Positions 1 to 32,000 of a stretch of DNA of 32,000 nt are shown here, one piece after another. The DNA is from Ktedonobacterales bacterium (GTDB taxonomy: Bacteria > Chloroflexota > Ktedonobacteria > Ktedonobacterales > JADMIN01): assembly GCA_030167145.1 (NCBI GenBank), contig CP126532.1, positions 600,001-632,000 of the forward strand. The letters run 5' to 3'. Position numbers and translations under genes: made by a program. Numbering within the stretch: position 1 is the first letter of the stretch; every line of letters starts with the position of its first letter. Under the pieces are notes generated by a model, which saw only the letters and a list, made by a program, of their open reading frames with translations, searched no databases and was not told the origin of the DNA.

Positions 1-72
1 ATGATGGCTCCGACTCGGCCCATACTGGTCTGTATCACTCCTGATAACTGCCGCAAAAAACATGAAGAGAAC

Positions 73-146
73 TGGCTCGGGCGCCAGGATTCGAACCTGG
101 GATCGTGGATCCAAAGTCCACTGCCTTACCGCTTGGCCACGCCCGA
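73..146 (-). tRNA. tRNA-Gln (anticodon UUG), CCA encoded
   Basis: The reverse complement folds as a 74-nt cloverleaf. Acceptor stem is TCGGGCG/CGCCCGA. Anticodon stem is GTGGA/TCCAC with loop CTTTGGA (anticodon TTG). T arm is CCAGG-TTCGAAT-CCTGG, followed by discriminator G plus CCA. The U1:A72 pair and G73 are typical of bacterial tRNA-Gln. Confidence 0.9.
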
Positions 147-326
147 ATGCAAACCCTTTCGTTCTTGAAGGATAGCATTCCTTTCTAGGGTCCGCCTATC
201 CTGCAAAACGCCCTATGAGTGTATCATATCGCCTTCTCATCCGCAACCAACCTGTTGTACACTGTAAGCTCGATCACGGCACTGTGCCGAATAATTCCGG
301 ACGCACAATTCAGCGAGGAGGTGCGC

Positions 327-743
327 ATGTACACATCAAGAGAGTTGCGAAAGGGCGAGCTTTACTCGCGTGAAGATCTTCGCCAGAAGTTTGATATTAC
401 AGATGCGACTATCAACACCGGCATATTTCAGCCATCTGGGCATGATTCAATTTGGCTCTTCGTCACAGAAAAGAAGACTCCTGACCGAACACAATATGCA
501 GATCGACTTGATGGCGATTTCCTTCACTGGGATGGCCAAACATCTGGGCGCAAAGACCAAATAATCATCGAACATGAAAATCTCGGCCTCGAATTGCTGT
601 TGTTCTATCGCATCTCGAAGTCTGAACACCCAGGTGCGGCTTTCCGATATGAAGGCACCTTTTGCTATGTATCACACTCTGGCGCTGAACCAACCCATTT
701 TGTGCTTCGACGCACCGACAACTGGGCAAATGACAATGCATGA
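327..743 (+). CDS. Standalone DUF3427-like domain protein (the domain usually sits at the C-terminus of PLD/helicase restriction-like proteins)
   Basis: ATG at 327 is preceded by GAGGAGG; the ORF-track start at 219 has no RBS. The residue pattern (IWLFVT ... YADRLDGDFLHWDGQ ... LLLFYR ... FRYEGTF ... PTHFVLRR) matches my recollection of the DUF3427 profile (LFVT, Y.D.f, F.W.sq, hLFvR, f.YlG, P..F.L). The gene is visibly A/T-richer than its neighbours: my hand count of 361-420 gives 26/60 G+C. Confidence 0.55.
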   Translation: MYTSRELRKGELYSREDLRQKFDITDATINTGIFQPSGHDSIWLFVTEKKTPDRTQYADRLDGDFLHWDGQTSGRKDQIIIEHENLGLELLLFYRISKSEHPGAAFRYEGTFCYVSHSGAEPTHFVLRRTDNWANDNA

Positions 744-787
744 CGCCTTCTTCACGTAGCCAAGATATGGCCCAACGGAAGAAGGCG
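744..787. terminator. Hairpin between convergent genes (possible bidirectional terminator, no U-tract)
   Basis: CGCCTTCTTC (744-753) is the perfect reverse complement of GAAGAAGGCG (778-787). An inner GCCA/TGGC pairing sits in the loop. The hairpin starts immediately after the TGA at 741-743. Confidence 0.35.
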
Positions 788-821
788 AAACGCACTACCT
801 GTTAAACATTGGCATCCATGA

Positions 822-2123
822 TTATGGCAGCCGCGCGACATTCACACGGATGAAGCCGCTGGAGGGATACGTCCAGCCGAGCGCCTGTTGCACCGAGGGG
901 CTGAGGTCAATTCCCGCCTGGTTGAGCACCGGATGATTGAAACTGCCATCGCGCAGCCAGCCACTGGCATTGCCGTTGTAGGTCAACAGCAGCGTGCTGC
1001 CGCAGAACACGGCGTCGTTGTTGATCGAGGCGGCACTGGCCTCCGGACAGTATTCGGGCAGGCGCGTCGGCCAGTTGGTGGCGTCGGCGAAGTTGCCGCT
1101 GGGCAGGTAGCCCGCAGGCTGGAAGAATGGCAGCGCGTAATGCTGGTAGAGCAGATAGTATGCGATGCGTCGCCAGTTGCGCGGGCCAGGGCAGATGCTA
1201 TCCACCTGGGCATTGCTCAGCGAAGACGAACTGACCAGCGCGCTAGATACCGGACAGGTTGCGGATACCGTTGCATTCGGATTGAAGGCATCCCACCAGT
1301 TGTCGTCTTCGTTCCACGGCCCCACATCCGCCACGATCACCTGGCTCGCCGCCACCGTGCCCGACGCCTGTTTGATGTCTACGGTGAACGGCGGCGCGGG
1401 GCCATTGGGCGGTGTCGGCAGGTAGAAGGGCTGATAGATCGCGGGAATCTGCGTATTCCAGCCGTTATTCGCGAATTTGAGGTAGGCGTCGGGTAAGGCT
1501 ACGTATTGAGCGTTCTGCGGCTGGCCCTGAAGCGTGAAGCCTGTAGCGTACATCAGTATCGAGTACGGGCTGGGCTGGTGGATCGTCGGACCACCCAGGA
1601 TATTCGCCTGCACCCACGCGGGCGACGAGATTCGCATATACGTCTGGTCGGTAGTGGCGAGAAGAGCAGCATATTGGCTGCCCACAATGCCGTGCAAGCC
1701 AGCGCGCAGGTGTGCCAGTTCGCGCTGCTGCGCGGCAATGTTGGGGCGCGCATTCACGCGGCCCAGGCTCGCAGGATCGGCGCGCATCATCTCCAGCCAT
1801 GCGGCGCGGACGGCGGCGGAGACGCGCGTGACCTGCGCGGATGTCAGCCCGGCGGCGCGCCCCGCCTGCGTGGCCTGTGCCTGAATAGACGCATCGCCGC
1901 TGGCATAGAGGTAGATCAGCCGCTGAAACCACGCGCCGTCGCTTGCCCACTGCCGCAGCGCGCTCGCCGATGGTGGCGCGGGACGAACGGAGCTGCTTTG
2001 AGTTGTCGTCCGCGCGCCATGCGCCCAGGTAGCCAGGGGCACTGCGGCGACAAATAATGTCAGCAGTCCACACAAGGTGACGATCAGGGTGCGTTTTCGG
2101 CGTGGGGATAGCGTTCCTCGCAT
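822..2123 (-). CDS. Secreted protein of unknown function with a possible RlpA/expansin-like double-psi beta-barrel C-terminal region
   Basis: ATG at 2123 is preceded by AGAGGAG at 6-nt spacing. The N-terminus (RRKRTLIVTLCGLLTLFVAAVPLATWAHG) looks like a signal peptide. The C-terminal motifs VADVGPWNEDD and GIDLSPSVQQALG...GFIRVNV resemble DPBB-fold proteins; this is recollection only, not a search result. Confidence 0.45.
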   Translation of the reverse strand: MRGTLSPRRKRTLIVTLCGLLTLFVAAVPLATWAHGARTTTQSSSVRPAPPSASALRQWASDGAWFQRLIYLYASGDASIQAQATQAGRAAGLTSAQVTRVSAAVRAAWLEMMRADPASLGRVNARPNIAAQQRELAHLRAGLHGIVGSQYAALLATTDQTYMRISSPAWVQANILGGPTIHQPSPYSILMYATGFTLQGQPQNAQYVALPDAYLKFANNGWNTQIPAIYQPFYLPTPPNGPAPPFTVDIKQASGTVAASQVIVADVGPWNEDDNWWDAFNPNATVSATCPVSSALVSSSSLSNAQVDSICPGPRNWRRIAYYLLYQHYALPFFQPAGYLPSGNFADATNWPTRLPEYCPEASAASINNDAVFCGSTLLLTYNGNASGWLRDGSFNHPVLNQAGIDLSPSVQQALGWTYPSSGFIRVNVARLP

Positions 2124-2268
2124 GGCATGCTCCTCTCTTTCTCCTACTCAGACGGATGCGAGCGGAAGATGTATCACCTTGGGAGCATAGTCGTGCTATC
2201 TCGGAGCAGGCTGACTTTTCCCATACCTGCAGATAGAAGCGACGACATACTGGCAGGGGATGGAATCT

Positions 2269-3366
2269 CTATGGCGTCTTCGCGTCCGTAGCGGGCTTTT
2301 CGCGGGCGGCAAGGTCGTGCTCATGCTGGCGACGGTCGCGGGCGCGTTTAATGGCCAGCAGGCGTTCGTAGGCCCAATAGGCTGGAAGGTTATATGGCCG
2401 GTCGTGGGTTTCGAGTGTGAGGACAGAGTAGCCGCCGTAACCTTGCTTATATGTGTACAGACTGTAGAGGTCTTCCTTGGCATCCAGCACCTCGGCGATG
2501 GCGCGAAAGTCGTAGAGCGTGCAGCCGCGCGCCCTGGCCCAGCGAATTGCCGTCCATTGCAGCAGATGGTTCGGCATGCGGTTGCGTTCGCGGTTGGATG
2601 ACGCGCCGAACATATACGTGGCGACGGGACCGCAGCGCACGGCAATCAGCCCCGCGATGGGTGTGCCCTCGTATTCGGCGAGCAGCAGCACGGCGGCGTC
2701 GCGCTGTCCGTAGAGGCGCAGGATGTCGGCATAGTGCTGCTTGGGATGAATGAAGAAGCCGTCGCGCGCCGCTGTTTCCTGGTAGAGCGTGTAGAAGGTA
2801 TCCACATCGTCCGGCGTCAGCGCCTCGCGCACCTGAACTCCCTTGCGCCCCGCCAGCCGGATGTTATAGCGCCACTTCTCCTTCATGCCCGCCAGCAGAT
2901 CATCTTCGCTGGGACGGATGTCGAGCACCCAGGAGCGGCGGGGATGGTTGGCGAAGCGGTTGCGCTTGAAGCCGAGCGCGGCCAGCGCGCTCAGCCATGC
3001 CGCATCGTCATCGGGCACATTCGGCTCGACCTTCAGCATGAACGCGCCGTGCCGATGCGCCTCCTGTTCGGCGCGCGCGCAGAGCGCGGCCAGCGCTGGC
3101 GAGGCGGGATCGTTGACCACGGGACCGCGCGGCGCATAGAGATACGGGCGGCGCAGAACCGGCGCCTGGATGGCAACCGAAAGCATCACGCCATGCAGTT
3201 CGCCGTTCTCGACGGCGCCGAGGCGCAGCACTTCGCCGCCCAGCGCGTCGCGCAGTTCGCCCCACTCGAAGGTCTGCGTGATATTGCCCGCTGGCGACGC
3301 CTCCACGAAGCGATTCCACTGGTCGCGGTTGGTGATGATCTCTACCTGCATCGAACTCTGGCCCAT
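2269..3366 (-). CDS. FemAB-family peptidoglycan interpeptide-bridge aminoacyltransferase (lipid II:glycine glycyltransferase-like)
   Basis: The 365-aa ORF opens with a typical Fem start (QWNRFV...QTFEWGELR). The central YNIRLAGRKGV and C-terminal LLQWTAIRWARARGCTLYDFRAI...LYSLYTYKQGYGG blocks are characteristic of FemX/FemAB (PF02388-type) proteins. Confidence 0.75.
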   Translation of the reverse strand: MGQSSMQVEIITNRDQWNRFVEASPAGNITQTFEWGELRDALGGEVLRLGAVENGELHGVMLSVAIQAPVLRRPYLYAPRGPVVNDPASPALAALCARAEQEAHRHGAFMLKVEPNVPDDDAAWLSALAALGFKRNRFANHPRRSWVLDIRPSEDDLLAGMKEKWRYNIRLAGRKGVQVREALTPDDVDTFYTLYQETAARDGFFIHPKQHYADILRLYGQRDAAVLLLAEYEGTPIAGLIAVRCGPVATYMFGASSNRERNRMPNHLLQWTAIRWARARGCTLYDFRAIAEVLDAKEDLYSLYTYKQGYGGYSVLTLETHDRPYNLPAYWAYERLLAIKRARDRRQHEHDLAAREKPATDAKTP

Positions 3367-3497
3367 CCCGTCTGTATTCTCTTAGCGCATAGCGCCGTGC
3401 ATCGGAGCGCATTCGCCGCCCATTGTAGCAGATAGCGCCGCGCCTGCCCGCCCAACGGGACTTCCTGACGCTCGAAACTCGCCGCGCATTTTCATGC

Positions 3498-4442
3498 CTA
3501 CCGGCGTTGAAACACCACGCCCACCACATCATACGCGCGGCCAGGCATCGTCGCGTCGGGCACACCGACCAGCCAGCGCCATCGTTTCGGTTTCCCCACG
3601 AGCGCGAATCGCGCGCTCAGGTCGGTTTCCACGTCCAGCACATCATGTGGCAGTATAGGCAACGCTTCTGCGTCCTCGTTCGCATGCATGCCAGCTTGCG
3701 GCGGCAGCAGGTAGCCCGTAACATCGGTCAACAGCACGGCTGCGCCACCTGGAGCGAGCAACGACTCGATCAGCGCGAGATGTGCCAGCGCGACACGACG
3801 GCGAAACCCCTGCGCGGCAGCGACATAGCGTGGCGAGGCATCGCGCCGGTCGGCGGCGGCAGGCGCATGGAGCAACAGCGTATCTAGCACATCCAGCAGG
3901 GGTAGACTAAAGAGTTGTGTCAGCGTCAGGCTGCTGATGACCAGGCCATGGCTGCCAGACAAAAGGCTGGGCAACTCCGGCGGATTGGGAATGGGGCAGC
4001 ACTCTAGGCACGAGGCGGCGGCATCCAGCGCTGCTGCGCCAGTTGCGCCGCTAAGCAGAGCGAGATCGTGCCATGGCTGCGCGCGCAGTACTTCGCTGAG
4101 CGCCACGCTCACGCCGCCGGTGAGATCAGCCGCCACAAGCTGGATGCGCGCTCGCAACTGCTGCGGCAGCTCATCTCGCGCACGGCTCATTCCCGTCGCA
4201 TCCACATCCACCAGCGTCAGCGCGTCAGACGCGCGAGCGAGTTGCTCCAGTGGTACTTCGGTGCAGGCGCCCGCGCCCAGCACAATCGCGGCGCGCGACT
4301 CATCGGGCGCGCGTGCGGCCAGCGCAGCAGCCACCAGCGCCGCGCTCGCCCGCAGATGCTCCGGGCTGTGGCGGCGATACCAGTCGCGTCTGCGCGGTCC
4401 CTGCGTGCGGCTATTTTCCTGTGCGAGCCGTTCGATACGCAT
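3498..4442 (-). CDS. Class I (Rossmann-fold) SAM-dependent methyltransferase-like protein, substrate unknown
   Basis: ATG at 4442 is preceded by GGGAGGGAG at 5-nt spacing, which is better than the ORF-track start at 4469. Motif-I-like IVLGAGACTE, acidic LTLVDVD, VAADLTGG and LVISSLTLTQL follow the order of MTase motifs I-IV. No DNA-MTase catalytic motif is present (NPPE occurs, but not (D/N)PP(Y/F/W)). Confidence 0.45.
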   Translation of the reverse strand: MRIERLAQENSRTQGPRRRDWYRRHSPEHLRASAALVAAALAARAPDESRAAIVLGAGACTEVPLEQLARASDALTLVDVDATGMSRARDELPQQLRARIQLVAADLTGGVSVALSEVLRAQPWHDLALLSGATGAAALDAAASCLECCPIPNPPELPSLLSGSHGLVISSLTLTQLFSLPLLDVLDTLLLHAPAAADRRDASPRYVAAAQGFRRRVALAHLALIESLLAPGGAAVLLTDVTGYLLPPQAGMHANEDAEALPILPHDVLDVETDLSARFALVGKPKRWRWLVGVPDATMPGRAYDVVGVVFQRR

Positions 4443-4637
4443 GGCGTCTCCCTCCCTCACACCAAGCATATCACCCCAACAGCGAGAGCGATGGCACGGA
4501 CGGCGTGGGGCCAGGCAACATTGTGTACAGCGACAGCGCAGTCTATCCGTAGTGACCTAATTGACGCGCATGCTACACTGATTTTCGACGCCTGGCCGAT
4601 GCGAGCGCAAGGCAGAGATGAGAGGAAGGAGCGCGCG

Positions 4638-4877
4638 ATGCAGACTCGCCGAACCGCATATCTGGGCTGGTGGGTAGTGTTTCTCGGATTTGCCGGGGCG
4701 ACGCTCGTCGCGCATATCGTGCTCGATACGCTGCTGCATAACGGCACGCTCTCCCCGCATTCGCTGCTCGGCTCTATCGCCGCCGCCCGGCTGGAAGATG
4801 CGCTGCTGGTGCTAGTGGGACTTGCGTTTCTCGTGCGCGTGGCATGGGACTGGCTGCACACACGCCGCGCCCGCTGA
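4638..4877 (+). CDS. Small membrane protein (2 predicted TM helices), hypothetical
   Basis: ATG at 4638 is preceded by GAGAGGAAGGAG. The hydrophobic segments are YLGWWVVFLGFAGATLVAHIVL and LLVLVGLAFLVRVAW. The upstream part of ORF 4068-4877 is antisense to the methyltransferase-like gene and is rejected. Confidence 0.5.
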   Translation: MQTRRTAYLGWWVVFLGFAGATLVAHIVLDTLLHNGTLSPHSLLGSIAAARLEDALLVLVGLAFLVRVAWDWLHTRRAR

Positions 4878-4895
4878 GCAATCGAGAGCCGCGCC

Positions 4896-5180
4896 ATGAA
4901 GACGGTTATCCTCACATTCGCAGTGCTCGATGGCCTGTTGCTTGTGGCGTTCGTCGGGCTGCTCACCTACGACCAGATGTTTCCCTACACCTGCGCGCCT
5001 GCTTCTCGTGCGCCTTCGATGCACTCCGCGCCGTTCGTATGTGTCTCGCCAGCCGCCATCCTCGCCTTTGCGTCGTTGGCGTTGCTCGCTCCACTCGTGC
5101 TGATCACGCTGCTGCTCTTCGTCATCGAGAATGCGCGCGCCAGCAGGCGCATGCGACAATCGCGCGGTAGCAACGAGTGA
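4896..5180 (+). CDS. Small membrane protein, hypothetical
   Basis: 94-aa ORF lying 18 nt after the previous gene. It has two strongly hydrophobic segments (VILTFAVLDGLLLVAFVGLLTY and AILAFASLALLAPLVLITLLLFVI). Confidence 0.45.
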   Translation: MKTVILTFAVLDGLLLVAFVGLLTYDQMFPYTCAPASRAPSMHSAPFVCVSPAAILAFASLALLAPLVLITLLLFVIENARASRRMRQSRGSNE

Positions 5181-5207
5181 AGGCGCATTGTGCATTCACG
5201 GTTCAGT

Positions 5208-5226
5208 GCGCGGCAGAAAGCCGCGC
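5208..5226. terminator. GC-rich hairpin between convergent genes (candidate terminator, no U-tract)
   Basis: GCGCGGC-AGAAA-GCCGCGC forms a perfect 7-bp stem. It lies between the stop at 5180 (+) and the nfo stop at 5269 (-). Confidence 0.4.
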
Positions 5227-5268
5227 TGACGCAGCCGTTCGATGAGCTGGGTAGCGTAGTCCGCAAGG

Positions 5269-6150
5269 TCATGCGGTGGGCATCGGCAGGCCCGCCAGCG
5301 CGCGGGCACGCTCCATATGCGCGCGGTCATGCGGCCAGTCGGGTTTGCCGTTGGCAAGCTCAGCGATGGGCGTCTCAAGCAGCAGCGTCGCATCCGTGAG
5401 GCGGAAATCGCGCAGCAGCGTGCCGAGGCCATCCAGCGGAATGATTCCCTCGCCGATGCGCGCGTGGTTATCCAGATGGCTGCCAAGCGCCTTCGGTGTA
5501 TCGTTGATATGCCAGACCGGCACGCGCGCCAGCCCCAGGATGCGATCCGCCTCGTCGAGCGTGCGCGTTGCGCCTTCGGGCGTGCCGATATCGAACCCTG
5601 CGCCCCAGAGATGCGCGGTATCCAGGCACACGCCAAGCCGGTCTGCGTATTCGGGCACGAGGTCCAGCGCGGCGGCGAGATTCTCGAAGCGATAGCCCAG
5701 CTTGCCGCCCCCACCAACATCGTTTTCGAGCAGCAGCATCACGGAGTCGGGCGCGCCTTCCAGCGTGCGTCGCAGGCCGTCGGCGAGCCGCGCAATGCCC
5801 GCCTCTTCGCCCGCGCCGCCATGGCTGCCGATGTGGAAGACTACGCTCGTCGCGCCGTAGCGCTCGGCGCGGTCAAGCGTCGCATGCAGCAGCGAGACGG
5901 AGTTCGCGAAGAAATCGTCGCGTGGCGAAGCCAGGTTGATGAGGTAGGTGGCATGCACGACGATGGGCGCGATGCCGTTCTCCTCAGCGGCTTGGCGAAA
6001 CGCCGCTTCTTGCGCGGGATTGGGGTCGGGCGCACGCCAGCCACGCGGATTGGTGACGAAGATCTGCGCGGCGTCGCAGCCGATCTCGCGGGCGATACGC
6101 ATCGCCTGCGCGGGCTTCGCGTTGGTGGGCATATGACGTCCGAATCGCAC
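5269..6150 (-). CDS. nfo: Endonuclease IV (deoxyribonuclease IV, AP endonuclease family 2)
   Basis: From a GTG at 6150, the product VRFGRHMPTNAKPAQAMRIAREIGCDAAQIFVTNPRGW aligns with my recollection of the E. coli Nfo N-terminus (KYIGAHVSAAGG...FALFTKNQRQW). The metal-ligand blocks VVHATYLINL, VFHIGSH, LLLEN, CLDTAHLWGAG and WHINDT are all present. The ORF-track start at 6195 is probably too long. Confidence 0.9.
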   Translation of the reverse strand: MRFGRHMPTNAKPAQAMRIAREIGCDAAQIFVTNPRGWRAPDPNPAQEAAFRQAAEENGIAPIVVHATYLINLASPRDDFFANSVSLLHATLDRAERYGATSVVFHIGSHGGAGEEAGIARLADGLRRTLEGAPDSVMLLLENDVGGGGKLGYRFENLAAALDLVPEYADRLGVCLDTAHLWGAGFDIGTPEGATRTLDEADRILGLARVPVWHINDTPKALGSHLDNHARIGEGIIPLDGLGTLLRDFRLTDATLLLETPIAELANGKPDWPHDRAHMERARALAGLPMPTA

Positions 6151-6198
6151 GAATTTGCTCTCTTTTCTCACTCCACAGCCAGGATGCCTGAGCACATA

Positions 6199-6843
6199 TT
6201 ACCGCAGAGTAAGCTCTCGAAGCATATATGGCTTGTGCTCGCCATCCGCGATGACCAGCCGTGGGGCAACGTGCGAAATCGCCGTCTTGCCGTCGCGTGC
6301 CTCCACCTGCGTTTCCAGCACCAGCGCGGGACAGGGCAGCGCAGAGAACGACATACCGGTGGCATGTGTGAATCCGTGGCTGAAGATGGCCAGCGGCGCC
6401 GCAAGTTGCGCGTCGGGTACAGGTATGTACGTCCAGTAATCCAGCACGATGAGGTCAAGCGTGGCGCTGATCTGCTTGCCCATGATGAGCAGGTTGCGGG
6501 CTTTGGGCGCAAGGGCATTGGGCGTATACCGCTCGAACTCCACCAAACAGCGCGGAGTCTGATCCGTACGAGAGAACCAGACGGCATCGGGCCGCTTAGC
6601 GCCTTCGCCCATCAGCAGCTTATCCAGACGATCAAAGATAGGCGAGTCGCAGACGGGCGAGTATCCCAGCCGGTGGCCGACGAGCACCAGCGCCGATAGC
6701 ATGTAGGCGTGGAGTGCGCCATCGTCAATGCCACGGGCAAACAGCGCGGGATACATCACCGGAAGAAATGCTGGATCGTGCAGTTGTTCGAGCAGCCACC
6801 GCGCCAGCGTCATGCCCGGCTGCTGATGCGCTGGGAGTGTCAT
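6199..6843 (-). CDS. Hypothetical protein, last gene of the HerA cluster; tentative PD-(D/E)xK-like nuclease motif
   Basis: ATG at 6843 follows the herA stop (6854) by 8 nt, with GAGGT at 7-nt spacing. The segment RPDAVWF-x11-LVEFERY (6529-6591) has the spacing of a PD...(D/E)xK core, but the Lys position is not canonical. Confidence 0.35.
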   Translation of the reverse strand: MTLPAHQQPGMTLARWLLEQLHDPAFLPVMYPALFARGIDDGALHAYMLSALVLVGHRLGYSPVCDSPIFDRLDKLLMGEGAKRPDAVWFSRTDQTPRCLVEFERYTPNALAPKARNLLIMGKQISATLDLIVLDYWTYIPVPDAQLAAPLAIFSHGFTHATGMSFSALPCPALVLETQVEARDGKTAISHVAPRLVIADGEHKPYMLRELTLR

Positions 6844-6853
6844 ACCGCAGACC

Positions 6854-8575
6854 TCACTCCTTCCAACTGCGCACAACATCCGGCGATTCGCCGCCGTGGA
6901 TCAGCACCTTCTGGCCCACCTTGACGAGCAATGGCGCCAGAATCGCGCGTCCGCTGACCAGCGCTTCGCCGGTGGAGAGCGAGGGCAGTTCCTTGATGTC
7001 CACTTCGGAGAAGTAGTCCGATGTGCTGCGAATGAACGCCTGATCGTCAGGGTTTTTAATGCGCATGGCGATGATCGTGTTTGCCTGGCTGGTCACGTCG
7101 CTATCCAGCTTGCTGGGCCGCTGACTCACGATAGCCGCGCCAACGCCGAACTTGCGACCCTCGGCGAAGATCTTCTTGATGATCGGTAGCGAGATGCTGG
7201 CTTCGCGCGCCGGGGCAAAGGTATGCCCTTCTTCGATGATCAGGAAGACAGGCCGGATGGGATCGCTGGTATCTTGCGCCGCACGCAAAATCTCGCCGCA
7301 GAGCAGCGCCACCACCACCTGCATCGAGGTACGCGACAGACCTTGCAGATCAATGATGCTGATGCGCCCGACGCTATCGGCGGGCGCGGTCTTGCGGGCG
7401 CGCCCGATCATCTGCCGCACGTCGAAGGGGTGCAGGCCACGCTCATAGAAAGCGTTGGCGTCGGTGAGGAGGTTGCGCAGCCGCAGGGCGACGATGGAGG
7501 CGCTGCGCGCGCTGATGGTCTTGCGCTCATTGTCGGGGAGTTCGTCCCAGGTGGTGAGCGCATCCAGATTCCGCCCACAGAGATCCAGGAGATCACGCGG
7601 CTCGCGCGGGGAAGGGAACTTCTTCTCCCAATAGCGCAGCGCGACCTGGAGGAAGCGCTGCTGCGGCTCGGTGCTTTCGGGGAAGACGCTGGCGAGTTCG
7701 TCGGCGCTCATCTCGTCTAGCCGCAGCGCCAGGGGGTGATGCTGGTCGTTATAGCGCAGCGAGAACTCACGCGTGCGCGGCGCATAGACGTGTATGCCAC
7801 CGCCGCGATCTTGTAGCTCGCGCAGCTTTGCGCCGAGCGCGCGCAACCCGTCCGCTTCCTGCTCTGGCAGCGCGGCATAAGTGGAATCGGGGGCGAAGTT
7901 GAGCATGCCGCCCCGGAAGGCGCGCCCATATTCGCCGTGGGGGTCCAGCACGACGATGCTGGCGTTGGATTCGGTGAGCATCCGCTCGATGATGCGCCCG
8001 ATGGTGTAGCTCTTGCCCGCGCCGGTCATGGCGAGGACGGCCAGGTGCTCGGTGACGATGCGGTTCACGTCTATGTAGACCGGCACGATATTGTCGCCGC
8101 GCTCATAGCCGACGAGGTTGCCCAACTGGATGTTGGTTTCCGGCGAGTATTCGTAGAACTCGCGCAGGAAGGCGAAGTCCACGCCGTAGACCTTCGCGCC
8201 TGGCTCCAGCGGGCGGCGTGGGATGCGCACCTCGCCGGTGTCGGGGTCGCGGTAGCCGACCAGTTCCATGCCTGCGTAATTGGTCTCGCCGGTGGAACGG
8301 CTGGTGAGCAGCGATACCTCAGCTACACCTTCGCCCATTTGCTGCGTAAACAGCATATTTTGTCGGCTCACGCCAGTGATGCGACCGAGCACCCATGTCT
8401 CGTGCGTGTCGCGCCGCTCGCGATGGCGCACGCGCACAAACTCGCCCCGGCGCGCGCTGAAGCTATCGCGTAGCGCCACATTGACGCGCAGCCCACCAGT
8501 ATCGCCAACCAACGTTCCCAGCCAGCGCTCTTCTTGCATCGTCTTACGTCCCATCTCTCTGTTCGGGTCTGCCAC
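6854..8575 (-). CDS. herA: HerA/FtsK-superfamily (DUF87-type) hexameric ATPase
   Basis: It has an N-terminal HAS-barrel-like region. Walker A is LAVLAMTGAGKSYT followed by VVLDPHGEY. Walker B is PVFLIIEEGHTFAP, followed by GVGAAIVSQRPSKLD and IIAMRIKNPDDQ, which is the classic HerA motif order. The start is uncertain: GTG 8575, ATG 8554 or ATG 8539. Confidence 0.88.
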   Translation of the reverse strand: MADPNREMGRKTMQEERWLGTLVGDTGGLRVNVALRDSFSARRGEFVRVRHRERRDTHETWVLGRITGVSRQNMLFTQQMGEGVAEVSLLTSRSTGETNYAGMELVGYRDPDTGEVRIPRRPLEPGAKVYGVDFAFLREFYEYSPETNIQLGNLVGYERGDNIVPVYIDVNRIVTEHLAVLAMTGAGKSYTIGRIIERMLTESNASIVVLDPHGEYGRAFRGGMLNFAPDSTYAALPEQEADGLRALGAKLRELQDRGGGIHVYAPRTREFSLRYNDQHHPLALRLDEMSADELASVFPESTEPQQRFLQVALRYWEKKFPSPREPRDLLDLCGRNLDALTTWDELPDNERKTISARSASIVALRLRNLLTDANAFYERGLHPFDVRQMIGRARKTAPADSVGRISIIDLQGLSRTSMQVVVALLCGEILRAAQDTSDPIRPVFLIIEEGHTFAPAREASISLPIIKKIFAEGRKFGVGAAIVSQRPSKLDSDVTSQANTIIAMRIKNPDDQAFIRSTSDYFSEVDIKELPSLSTGEALVSGRAILAPLLVKVGQKVLIHGGESPDVVRSWKE

Positions 8576-8580
8576 AGCGG

Positions 8581-9705
8581 TCAGGTTGCGGGCGCATCGA
8601 GTGGTTCTGACGCGCTTGCCGGTTGCATCTGCTCATGCACGAGATCGCGGAAGAGCGCCAGGATGGATTGCGGGAACGCCGCCAGCCGCCGCGCATACCA
8701 GAGCGGCAGCGGTTCGGCGCGGTCGCCCGTGGCCAGGGTGGCGCGCGCGATGTCATCGGCGAGGCGGTCCAGCATGTCACTTGTCCAGTGCTCACGGTGG
8801 CCCGCCACCTGGATCTGCCAGATGGGCGTGCGTTCGCCCGCGCGCATGAAGAAGCCGAGAATGCCGCTATGATGCAGCGCGTTTGGCTCCCAGTTCGTGG
8901 CCAGATTGATATCCTCGAAGCTATAGGCCACCGTGCGTGACCCTGGCGTCACCAGCATCTCCACCAGCCGCGACATCCCCGCCTGGCGCAGACGCCGCCA
9001 CTCGCGCTGAATGAAGAGCGCGAGGTTTGCTGGTATGGCATCGGGGCTAGTCTTCGGATTATTGTTGAGCGCGGTGAAAAGCGGCGTGGCGTTCTGATTC
9101 TGGACACTGGCGACGGTCACGCCGTCGGCGCGCAGGGGATAGAGCTGTGTGAAGTGGGCACGCCAGAAGCCGTTGATGGTGTGCAGCATCTCCAGCCACT
9201 CTTCTTCCACATCTTCGATCTGCGCGCGATTGCGGTCGTCGCCGCGCGAAACAAAGATCGGCACATCCAGCAGCGTGACCCGTGGCGGAGCGTCCGCCTC
9301 TAGCACCGTGGTGAGCAGCTCGAACGCATGTTGCGCGCGTTTCCAGCGCATGCGCTGCGTGGTCTCGTAATAGTCCAGGTCGCCGATATGCACCTGGACC
9401 TGCTCGCTCGCTCCGAGGATGTCATGCTGCGCGAGGCGCAGGTGGTGCGCGTGAGCAGTCGTGCCATACAGCAGGCCACCGAATGCGGGCAGGGTCTTTG
9501 CGGCCACTGCGACGCCAGCGATATCGAGTGTCCGCGCATCCTCTTCGTGCGAAGTGAACTGGCGGACGAGGCCGCGCGCCCGCAATTCCTGGCGTAAGCG
9601 TTCCGATTGGCGCAGTTTGCCAGTCAGCGTCTTCGCGGAACCCACCACACTGAGTTCTAGCTCAGCGGCGATCTCCGTCGCGAGGGTCGTGCGCTCTTCA
9701 TCCAT
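8581..9705 (-). CDS. HerA-adjacent hypothetical protein (positional equivalent of NurA; homology not established)
   Basis: ATG at 9705 is preceded by AGAGGAAAG, and the stop lies 5 nt before the herA GTG. The segment AFELLTTVLEADAPPRVTLLDVPIFVS loosely resembles the NurA E...hhhhDG.L block, but with V in place of G. The candidate first-motif position reads IAGVAVAA, with no DGS. Confidence 0.3.
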   Translation of the reverse strand: MDEERTTLATEIAAELELSVVGSAKTLTGKLRQSERLRQELRARGLVRQFTSHEEDARTLDIAGVAVAAKTLPAFGGLLYGTTAHAHHLRLAQHDILGASEQVQVHIGDLDYYETTQRMRWKRAQHAFELLTTVLEADAPPRVTLLDVPIFVSRGDDRNRAQIEDVEEEWLEMLHTINGFWRAHFTQLYPLRADGVTVASVQNQNATPLFTALNNNPKTSPDAIPANLALFIQREWRRLRQAGMSRLVEMLVTPGSRTVAYSFEDINLATNWEPNALHHSGILGFFMRAGERTPIWQIQVAGHREHWTSDMLDRLADDIARATLATGDRAEPLPLWYARRLAAFPQSILALFRDLVHEQMQPASASEPLDAPAT

Positions 9706-9726
9706 TGCTTTCCTCTTCGCTCTGCG

Positions 9727-10698
9727 CTACGATACGCCCACATGCGGCCCGCTCAGCCGTCGAATCCGCGCTGCAAGCTGCCAGCGCGCGATATACTCCT
9801 GCGCTCGTGCTACGATCACCTGTGACACGCCGTCTATCCCCGCCAGATCACCCTGCACTACGCCATGCTCCCGCAGCCACGCCCAGCCAGCGGCGAGCGC
9901 CGTGTCATCGGCGGCCAGGCCCAGCGCGCCCGTCACATGTGCGAACGCCGTGAGCATCTCTTCTGGCGCAGCGGCCATTTTCGCATCGGAACTGCTTACT
10001 GTGCGCAGCGCGGGCGCCGCCAGCGCCAGCGCCAGCAGCGCGATGCGCGCGTGCTGCTCGCCTTCAGCCGCCAGCGCAACAGCATCTTGCGCGGAGTTCG
10101 CCGCGAGTGGCGCGCGATCCACTGGCACGGCGGTCAGCCAGTCCGTCAGCGCGCGCAGTAGCGCCGCCACACTCGCCGGATCGGTCTGCGCCGAGGCCGT
10201 GCCGAGCATCAGTGTCGTCGCCAGCAGATGGCCTTGCCGGTTGCTTGTGCGCGGCAGCGCCACGAACAGTGGCTCACCAGAGGCCGAGGCCACTAGTGGT
10301 TGCCCATGCGCGCCTGCCAGTTGCTCGCGATACAGGATGCGCAGCGGCTCCTGCGATGCCACCGCAGCGGCAAGCGGGGACATGAGCCGCACCGCATCGC
10401 GGTGTGGGGCCGGAACAACAGCGATAGCAGTGCCTGGCAACGCGATTATTCCCACCGGCCACGGCGGCACGAGACACAGGTGCGCGCCCGCTGCGATGGC
10501 AGCCGCGAGATCAAGCGAAGCGGCGCGGTCGGCGCCCAGCAGGTAGAGCGTGCCCTGAGCCGCCCGCAGCAGTTCGTCTGGCGTGGCCAGTTCGGCGGCG
10601 AAGCCCGCGCCGGCTAGCCGCTCGGCTAGCCGCCGGTCAGCAGGTCCACATTCGATGATGCGTAGTCGCTGCGCATCGCTTGCATCGCTCATCGCCAC
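9727..10698 (-). CDS. Ala-rich hypothetical protein of the cluster (N-terminal alpha/beta, flavodoxin/GATase1-like pattern is only a guess)
   Basis: GTG at 10698 lies 9 nt after GGGAG and 16 nt after the upstream stop; an alternative ATG is at 10692. It is the only long ORF here running in the same direction as the operon. I recognise no motif in it. Confidence 0.5.
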   Translation of the reverse strand: MAMSDASDAQRLRIIECGPADRRLAERLAGAGFAAELATPDELLRAAQGTLYLLGADRAASLDLAAAIAAGAHLCLVPPWPVGIIALPGTAIAVVPAPHRDAVRLMSPLAAAVASQEPLRILYREQLAGAHGQPLVASASGEPLFVALPRTSNRQGHLLATTLMLGTASAQTDPASVAALLRALTDWLTAVPVDRAPLAANSAQDAVALAAEGEQHARIALLALALAAPALRTVSSSDAKMAAAPEEMLTAFAHVTGALGLAADDTALAAGWAWLREHGVVQGDLAGIDGVSQVIVARAQEYIARWQLAARIRRLSGPHVGVS

Positions 10699-10714
10699 TG
10701 CGCCCCACTCCCGC

Positions 10715-13700
10715 CTAGAACTCCACCACCGTCCGCAGCGTGATGAGCTTGCGCTCGCTCAATGCATCTAAGACCTGTCGGCCATATCGCGTGACGATCT
10801 GCTCATCGGTCATACCCTGCCGGTGATCGTAATATATCTGCATGTAGCGCTGGAATAATTCAGCATTACCGCACAGCGCCGCGCCTTTCCCCAGTATGTC
10901 CTCGGCGTAACGTTTCAGTTCATCGCGCCCCGCCGCATAGGTCCGCGCCGTCGTCACCTGCTGACTATTGGGCGCGTTTTGCGGATTATTCAGGCGAGCT
11001 GCAAGTTTCGCGACCGCTTGATCTTGCGGCTGATCGAGTTGCGCCAGAATTTCAGCCTGAGCATCGCGCCTGGCCGCTTCGATCACCTCATGCGATGAGG
11101 CGCAACGCTTGCGTATCTCGTCGCTCTCTTTTATCAGATCCTCAATGGTGGTATCGCGTGTGTCGTTGTTGGCAATGAAGCCCTTCACGACCTCCTCGAG
11201 ATCAGCCATATCGCGCGGCAACGTGGCACCGGTGAACTTGTTGCGCACCTCTTCCGCCGTGCCCGCAAAGTAGCGCTCCAGGTCTGCCCATGCCTCGCGC
11301 ACGCCATTGTACGCGGTTGCGGCCTCCGACCACCCACTATATGCCGTGTTGTACCGCACCCACCAGCCATCGGGGTTCGTATCCTCGAGTTGGCGGCGAT
11401 ACCAGGCCAGTTTGAGCAGCACACCAGAGAGGTTGTTCGCGCCTTTGAGCACTTTCAGCGGCGACTCGTTCGCCTGCTGGCTGAGGCCAACGGGCAGCGT
11501 GTTGCCGGGGAGCGCGCCGTCGAGGTCGGCTTCCATCGCCGCCAGCAGGCCAAGCATCGGTTGTGTGGGGAAACGCTCCGCACTGCCCTGGCTCGCGCCG
11601 TAGCGCTCCACGACCTCCGCGCGGCGCGTAGCGATGCGCTCGCGCAGGTCGTGTTCCGCCTCGCCAAGATACGCTTCGAGGTCGCGCAGGAAGCTGACGC
11701 GATATTCGATACTGAACTCAATATAGCTCTGGTCGCCCGCGATGCGGTTGATGTTGTCTTGTAGGGTCTGCGGGTCAATCGCGGGCGGCTGCACGTTCTG
11801 GCCAGGCTTGCCCAGCACCTGATCCAGCGCGGCGGCAATCTCGCCAATGGCACGGGCGACCTGCTCGAACGCATCCTGGTTGACTGGTGGGAACTGCGAC
11901 AACTCAGCAAGCGGCAACTGACGCAGACTATCTTTGCGCGGAGTTAACTCGTGGTTCTTCAGCAGAATCAATTGGTCGTGATTCACGCGCAACTGCCCCG
12001 CCAGCGCCTGCACGGGCGCGCTGAGTTCGCCCACCTGCTTCGCGTAGCCGCTCTTGACGGTGTCGAATGAGCCAAGCCGCTGGAAGGCGTCATCAAACTT
12101 CGCGTCGAAGGCGCTGGCCGTGCGCGCCACATACTCGCTGACCTGGTTCGTCTCGACGACGCCTAGCTCCACCATCAGCGCCATCACCTGCTCCAGCACG
12201 CCAGCGCTGCCTGCGGGGAAGGTCTCCGCGCCGCCGGGGCGCGCATAGAATAGCTCGCTATCCAAATCGAGCGGCTTCCGCGCCTTCACCCGCAGCAGAT
12301 CGAGGATGCGCGGCATCACCGGCGGAATCAGCGCGCGCCGCCGGTCGCCTTCGCCCGCAATCAGCGCCATCGTCCTGTCGCTCTGCACCTGTTCGTAGCC
12401 TTCGAGCGCCTTCCGCACCGAGCCAGCCTCCACGCCCAACGCGGCCATTCCCCCCACGACGACCAGCTTGCGATACGCCTGCGCAAATTCGCGATACGTC
12501 GGCGTGCTGGCAGACCGTGCGGGAAAGAACGGGCGCAGTACGTAGCCCTGGATTTCCGCCGCTCTCAGCCATGATTCGAACCTATCCAGCAAGATTTGCT
12601 TGAACTCGCCTTGCAGGTCACGCCCCTTCTGGCTCACCTCGTTTGACTTGAAGCTGCCCGGCTGATCGCGCAGCGCATAGCGGATATAGAACTCCCATTC
12701 GCGGGTCTGCGGCTCGACGAGATGCGAGATCACGGAAATGGCGAGATGTTCGCTGTGGGTGTCCTTCAGATGATTTTGCCAGATCTCGCGATCCTGGGCA
12801 CGCGTGAAGAGTAGCAACACCGGCACTCGCGCACGGATCGCCCGTAGGTCGTCGGTGACGGCCTGGGGTGTCTCCCGTGCCTTCAGCAGCACCAGTTGAT
12901 TGCGCGAGGTGACGTTGAGACGTTCATGCGATTCCAGTTTGAGTGTCAGGTATGGCGCCTTCACGTCGGCAAGTTGTGGATTCACGACCACCGTGGGATT
13001 CTCAAAGAGGGTGTTGGCAACGCCACGCAACAGCCGTTCGTCATTCTTGCCGGGGTCGCGGTCAATCGTGGTGATAACCTGCTCCCAAAGGTCTTCTTTC
13101 AGCCAGTTATTGGCAGCGGCTTTGCCCCACAGGTCGTTGAAGCGTCGCAGCAGCGCCATCGTCGGCGCGATCAGCCGTGCGGTCTGGGGTACCCGATGGC
13201 GTTCGAGCAGCAGCTTGTGCATCGTGCGCACCGTGGCGGCGGAGAGATTCGCGCCGAAGCCTGGGTAGGCGAAACTGACCTGCCCCTCGAAATCCGCCGG
13301 GTCGGCATAGATCCACAGCCGCGCCGCCGCGCCTGCTGGTTCGCCATCGCGCGTCCAGGCGAAGGTACGCAGGCTGGCGAGCACCGCGGCAGGATCGAAA
13401 TTGGGGCTGCCCTCGCCAGTAAGCTGCGGTTTCCGCTCGCTGTCATAGAGACCAGTGGCCATCAACCCTGTGGTAAGCTGGTCTGCGCTAACGTCCACTA
13501 ACACTGCCTCGCCGGCAAAGCGCGTTTGGAAGGGATCCTGATAGTTCAGCAGCGCGTTCCACAACTCCGGCGCGATGCCAAGATCGGTGAGCGTCGCCGG
13601 AATCTGGTTGTAGATCACCTCGCGCATCGCGTCTTTGAGCGTAAGTGGCTGGATATCGCGGTCCTCAAACGTGCTCGGTTGGAAGACTTTGCCCGTAAGC

Positions 13701-14773
13701 TTGCACACCTCGGCGAAGATCTGGCCGATCTCTAACCGGGGATTATCTATCAGCGCGAAATGGGCCTTGTTCATGATAAAGCTGAACCAGCCGAAATTGC
13801 GGTCGGCGGCAAAGAAGGCGCGCCAGGCCAGGTCGAGCAGCGTCCCTTCCAGGGGATACCCATTGCGCTGCAGCGCGGCGATCATCTGCTCCAGGTCATC
13901 GGCGCTGGCCTTGTCGAGATCTGCCTTGAGCATACGCCGTTCGAGAGCTTCCAGATGGGCTTCGTTACGCGACGCCTCAGAATTGAAAAAGACAAAATTG
14001 AGCCGGGGATAGGCATTGGTATTGGCAGCCTCTTTGACGCCTTCGTAGAGGTCTCGCACCGCGCGCTTTGAAATAGGGCGATTGCTGAGTTCGCGGTCTC
14101 GCTCGCCAGCAAACGGGTCCGTCTCACCACCAGCTTCGACCTCATCTACTATCACCAGCAGCCGGGTAATTTGCCCCTTCGTCATCTCAGTGAATGCCTG
14201 GCTGATTCGCGCTGCGCGTTCAGGATAGCTGTAGGAGCTATCGTTAGCGATGAAGGCGAGGTGGTCGAAGTCGAAATTTGGGTCTAATTCACAGAGCGCG
14301 CCGCGTAACCCTTCAAGCAGATCGCGGTAAGACTTACGACCGCGCTCGGCATCGGCGAGATTGACAGTGGCGGCGCAGACGATCTTGCCCATGATCGTAC
14401 TGATGTCCACACCGAAGTCATCCATGAAATAGAGCACTTCCACCAGGGAGACGAACAGTGGCATGATCACACTGCCGTCCTTGGGGGACTGCAATAGAGG
14501 CTCCGCCTGATCACCATTGCTGAGTATCCAGCCGCTGCTCTGACCGCACGCCTGCGCCACCAATTCATGCGCCAGCCGCGATTTGCCGATAGCCCAGTTG
14601 CCGGAGATAGCGAGGAAGTGCGCCTCATCTTCATAGCGTATGCTACCTGTGAAATCGCGCAGGCGATAATAACAACTGTCTTGACCGATATAGGGTAAGG
14701 TAGGTGGGTATTTGGCGACGGCCTTGAAGGGGCACTTGACGCCCGCAAGTTGAACGGTGGTAGCAGTGGTCAC
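10715..14773 (-). CDS. Giant P-loop NTPase (about 1350 aa) with a KAP/STAND-like Walker A and a long helical C-terminal region
   Basis: Walker A is ISGNWAIGKSRLAHEL (about 14579-14608). Walker B is RLLVIVDEVEAGGE (about 14138-14161). The preferred start is GTG at 14773, downstream of AGGAGGAA. The ORF-track TTG start at 14890 would translate the intergenic repeat elements. Confidence 0.75.
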   Translation of the reverse strand: MTTATTVQLAGVKCPFKAVAKYPPTLPYIGQDSCYYRLRDFTGSIRYEDEAHFLAISGNWAIGKSRLAHELVAQACGQSSGWILSNGDQAEPLLQSPKDGSVIMPLFVSLVEVLYFMDDFGVDISTIMGKIVCAATVNLADAERGRKSYRDLLEGLRGALCELDPNFDFDHLAFIANDSSYSYPERAARISQAFTEMTKGQITRLLVIVDEVEAGGETDPFAGERDRELSNRPISKRAVRDLYEGVKEAANTNAYPRLNFVFFNSEASRNEAHLEALERRMLKADLDKASADDLEQMIAALQRNGYPLEGTLLDLAWRAFFAADRNFGWFSFIMNKAHFALIDNPRLEIGQIFAEVCKLTGKVFQPSTFEDRDIQPLTLKDAMREVIYNQIPATLTDLGIAPELWNALLNYQDPFQTRFAGEAVLVDVSADQLTTGLMATGLYDSERKPQLTGEGSPNFDPAAVLASLRTFAWTRDGEPAGAAARLWIYADPADFEGQVSFAYPGFGANLSAATVRTMHKLLLERHRVPQTARLIAPTMALLRRFNDLWGKAAANNWLKEDLWEQVITTIDRDPGKNDERLLRGVANTLFENPTVVVNPQLADVKAPYLTLKLESHERLNVTSRNQLVLLKARETPQAVTDDLRAIRARVPVLLLFTRAQDREIWQNHLKDTHSEHLAISVISHLVEPQTREWEFYIRYALRDQPGSFKSNEVSQKGRDLQGEFKQILLDRFESWLRAAEIQGYVLRPFFPARSASTPTYREFAQAYRKLVVVGGMAALGVEAGSVRKALEGYEQVQSDRTMALIAGEGDRRRALIPPVMPRILDLLRVKARKPLDLDSELFYARPGGAETFPAGSAGVLEQVMALMVELGVVETNQVSEYVARTASAFDAKFDDAFQRLGSFDTVKSGYAKQVGELSAPVQALAGQLRVNHDQLILLKNHELTPRKDSLRQLPLAELSQFPPVNQDAFEQVARAIGEIAAALDQVLGKPGQNVQPPAIDPQTLQDNINRIAGDQSYIEFSIEYRVSFLRDLEAYLGEAEHDLRERIATRRAEVVERYGASQGSAERFPTQPMLGLLAAMEADLDGALPGNTLPVGLSQQANESPLKVLKGANNLSGVLLKLAWYRRQLEDTNPDGWWVRYNTAYSGWSEAATAYNGVREAWADLERYFAGTAEEVRNKFTGATLPRDMADLEEVVKGFIANNDTRDTTIEDLIKESDEIRKRCASSHEVIEAARRDAQAEILAQLDQPQDQAVAKLAARLNNPQNAPNSQQVTTARTYAAGRDELKRYAEDILGKGAALCGNAELFQRYMQIYYDHRQGMTDEQIVTRYGRQVLDALSERKLITLRTVVEF

Positions 14774-14827
14774 GGTGGGTGCTTCCTCCTGAAACTTCAG
14801 ATACGACCTTATCAGTGCCAGATGGAT

Positions 14828-14933
14828 GGGCAGGCATTCCTGTCCGCCATCCCCTAAGTGGGGCAGACATTCCTGTCTGCCTGCGGACAAAAAGTGTCCG
14901 CGCTATCAGCGTCCAGCGGACACCCCTACGTGG
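14828..14933 (-). promoter_or_regulatory. Repeat- and palindrome-rich intra-operon spacer upstream of the NTPase gene
   Basis: On the plus strand there are four elements. GGGCAGGCATTCCTGTCCGCC (14828-14848) and GGGCAGACATTCCTGTCTGCC (14861-14881) are direct repeats, and the second is a perfect 8-bp-arm palindrome (GGCAGACA-TTCC-TGTCTGCC). A hairpin GCGGACA-AAAAG-TGTCCGC lies at 14883-14901. CCCCTAAGTGGGG (14851-14863) is echoed by CCCCTACGTGG (14923-14933). Confidence 0.45.
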
Positions 14934-16140
14934 CGAAACGAAACTCGACGCGCTCCATAGTGAGATCGCCGAAGAGACAATCGGACGGCCCGGCCTGCGC
15001 ATGGAAGGTCAGTCCAATACCAAGCTTGCCCACATCCGGCCGCAGATAGTAGGCGACCTGCCGGTTGAAGTAATCCACGCGGTCCCCTGGCGGGATATCC
15101 AGTTCGTCGCAGACATAGTCGCGGATCGTCACGATATGCACCATCCCTTCAGGGTCGCTCAACTTCTCATACGTCGCGCGCAGCGAATTTAGGAAACGCA
15201 TCTCTGCTTCTCCCCCAAACAGGTCCGCCACCAGCGACGGATCAAACATCTCTTCGCAGCGTTCCCGGTCCAGCGTCCAGCCCTGCCGGTGCGGCAGATA
15301 CATCAGCGCGCCGATGTCGCGATACAACGTCAGCGCCTGCTTCATGTGTAATTTTAGGTCATTGCCCGATGGCTCTTTCTTCGCATTCAAGGCGTCTCTT
15401 CCGCCCTCAAAGCATACATTCTCTGGTACGCAAACATCCGCACGCTCGATGCGCTCGCGCAAGAACGGCCCGAGAATTACGTATGGCTCGCACTGGAGCA
15501 ACAGCGTAAAGCTATAAGCAGGCGTTCCGCCTTTGCTATAGCCGAAGAGGTCAGTTTCCTCGCCTTCCTTACCGCGCAGCGCGGTAGTCTTCCCCTTGGG
15601 AAAGAACGCCTCTTCTGAGGAACCGCCCTCGAAGGTCAGTAAGCAGTTCCACCGCGCCAGGTGCAGCAGCACGCAGCGCACGCGCACGTCGTTGCGCGCC
15701 AGGATGACCGCGAAGACGCGCTTCCAGTTGTTGCTAGAGCGATCAGTGGAATACGCATGCGCCAGCGCCAGCCCGTCGCCGGTGATACAATATGCGCCCG
15801 ATGAATCGCCCACCTCCTCGAAAAGGCCAACTCCCTCGATGGTTATTTCCTGGTACTCACGATTTATCCGAAGGCTCAGGATAGACGTCAACCAACTCTT
15901 TCCCATTGGTTCATTGCGGTGTCCGTCGCTCTCGCCAAAAATCTCTTCGACGATCTCTTTCTTCGTATACCTGTGCCCCGATTCCGCACGTTGCAAGTAG
16001 TACGGCCAGCGCGCGGCGCTCTGCTGCCACGAGAACACCTTGTTCAGCCGCACGATCAGCGGGTCCGGGCGCAGCACGTCATGTGCGGGCGTCACCGCGT
16101 CGTCGAGTTGCATCTGCGTATATTTGTCGGTGGTCGTCAT
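14926..16140 (-). CDS. Hypothetical protein (404 aa), compositionally atypical member of the cluster
   Basis: ATG at 16140 overlaps the upstream stop in an ATGA junction. No motif was recognised, apart from possible wHTH-like segments such as VFAVILARNDVRVRCVLLHLAR. G+C is lower than in the neighbours: my hand count of 15301-15420 gives 62/120, against 44/60 for 16501-16560. Confidence 0.6.
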   Translation of the reverse strand: MTTTDKYTQMQLDDAVTPAHDVLRPDPLIVRLNKVFSWQQSAARWPYYLQRAESGHRYTKKEIVEEIFGESDGHRNEPMGKSWLTSILSLRINREYQEITIEGVGLFEEVGDSSGAYCITGDGLALAHAYSTDRSSNNWKRVFAVILARNDVRVRCVLLHLARWNCLLTFEGGSSEEAFFPKGKTTALRGKEGEETDLFGYSKGGTPAYSFTLLLQCEPYVILGPFLRERIERADVCVPENVCFEGGRDALNAKKEPSGNDLKLHMKQALTLYRDIGALMYLPHRQGWTLDRERCEEMFDPSLVADLFGGEAEMRFLNSLRATYEKLSDPEGMVHIVTIRDYVCDELDIPPGDRVDYFNRQVAYYLRPDVGKLGIGLTFHAQAGPSDCLFGDLTMERVEFRFAT

Positions 16141-17780
16141 CGCGCGCTCCTCCCGGCGGGGATAATGCTCAGCAGATCATATGCGGCGTAATACCAGCGC
16201 GAGTCGCGCGTACCCAGTGACGCGGCGCCGCCATCGCCCTCGCACAGCAACCCGACACGCAGCCCCTGCTCCACCAGACGCTCCCCCAGACGGCGCGTCT
16301 CGTCCGCGTTCCCGGCGTAGCCTTCGTCCCACACCTCGTAGCCCAGCGCCAGCAGCCGATCATCCAGCGCCAGCGCCAGCGGACGCCCATCCAGCAGCCA
16401 GCCGTTCGCGCGCCGCGCCAGCAGTTCGGCCTGCGACCCAACATCGGTGGCGATCAGATAGAGCAGCGCCAGATGCGGATGCGCCGCCAGCAGCGCATCG
16501 GGCTGCCCCTGCTCTGCAGTCAGCGACGCCGCCAGCAGCGTCGCCACTCCCGGACTTGCCGCGCGAGCCTTCACCCGCAGCGCCTCATCCAGAAAGCGGT
16601 ACGCGCGGCCCAGCAGCGGCAGATCGCTCGCCAGCGGCAGCGGCGGCCCGATCACCAGCGACGACGCCGTCAGCGGCATCTCATCGGCAATCGCCGTGGT
16701 GGCGAACTCGCCAGCCGCCTCGGTGGCGGCGGCGGCCAGCCGCTCGGCCAGATCTTCGATCTCGATGGCGCCCCGCGCGTTGCCATCCACACCCATCGCC
16801 ACCCGCTCATGCGCCAGCGCCAGCGCCGCTTCGGCGCTCTCCGCGCGCGGCGACCGCCGCGCCGCCACCGCCATGCGCTCGAACGGCGCCAGGTCGCGCA
16901 CCGTCAGCGCCACCGCTGGAACCAGCGCCGCCACCGTCACGCCGCCACGCCGTTCCAGCCGGATGTCCATGCCGCCGCGCCGCAACTGCTCCACCGCCAG
17001 CGACAGCGCCGACGGCCCGCCCCGCGTCACCACCACACCCTGGCCCCGCTGCCGCGCCGCCATCAGCAGCAGCAGCGCATGCAGTGTCAGCGGCTCATCC
17101 AGCCACTCCGCATCCAGCCGCACTGGAAGCTGCGCGGCTTCCGCCAGATCCGTGGCGATTTCCGCGGCACGGGTCAGGTCGGTCCACCGTGCGCGGTGAC
17201 GCTGGCCAAACCAGTCGCGCAGCGCATCAGTGCTGAGCGGCTCCAGTGGCAGAAACTTCGTTTGCAGCACACGATTGAGCAAGTCGCGATCACCAAAGCC
17301 TCCATTCGGCGCGAGTATCTCACTCAGTGATACGGCACGCGCGCGAAAACCTGGAAAGATTTCGTAAATGCTGGCCTCGATCTGGTTCGTCACCGGCAAT
17401 CGCTTCACCCGCGCCGTAAGGAGCGTTTCCAGCAAACTGTGACACAAATAGCGCTGATACGCGGGCAGCGCCAGCAGCGCGCGCCACAGCCCTTCTGTCG
17501 CGACATCTCCCTCGGCCAGCAGCGCGCGTCCCGCCGCCGTTGGCCGCAGCCATCCCGTGGGCGATTCATCCAACAAGCCCGCCAGCCTTGCCGTGCCCAG
17601 ATAGTGTGGGCCGACGTCGCTGTGGTCCACATAGTTCATCGCCTGGTTCATCTCGGCGAGGGTGCTGTAGGGATTGCGCAACGCCTGCGCCAGGCAGCGC
17701 AGCGCCTTGCCAGGATCGCTACCCTTGCTCACCGTTCGCATATCCTGCTCCACCTCACCAGCGTACATCCGGTCGCCCAT
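16137..17780 (-). CDS. Hypothetical protein (547 aa), paralog of the C-terminal module of the upstream giant protein
   Basis: Several colinear blocks are shared with residues of about 1140-1612 of the 1612-aa protein. They are YLGTARLAGLLDE/YLRLGTVGGLLAT, LALPAYQRYL/LSLPAYRTHL, LLLLMAARQRGQG/LLLLLAAQSQGQG, HLALLYLIATDVGSQAELLARRANGW/HLALLTLIAYDSGALAEQVRRADDGW, ALGYEVWDEGY/ALGYETWDEAY and WYYAAYDLL/VYYAAYDTL. Confidence 0.7.
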   Translation of the reverse strand: MGDRMYAGEVEQDMRTVSKGSDPGKALRCLAQALRNPYSTLAEMNQAMNYVDHSDVGPHYLGTARLAGLLDESPTGWLRPTAAGRALLAEGDVATEGLWRALLALPAYQRYLCHSLLETLLTARVKRLPVTNQIEASIYEIFPGFRARAVSLSEILAPNGGFGDRDLLNRVLQTKFLPLEPLSTDALRDWFGQRHRARWTDLTRAAEIATDLAEAAQLPVRLDAEWLDEPLTLHALLLLMAARQRGQGVVVTRGGPSALSLAVEQLRRGGMDIRLERRGGVTVAALVPAVALTVRDLAPFERMAVAARRSPRAESAEAALALAHERVAMGVDGNARGAIEIEDLAERLAAAATEAAGEFATTAIADEMPLTASSLVIGPPLPLASDLPLLGRAYRFLDEALRVKARAASPGVATLLAASLTAEQGQPDALLAAHPHLALLYLIATDVGSQAELLARRANGWLLDGRPLALALDDRLLALGYEVWDEGYAGNADETRRLGERLVEQGLRVGLLCEGDGGAASLGTRDSRWYYAAYDLLSIIPAGRSAR

Positions 17781-17820
17781 CGCGGCGCGACGTTTCTGCT
17801 CGCCGTTCGATAGTACACCA

Positions 17821-17897
17821 TTTTCGCTTTTCGCGCGAGCGTCGTTTTTGCGTCATCACCGCTATGTCGTCTTCGCTCAATTGATAGAATTGATAGA
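17821..17897. repeat. Short tandem repeats in the A/T-richer spacer between the first and second genes of the cluster
   Basis: ATTGATAGA occurs twice in tandem at 17880-17897 (TCTATCAAT x2 on the coding strand, 21 nt after the TGA at 17919-17921). TTTTCGC occurs twice in tandem at 17821-17834. Confidence 0.6.
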
Positions 17898-17918
17898 CCA
17901 GCCCGCCAATCACTGCCA

Positions 17919-20900
17919 TCAACCGCTCGCGCCGCTCGGAGGCAGATCATCGAACACCGCACGCAGCCGTAGCAATGTATCGTATGCCGCATAATACACC
18001 TGGTTAGCGAGCGTGCCAGCCGCTTCCAGCGTCTCATCCACCGCGCGCGCCAGGCCCAGCCGCAGCGCCAGCAGGACCAATTCATCACCAAGTGTGGCCA
18101 CCAGCGCCGGATCGTCGCGGTACGCCTCGTCCCACGTCTCATAGCCCAGCGCGCGCAGCGCTGCATCTAGCGCGCTGATCAGCGGCAGCCCTCCCAGCCG
18201 CCAGCCATCGTCCGCACGGCGCACCTGCTCGGCCAGTGCGCCGGAGTCATATGCGATCAGCGTCAGCAGCGCCAGATGCGCGTTCGCGGCCAGTGTACGC
18301 GGCGCATCCCACGGCTGCGCCAGTAATTCCGCGCTCAGGCACACCGCCAGCGGCGCGACTGCCTCACCGCGCGCTAGCCGGTCAGCATGGGCGAGAAAGG
18401 CGAACGGCACGGCGCTGGCGCTCTGCTCAACCCAGCCAACATCAGCGATCAGCGCCGGAAATGCGCACGGCAGCATCTGCCCATCGGCGAAGCGCGCCGC
18501 GTCGCTGGTCTGTGGTGGCGGTGGCACGAGCAGTGCCGTCAGCGCCGTCGCGCTCGTACCCAGCAGTTCGGCGTAGAGGTCCGAGGCCGTAATCGCGCGC
18601 TGCGGCCACGCGAACTGCTGCGCCTGCAACCACGCCACGCCCAGTGCGGTGGCAAAATCGCCATCCAGCGCCCCCAGGCTCTCCGTCATCGCCGAACAAT
18701 CGTGTACGGCGATGTCTACTCGCTCATCCAGCGCGACACACCCAACGCTGTCACTGGCGATGGCGACACCGAGCAGACGCAACTGCGTGATGGTGCGCTC
18801 GATGTCGGGCAAGCCTTGCGCCGTCGCTTCAGCACACGCGAAACCCTGGCCTTGGCTCTGCGCCGCCAGCAGCAGCAACAGCGCCGCCAGCGCCGGTCCG
18901 CTCAAATCCGCCGTCGCAATCAGCGCCGAAGAACCATCCAGCGCTACTCGGCGTTGCACCCGCTGACCTAGACCAAACCGCGCGTCCCACGCCCTGGCCA
19001 GCGCGGGATCCAGCAGCGCGGCAGCATCGCCAGTGGCGCTGCCCTGCTCAGCCCGCAGATGTGTGCGATAGGCGGGCAGGCTCAGCGCCAGCGTCCGCGC
19101 CGCGTCCTGTGGATCGCGCGCGGCAGCGGCGAGCCAGGCGCGCCCGCGCGGCGTCGGGCGCATGCGCGCAGCGGGCGCATCGCAAGTGAGCGGCGCGGTA
19201 GCGAGCAGTCCGCCAACTGTACCCAGCCGCAGATACTCGTTGCCTTGTGGTCGCCCAGGCACATACCCCAGCGCTTGTGTCGCCTCGGCCACCTCAGCCC
19301 AGGGGCGCGCCAGCGTATGCAAAATCAGGCCGCGCAGCTTTTCAGGCTGCCGAGTGCCCCGCAATACCAGATGCCCGGCTGATACTCCCGCTCCCACCAC
19401 CTCAGCCGCCCGCGACACCGGCGCATGCGCCAGCCGGTAGCACAGCCCTCCAGGTGCACCCTCATCGGGAATCATCTCGACGAAGAGCATATCCCCAGGC
19501 TGCGCGCCAACCCTGGTGAACCACGCCCCCAACCCTGAAATCTGCGACGCCCCGCGCTTCAGTGCCATTGGCGTCTCCTTGCCATCAACGGAGACCCCCA
19601 CTGCCGCGAAGTGTCCCAGACGAGGAAACAGCTCGCGCGTCGGTTTGTTCGAGAACCCTATGCCGGTGGTCAACATCGGCTCGGTGAGCCGCATTTGCAC
19701 CACACGATGCCCATGTTCATTGGTGAACGCCCCGACTACACGTGCTGCCCGCCCATGTGGCTCAACACCAAACTTTTCGGTATAAGCGACCGCTGAATCG
19801 AAGTTGCTGTAGTCGCGGTCCACAAGGCCAAAGTAGCCGTTACCAAACGGCTTGATTCGCGAGTCGGTAGCCAGCGCGGCAGACAAACTGTTCTCTTTCC
19901 AGCGATAGCGTTCGCTTGCGCGTGCGATCACCTCATCGCGATGCAGCGGGCGTTCTGCCGCGGCCAATACATGCTCCACCACACTGGCGACATTGCAGAG
20001 CGCGGGATTGTAGTCATCCTCCGCCAGCGCGAACATCCCATGCCCAACCAGCACGAATGTCTCTGGAAAGCGGCCCATAAATGCGTGGACGGTATGGTCG
20101 TTGCGCTCGCTATCTTCGGGAAAGAGTGCGCGATAGCGTGCGGCAATCTCGCTGAAGTGCGCTGGGTGGCCCAGGTCACGCAACGCAGCGATCAGGCGCG
20201 GCAACAGCTTACTACCACTGCTGGAAACATAAGTCGCTCCCTGGCGCTGAATTCGTGTGGAGAGGGTGAGCACGGCAGTGACGAACGCGCGACCCGCCCG
20301 CGCCACCTCTTCGCCCCCGCTCTCCAGTGACTCGGCGATCAAGCGTTCTGGCTCGATGCCGCCAGGGCGCGCTTCCAGCAGCCGCAGCGCCGTAGACTCC
20401 ACCTGTTCGACCAACTCTGGCGTCTGCGACGCGGCGACATAGACATCGGCGTCCGTAGTGGCCAGCGCAGGCGACCACGAGGCCAGCAGCGCCACCGTCG
20501 TCACGGGATATACTCCGCCAAACGGCAGCCATACTGCGATGCGCTCAGCCATGCGCGTGGCGGTTGCTATACCGCCCTCAGCACGCACAGCCCACAGCGC
20601 CAGCGCGCACAGCCCACGGACATACGACTCGATGGTGGGGGCGGCTAATCGTTCGTTGGCCCGCACTTCAAGCTGCCGTGCGCGCTCACGGGTCACGTAG
20701 AACTCTGCGCCCAACTCGTTCAATGTCTTCGGGTGGCCATCGAAGACGCCGCAGCGCGCGAACAGCACGCGAAACTCGCGTGGCAACGGATCCGCTGGCA
20801 ACGCATCCGCTGGCTCCGCTATCCTCTTGCCGCGTGGCATCCCGCCCACCAGCCCATACAGCAGCGCCTCCACACTTACCGCATCCAGCACCGACAGCCG

Positions 20901-22757
20901 TGCCTCATCCTCCGGCCCGCCCGCCAGCGCGCGCTCCGCAAGTTCTTGCGCGAACCGCCAGCACAGTTCACCAACCAACCAGTCCTCTTCTTCGTGACTC
21001 AGCGCAACGTTCGAGTTCATGATGTGCGAGCCGCCCGTGTCGCAAAGTTCGCCGAGCGTAAGATGTGCCAACGGCGCGAGCGCGGAAACCGAATCGCCTG
21101 CGTCCACCACTTCGGCAATCCGCAGCTCCCGCCACGCAACGCCATAGCGATCCAGCAGCCCCAGCAACGGCGACCTCAAGAGCATGAGCAGGGGATGCGT
21201 CTCCTTCGCCATCCGCCCCTGCGTCGCGAGATTGGCAGTAGGCCGCTGCTCGACATCTCCCACGGTATCCCCTGCATAGTCCCCCTGTTCTGCTGGCGGT
21301 GTGAGCAAATCGTCAGGTAGTCCGTCTATCCACGGTAGCAGAAACGTCAGCAGCCGTTCACATAGCTCGCGAAAGCTGCCAGGGCCGAAGTTACGCAACC
21401 CGCAAAGGTCATCTGGGTTGAGCCGCGCCACATCGCCCACGGTCCGCATGCCCGCGCCATACAGCACGTTGTACGTGCGCATCGCTTGTGACGATGACGA
21501 GGGCAGCAGCGCCGCCTCCAATGGCACAGTATCCAGCGCACAGTTCAGCTCCCTCAGCGCCGCGACGAAACGCGGCGAGAGCAGCGGACGGTGATAAACC
21601 CAGGGCGCGGCCAGCACATCATCCAGCGCGTAGAAAAGCGCGCTGCCAATCGCCTGCGGGTGGCCATCGGCGCCCAACCCAACGTGGGCCACGCCGGACA
21701 GGACAGGTGACTGGTACCCCACGAGCAGCGGCGCAAGCGTTTCCGCCAGCGCGGGCCGTAGCATCGCCCGCGCCATCGTGACAACCTCGGCCCAGAAAGC
21801 GCCCGGTGTAGGGCGCGCATCGCTGGTGTTGTGCTCAGCCGTCGCGGCCAGCGCCAGCAATTCCAGCGGCGTCGCCGCCTCCAGGCTTCCCATCGCGCGC
21901 GAGTCGAGCAGGCGTATTGTGCGCCGCCAATCAGACGCAAGCTCATCCAGCAGACCGATACAGGCGTCTGGCAGTAGTGAAATCGAGACCCCATCGCCAC
22001 CTGGCGCAAGCGTAGTAGCCTGGCCTATTAGCGGCATCGCCGCTCCCTTTGCTGTGTGGTCCGGTTGCCTCATCATGCTGAACGCACGTCGCCTCCGTCG
22101 TTGGTCATCCTCTGCCATCGGCCTCCCTCGCGCGACTGGGCTAGCTGGCGATGTCTTCTGCAGCACGGCTTGCGCATCACGCCGCGCCAGCGCCTCTGCT
22201 GTGAACTGTTCTCTTTCGACTTCGCCCTCAAACCGCAACAATCTCACGCGCATCTCCTGCGAAAAGTAGGTTTCGATCAATGTTCGCCGCAGCGTTTGTC
22301 GCGCATCCTCCTGCCCCAGCAACGCGAACAGCGCATCATCCAGCCTTGCGCCGGTTATCAGATGATGCAGTTGACCGAGGGCCGTGACGGTCTGCGTGGT
22401 GGCAAGTTCCCGCCGCATACCTGGCGCGGGCAGCAGGTGCCAGAAACCATCATCGGCGAGGTGGAAAAAGGGGATCACCAGATTAGACGACCGCGCGCTC
22501 AATCGCGTCACGGCAGTCCAGTACGCATTGAATCGCGCCTGCAACTCGGAGTTCACCGCGATGAAGTTGCGCACGAGCAGCCCCTCAGCCACCAGCGAAG
22601 CGACACACAGTAGCAGCAGCGGCTTATGCGGCGCGTGTTGGCGCTGGCGCGTCCAGTGCTCTGGCGTGGGATACGGCAGCACATGTGAGAACGCCCACGT
22701 GTAGCGCTCGATCATACCGCCTCTTGCTGTATACACCATATCGCTGCGAGCCATCAT
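17919..22757 (-). CDS. Giant (about 1600 aa) multi-DNA-binding-domain protein with no recognisable catalytic domain
   Basis: Domain-like segments, by residue and approximate coordinates:
- Residues ~45-110 (about 22248-22700): HKPLLLLCVASL...NLVIPFFHLADDGFWHLL, resembling the ScoMcrA-type SBD / HNH_2-associated wHTH.
- Residues ~420-475 (21333-21500): MRTYNVLYGAGMRTVGDVARLNPDDLCGLRNFGPGSFRELCERL, resembling the RNAP alpha-CTD HhH.
- Residues ~655-708 (20634-20795): FRVLFARCGVFDGHPKTLNELGAEFYVTRERARQLEVRANERL, resembling sigma-70 region 4.
- Residues ~850-915 and ~924-985 (19803-20210): two HARE-HTH-like modules.
- Residues ~1005-1112 (19422-19745): GLGAWFTRVGAQPGDMLFVEM, possibly a B3/AbrB-like barrel (tentative).
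- The C-terminal ~470 aa are paralogous to the next gene.
The start is either ATG 22757 or ATG 22715. Confidence 0.75.
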   Translation of the reverse strand: MMARSDMVYTARGGMIERYTWAFSHVLPYPTPEHWTRQRQHAPHKPLLLLCVASLVAEGLLVRNFIAVNSELQARFNAYWTAVTRLSARSSNLVIPFFHLADDGFWHLLPAPGMRRELATTQTVTALGQLHHLITGARLDDALFALLGQEDARQTLRRTLIETYFSQEMRVRLLRFEGEVEREQFTAEALARRDAQAVLQKTSPASPVARGRPMAEDDQRRRRRAFSMMRQPDHTAKGAAMPLIGQATTLAPGGDGVSISLLPDACIGLLDELASDWRRTIRLLDSRAMGSLEAATPLELLALAATAEHNTSDARPTPGAFWAEVVTMARAMLRPALAETLAPLLVGYQSPVLSGVAHVGLGADGHPQAIGSALFYALDDVLAAPWVYHRPLLSPRFVAALRELNCALDTVPLEAALLPSSSSQAMRTYNVLYGAGMRTVGDVARLNPDDLCGLRNFGPGSFRELCERLLTFLLPWIDGLPDDLLTPPAEQGDYAGDTVGDVEQRPTANLATQGRMAKETHPLLMLLRSPLLGLLDRYGVAWRELRIAEVVDAGDSVSALAPLAHLTLGELCDTGGSHIMNSNVALSHEEEDWLVGELCWRFAQELAERALAGGPEDEARLSVLDAVSVEALLYGLVGGMPRGKRIAEPADALPADPLPREFRVLFARCGVFDGHPKTLNELGAEFYVTRERARQLEVRANERLAAPTIESYVRGLCALALWAVRAEGGIATATRMAERIAVWLPFGGVYPVTTVALLASWSPALATTDADVYVAASQTPELVEQVESTALRLLEARPGGIEPERLIAESLESGGEEVARAGRAFVTAVLTLSTRIQRQGATYVSSSGSKLLPRLIAALRDLGHPAHFSEIAARYRALFPEDSERNDHTVHAFMGRFPETFVLVGHGMFALAEDDYNPALCNVASVVEHVLAAAERPLHRDEVIARASERYRWKENSLSAALATDSRIKPFGNGYFGLVDRDYSNFDSAVAYTEKFGVEPHGRAARVVGAFTNEHGHRVVQMRLTEPMLTTGIGFSNKPTRELFPRLGHFAAVGVSVDGKETPMALKRGASQISGLGAWFTRVGAQPGDMLFVEMIPDEGAPGGLCYRLAHAPVSRAAEVVGAGVSAGHLVLRGTRQPEKLRGLILHTLARPWAEVAEATQALGYVPGRPQGNEYLRLGTVGGLLATAPLTCDAPAARMRPTPRGRAWLAAAARDPQDAARTLALSLPAYRTHLRAEQGSATGDAAALLDPALARAWDARFGLGQRVQRRVALDGSSALIATADLSGPALAALLLLLAAQSQGQGFACAEATAQGLPDIERTITQLRLLGVAIASDSVGCVALDERVDIAVHDCSAMTESLGALDGDFATALGVAWLQAQQFAWPQRAITASDLYAELLGTSATALTALLVPPPPQTSDAARFADGQMLPCAFPALIADVGWVEQSASAVPFAFLAHADRLARGEAVAPLAVCLSAELLAQPWDAPRTLAANAHLALLTLIAYDSGALAEQVRRADDGWRLGGLPLISALDAALRALGYETWDEAYRDDPALVATLGDELVLLALRLGLARAVDETLEAAGTLANQVYYAAYDTLLRLRAVFDDLPPSGASG

Positions 22758-23049
22758 GAATTACGACGGCGCCCCGGCTCACCCTGATCAGAGAGCGTAT
22801 GGTGGAATCTAGTCTACCAAGACGGTCGCACCCCGTCAACTATGCACGTCCCCGCCAACCCACATAATACGGGCGTTGCCGTTACCCAATTCGCCACCTA
22901 GCGGGCGACTCGATATACAGAGTATCGTGTGCCAAGACGCGGGACGCCAGCAGCGCATAGGAAACACAGGGGTCGCGCATGGCAACGGCTGAGTAGCGCG
23001 CCATACAATGCTGTGAGACGAAGGAATGTGTCCGCAGGAGGCAACCAGC

Positions 23050-24339
23050 ATGGGAACGAGCATGAGAACGAGCATGGGAACTGGGATGACGATGACCGAC
23101 GATGCCCACAGCGCCCGCGCCAGCGACACGACGACGGAGACGACGGAGACGACGGAGACGACGGAGACGACGGAGACGACGGAGACGACGGAGACGACGG
23201 AGACGACGGTCGCCACGCGGCCAGCGCCACCATCCTTCACGCCGCGCGGCCCGCAGCCGACCCCCAAACGTCCGCATGTCTTCGCGCGCCTGCTCTCGCT
23301 CCCGCTCTTCTATAAAGTGCTGCTCTCCAACTCGGCCATCGTGCTGCTCGGCGCGCTGGCGGGCACCACCATCACCCTGCACGTCGCCGACGCCAACCCA
23401 CGTGGCACGCTCGATGGCGCGCTCATCGTCATCTTTGCGGCATTCGGGCTGGCGCTGACCTTCTGCCTCAACGCGCTGATACTGCGCGCGGCGCTCAGTC
23501 CGCTGGCGCGGCTGCAAGAGGTGGCGCGGCGCGTGCAACTGGGCGACTTCGCCATCCGCGCGAAAACCTCGCCCCTGGCGGACGCCGAAATCGCACAGCT
23601 TGCCGCCACGCTGAACCAGATTCTCGACGAAGTGCGCCGCTACGAAGACCAGATGCGCGCCCTCTCCGGCAGCGTCATCCGCGCGCAGGAAGACGAGCGA
23701 GCACGCATCGCCCGCGAGCTACACGACGACACCGGCCAGGTGCTCACGCTGCTGCTGATCCGCTTGAAGCTGCTCGAAGCCGAACCGGGCGCGGCAGAGC
23801 TACAGCCGCGCATCGAAGAGCTACGCGGGCTGGTGGCGGGAGCGATTGACCAGGTACGGCGGCTGGCGCTGAATCTGCGTCCGCCCTCGCTCGATCAGCT
23901 TGGCCTCGCGCCTTCCCTGCGCTCCCTGGCCACCACCTACACCGCCAGCACCGGCATCAACTTCAAGCTCACCCTCCCGCGCGAGCCGGTGCGCCTCTCG
24001 CTGGAGCGTACCATCGCCGTCTACCGTATCGCCCAGGAGAGCCTCACCAATATCGCCAAGCACGCCACCGCCCGCAATGTGCGCATTGACCTCGTCATCG
24101 AAGGTGACACCTTGCGTTTGGAGATTAGCGACGACGGGCGCGGCTTCGACCCCGCCGCCGTCCGTATCCAAACCGACCGCACCCAGACCGACCACCCACA
24201 CGACGGTGGCCCCGGTATCGGCCTCTTCGGCATGGAGGAACGCGCACGGCTCGCCGCCGGCACACTGCGCATCCAGTCGGCCCCTGGTCGCGGCACACTG
24301 CTCGTCCTCACCGTCCCGCAGGACCAGCGCGCTGGATAG
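23050..24339 (+). CDS. Membrane sensor histidine kinase, HisKA_3 (NarX/DegS/LiaS-type) with HAMP and HATPase_c domains
   Basis: ATG at 23050 lies 8 nt after AGGAGG. It has two TM segments and a HAMP-like region (LSPLARLQEVARRVQLGDFAIR). The H-box is EDERARIARELHDDTGQVL, and the N/G boxes are ESLTNIAKHA and GPGIGLFGMEERA. No response regulator gene is adjacent. Confidence 0.85.
   Translation: MGTSMRTSMGTGMTMTDDAHSARASDTTTETTETTETTETTETTETTETTETTVATRPAPPSFTPRGPQPTPKRPHVFARLLSLPLFYKVLLSNSAIVLLGALAGTTITLHVADANPRGTLDGALIVIFAAFGLALTFCLNALILRAALSPLARLQEVARRVQLGDFAIRAKTSPLADAEIAQLAATLNQILDEVRRYEDQMRALSGSVIRAQEDERARIARELHDDTGQVLTLLLIRLKLLEAEPGAAELQPRIEELRGLVAGAIDQVRRLALNLRPPSLDQLGLAPSLRSLATTYTASTGINFKLTLPREPVRLSLERTIAVYRIAQESLTNIAKHATARNVRIDLVIEGDTLRLEISDDGRGFDPAAVRIQTDRTQTDHPHDGGPGIGLFGMEERARLAAGTLRIQSAPGRGTLLVLTVPQDQRAG
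23128..23209 (+). repeat. In-frame 9-bp tandem repeat (ACGACGGAG, eight full units plus partial units) encoding (Thr-Thr-Glu)8
   Basis: Eight perfect ACGACGGAG units span 23131-23202. They are flanked by an extra ACG at 23128-23130 and a partial unit (ACGACGG) at 23203-23209. Translation gives TTETTETTETTETTETTETTETTE in the kinase N-terminus. Confidence 0.95.
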
Positions 24340-24359
24340 CCATAGCGCATCTCCCCTCT

Positions 24360-24387
24360 TTCACGGCGCGCCGCCTCCTGGTATACT
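24360..24387 (+). promoter_or_regulatory. Candidate sigma-70-type promoter for the LssY_C-like gene
   Basis: TTCACG (24360-24365), a 16-nt spacer, then TATACT (24382-24387), about 115 nt upstream of the ATG at 24504. This rests on pattern match only. Confidence 0.3.
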
Positions 24388-24453
24388 GATGCACACCTTT
24401 GGCGTATTCCGTGCTACGGCAGCCAGTAATGTGGCGCTCATGCGGGAGTGATA

Positions 24454-24480
24454 TGTTCAGGGTGTTCAGGGCGTTCGGGT
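24454..24480 (+). repeat. Three tandem 9-mers in the 5' leader of the LssY_C-like gene
   Basis: TGTTCAGGG, TGTTCAGGG and CGTTCGGGT lie back to back at 24454-24480, ending 24 nt before the start codon. Confidence 0.6.
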
Positions 24481-24503
24481 GGTGAAGAAGAGGAAACAGT
24501 ATC

Positions 24504-25514
24504 ATGCTTGAGGTATTGGCCGCGCTCTCGCGTCCGCCGCTCGCCGGGCTGGCGCTCGACCTGGGTATCCTGCTCATCCCCTTCGCCATCGGCTCGCTGC
24601 TGGCGCTGCTGCTGCTGCTCTTCGCGGTGCTGTTTGTGGTGCGCGTGCTGCGCACCCTGCGCCTGCTCTACACCTCCGCGAGACGTGGGCGCCAGGTCTC
24701 CGCCGCCGAGAGCGGCCCCCATCCGCTCACCAACTTCAGCCGGGCGGGCGCGCCGAGCGATCCCCTCAACATCAAGGTCATCGCCACCGCCTCCCAATTG
24801 CCCACCGCCTTCGCCGCTGCCGGCTGGTATCGCGCCGATGAGATCGAACTGATCACTTCGATTCGCATTTCTGTAGATACCCTGCTGCGCCGCAGGTACG
24901 CCACCGCGCCGGTGAGCAATCTGTACCTGTTCGGACGTCACCAGGATTTCGCCTTCGAGCGCCCTGGCAGCTCAGTACGCGAACGCGACCACGTGCGCTT
25001 CTGGGATACGGGCGAGAAGGCCGAGGGTGGGCGGCCCATCTGGATCGGCGGCGCAACCAAAGACATCGGTGTCGAGATCCCCAGGGGCCGCTATCTGCCG
25101 ACGCACAAGATCGCGCCCGACGTGGATACCGAGCGTGCGACCGTCGCGCACGACCTTACTGAGACCGGCTGGGTGATCGCGCAGGGCTGGGAACCAGGCT
25201 TCGGCAAGCGCACCAAGAGCAAGAACGCGATGGGCGACTCGTATCACACCGATGGGCAGATCGCCGTGCTGACGCTGGCGGATGTACCGGTGCTGATCCC
25301 CATTGCCACCAACGTGCGCGGGCCATTCTCCGGCCTGGCGCGGGTCGCGGGCAGGCTGCTGCGCTGGCGTTTGCCGAGGATCGGCCGCGAACATGCCAAA
25401 GCGGCGAAAAAGGCTGACGCGACGCCAACCAGCGAGCAGCAGACGGACCAGGCAGAACAGATGGAAGAGCCAGTAGAGGAGCAGGTCAGCGCAACTCCGT
25501 CGGATGCAGAATGA
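24504..25514 (+). CDS. LssY_C-like domain membrane protein
   Basis: ATG at 24504 follows GAGGAA at 8-nt spacing. The N-terminus carries TM helices. The blocks DPLNIKVIATASQL...AAGWYRADE and APVSNLYLFGRHQDFAFERP...RDHVRFWDTG...PIWIGGATKD match my recollection of the LssY C-terminal domain family (PF14067). Confidence 0.65.
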   Translation: MLEVLAALSRPPLAGLALDLGILLIPFAIGSLLALLLLLFAVLFVVRVLRTLRLLYTSARRGRQVSAAESGPHPLTNFSRAGAPSDPLNIKVIATASQLPTAFAAAGWYRADEIELITSIRISVDTLLRRRYATAPVSNLYLFGRHQDFAFERPGSSVRERDHVRFWDTGEKAEGGRPIWIGGATKDIGVEIPRGRYLPTHKIAPDVDTERATVAHDLTETGWVIAQGWEPGFGKRTKSKNAMGDSYHTDGQIAVLTLADVPVLIPIATNVRGPFSGLARVAGRLLRWRLPRIGREHAKAAKKADATPTSEQQTDQAEQMEEPVEEQVSATPSDAE

Positions 25515-25845
25515 AGTCAATGCTCATCCACAGGCTTTTCGCATGGCGGTAGAAGAGCAGCGGGATCAACACCATCAATGGTAGGCCGAAGCCGTAGAGC
25601 AGCAGCGGCGGCGTCTGCCTGGCGGCCAGCGGGATGACGATAGCGGCGGCGATCAACTCCGTCACGACGAGGTTGACACCTATCGCGCCGGTCCAGTAGC
25701 CTTCTTCGCGCTCGAAGACCCAGCCGCAGTGCGAGCAGCGGTCGTACATCTTGTACACGCCCTTGTAGAGCTTGCCACGGCCACAGCGGGGGCAGCGCAG
25801 CAGCAACCCCCGAATGACGACCTTCCAGAGATAGGTGTCTTTCAT
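25486..25845 (-). CDS. DUF983-family small membrane zinc-ribbon protein
   Basis: It has two CxxC pairs (CPRCGRGKLY ... CSHCGWVFE) followed by two TM helices, which is the typical DUF983 layout. The start overlaps the upstream stop in an ATGA junction at 25842-25845. Confidence 0.65.
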   Translation of the reverse strand: MKDTYLWKVVIRGLLLRCPRCGRGKLYKGVYKMYDRCSHCGWVFEREEGYWTGAIGVNLVVTELIAAAIVIPLAARQTPPLLLYGFGLPLMVLIPLLFYRHAKSLWMSIDFILHPTELR

Positions 25846-26579
25846 GCGATCTCTTCTTCAGTCGGCAACGGCACGGCGGGCTTCTCGACTTCCGGAGGCT
25901 CCTCGCGGGCGATGCGCGTCCAGCCTATACGCTCCGGCGTCGCGATATCGCGCACGTGCAGATCGTCATTATACTGGCTGAGCCGCCAGCGCACGGAAAA
26001 GCCCTCAACTTCGCGCTTTTCCCAGACCGTAATCGAAGTATTGCGGGTATAGAGGCCAGTCGCGCCAGGCGTCAGGGTGTTCATGCCGAAGAAGACGGCG
26101 AATGAAGCGTCAATCACGCCGCCATGGCAGACGATGGTAATAGTTTTGCCGTCGTGTTCGGCCAGGATGCGATCTAGCGCGCCCGCGACTCGCAGCACGA
26201 ACTGGCCATAGTTCTCGCCGCCAGGGCCGAAGGGACGATACGGCTCCTTGCGGAAATCGGGAAAGTAATCTTTCACGTCGTTCCAGGGCTGGCCGTCAAG
26301 GTCGCCGACGCGCATCTCCTGCACCTCATCGTCAGGGATGATCGGCAGGCCGAGCGCAGGAGCGATGATCTCCGCCGTCTGCCGGGCGCGGGGCAGTGTG
26401 CTGGCGATCAATACATCCGGCGCGATCTCGCCGGTGGCGGCGAGCCGGTCGCGCAGGCGCTCAGCCTGGAGCACGCCATGCGGCGTCAGCCCGAGGTCGC
26501 CGTTCATCCCCGCGACCAGGCCATACGGCGGCACATTGCAGAACGCCTGCCCGTGGCGAATCAGATAGAGTCGTGTCAT
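25842..26579 (-). CDS. Histidine phosphatase family protein (phosphoglycerate-mutase-like)
   Basis: ATG at 26579 gives MTRLYLIRHGQAFCN, the RHG catalytic motif at the canonical N-terminal position. Later blocks are LTPHGVLQAERL and ITIVCHGGVI. The ORF-track start at 26729 adds 50 unlikely residues. Confidence 0.8.
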   Translation of the reverse strand: MTRLYLIRHGQAFCNVPPYGLVAGMNGDLGLTPHGVLQAERLRDRLAATGEIAPDVLIASTLPRARQTAEIIAPALGLPIIPDDEVQEMRVGDLDGQPWNDVKDYFPDFRKEPYRPFGPGGENYGQFVLRVAGALDRILAEHDGKTITIVCHGGVIDASFAVFFGMNTLTPGATGLYTRNTSITVWEKREVEGFSVRWRLSQYNDDLHVRDIATPERIGWTRIAREEPPEVEKPAVPLPTEEEIA

Positions 26580-26660
26580 CACGTGTATCCTCTCGGTACG
26601 TTGGGTTTCTTTCTCCCGTATAGCGTACCGCATCGGATGCGCCCGATAGCTTGGCTGCCG

Positions 26661-26711
26661 ACTGGTAGGACAGACCAGAATGCCTCTCCTAAGAATGTCT
26701 ATCCTACCAGT
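26661..26711. repeat. 15-bp imperfect inverted repeat (long hairpin) between the ABC operon and the phosphatase gene
   Basis: ACTGGTAGGACAGAC (26661-26675) pairs with GTCTATCCTACCAGT (26697-26711) at 14 of 15 positions. The 21-nt spacer and the adjoining start of the right arm carry AGAATGCCT and AGAATGTCT. Confidence 0.6.
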
Positions 26712-26770
26712 GGGAAGATCTAGCAACACGGGTGTGGGACAGACAACATTGTCCGCCCCACCGAACGCTA

Positions 26771-28678
26771 TTACACGGCGACCTCTTCGGAGAGGGCCGC
26801 GCCAGCGAACTGGCTGTTATAGAGATCAGCATAGAAGCCGTTCTGCGCCAGCAATTCTTCATGCGTGCCCTGCTCGACGATACTGCCGTGGTTCATCACC
26901 AGAATCAGCTTGGCGTCGCGGATGGTGGAGAGCCGGTGCGCGATGACAAAGCTGGTGCGTCCGCGCATCAGGTCGCTCATCGCCTTCTGGATCAACACTT
27001 CAGTGCGCGTGTCCACGCTGCTGGTCGCCTCGTCAAGAATCAGGATCGCCGGATTGGCGAGAATCGCGCGGGCGATGGTCAGCAACTGCTTCTGCCCCTG
27101 CGAGAGATTGGTCGCATCCTGGTTCAAGACGGTATCATAGCTCTCCGGCAGCGTGCGGATGAAGTGATCCGCGTGAGCCGCCTTCGCCGCCTGGATAATC
27201 TCTAGCTCCGAAGCGCCCTCGCGACCATAGGCAATATTCTCGCGTATCGTGCCGTTGAAGAGCCAGGTATCCTGTAGCACCATGCCGAACATGCGGCGCA
27301 AGTCGTCGCGGCGCAGGTCGGTGATGTCCACGCCATCCACCAGAATCTTGCCGCCGTTGATCTCATAGAACCGCATCAGCAGATTGACCAGCGTGGTCTT
27401 GCCCGCGCCGGTCGGCCCGACAATCGCAACGGTCTCGCCGGGACTCGCGCTGATATTCATGTCTTCGATGAGCGGCACATCCTCCACATATCTGAACGAC
27501 ACGTGCTGGAACTCCACCGCGCCGCGCGGCGCGGCGAGTACCGTTGCGTCGGCGGCTTCGGGCACCTCCTCTGGCTCATCCAATAGCTCGAAGATGCGCT
27601 CAGCCGAGGCCATTGTGGACTGAATAATGTTGGTGATGTTGGCAAGTTGCGTAATCGGCATGGTGAACTGGCGCGCGTACTGGATGAACGCCTGCACATC
27701 GCCGATTTCAATGGCGCGCTTCGTGACCATGATGCCGCCGATGACGCTGACGAAGACATAGCCGATGTTGCCGATGAAATTCATCAGCGGCATGATGATG
27801 CCGGAGATGAATTGCGCCCGCCAACCGGCATCATACAGCGTGTCGTTCAGGCCATCGAAGGTGGCGACCGAGATCCGTTCGCGTCCGAAGGCTTTGACGA
27901 TGCGGTGGCCGATGTACATCTCTTCCACATGCCCATTGAGGATGCCCAGCGCCCGCTGCTGATCGCGGAAATAGGTCTGCGAGCGTTTGGCGATGACCAC
28001 CGTGACGAGCATACTGAGCGGGAAGGTAATCACCACCACCAACGTCAGCAACGGACTGATCGTCAGCATCATCACCACAATGCCCACCAACATCACCGCC
28101 GAGGTGATCGCCTGTGTCAGGCTTTGCTGCAACGTGCTGCTGATGTTATCCATGTCGTTGACGGCGCGGCTGAGGATGTCGCCATGGGAGCGGCCATCAT
28201 AGAACTTCAGCGGCAGCCGCGCCAGCTTATCTTCGACCTCTCTGCGCAGTGTGTACACCGTGGTCTGGGCGACCCCCGCCATGATGTACTGCTGGAGATA
28301 GGTGAACGATGCGCTGACGACATAGAGGCCAGCCAGGATGAAAAGAATATGCGCGATATAAGTGAAATCTATCGCCGCGCCTGGCACATGGCGGAACTTC
28401 AGGATCATGCCGTCGAAGAGCTTGGTCGTTGCCAGGCCCAGAATCTTCGGGCTGACGATGCTGAATACCGTGCCAATCACCGCCGCGACCAGCACCGCGA
28501 TCAGATTGACTTTGTACGGCGCAAAGTAGCGCAGCAGCCGTAGCAGCGTCCCCTTGAAATCTTTGGCCTTCTGTACTGGCATGCCAATGGCCCCGAATGG
28601 ACCACCGCCCCGCCCCATGAACCCGCCCTGTTGGCCTGGCCGTTGTGTGGGAGGTCGTTCTTGGCTCACTTGACTCAT
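26771..28678 (-). CDS. ABC exporter half-transporter (TMD-NBD), canonical catalytic subunit
   Basis: It has a six-TM type-IV exporter domain. Walker A is GPTGAGKTT and Walker B is ILILDEATSSVD with the catalytic Glu. The switch motif is AHRLST. The signature is the non-canonical LSQGQ (27092-27106). Confidence 0.9.
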   Translation of the reverse strand: MSQVSQERPPTQRPGQQGGFMGRGGGPFGAIGMPVQKAKDFKGTLLRLLRYFAPYKVNLIAVLVAAVIGTVFSIVSPKILGLATTKLFDGMILKFRHVPGAAIDFTYIAHILFILAGLYVVSASFTYLQQYIMAGVAQTTVYTLRREVEDKLARLPLKFYDGRSHGDILSRAVNDMDNISSTLQQSLTQAITSAVMLVGIVVMMLTISPLLTLVVVITFPLSMLVTVVIAKRSQTYFRDQQRALGILNGHVEEMYIGHRIVKAFGRERISVATFDGLNDTLYDAGWRAQFISGIIMPLMNFIGNIGYVFVSVIGGIMVTKRAIEIGDVQAFIQYARQFTMPITQLANITNIIQSTMASAERIFELLDEPEEVPEAADATVLAAPRGAVEFQHVSFRYVEDVPLIEDMNISASPGETVAIVGPTGAGKTTLVNLLMRFYEINGGKILVDGVDITDLRRDDLRRMFGMVLQDTWLFNGTIRENIAYGREGASELEIIQAAKAAHADHFIRTLPESYDTVLNQDATNLSQGQKQLLTIARAILANPAILILDEATSSVDTRTEVLIQKAMSDLMRGRTSFVIAHRLSTIRDAKLILVMNHGSIVEQGTHEELLAQNGFYADLYNSQFAGAALSEEVAV

Positions 28679-30402
28679 GCGATTTCCTCCGCCGCAAGCT
28701 GGGACAACACGATCTCACGATAGACCTCGCACGAGGTCATCAATTCGTGATGCGTGCCAATGCCCGCAACTCGCCCCTCATCCAACACAATGATCTGATC
28801 GGCCTCCATGACGGTGCTGACCCGTTGCGCGACGATGAACACTGTCGCATCGGTGACTTCATTCTTCAGCGCGGCGCGCAGCCGGGCGTCGGTCTTGAAA
28901 TCGAGCGCTGAGAAGCTATCGTCGAAGACATAGATTTCAGGTTTGCGCACCAGCGCGCGAGCTATCGAAAGACGCTGCTTCTGCCCGCCCGACACATTCG
29001 CGCCGCCCTGAGCGATGGTCGAATCGAGGCCGTCGCTCATCCCGCTTATGAACTCGGTCGCCTGGGCGATGTCCGCCGCGTGTTGCACCTCCGCTTCGGT
29101 GGCGTCTTCTTTGCCGTAGCGGATATTTTCGGCAATCGTGCCGGAGAAGAGCACAGCGCGCTGTGGCACGAACCCAATCTTGGAGCGCAGATGTTCCTGC
29201 GACATCTCACGAACGTCCACGCCGTCCACGCGAACGGAGCCGCTCTGGATGTCGTAGAAGCGAGGAATCAGGCTGACCAGCGTGGATTTGCCCGCGCCGG
29301 TGCCGCCGATGATTGCCGTGATCTCGCCAGGGCGCGTGCGGAATGCGATGTTGGAGAGCGCAGGCTCTTCTGCGCCGGGATAGCTGAACGTAACGTCGTC
29401 GAACTCCACCACTCCGCGTTGCACGATGGTTTCTTTCACCTGCGCGGCATCGTTGATCTCGGGGGCGATGTCGAGCACCTCGTTGATACGCTTCGCGGAG
29501 GCCGAGGCGCGCGGCAGCATCACGAACATCATCGAGAGCATCAGCACGGCGAAGAGAATCTGCATGGCGTACTGGAGGAAGGCAATCAACGCGCCCACTT
29601 GCATCTCGCCCCGATCAATGCGGATGCTGCCAAACCAGAGGATAGCAATGGTGGCGACGTTGAGCACGATCATCATGATCGGCCACATGAGCGCGACGAT
29701 GCGGTTGACCTTGATCGCGGTGTCGGTGAGGTCGCGGTTGGCTTCGTCGAAGCGCGCCTTCTCGTAATCGGTGCGGGTAAAGGCGCGAATGACGCGCACG
29801 CCGATCAGCCCTTCATCCAATACAAGGTTGAGCCGGTCAAGCTTGACCTGCATAATCTGGAAGAGCGGAATCGCGCTGCGCATGATAAAGAAAATGGCGA
29901 TGACCAACAGCGGAATGACGCCCACCAGCACCCAGGCCAGTGTGGCATCCTGTGAGATGGCCATGATAATGCCGCCAATGGTGAGCAGCGGCGCGCTAAT
30001 CATCATCCGCAGGATGATGACCAATACCTGCTGCACCTGATTAGTATCATTGGTGGTACGGGTGATGAGTGATGCGGTACTGACGGTATCGAACTCGTGA
30101 AGTGAGAAGCTTTCGACGTGCGCGAAGAGCTTGCCACGGACGATTCTGCCGAAGCCGACGGCGATACGCGAGGAGAAGAAGGTCGCCACGACCGCGCAGG
30201 CGGTGCCACCCAGCGTCACCAGCAACATCAGGCCGCCGGTATGCAGGATGTAGCTAGTATCGCCGTTGACGATGCCAGTGTCTACGATCTTTGCCAGCAG
30301 TGTCGGCAGATACAGGTCCGAAAGGGACTGCAAGAAGACCAAGGCAAACACGAGCGCAATCGGGAAGCGATAGGGCCTGAGGAATCGGAAGAGTCTGATC
30401 AT
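28675..30402 (-). CDS. ABC exporter half-transporter (TMD-NBD), degenerate-site subunit
   Basis: Walker A is GGTGAGKST and the signature is VSGGQ. Walker B is IYVFDDSFSALD, with Asp at 28918-28920 where the catalytic Glu is expected. The switch region is AQRVST, with Gln in place of His. Both gene junctions are ATGA overlaps. Confidence 0.9.
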   Translation of the reverse strand: MIRLFRFLRPYRFPIALVFALVFLQSLSDLYLPTLLAKIVDTGIVNGDTSYILHTGGLMLLVTLGGTACAVVATFFSSRIAVGFGRIVRGKLFAHVESFSLHEFDTVSTASLITRTTNDTNQVQQVLVIILRMMISAPLLTIGGIIMAISQDATLAWVLVGVIPLLVIAIFFIMRSAIPLFQIMQVKLDRLNLVLDEGLIGVRVIRAFTRTDYEKARFDEANRDLTDTAIKVNRIVALMWPIMMIVLNVATIAILWFGSIRIDRGEMQVGALIAFLQYAMQILFAVLMLSMMFVMLPRASASAKRINEVLDIAPEINDAAQVKETIVQRGVVEFDDVTFSYPGAEEPALSNIAFRTRPGEITAIIGGTGAGKSTLVSLIPRFYDIQSGSVRVDGVDVREMSQEHLRSKIGFVPQRAVLFSGTIAENIRYGKEDATEAEVQHAADIAQATEFISGMSDGLDSTIAQGGANVSGGQKQRLSIARALVRKPEIYVFDDSFSALDFKTDARLRAALKNEVTDATVFIVAQRVSTVMEADQIIVLDEGRVAGIGTHHELMTSCEVYREIVLSQLAAEEIA

Positions 30403-30908
30403 GCGTTGTGGTCTCCGTGATCTCCGCTCAAGTGTGTGGAGTGCATTGGGGGCGCTTTCTCGTTGTAGTAGCGCAGCACCTTGGTAAGCAGTTCGGCGAG
30501 CTGGTCGCTCTGTTCTTCGCCGAGATATTCGACCAGCCCTTGAAATGAGGCGTCAAAGGCATCGGCGGCTTGTTGAACGACTGCAAGGCCGCTATCAGTC
30601 AGCGTGACACTGATCGCTCTCCGGTCAGTCGGGTCCATGTGTCGCTCGACGAGCATGCGGCTCTCCAGGCTGTTGAGGAGTTGCGTGACGGCCGGTGAGG
30701 TCACGTGGAGCAGCTTGCTCAGATCAGAGACCTTCATGATGTGGCGTCCCGCTCGCCTGCCTCTGCGAATAAGAAAGAGCAGACGGACCTCGCTGAGGGT
30801 GCAGCCAGCGATGGACTGCTCGTGCCATGCGCCGCGCTTGAGTTGGGTGAATGCCTGCCAGAGTTTCCGTGCGGTTGGGTTGGATTGCAAGTCGGCTGGT
30901 TCATCCAT
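30399..30908 (-). CDS. MarR-family transcriptional regulator
   Basis: 169-aa ORF with a wHTH core (LSEVRLLFLI...MKVSDLSKLLHVTSPAVTQLLNSLESRMLVERHMDPTDRRAISVTLTDSG). It is the first gene of the ABC operon. Confidence 0.85.
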   Translation of the reverse strand: MDEPADLQSNPTARKLWQAFTQLKRGAWHEQSIAGCTLSEVRLLFLIRRGRRAGRHIMKVSDLSKLLHVTSPAVTQLLNSLESRMLVERHMDPTDRRAISVTLTDSGLAVVQQAADAFDASFQGLVEYLGEEQSDQLAELLTKVLRYYNEKAPPMHSTHLSGDHGDHNA

Positions 30909-30954
30909 GGGACAATCTCCTATCCTCGAACGTGTGGGGTCGAGGCGGGTAACG

Positions 30955-30987
30955 ATAAGTATCTAATTTAGTAAGTAAAGTACTTAT
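30955..30987. promoter_or_regulatory. Candidate MarR operator (A/T-rich palindromes upstream of marR)
   Basis: TAAGTA-AAG-TACTTA is a perfect palindrome at 30972-30986. An outer inverted repeat, ATAAGTA (30955-30961) with TACTTAT (30981-30987), encloses it. The site lies 47-79 nt upstream of the marR ATG, in the only strongly A/T-rich stretch of this spacer. Confidence 0.5.
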
Positions 30988-31210
30988 AAAGCACGTGAGG
31001 AGGAGATGTCAAGTGAGAAGATAGAGCGGCAGGACTATGCACAATACTGTATAATACGGCGGCACATGTTCTTCGGAAGAAGGTTCGTTAGGAAGAAGCA
31101 AGCATCTGCCTGAGGTATGCGGTTCAGGCGCGAAGCCAGCCGCCAGCAGTCGGAAGTGGGGGATGCAAGTGAAATCCGGGCAGCATGAGGAGACGCGAGG
31201 AGCGGTTCTG

Positions 31211-31993
31211 ATGTCTGTACGTACTCCCGACAAGAGTTCTTCCGATCTACCCTCCGGCGAAGAGCCGAAACCTGGCGATGGGATAGAGATTCCCCCGCGA
31301 GCGCCGACCCTTGCGCGCCTCAGTCGGCTGCGGCGGAGAACCCCACTTGCTGTGGTGGGGGGCGCGCTGCTCCTGGCGCTGGCATTGGTGTTGCCACTCG
31401 CCGATTCCGGACGAACGACTACCACGCGGCAAGCTAGGGCAGAGAGCACGCCGACCGCGACACTCGCGCCAACGCCGACCGCGACGGTAGTGCCGACCCC
31501 GACGCCCATGCCAGGATTCCAGGTGTATATAGATCGCTCAGAGGAGTTCGTGATCCAGTATCCTGAGACATGGACGTCTTCTCCCGCCAGTCCTGGCATC
31601 GAATTCGATGATAATCCCAATACGCTTGGCTATATCGTGCAAGTGTTGCTGCCAGGAGACGCCACAACGGCCGGGCAAACGTCTGATCCCGACGATGCGA
31701 CGGTGTGGGTGCGGTATGAGCTGAATACGCTGGCGAGTAAGTGGCAGGGAAATTATCAGGAACTGACGGGGCCATCGCCAGCGGCATATTTCGGCGGCGC
31801 GACATGGCAAACCGGGGTCGCGCTGCTCTCGGTGAATGGCACATCAGTTCGCGTGCAGATTTACGCGACGGTGTACCAGGGTAAGCCCTACATCATTAAT
31901 CTGCTGGCGACTCAGGAGAAGTTTGCAACCGGGGTGGCGATCTACTTTACGCCGATGTTGCAGAGTTTCCAGTTCTTGCCCTCAAACGCCTGA
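31211..31993 (+). CDS. Membrane-anchored hypothetical protein with a Pro/Thr-rich linker and an extracytoplasmic globular domain
   Basis: ATG at 31211 lies 8 nt after GAGGAG, which is preferred over ATG 31163. It has a single TM helix (LAVVGGALLLALALVLPLA) and a linker (TPTATLAPTPTATVVPTPTP). The C-terminal ~170 aa have a beta-rich pattern; a PsbP/DcrB-like fold is only a guess. Confidence 0.6.
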   Translation: MSVRTPDKSSSDLPSGEEPKPGDGIEIPPRAPTLARLSRLRRRTPLAVVGGALLLALALVLPLADSGRTTTTRQARAESTPTATLAPTPTATVVPTPTPMPGFQVYIDRSEEFVIQYPETWTSSPASPGIEFDDNPNTLGYIVQVLLPGDATTAGQTSDPDDATVWVRYELNTLASKWQGNYQELTGPSPAAYFGGATWQTGVALLSVNGTSVRVQIYATVYQGKPYIINLLATQEKFATGVAIYFTPMLQSFQFLPSNA

Positions 31994-32000
31994 CACCCTG

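What the first reader, a model, noticed from the sequence alone, without database searches (positions are those of the whole stretch)
6199..22757. Eight-gene, ~16.6-kb HerA-centred cluster that matches no named system: candidate new DNA-sensing and processing (defence-like) system
All eight genes lie on the minus strand with operon-like junctions. There is an ATGA overlap at 16137-16140 and gaps of 16, 21, 5 and 10 nt (10699-10714, 9706-9726, 8576-8580, 6844-6853). Only two larger spacers exist (17781-17918 and 14774-14925), and both carry repeats.

In order, the cluster encodes:
- a ~1600-aa protein built from DNA-reader modules;
- its 547-aa paralog;
- a lower-GC 404-aa unknown;
- a ~1350-aa P-loop NTPase;
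- a 323-aa unknown;
- a 374-aa unknown in the NurA position;
- HerA;
- a 214-aa protein with a PD-(D/E)xK-like segment.

Only HerA is confidently assignable. HerA hexamers are established platforms both for end resection (HerA-NurA) and for anti-phage systems (SIR2-HerA, DUF4297-HerA). Giant ATPases combined with modification-reader domains are typical of defence islands.

I see no methyltransferase, PglZ, Lon, SNF2/DEAD helicase, SIR2, TIR, reverse transcriptase or Cas gene. BREX, DISARM, Dnd/Ssp/Pbe, Zorya, Druantia, Lamassu, Gabija and Wadjet therefore do not fit.
Basis: partly seen in the sequence, partly recalled or inferred. Interest (0 to 1): 0.88.

Follow-up and report, generated by a model that had tools for sequence, protein, structure and literature searches.

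The report
HerA–NurA defence-like cluster with DNA reader
This is a real, rare eight-gene cluster that most likely forms an untested anti-phage or anti-plasmid system: a HerA motor with a NurA-like partner, a BREX-like ATPase, and a giant DNA-reading protein where its relatives carry a DNA methylase.

Summary
The eight minus-strand genes and all stated junctions are confirmed.

**Conserved core.** G4-G5-G6-HerA-G8 recurs in the same order in Chloroflexota, Cyanobacteria, Planctomycetota and a Bacillus. The G6 marker gives only 88 hits among 1.84 billion representative proteins.
- G6 folds as NurA.
- The G4 N-terminal half is a BrxC/ORC-Cdc6-like AAA+ ATPase.
- G8 carries a PD-(D/E)xK-like motif, from sequence only.

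**Two architectures.**
- The distant clade has 11 genes, adding a methyltransferase, a specificity subunit and a Ser/Thr kinase. Its gene order matches the untested 'MADS-like' candidate noted in Maestri et al. 2023.
- The window's clade carries G2-G3 instead. In Ktedonobacterales it also carries G1.

**G1.** It combines a sulfur-binding domain with all five cavity positions kept or conservatively substituted, an RNA polymerase α-CTD-like domain, a σ70 region 4 and a G2-like C-terminus.

**Reading.** This is probably a HerA-anchored DNA-degrading defence system, and a new variant of a predicted kind. However, it is not without relatives, and more than HerA can now be assigned. Function is inferred, not shown.

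The parts
17919..22757 (-). G1, a 1612-aa multi-domain DNA-reader protein. It occurs only in the Ktedonobacterales-type loci.
   Evidence: ORF. Homologs of 1484-1752 aa sit at the same position in L004, L021, L022, L024, L025 and the P0036 contig.
22266..22649 (-). G1 residues 37-164: sulfur-binding domain (SBD), a phosphorothioate-DNA reader fold
   Evidence: PDB 8H0L SBDHga1, E = 9.5e-11. NCBIfam NF045808, 5e-10. The SBDHga cavity residues H25, K26, L75, P76 and H79 (PMC10602919) align to H44, K45, I95, P96 and H99. This mapping was made by hand from the alignment.
21336..21488 (-). G1 residues 424-474: RNA polymerase α-subunit C-terminal-domain-like helix-hairpin-helix module
   Evidence: Pfam PF03118, 3.7e-06, above its cut-off. 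The G1-family profile matches α-CTD structures at 2e-9.
20601..20786 (-). G1 residues 658-719: σ70 region 4 helix-turn-helix, with the motif VTRERARQLE
   Evidence: PDB 1TTY, E = 6e-11 for the single sequence and 1e-13 for the family profile. Pfam PF04545, 4.6e-06. It resembles the C-terminus of MzaA.
19788..20222 (-). G1 residues about 846-990: the most conserved stretch of the G1 family. It is a tandem pair of roughly 65-aa units and may be winged-helix or HARE-HTH-like.
   Evidence: Many invariant columns. The repeat pattern was seen by eye. One homolog has only a 'faint' precomputed HARE-HTH hit. There is no Pfam hit at E<=0.1 and no PDB hit. The assignment is not established.
17973..19367 (-). 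G1 residues 1131-1595: a module paralogous to G2
   Evidence: BLASTP of G1 against G2. Residues 1131-1234 align to 17-112 at 35% identity. Residues 1452-1595 align to 394-537 at 44% identity, E = 9e-19.
22811..22839 (-). Promoter-like site (TTGACG, 17-nt spacer, TAGACT, with an extended TG), 54 nt upstream of the G1 start
   Evidence: This is a consensus match only. The number of such sites in the region is not above chance.
17781..17918 (-). G1-G2 spacer with a tandem TCTATCAAT x2 that overlaps a palindrome
16137..17780 (-). G2, 547 aa, no family assignment. It always sits immediately upstream of G3-G4 in the window's clade.
   Evidence: Homologs in L001, L004 and L021-L023 by tblastn. Same-position proteins in L002 and L003 align weakly. 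No Pfam, PADLOC or PDB match. One family member has a weak winged-HTH hit. It is not homologous to the specificity-subunit-like protein of the other clade.
14926..16140 (-). G3, 404 aa, unknown function, GC 0.58. Its start overlaps the G2 stop (ATGA).
   Evidence: Homologs at 33-70% identity in L001, L002, L004, L005 and L021-L023. No family or PDB match. Not homologous to protein X of the other clade.
14889..14924 (-). Hairpin plus U-run directly after the G3 stop. It is a candidate terminator or attenuator between G3 and G4.
   Evidence: -15.9 kcal/mol, z = -2.05, with 8 of 200 shuffles folding as well.
14828..14881 (-). Two 21-nt copies, each itself palindromic (GGCAGACAGGAATGTCTGCCC and GGCGGACAGGAATGCCTGCCC), 33 nt apart. 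They lie upstream of the G4 ribosome-binding site and look operator-like.
   Evidence: The spacer is not present in L004, where G3 and G4 lie about 20-70 nt apart.
10715..14773 (-). G4, 1352 aa: a BrxC/ORC-Cdc6-like AAA+ ATPase. Walker A is GNWAIGKS at residue 58 and Walker B is LVIVDE at residue 206. The C-terminal half is long and helical. G4 is the signature gene of the family.
   Evidence: AF2 model of residues 1-661: pLDDT 83.5. Best Foldseek PDB hit is BrxC 9ZLL_D at 2.2e-5, followed by Cdc6/ORC, TnsC and RdrA. There are 23 homologs in 5.8 billion proteins. Walker residues are invariant.
9727..10698 (-). G5, 323 aa, a fast-evolving protein always found between G4 and G6. It may be an adaptor. 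Its C-terminus has a winged-helix-like pattern, judged by eye.
   Evidence: Positional conservation in all loci. Alignment A11 has only 3 invariant columns. No PDB or Pfam match.
8581..9705 (-). G6, 374 aa, NurA-like (RNase H-like fold). Candidate active-site residues in the window are D61, E129, D147 and H303.
   Evidence: AF2 model: pLDDT 86.1, pTM 0.84. Foldseek hits are NurA 2YGK at 2e-10, HerA-NurA 9X1N at 1.5e-8 and 3TAI at 1e-6, then EndoV and PIWI. D147 is invariant and position 129 is E or D in all clades. D61 and H303 are kept only in the near clade.
6854..8575 (-). G7, 573 aa, HerA-type hexameric DNA translocase. It has HAS-barrel traces, a TGAGKS Walker A and an FLIIEE Walker B.
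   Evidence: PF01935, 6e-38. PADLOC HerA PDLC04105, 2.6e-57. NCBIfam archaeal helicase_HerA, 3e-55 but far below its cut-off. Identity to orthologs in other loci is 50-87%.
6199..6843 (-). G8, 214 aa (226 aa if started at 6879), a candidate PD-(D/E)xK-type nuclease
   Evidence: Alignment A3 of 12 loci, using 226-aa numbering: invariant H57, R96, D98, W101, E114, F115 and K126, and nearly invariant E116. The motif is RPDxxW ... (V/I)EFE(R/H)Y ... KxxNL. No Pfam, PADLOC or PDB sequence match. No structure could be predicted.

Best explanation
The cluster is a member of a rare, horizontally scattered family of multi-gene systems against phages or other mobile elements.

**Conserved engine, G4 to G8**
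- G7 is a HerA hexameric DNA translocase (shown by homology).
- G6 is a NurA-like partner encoded directly upstream, as in archaeal HerA-NurA (shown by fold).
- G8 is a small PD-(D/E)xK-like nuclease encoded directly downstream (inferred from a motif).
- G4 is a large BrxC/ORC-Cdc6-like AAA+ ATPase (shown by fold for its N-terminal half).
- G5 is a fast-evolving adaptor (inferred from position only).

**Proposed mechanism (inferred)**
1. A DNA-recognition module decides which DNA is foreign.
2. The G4 ATPase assembles on that DNA and couples recognition to loading of the HerA ring.
3. HerA pumps the DNA into the NurA-like and G8 nucleases, which degrade it.

**The recognition module differs between clades**
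- In the sister clade it is a methyltransferase, a specificity subunit and a Ser/Thr kinase. That implies self-marking, as in BREX and MADS.
- In the window it is G1-G2-G3. G1 combines a sulfur-binding domain whose sulfur cavity looks intact with an RNA polymerase α-CTD-like domain, a σ70 region 4 HTH, tandem winged-helix-like units and a G2-like module.

The window has no methyltransferase. The most likely reading is therefore that G1 reads a DNA mark or feature directly, with phosphorothioate as the candidate mark. Target choice would then depend on an existing DNA modification or sequence feature, not on a methylation written by the system itself.

A hairpin and operator-like repeats lie between G3 and G4. 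They suggest that the recognition genes and the engine are regulated separately.
For: **Synteny and rarity**
- G4-(G5)-G6-HerA-G8 is collinear in L001-L004, L006, L008, L010-L014, L016, L019 and L021-L025, across at least four phyla.
- The G4 family has 23 proteins among 5.8 billion.
- The G6 family has 88 hits among 1.84 billion representatives, 26 of them below 1e-30, and its clusters are tiny.

**Island-like behaviour**
- The flanks differ between the window and L004.
- Integrases or transposases lie next to homologous loci.
- Neighbours in other loci include an OLD/TOPRIM ATPase, a DEAD/MZB helicase, RecQ, an MvaI/BcnI restriction enzyme, a UvrD-PDDEXK protein, CHAT and DUF499/BrxC.

**Component identities**
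- HerA.
- NurA fold for G6.
- BrxC/ORC-like AAA+ fold for G4, with invariant Walker A and B.
- Invariant D, E and K motif in G8.

**Link to restriction-modification logic**
- The distant clade always carries a methyltransferase (8 of 8 loci), a specificity subunit and a kinase (9 of 9 loci).
- Methyltransferases also lie in or beside L001, L002, L003 and L022.

**G1 reader domains**
- SBD at 9.5e-11 with cavity residues retained.
- σ70 region 4 at 6e-11 and 1e-13, and α-CTD at 2e-9.

**Regulatory spacer:**
Against: - No member of this family, in either architecture, has been tested. Defence is inferred from context only.
- The window's own flanks hold no known defence gene, and GC content is unremarkable.
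- The nuclease assignment for G8 rests on a motif alone. There is no Pfam, PADLOC or PDB support.
- G8 is missing in L021 and L024.
- Two of the four candidate NurA active-site residues in G6 (D61 and H303) are not conserved outside the near clade. G6 may therefore be a scaffold in much of the family.
- The BrxC match for G4 has a low TM-score (0.26-0.30), and Pfam DUF499 does not hit.
- The SBD is degenerate in L004 and absent from the L021 G1. Phosphorothioate reading therefore cannot be the general mode of the clade.
- It is unknown whether this genome makes or encounters phosphorothioate DNA.
- G2, G3 and G5 have no assignable fold.
Confidence: 0.55

Rival explanations
1. It is a housekeeping DNA-repair operon. 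On this view, a bacterial HerA-NurA end-resection machine, as in archaea and Deinococcus, works with accessory factors in double-strand-break repair and not in defence.
For: - G6 has the NurA fold and sits directly upstream of HerA.
- The best NCBIfam match for G7 is the archaeal DSB-repair HerA.
- An AP-endonuclease-2/xylose-isomerase TIM-barrel gene lies next to G8.
Against: - The family is very rare and patchily distributed.
- Chromosomal contexts differ between two Ktedonobacterales genomes.
- There is no Mre11 or Rad50 in the cluster.
- The distant clade is fused into an operon with a methyltransferase, a specificity subunit and a kinase.
- Transposases, integrases and other defence genes are neighbours.
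- G7 scores far below the curated HerA equivalog cut-off: 188 bits against 970.
Confidence: 0.07
2. It is the DNA-handling module of a mobile element. On this view, HerA/FtsK pumps, segregates or transfers the element's own DNA, and the sigma-like and winged-helix proteins regulate the element.
For: - HerA/FtsK ATPases drive conjugative and segregational DNA transport. G7 gives weak hits to TraB, VirB4, TrwB and Zot models.
- Integrases and transposases flank some homologous loci.
- A tRNA-Gln lies 6 kb from the cluster.
Against: - There is no relaxase, replication initiator, integrase, capsid or secretion gene in the window.
- The five-gene core travels with restriction-modification-type genes, not with transfer genes.
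- A tblastn search of 72,556 plasmids with HerA found no family member. The best hits were below 33% identity, against at least 50% within the family.
Confidence: 0.1
3. The locus holds two adjacent but independent units. G1-G3 would be a separate regulatory or reader module, or a separate system. Only G4-G8 would be the HerA machine.
For: - A hairpin plus U-run and two operator-like palindromes separate G3 from G4.
- G2 and G3 have no counterparts in the distant clade.
- G1 is restricted to one lineage.
Against: - G2-G3 directly precede G4 in every clade-B locus examined, down to about 30% G4 identity (L001, L004, L021-L025) and, by position, in L002 and L003.
- In L004 the G3-G4 gap is only about 20-70 nt.
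- The position upstream of G4 is always filled by a recognition-type module: methyltransferase, specificity subunit and X, or G2 and G3.
Confidence: 0.15

Closest known systems
'MADS-like' candidate system (madl1-madl11) of Pseudomonas aeruginosa, noted but not tested in the supplementary notes of Maestri et al. 2023 (bioRxiv 10.1101/2023.03.30.534895)
   Same: - The distant clade of this family has 11 co-directional genes. Methyltransferase is at position 3, specificity subunit at 4, large ATPase at 6, HerA-like ATPase at 9 and Ser/Thr kinase at 11.
- Four further genes have no assignable function. These positions are the ones reported for MADS-like.
- The HerA C-terminus also gives the weak DndH/DptH-type hit that the authors mention.
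- The window shares genes 6-10 of that layout (G4-G8).
   Different: - The window lacks the methyltransferase, specificity subunit, protein X, kinase and the two upstream genes. It carries G1-G2-G3 instead, and these are not homologous to the missing genes.
- The first gene of the loci found here is TRD-like, not the WYL-HTH reported for madl1.
- Sequence identity with the P. aeruginosa proteins could not be tested, because no sequence was available.
HerA/FtsK 'capture systems' coupled to Orc/Cdc6 AAA+ ATPases (Rakesh, Aravind and Krishnan, NAR 2024, PMC10853773), and the BREX-related capture (BRC) system (NAR 2026, PMC12839542)
   Same: - HerA/FtsK is combined with an ORC/Cdc6- or BrxC-like AAA+ ATPase, restriction-endonuclease-type nuclease(s) and fast-evolving winged-helix DNA-binding proteins.
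- These systems are sparse but phylogenetically wide.
- Their proposed logic is that the AAA+ protein localises the system and HerA feeds DNA to nucleases. That is the mechanism favoured here.
   Different: - Those papers do not mention a NurA partner: 'NurA' occurs zero times in each text.
- BRC requires PglZ, DUF6079, a STAND NTPase and DUF4007, and sometimes GNAT and TGT. None of these is detected here.
- The inactive restriction-endonuclease insert that defines the Orc/Cdc6 protein in the 2024 class was not tested in G4.
Archaeal HerA-NurA end-resection complex (for example PDB 2YGK, 3TAI, 9X1N)
   Same: A HerA ATPase is encoded next to a NurA-fold protein. G6's best structural matches are NurA chains, including one taken from a HerA-NurA-DNA complex. 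G7's best NCBIfam hit is the archaeal HerA.
   Different: - There are no Mre11 or Rad50 genes.
- G6 is not detected by the Pfam NurA model and shares only 10-12% identity with NurA.
- Part of the catalytic set varies across the family.
- It is embedded in a larger defence-type operon.
Two-gene HerA defence systems: SIR2-HerA and DUF4297-HerA
   Same: A HerA hexamer serves as the platform for an adjacent effector. PADLOC HerA models built for these systems hit G7 at 1e-30 to 3e-57. DUF4297 is a PD-(D/E)xK-type nuclease (from general knowledge), which parallels G8.
   Different: There is no SIR2 or DUF4297 hit. G7 scores far below the NCBIfam anti-phage HerA cut-offs: 112 against 850 and 92 against 800 bits. 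There are six additional genes.
MADS (mad1-mad8; Maestri et al.) and BREX/Pgl
   Same: - These are multi-gene systems with a large P-loop or AAA+ ATPase.
- mad8 is a HerA-like ATPase, and G7 hits it at 4.6e-27.
- The best structural match for G4 is BrxC.
- The sister clade has a methyltransferase (mad2 at 2e-18), a specificity subunit (mad5 at 2e-16) and a kinase (mad6 at 5e-57).
   Different: - In the window, no hit was found to mad1-mad7, PglX, PglZ, BrxA, BrxB, BrxL or PglW, and none to DUF499.
- MacSyFinder's mandatory MADS genes are MAD6, MAD7 and MAD8. MAD6 and MAD7 are absent here.
Phosphorothioate-dependent type IV restriction enzymes (SBD-HNH: ScoMcrA, SprMcrA, Hga)
   Same: The G1 N-terminus is an SBD homolog (E = 9.5e-11). 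All five sulfur-cavity positions are kept or conservatively substituted.
   Different: There is no HNH or other nuclease domain in G1. The SBD is fused to RNA-polymerase-type DNA-binding modules and is linked to a HerA machine. The SBD is not conserved among G1 orthologs.

Membership tests
HerA/FtsK superfamily (HerA clade) | DUF87/HerA central P-loop domain with Walker A and Walker B, plus an N-terminal HAS barrel | tested here: met
   PF01935, 6e-38, full length. HAS-barrel hit is weak (0.0032). Walker A is TGAGKS and Walker B is FLIIEE.
Archaeal DSB-repair HerA (NCBIfam NF040819 equivalog) | Score at or above the curated cut-off of 970 bits | tested here: not met
   187.7 bits.
HerA-NurA end-resection system | A NurA-fold nuclease encoded next to HerA | tested here: met
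   AF2 model with pLDDT 86. Top Foldseek hits are NurA 2YGK at 2e-10, and 9X1N and 3TAI. The G6 stop lies 5 nt before the HerA start.
HerA-NurA end-resection system | Complete NurA catalytic set (Asp in β1, Glu in α1, Asp after β4, and His; this residue pattern is recalled from memory) | tested here: inconclusive
   The window has D61, E129, D147 and H303. D147 is invariant and position 129 is E or D throughout. Positions 61 and 303 vary outside the near clade. No structural superposition of active sites was possible.
HerA-NurA end-resection system | Operonic association with Mre11 and Rad50 | tested here: not met
   No such Pfam hits in the cluster or its flanks.
SIR2-HerA and DUF4297-HerA | A SIR2 or DUF4297 effector adjacent to HerA | tested here: not met
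   No hits in PADLOC or Pfam for G6 or G8.
MADS (mad1-8) | The mandatory MAD6 kinase, MAD7 (DptG-like) and MAD8 are present | tested here: not met
   Only mad8 hits, and it hits G7 (4.6e-27). There are no mad6 or mad7 hits in the window.
'MADS-like' (madl1-11) | An 11-gene operon with methyltransferase, specificity subunit, ATPase, HerA-like ATPase and kinase at positions 3, 4, 6, 9 and 11 | tested here: not met
   The window lacks the methyltransferase, specificity subunit and kinase. The layout is met by the distant-clade loci L006, L010, L013, L014 and L016.
'MADS-like' (madl1-11) | Sequence homology of G4-G8 to madl6-madl10 of P. aeruginosa | not testable with these tools
   No P. aeruginosa MADS-like sequence was reachable. 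The plasmid collection holds no family member.
BREX | PglZ, a PglX methyltransferase and BrxC (DUF499) | tested here: not met
   No PglZ, PglX or DUF499 hits. G4 resembles BrxC only at the fold level (9ZLL_D, 2.2e-5, TM 0.26-0.30).
Orc/Cdc6-HerA/FtsK capture systems (Rakesh et al. 2024) | Co-occurrence of an Orc/Cdc6-type AAA+ ATPase, HerA/FtsK, an active restriction-endonuclease-fold nuclease and winged-helix protein(s) | tested here: inconclusive
   AAA+ of ORC/Cdc6/BrxC type and HerA are met. The nuclease (G8) rests on a motif only. Winged-helix content is only hinted at.
Orc/Cdc6-HerA/FtsK capture systems (Rakesh et al. 2024) | An inactive restriction-endonuclease domain inserted between the AAA+ core and the C-terminal winged helix of the Orc/Cdc6 protein | not tested
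BREX-related capture (BRC) system | PglZ, DUF6079, STAND NTPase, DUF4007 and HerA | tested here: not met
   None of PglZ, DUF6079 or DUF4007 is detected. The nSTAND3 hit in G4 is weak: 0.004, below its cut-off.
Sulfur-binding domain (phosphorothioate-DNA reader) | Homology to solved SBDs, with the five sulfur-cavity residues retained | tested here: met
   8H0L at 9.5e-11. H44, K45, I95, P96 and H99 align to H25, K26, L75, P76 and H79. Binding itself was not tested.
Phosphorothioate-dependent type IV restriction enzyme (NCBIfam NF045808) | SBD fused to an HNH nuclease, with a score of at least 180 bits | tested here: not met
   38.9 bits, covering only the SBD part of the profile (positions 12-148 of 284). 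There is no HNH.
Sigma-70 family sigma factor, or MzaA | Regions 2 and 4 both present. For MzaA, a score of at least 800 bits. | tested here: not met
   Only region 4 matches. MzaA scores 26.5 bits, at its C-terminal HTH only.

The most novel reading that the evidence does not exclude
The window's sub-clade has converted a self-marking, BREX/MADS-type HerA machine into a system that writes no mark of its own.

**Proposed change.** The methyltransferase, specificity subunit and kinase were replaced by a giant sensor, G1. G1 may work in either or both of two ways:
- It reads phosphorothioate-modified DNA through an intact sulfur-binding domain. The HerA-NurA machine would then act as a type IV-like, modification-dependent restriction system.
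- It displays copies of the RNA polymerase surfaces that phages commonly hijack, namely σ70 region 4 and the α-CTD. These would act as baits, so that a phage anti-sigma or α-CTD-targeting factor triggers DNA degradation.

**What the evidence allows.** α-CTD and σ region 4 are the conserved parts of G1 orthologs, while the SBD comes and goes. That pattern is compatible with the bait idea. It is equally compatible with plain DNA binding.
Probability: 0.22. Interest if true: 0.82.

Novelty: new variant of a known kind. Interest (0 to 1): 0.62.

Why it matters
If the reading is right, this family would show three things.

- **A NurA partner in defence.** HerA-NurA is known as an archaeal end-resection machine. 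Here it would be recruited whole into a bacterial immune system, under the control of a BREX-type ATPase. That would link three lines of work that are usually treated separately: HerA effector platforms, BREX/MADS methylation-based immunity, and DNA end resection.
- **A natural module swap.** The same five-gene engine is found with a methyltransferase, specificity subunit and kinase module, or with a reader module (G1-G3). This offers a direct way to ask how such large systems tell self from non-self.
- **New reader combinations.** A sulfur-binding domain with an intact cavity is fused to σ70 region 4 and α-CTD modules. This would be a new effector context for phosphorothioate sensing, and possibly an example of RNA-polymerase-mimicking sensors.

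The family is small and entirely untested, so any phenotype would be new information.

Tried and rejected
**Searches and jobs that gave nothing useful**
- **Concatenated G6+G8 profile search**. The aim was to obtain protein ids for both families in one run. It returned only near-clade G6 proteins. No G8 alignment was therefore admissible, and G8 could not be modelled.
- **Profile searches of G2, G3, G5 and G8 against PDB sequences** found nothing meaningful. Per-member Pfam scans of G2, G3 and G8 found nothing consistent.
- **tblastn of HerA against plasmids** found no family member, only hits at or below 32% identity.
- **Cluster look-ups** gave no useful taxonomy or names.
- **Rfam** found only the tRNA.

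**Ideas tested and dropped**
- **G2 or G3 as diverged versions of the specificity-subunit-like protein or protein X of the other clade.** hhalign gave probabilities below 1%.
- **HARE-HTH for the conserved tandem units in G1 (residues about 846-990).** There is no Pfam hit at E<=0.1 and no PDB hit. One homolog has only a 'faint' precomputed hit. This remains a lead only.
- **MANTIS (Gao_RL).** It is a four-gene system with a different composition.
- **Dnd, Ssp or Pbe membership.** Only a weak DndH C-terminal (HerA-like) hit was found.

Full report
**Observation**

The window carries eight consecutive minus-strand ORFs between 6199 and 22757.

These are the ATGA overlap at 16137-16140, the gaps of 16, 21, 5 and 10 nt, and two larger spacers.
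- Both spacers carry repeats.
- The G3-G4 spacer is the more structured one.
  - Directly after the G3 stop there is a GC-rich hairpin followed by UUUUU (-15.9 kcal/mol, z = -2.05).
  - Two 21-nt copies follow, 33 nt apart, each itself palindromic. The G4 ribosome-binding site comes after them.
  - This looks like a terminator or attenuator plus an operator. It suggests that G4-G8 can be regulated apart from G1-G3.
The cluster as a whole (0.635) does not differ from its flanks (0.617).

**What the proteins are**

- **G7** is a HerA-type ATPase.
  - PF01935 hits at 6e-38, and PADLOC HerA at 2.6e-57.
  - The best NCBIfam hit is the archaeal repair HerA, but at 188 bits against a cut-off of 970.
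- **G6** has no sequence-level family.
  - An AlphaFold2 model built on 38 homologs is confident (pLDDT 86.1, pTM 0.84).
  - Its best PDB matches are NurA: 2YGK at 2e-10, the T. kodakarensis HerA-NurA-DNA complex 9X1N at 1.5e-8, and 3TAI at 1e-6. Endonuclease V and PIWI domains follow, which make up the RNase H-like neighbourhood of NurA.
  - In the window protein, the residues expected at the catalytic positions are D61, E129, D147 and H303.
  - D147 is invariant and position 129 is E or D across all loci. D61 and H303 are kept only in the near clade.
  - G6 may therefore be active here and a scaffold elsewhere.
- **G4** has an invariant Walker A (GNWAIGKS) and Walker B (LVIVDE).
  - A model of its first 661 residues has pLDDT 83.5.
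  - It best matches the N-terminal half of BrxC from an Acinetobacter BREX complex (9ZLL_D, E = 2.2e-5, 545 aligned columns). Cdc6/ORC, TnsC and RdrA follow.
  - TM-scores are low (0.26-0.30) and Pfam DUF499 does not hit. G4 is therefore BrxC/ORC-like in fold but is not a DUF499 member.
- **G8** has no database match.
  - Twelve orthologs share the motif RPDxxW ... (V/I)EFE(R/H)Y ... KxxNL, with D98, E114 and K126 invariant.
It remains a motif-level inference.
- **G5** evolves fast and is conserved mainly by position.
- **G2 and G3** have no assignable fold.

**G1**

The 1612-aa protein is a chain of DNA-binding modules.

- **Residues 37-164** match the solved sulfur-binding domain SBDHga at E = 9.5e-11 and the SBD half of NCBIfam's PT-DNA restriction enzyme model at 5e-10.
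  - The five residues that form the sulfur cavity in SBDHga are H25, K26, L75, P76 and H79 (PMC10602919).
  - They align to H44, K45, I95, P96 and H99 in G1. The cavity therefore looks intact.
- **Residues 424-474** are an RNA polymerase α-CTD-like module. Pfam scores it above its cut-off, and the family profile gives 2e-9.
- **Residues 658-719** match region 4 of housekeeping σ factors unusually well (6e-11 for the single sequence, 1e-13 for the family profile). The recognition helix VTRERARQLE is included.
- **Residues 1131-1595** are a collinear paralog of G2.
- **Variation among orthologs** (L004, L021, L022, L024, L025 and one more contig):
  - The α-CTD, σ4, central and G2-like parts are kept.
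  - The SBD is degenerate in L004 and absent in L021.

**Relatives and synteny**

- **Rarity.** G4 has only 23 homologs among 5.8 billion proteins. A profile of G6 finds 88 hits, about 30 of them full-length clusters, among 1.84 billion representatives. All of these clusters are small.
- **Taxonomic spread.** A scan of one genome per species found relatives in Ktedonobacterales, Terriglobales, cyanobacteria (Lyngbya, Chamaesiphon), many Planctomycetota, a Bacillus and a Bdellovibrionota MAG.
- **Conserved order.** In every locus long enough to judge, the order G4-G5-G6-HerA-G8 holds. G8 is missing in L021 and L024.
- **Uneven conservation.** HerA is far better conserved (50-87% identity) than its partners, which fall to about 21-30% in the distant clade.
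- **Two architectures.**
  - Clade A comprises the cyanobacteria, Planctomycetota and Bacillus loci. It has 11 co-directional genes: a TRD-like protein, a small protein, a type I-like methyltransferase, a specificity subunit, protein X, G4, G5, G6, HerA, G8 and a Ser/Thr kinase with TPR repeats. The kinase is present in 9 of 9 loci and the methyltransferase in 8 of 8.
  - Clade B is the window's clade. It has G2-G3 in place of the specificity subunit and X, with no detectable homology between them. It has no kinase. Methyltransferases occur only sometimes (L001, L002, L003, L022). G1 occurs in the Ktedonobacterales-type subset.
- **Neighbours of clade B loci** include an OLD/TOPRIM ATPase, a DEAD/MZB helicase, RecQ, an MvaI/BcnI restriction enzyme, CHAT proteins, a DUF499 (BrxC-family) gene, integrases and transposases.
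- **The window itself.**
  - The window and L004 place the cluster in unrelated chromosomal contexts.
  - The window's own flanks hold no known defence gene.

**Comparison with the literature**

- **MADS-like.**
  - The supplementary notes of Maestri et al. 2023 describe an untested 11-gene 'MADS-like' locus in 10 of 444 P. aeruginosa islands. It has a methyltransferase (gene 3), a specificity subunit (4), an ATPase (6), a HerA-like helicase/translocase with a DptH-like C-terminus (9) and a kinase (11), plus four proteins with no prediction.
  - Clade A matches those positions exactly, and G7 shows the same weak DndH-type hit.
  - I could not obtain the P. aeruginosa sequences. The identification therefore rests on architecture alone, and I put it at roughly 0.8.
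- **HerA/FtsK capture systems.**
  - Rakesh, Aravind and Krishnan (2024) predicted systems that couple HerA to Orc/Cdc6 AAA+ ATPases, restriction-endonuclease-fold nucleases and winged-helix proteins.
  - A 2026 paper added a BREX-related capture system with PglZ, DUF6079, a STAND NTPase and DUF4007.
  - The present family fits that general theme. It has a NurA-like partner, which neither paper mentions, and it lacks PglZ, DUF6079 and DUF4007.
- **MADS** proper requires MAD6 and MAD7, which are absent here.

**Most likely mechanism**

- **Shown:** a HerA translocase, an adjacent NurA-fold protein, an AAA+ ATPase of BrxC/ORC type, and a reader protein whose SBD looks intact.
- **Inferred:** the recognition module (G1-G3) selects target DNA, G4 couples this to loading of HerA, and HerA feeds DNA into G6 and G8 for degradation.
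- **Self versus non-self:**
  - The window has no methyltransferase, and G1 reads DNA features. I therefore favour target choice by direct reading of a mark or sequence feature, with phosphorothioate as the candidate.
  - This cannot be the general mode of the clade, because the SBD is not conserved among G1 orthologs.

I put about 0.55 on the overall explanation. Confidence in the phosphorothioate detail is considerably lower.

**Rivals**

- A housekeeping HerA-NurA repair operon is unlikely. The family is rare, its contexts vary, Mre11 and Rad50 are absent, and clade A links it to restriction-modification genes.
- A role in the DNA traffic of a mobile element is not excluded. However, no transfer, replication or integration gene is present, and no plasmid carries the family.
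- G1-G3 could be a unit separate from G4-G8, and the regulatory spacer points that way. Against this, G2-G3 accompany G4 in every clade-B locus.

**Verdict**

- It overstates the isolation of the cluster. The cluster is best seen as a new variant of a predicted but untested kind, a sister architecture of 'MADS-like' within the HerA/AAA+ capture theme.

Noticed in passing
window 73-146 (-): A tRNA-Gln (anticodon TTG) lies about 6 kb from the G8 end of the cluster. No integrase or direct repeat of its 3' end was looked for.
   Followed up: no
window 219-743 (+): A 174-aa ORF has a weak partial match to DUF3427 (6.5e-06, 26.1 bits against a cut-off of 27.7). From memory, this domain is usually found in restriction-associated helicases. 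It may be a gene remnant. It has no PADLOC hit.
   Followed up: partly
window 23043-23089 (+): A 12-nt tandem repeat (AACGAGCATGGG-like, at least three overlapping copies) lies at the 5' end of the HisKA_3 sensor-kinase ORF (23026-24339). It would encode a short repeated peptide.
   Followed up: no
L001-L025, compared with window 6854-8575: HerA is conserved far more strongly than the proteins it travels with. HerA shows 50-87% identity, while G4, G6 and G8 fall to about 21-30% in the distant clade. This is the pattern expected if the partners are under diversifying pressure and the motor is not.
   Followed up: partly
L021 1-1685 (+): A DUF499 (BrxC/PglY family) gene of 1138 aa lies directly upstream of the G1 homolog, on the same strand. 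It could be part of a neighbouring BREX-type system or an accessory of this one.
   Followed up: no
L022 2808-8103 (+): An unknown 744-aa gene and an Eco57I-type methyltransferase gene are inserted between the G1 and G2 homologs. The locus carries frameshifts, which probably reflect assembly errors. This shows that a methyltransferase can join the G1-containing architecture.
   Followed up: partly
L021 and L024, downstream of HerA: These two loci lack G8. Their HerA is longer (587 aa), and it is followed by PQQ/β-propeller or CHAT-WD40 genes and transposases.
   Followed up: no
L002 11445-12047, L023 15663-16253: Some clade-B loci insert extra small genes between G5 and G6, including a DUF5655 protein. 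L001 has two extra genes there.
   Followed up: no
L006, L010, L013, L014, L016, upstream of the methyltransferase: Clade A has two further conserved genes, which bring the operon to 11 genes. One is a protein of about 460 aa; the L012 protein at the same position hits the type I specificity-domain model but shows no sequence similarity to it. The other is a protein of about 125 aa.
   Followed up: partly
JGI contig carrying P0036 (no DNA available): A complete G1-G8-type locus is followed within 3 kb by two phage-type integrases and a transposase. Its G1 homolog carries a 'faint' precomputed HARE-HTH hit.
   Followed up: no

Follow-up and report, generated by a model that had tools for sequence, protein, structure and literature searches.

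The open reading frame at 17919–22757 of the window (the whole 32,000-nucleotide stretch that was analysed, positions 600,001 to 632,000 of contig CP126532.1 from a Ktedonobacterales bacterium) is a real gene, and its product is a chain of about ten putative DNA-binding modules extending over some 1,600 residues. The gene is the first of an eight-gene operon that also encodes a HerA translocase and a predicted NurA-fold nuclease. On balance we lean towards the view that the giant recognises and targets DNA as a non-catalytic subunit of an undescribed anti-invader system of several genes, in which the NurA-HerA nuclease-translocase is the effector, a function that we infer for the giant and the operon alike.

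Modules of the giant reader protein

The features of the giant gene are as follows, with residue numbers in parentheses.

17919–22757, minus strand: giant reader protein, open reading frame of 1612 codons
22811–22839, minus strand: promoter-like site TTGACG-17-TAGACT with extended TG, upstream of the giant gene; consensus match only
22233–22658, minus strand (34–175): SBD-type winged helix (wHTH), from NCBIfam, PDB sequence matches and pocket residues
21336–21488, minus strand (424–474): RNA polymerase (RNAP) alpha-CTD-type HhH, from Pfam and the family profile
20613–20798, minus strand (654–715): sigma-70 region 4 HTH, from Pfam, NCBIfam and PDB
20223–20612, minus strand (716–845): conserved post-sigma4 domain, common to all alphaCTD-sigma4-HARE proteins
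20013–20213, minus strand (~849–915): HARE-HTH module 1, by family-level homology
19803–19997, minus strand (~921–985): HARE-HTH module 2, by family-level homology, with weaker support than module 1
19422–19739, minus strand (~1007–1112): predicted B3-like DNA-binding pseudobarrel, from an AF2 model and Foldseek
17922–19367, minus strand (1131–1612): C-terminal multi-wHTH module, paralogous to g547, from AF2/Foldseek

The true start of the gene is probably M15 (ATG at 22715, giving 1598 residues), since AAGAGG lies upstream of it, NCBI calls a protein of 1598 residues, and the homologues P0002 and P0004 begin there. The GC content by codon position (0.72/0.51/0.72) resembles that of the neighbouring genes. 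Word-index protein searches, whether started from the full giant or from the family alignment, yielded nothing beyond the giant itself and one 74% relative, and did not suffice to find the family; an exhaustive HMMER search found 8 other clusters, among 1.84 billion, that matched over the full length at about 40% identity, a sparse and patchy distribution. A genome scan and a metagenome scan (query A1) each found a single true locus, all other matches being to sigma region 4 only.

The preliminary description of this DNA had proposed an N-terminal SBD-like winged helix, an HhH segment like the RNAP alpha-CTD, a segment close to sigma-70 region 4.2, two HARE-HTH-like modules, possibly a B3-like barrel, and no enzyme domain; the searches described below agreed with each of these proposals, the HARE-HTH pair at family level and the barrel in a structure model. 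In order, the giant carries the SBD-wHTH, the alphaCTD-HhH, sigma region 4, two HARE-HTH modules, the predicted B3 barrel and a FokI-like multi-wHTH array.

The N-terminal wHTH matched the NCBIfam model PT-DNA_restrict (E 5e-10, model positions 12–148) and, over residues 37–164, the sulfur-binding domain SBDHga (PDB 8H0L, E 5e-12). The sulfur pocket of such domains is hydrophobic and built around a central proline, and in SBDHga is formed by H25, K26, L75, P76 and H79 (PMC10602919); H44, K45, I95, P96 and H99 of the giant align with these, so that 5/5 pocket residues are kept. The SBD is present in some orthologues only (the window, P0002, P0004 and L002).

The alpha-CTD scored 27.0 bits in Pfam against a cut-off of 23.8 and was matched in all nine family members (best E 1.7e-23); the giant-family profile found PDB alpha subunits at E 7e-10. 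The module keeps R427, N430, G458 and S461, the equivalents of alpha R265, N268, G296 and S299. The N-terminal dimerisation and assembly domain of alpha (RNA_pol_A_bac, RNA_pol_L) was unmatched in the giant by Pfam, and NCBIfam rpoA models matched it at positions ~245–310 only.

Sigma region 4 likewise exceeded its Pfam cut-off (26.5 bits against 24.1) and matched PDB 1TTY at E 6e-11, or 8e-18 with the family profile. The TRERxRQ stretch with its -35-contact residues (R690, E691, R692, R694, Q695) is invariant across the giant family; the recognition-helix residues do not vary in 9/9 giants and have a conservation of at least 90% in 55 relatives. Pfam found no Sigma70_r2 or Sigma70_r3 in the giant, and NCBIfam sigma models matched by their last ~55 positions only; the giant is not a sigma factor, since regions 2 and 3 are absent.

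Pfam HARE-HTH (PF05066) gave 13.8 bits (E 0.079) on the window's giant, for module 2 only, and up to 25.3 bits, with full profile coverage, on ortholog segments (gathering cut-off 25.9). Pfam HARE-HTH matched 46 of the 55 domain-scanned homologues of the alphaCTD-sigma4-HARE block (best E 1e-21), and we accepted the assignment by this transitive homology although the window sequence itself falls below the Pfam cut-off.

The region that follows was modelled by AF2 (pLDDT 87) as a B3-like barrel, whose top Foldseek PDB matches were plant B3 domains and the B3-like domains of EcoRII and UbaLAI (probability ~1.0, E from 5e-3; targets ARF, VAL1, LEC2, At1g16640, EcoRII-N and UbaLAI, TM on target at most 0.63). 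The last ~480 residues are predicted to form a FokI-like multi-wHTH array, with FokI as the best multi-domain structural match in Foldseek (429 aligned columns); this module contains an invariant NAHLALL motif (residues 1492–1498).

An enzyme was sought throughout the giant. Regular expressions found no Walker, HNH, GIY, HKD, PD-ExK or methylase motif, and Pfam, NCBIfam, PADLOC and PHROGs found no catalytic family; residues 176–423, 475–653 and 716–848 were covered in this by profile searches only.

The operon and its relatives

The genes that follow the giant in the operon, and one hairpin among them, are listed below.

16137–17780, minus strand: g547, free-standing paralogue of the giant's C-terminal module
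14926–16140, minus strand: g404, conserved protein
14889–14924, minus strand: terminator-like hairpin GTGTCCGC…GCGGACAC followed by T5, directly after g404
10715–14776, minus strand: g1391, P-loop NTPase of ~1353 residues, from Walker motifs
9727–10698, minus strand: g323, fast-evolving, Ala-rich protein
8581–9705, minus strand: g374, predicted NurA-fold (RNase H-like) nuclease, from a structure model and Foldseek
6854–8575, minus strand: HerA ATPase/translocase, HAS barrel and DUF87
6199–6879, minus strand: g226, small conserved protein that travels with NurA-HerA; start probably 6843

The preliminary description had put the giant at the head of a HerA/NTPase operon, and both a P-loop NTPase and HerA do lie downstream of it. 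HerA was identified by Pfam DUF87 (E 6e-38) and PADLOC (E 3e-57). The NTPase, g1391, has a Walker A (GNWAIGKS, 97–104) and a Walker B motif (LLVIVDE, 244–250) in the numbering of the longer 1391-codon frame (10715–14890), its real start being the GTG at 14776 that follows AGGAGG. The hairpin after g404 may split the operon or attenuate transcription, judging from its sequence. Identity of g404 was 58–63% in orthologues from intact assemblies and 38–51% on the frameshifted L017.

No match was found for g547, g404, g323, g374 or g226 in Pfam, NCBIfam, PADLOC or PHROGs, and PDB sequence and profile searches with g547, g1391, g404, g374 and g226 returned nothing. For g374, in which neither a Pfam NurA match nor a PDB sequence match was seen, the structure model (pLDDT 86, pTM 0.84) suggested a NurA fold, the top Foldseek matches being NurA 2YGK (E 2e-10), the HerA-NurA complexes 9X1N/M/L, 3TAI and 1ZUP. 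In the alignment of its 38-member family, D109, D111, E169, D222, D265, H303 and D313 are invariant, and D61 (at the predicted start of the first strand) and E101 are at least 90% conserved. The g374 gene ends 5 nt before herA, and the NurA-like protein was found in about 40 clusters among 5.8 billion.

The same architecture was sought elsewhere and its partners recorded. The gene order giant, g547, g404, P-loop NTPase, g323, NurA-like, HerA (with or without g226) is conserved in at least six loci (L002, L006, L009/L010, the P0164 locus, L014 and L017), the giant always being first. The readers diverge much faster than the enzymes (identity 41% for the giant and 46% for g547, versus 87% for HerA and 65% for the NurA-like protein). 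In L017, g547 is fused to a PglX/Eco57I-type methylase (Eco57I/MmeI/TaqI_C), a variant that points to restriction-modification or BREX logic; no modification enzyme was found in the window's own operon. Integrases and transposases flank some of the loci, and the NurA-HerA-g226 cassette is also found recombined with different sets of partners. The flanks of the window's operon hold housekeeping genes (histidine kinase, ABC transporters) rather than a defence island. A TIM-barrel gene (5269–6195), not conserved in the other loci, was left out of the operon, as was a FemAB/GNAT gene (2269–3366), which lies outside the conserved block and is not conserved elsewhere.

The alphaCTD-sigma4-HARE block is widespread (403 clusters matched at E<1e-3, of which the 55 above were domain-scanned). 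It heads TGT…HerA…GNAT operons, similar to "BREX-related capture", in 4/4 sampled loci, where the first gene matched the giant's block at 27% identity over 340 residues (E 1e-28), and a homologous block also heads a methylase-DUF4007 operon. When the alphaCTD-to-HARE block was run by tblastn against plasmids and phages, the matches were to sigma region 4 only, except for one Abditibacteriota plasmid operon. The preliminary description did not include the NurA-like nuclease, the paralogy of g547, the multi-wHTH C-terminus or the recurrence of the alphaCTD-sigma4-HARE block ahead of BREX-related/HerA operons.

Proposed function and alternatives

That the giant is a sensor or targeting subunit, as was suggested beforehand, gains support from the conserved operon order, from readers that diverge faster than the enzymes, and from a C-terminal module common to g547 and the PglX-type methylase fusion; what the protein would bind we infer. 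Counted against an anti-invader role are the housekeeping flanks of the window's operon, its lack of a modification enzyme by which self would be spared, the failure of g404, g1391, g323 and g226 to fall into any recognised family, and the classical part of HerA-NurA as a repair machine. In the mechanism that we propose, the conserved C-terminal ~150 residues, which g547 and the methylase-g547 fusion also possess, would attach the reader to the core machine or bring it together with g547. The alphaCTD and the sigma4 module, in which the residues that RNAP uses at UP elements and at -35 hexamers are kept, would position the complex on promoter-like DNA with no polymerase involved; the HARE-HTH modules and the predicted B3 barrel (and the SBD in some orthologues) would add sequence or modification discrimination, the SBD extending recognition to phosphorothioate DNA. 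Upon recognition the ~1350-residue NTPase would permit the HerA hexamer to load, and HerA would feed DNA into NurA for processive degradation.

A bolder and rather doubtful proposal is that the alphaCTD-sigma4-HARE block reproduces, without the polymerase, the surface by which RNAP holoenzyme recognises promoters, serving as the front end of an entire group of BREX-related/HerA immune machines, the present NurA-HerA system among them, which it would either load at strong promoter-like sites on invading DNA or equip with decoys of phage-hijacked RNAP modules; transcription-initiation signals, or attacks on them, would then be the immune pattern.

The giant could instead regulate transcription, whether of its own operon or of other genes, either by occupying promoters as a repressor or by mimicking sigma and alpha in competition with RNAP for -35 and UP elements; its parallels would be the sigma-like MzaA of the Mza system or the regulators found at the head of other defence operons. 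The DNA-contact residues kept in its sigma4 and alpha-CTD modules, the position of its gene first in the operon and next to the promoter-like site, and its weak match to MzaA, a sigma-70-family protein that is a named defence-system component, would all fit such a role; but a regulator rarely needs some ten DNA-binding modules and 1,600 residues, the MzaA matches span the 48-residue region 4 only, sigma regions 2 and 3 are lacking, a second structural gene is a paralogue of the C-terminal module, which in a variant is fused to a DNA methylase, and the giant evolves fast, as specificity subunits do. We consider regulation an unlikely role.

It seems similarly improbable that the operon has no part in immunity and acts in DNA repair or in chromosome or mobile-element maintenance, with the giant recruiting HerA-NurA resection to particular places on the chromosome, for instance promoters or transcription-replication conflicts. 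HerA-NurA is the complex that resects double-strand breaks in archaea and Deinococcus (PMC12977600, PMC9960219); the window HerA scores best against the repair-type model (NCBIfam DNA-repair HerA E 3e-55 and 2e-43, versus 3e-32 and 2e-26 for anti-phage-associated HerA), and the flanking genes are of the housekeeping kind. Set against this are the sparse, patchy distribution of the giant and of the NurA-like protein, the rapid divergence of the readers, the PglX-type methylase fusion, the integrases and transposases that adjoin some loci, the homology of the reader block to that of the TGT/GNAT/HerA immune-type operons, and the recombination of the NurA-HerA-g226 cassette with other partner sets.

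Phage proteins do target RNAP modules (T4 AsiA acts on region 4, Alt/ModA on alpha-CTD), and three RNAP-peripheral modules, with surfaces conserved close to the RNAP originals, occur together in a single polypeptide, and again in several hundred related clusters, in a block tied to immune-type operons; we nevertheless give little credence to the idea that they are integrated decoys, whose binding or modification by phage takeover proteins aimed at sigma region 4, the alpha-CTD or delta-like HARE modules would trigger NurA-HerA, because the best-conserved residues are those that contact DNA, for which DNA binding is the simpler explanation, because the SBD, predicted B3 and FokI-like wHTH modules have no RNAP counterpart and are plainly DNA readers, and because no phage partner is known.

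If the targeting-subunit reading is true, the classical repair pair NurA-HerA would serve here as the effector of a further defence architecture, under the direction of a subunit that is exceptionally large and does nothing but read DNA, and RNAP promoter-contact domains would have been copied into immune systems. The reader modules (phosphorothioate pocket, -35/UP readers, HARE, B3 and FokI-like wHTHs) would be separable, and their DNA specificity could be tested singly.

Comparison with known systems

The giant's N-terminus is homologous to the sulfur-binding domain of the phosphorothioate-dependent type IV restriction enzymes ScoMcrA, SprMcrA and SBDHga; unlike these, the giant itself carries neither an HNH nor another nuclease domain (Pfam, NCBIfam and regular expressions). 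The predicted pseudobarrel would share its fold with the B3-like domains of restriction enzymes (EcoRII-N, BfiI-C, UbaLAI) and with plant B3 factors, but it differs from them in giving no sequence-level B3 match in the profile search. The giant's C-terminus and g547 resemble the multi-wHTH recognition modules of FokI, DndG, SspB/DUF4007 and BrxA in being predicted winged-helix arrays; the module has roughly double the length of DUF4007 or BrxA, had no Pfam DUF4007 match, and aligned only weakly with DUF4007-like proteins in hhalign (E 0.003, probability 10%, first wHTH only).

The Mza system resembles the window operon in having a sigma region 4 HTH in a protein of a defence-type operon (MzaA). 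The matches of the giant to MzaA were weak (PADLOC E 1e-4, NCBIfam E 3e-6) and, confined to region 4, reached 26.5 bits against a family cut-off of 800; no other Mza component was found in the window operon. MADS, Mza and DndFGH were rejected as identities of the system, since HerA matched mad8/DndH by its ATPase part, region 4 matched MzaA, and no other component was detected.

As in the HerA-NurA end-resection complex, the window's nurA-like and herA genes are adjacent, with a predicted NurA fold in the one product and a HAS barrel and DUF87 in the other. The window pair differs in sitting within an eight-gene operon with DNA readers, in a NurA-like protein that is not recognisable by sequence, and in having no Mre11 or Rad50 nearby.

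In overall plan the window operon resembles the "HerA/FtsK capture" and BREX-related capture (BRC) systems, which are computational predictions that include fast-evolving multi-wHTH proteins (PMC10853773, PMC12839542). Both combine a HerA-class translocase, a large P-loop ATPase, fast-evolving multi-wHTH proteins and a nuclease, and the gene sizes run parallel to those of the BRC-like TGT…HerA…GNAT operons (a ~1350-residue ATPase, a ~370-residue protein, HerA). In length, g1391 is similar to a DUF6079/BrxC-like ATPase; it had no profile match. Comparison by hhalign of g1391 with its counterparts in L012, L013 and L016 was not significant, nor did g1391, g374 and g547 show significant similarity to the BRC-like large ATPase, 372-residue protein and DUF4007. 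Homology of g404, g1391, g323 and g226 to BrxB, BrxC, DUF6079 and PglZ was below detection.

Unlike BRC, the window operon has no detectable PglZ (no match among the operon proteins in Pfam, NCBIfam or PADLOC), TGT, GNAT, small STAND NTPase or DUF6079, and no TGT or GNAT modification gene occurs within the conserved operon. Its nuclease has a predicted NurA fold; its HerA, at 573 residues, is of the long repair type, versus ~390–400 residues in BRC; and its reader is fused to a predicted B3 barrel and a g547-like module. BRC has been described with seven components, none of them an alphaCTD/sigma4/HARE protein, yet the alphaCTD-sigma4-HARE block heads BREX-related capture-like operons and is missing from that published parts list, which, if the present reading is true, bears on how BREX-type systems find and discriminate DNA. 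Our best reading of the window operon is that it belongs to the HerA-capture/BREX-related kind and represents a NurA-HerA version of it.

Domain map of the reader protein

The open reading frame announced in the preliminary description exists (17919..22757, minus strand), and its GC by codon position (0.72/0.51/0.72) matches that of neighbouring genes. Translation probably begins at the ATG at 22715 (M15): AAGAGG precedes it by five bases, the protein is publicly annotated as 1598 aa, and P0002 and P0004, both close homologues, begin at the position aligned with M15. One promoter candidate was listed:

22839-22811, minus strand: sigma-70-like promoter match TTGACG-17-TAGACT, a consensus match only

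We examined each DNA-binding module that had been proposed. The N-terminal winged helix of sulfur-binding domain (SBD) type was borne out: residues 34-175 matched the N-terminal half of the NCBIfam phosphorothioate-dependent restriction enzyme model (E 5e-10) and, at E 5e-12, the sequence of the SBDHga crystal structure (8H0L). In SBDHga five residues form the lining of the sulfur pocket, H25, K26, L75, P76 and H79 (PMC10602919), and with these H44, K45, I95, P96 and H99 of the reader protein align; the SBDHga backbone contact N72 is aligned with N92. Apart from the window protein, the members with an SBD are limited to P0002, P0004 and the one at the L002 locus, and the adjoining residues 176-423 are of low conservation, being absent or replaced in several orthologues.

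The RNA polymerase-type modules proposed alongside it were likewise recovered. The alpha-CTD (residues 424-474; Pfam 27.0 bits, cut-off 23.8) was matched in 9/9 family members (best E 1.7e-23), some with two copies; of the DNA determinants of the polymerase alpha-CTD, R265, N268, G296 and S299 have their equivalents kept, and K298 does not. Sigma region 4 (residues 654-715; Pfam 26.5, cut-off 24.1) gave E 6e-11 against region 4 of T. maritima sigma-A, or 8e-18 when the family profile served as query. Within its recognition helix, TRERARQLE, residues R690, E691, R692, R694 and Q695 correspond to E. coli sigma-70 R584, E585, R586, R588 and Q589, the -35 hexamer contacts; the five are invariant in nine giant proteins and conserved to 90% or more among 55 relatives. 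The two HARE-HTH modules were accepted through homologues of the block (E 1e-30 to 1e-48), of which 46/55 carry Pfam HARE-HTH; the window sequence itself reached no better than E 0.079, on the second module, and ortholog segments of the first aligned along the full length of the Pfam profile and scored up to 25.3 bits (cut-off 25.9).

Residues 995-1612 were modelled with AlphaFold (22 sequences; mean pLDDT 87.4, pTM 0.75). The sole beta-rich part of the model, residues 1007-1112, corresponds to the B3-like barrel that had been suspected: its top Foldseek PDB matches are the B3 domains of ARF, VAL1, LEC2 and At1g16640, together with their B3-like counterparts in EcoRII and UbaLAI (probability ~1.0, E from 5e-3). 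The last ~480 residues are predicted to form a winged-helix series, with the FokI recognition domain as best multi-domain match (429 aligned columns) and MarR, ScpB and RPC62-type wHTHs as the remaining ones. The gene that follows, g547, encodes over its entire length a paralogue of this C-terminal module: identity is 44% across the final 144 residues (E 2e-19) and 35% across the first ~100 (E 1e-7). The stretch best conserved in the family, NAHLALL (residues 1492-1498), falls within the end that the two share. Detectable catalytic domains are lacking, as had been claimed: regex searches for Walker, HNH, GIY, HKD, PD-ExK and methylase motifs, four profile libraries searched for catalytic families, and the model of residues 995-1612, inspected for an enzyme fold, were all blank.

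A conserved operon with a NurA fold beside HerA

The order reader protein, g547, g404, ~1350-aa P-loop protein, g323, g374, HerA is conserved at L002 (a Ktedonobacterales MAG), L006 (a metagenome contig), L009/L010, the P0164 locus, L014 and L017; the reader gene is first in all, in keeping with its proposed place at the head of an operon with HerA and an NTPase. Between L002 and the window, identity is 87% for HerA, 65% for g374, 63% for g404, 59% for g1391 (the P-loop protein), 51% for g226, 46% for g547, 41% for the reader protein and 40% for g323; the readers are therefore the fastest evolving.

The g374 protein had no Pfam match and no PDB sequence match, and its clusters (about 40) are all unnamed. 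Its model (pLDDT 86, pTM 0.84) ranks NurA structures first (2YGK at E 2e-10, the T. kodakarensis HerA-NurA complexes, 3TAI and 1ZUP), then EndoV and Argonaute PIWI domains. In the published mechanism, duplex DNA is translocated by the HerA hexamer into the NurA dimer and both strands are cut (PMC12977600). The g1391 protein (GTG start at 14776, AGGAGG before it) carries Walker A GNWAIGKS and Walker B LLVIVDE, and could gate HerA-NurA. Behind HerA lies a ~220-aa gene, g226, in the window, in L002, L017 and the P0164 locus, and also in the distant L011; L009 lacks it. Since L011 (87-7053) retains only the NurA-like protein (37% identity), HerA (68%) and g226 (47%), with different neighbours, the trio looks like a portable effector cassette. 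Its partners there are a 319-aa protein, a DUF5655 protein and an SMC/AAA_13-type ATPase.

One spacer within the operon stood out, with an RNA fold of z = -3.3:

14777-14925, minus strand: g404-g1391 spacer with terminator-like hairpin and palindromes

The hairpin, GTGTCCGC…GCGGACAC then TTTTT, comes after the g404 stop, and downstream of it a ~20-nt palindrome, GGCRGACAGGAATGYCTGCC, occurs twice; the spacer could be an internal terminator, an attenuator or a protein-binding site.

Several neighbouring genes were also recorded. The gene immediately beyond g226, with the same orientation, encodes a xylose-isomerase-like TIM barrel (5269-6195, minus strand; AP_endonuc_2, E 6e-48); it is probably unrelated, because it is not conserved beside the operon at other loci. 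A 174-aa ORF (219-743, plus strand; near-threshold DUF3427, 26.1 bits, cut-off 27.7) sits in the low-GC window edge (GC 0.52, below the rest) and may be left over from a different element. At L009/L010 a CHAT protease-WD40 protein (13155-15200) replaces g226 after HerA, with a DDE transposase and a pentapeptide-repeat protein beyond. Upstream of the L002 operon is a 1507-aa SMC protein (3483-8006, minus strand) with an intein in its N-terminal ATPase head (Pfam Intein_splicing, E 7e-23).

Family, variants and proposed role

Word-index searches with the reader protein gave one close relative only. Exhaustive HMMER with residues 715-1612 against 1.84 billion representatives gave 403 proteins at E<1e-3, eight of them full-length relatives (1231-1582 aa, ~40% identity); a much larger group (400-1265 aa) has in common only the block from sigma region 4 to the second HARE. 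Among 55 reader-block proteins scanned, Sigma70_r4 was matched in 53, RNA_pol_A_CTD in 50 and HARE-HTH in 46; databases label these proteins generically, as "alpha C-terminal domain-containing protein" or "hypothetical protein".

The window operon holds no modification gene. At L017, where the whole operon is present, P0040 (1682 aa; gene 6962-12010) is an Eco57I/N6_Mtase/MmeI/TaqI_C methylase fused to full-length g547, so at least one variant includes a PglX-type modification enzyme. The methylase there is of PglX/Eco57I type with a TaqI_C specificity domain, and several genes in that assembly appear frameshifted.

The earlier observation is confirmed, and its sensor or targeting interpretation has such support as computation can give. 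The reader protein would be a DNA-recognition and targeting subunit: its RNA polymerase-derived modules would bind promoter-like DNA, the SBD, HARE and B3 modules would add modification or sequence discrimination, and its conserved C-terminal end may dock onto the core or g547. Counted against a targeting subunit are the lack of a modification gene in the window operon, the housekeeping genes that flank it there, and four operon proteins that fall in no recognised family. Three less likely readings were also considered: that the protein is a regulator of the operon, that its polymerase modules are integrated decoys, or that the operon is a repair or maintenance machine.

Relation to known systems

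The reader block (alpha-CTD, sigma region 4, HARE) recurs as the opening component of immune-type operons that contain HerA. In 4/4 sampled loci (L013, L015, L016 and the P0033 locus) short reader-block proteins (632-1265 aa, up to three alpha-CTD copies) head TGT…HerA…GNAT operons, composed of TGT, proteins of ~275, ~167, ~1310-1350 and ~360-370 aa, HerA/DUF87 (~390-400 aa) and, in some, GNAT. In a fifth case, on an Abditibacteriota plasmid (L012, AP024153.1), a 568-aa sigma4-HARE protein annotated "RpoD" is followed by an Eco57I/MmeI-type methylase, DUF4007, a 161-aa AAA protein and a 1371-aa P-loop protein, which looks like a BREX-related operon.

These layouts correspond to two computational proposals, the BREX-related capture (BRC) systems (PMC12839542 section 36) and the HerA/FtsK capture theme (PMC10853773). 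The seven BRC components are PglZ, DUF6079, STAND, DUF4007, HerA/FtsK, GNAT and TGT; the published description is without an alpha-CTD, sigma4 or HARE protein, and a text search of the paper gave no mention of HhH, RpoA or NurA (PMC12839542). Between the BRC-like operons and the window operon the reader block is homologous (27% identity over 340 aa, E 1e-28), and beyond it and HerA no homology was detectable. Assignment of the window system to BRC, BREX, MADS, Mza or DndFGH was rejected because components that define them were sought without success. It is best filed with the HerA-capture/BREX-related kind, as a variant whose effector has the NurA fold and whose reader is of unusual complexity.
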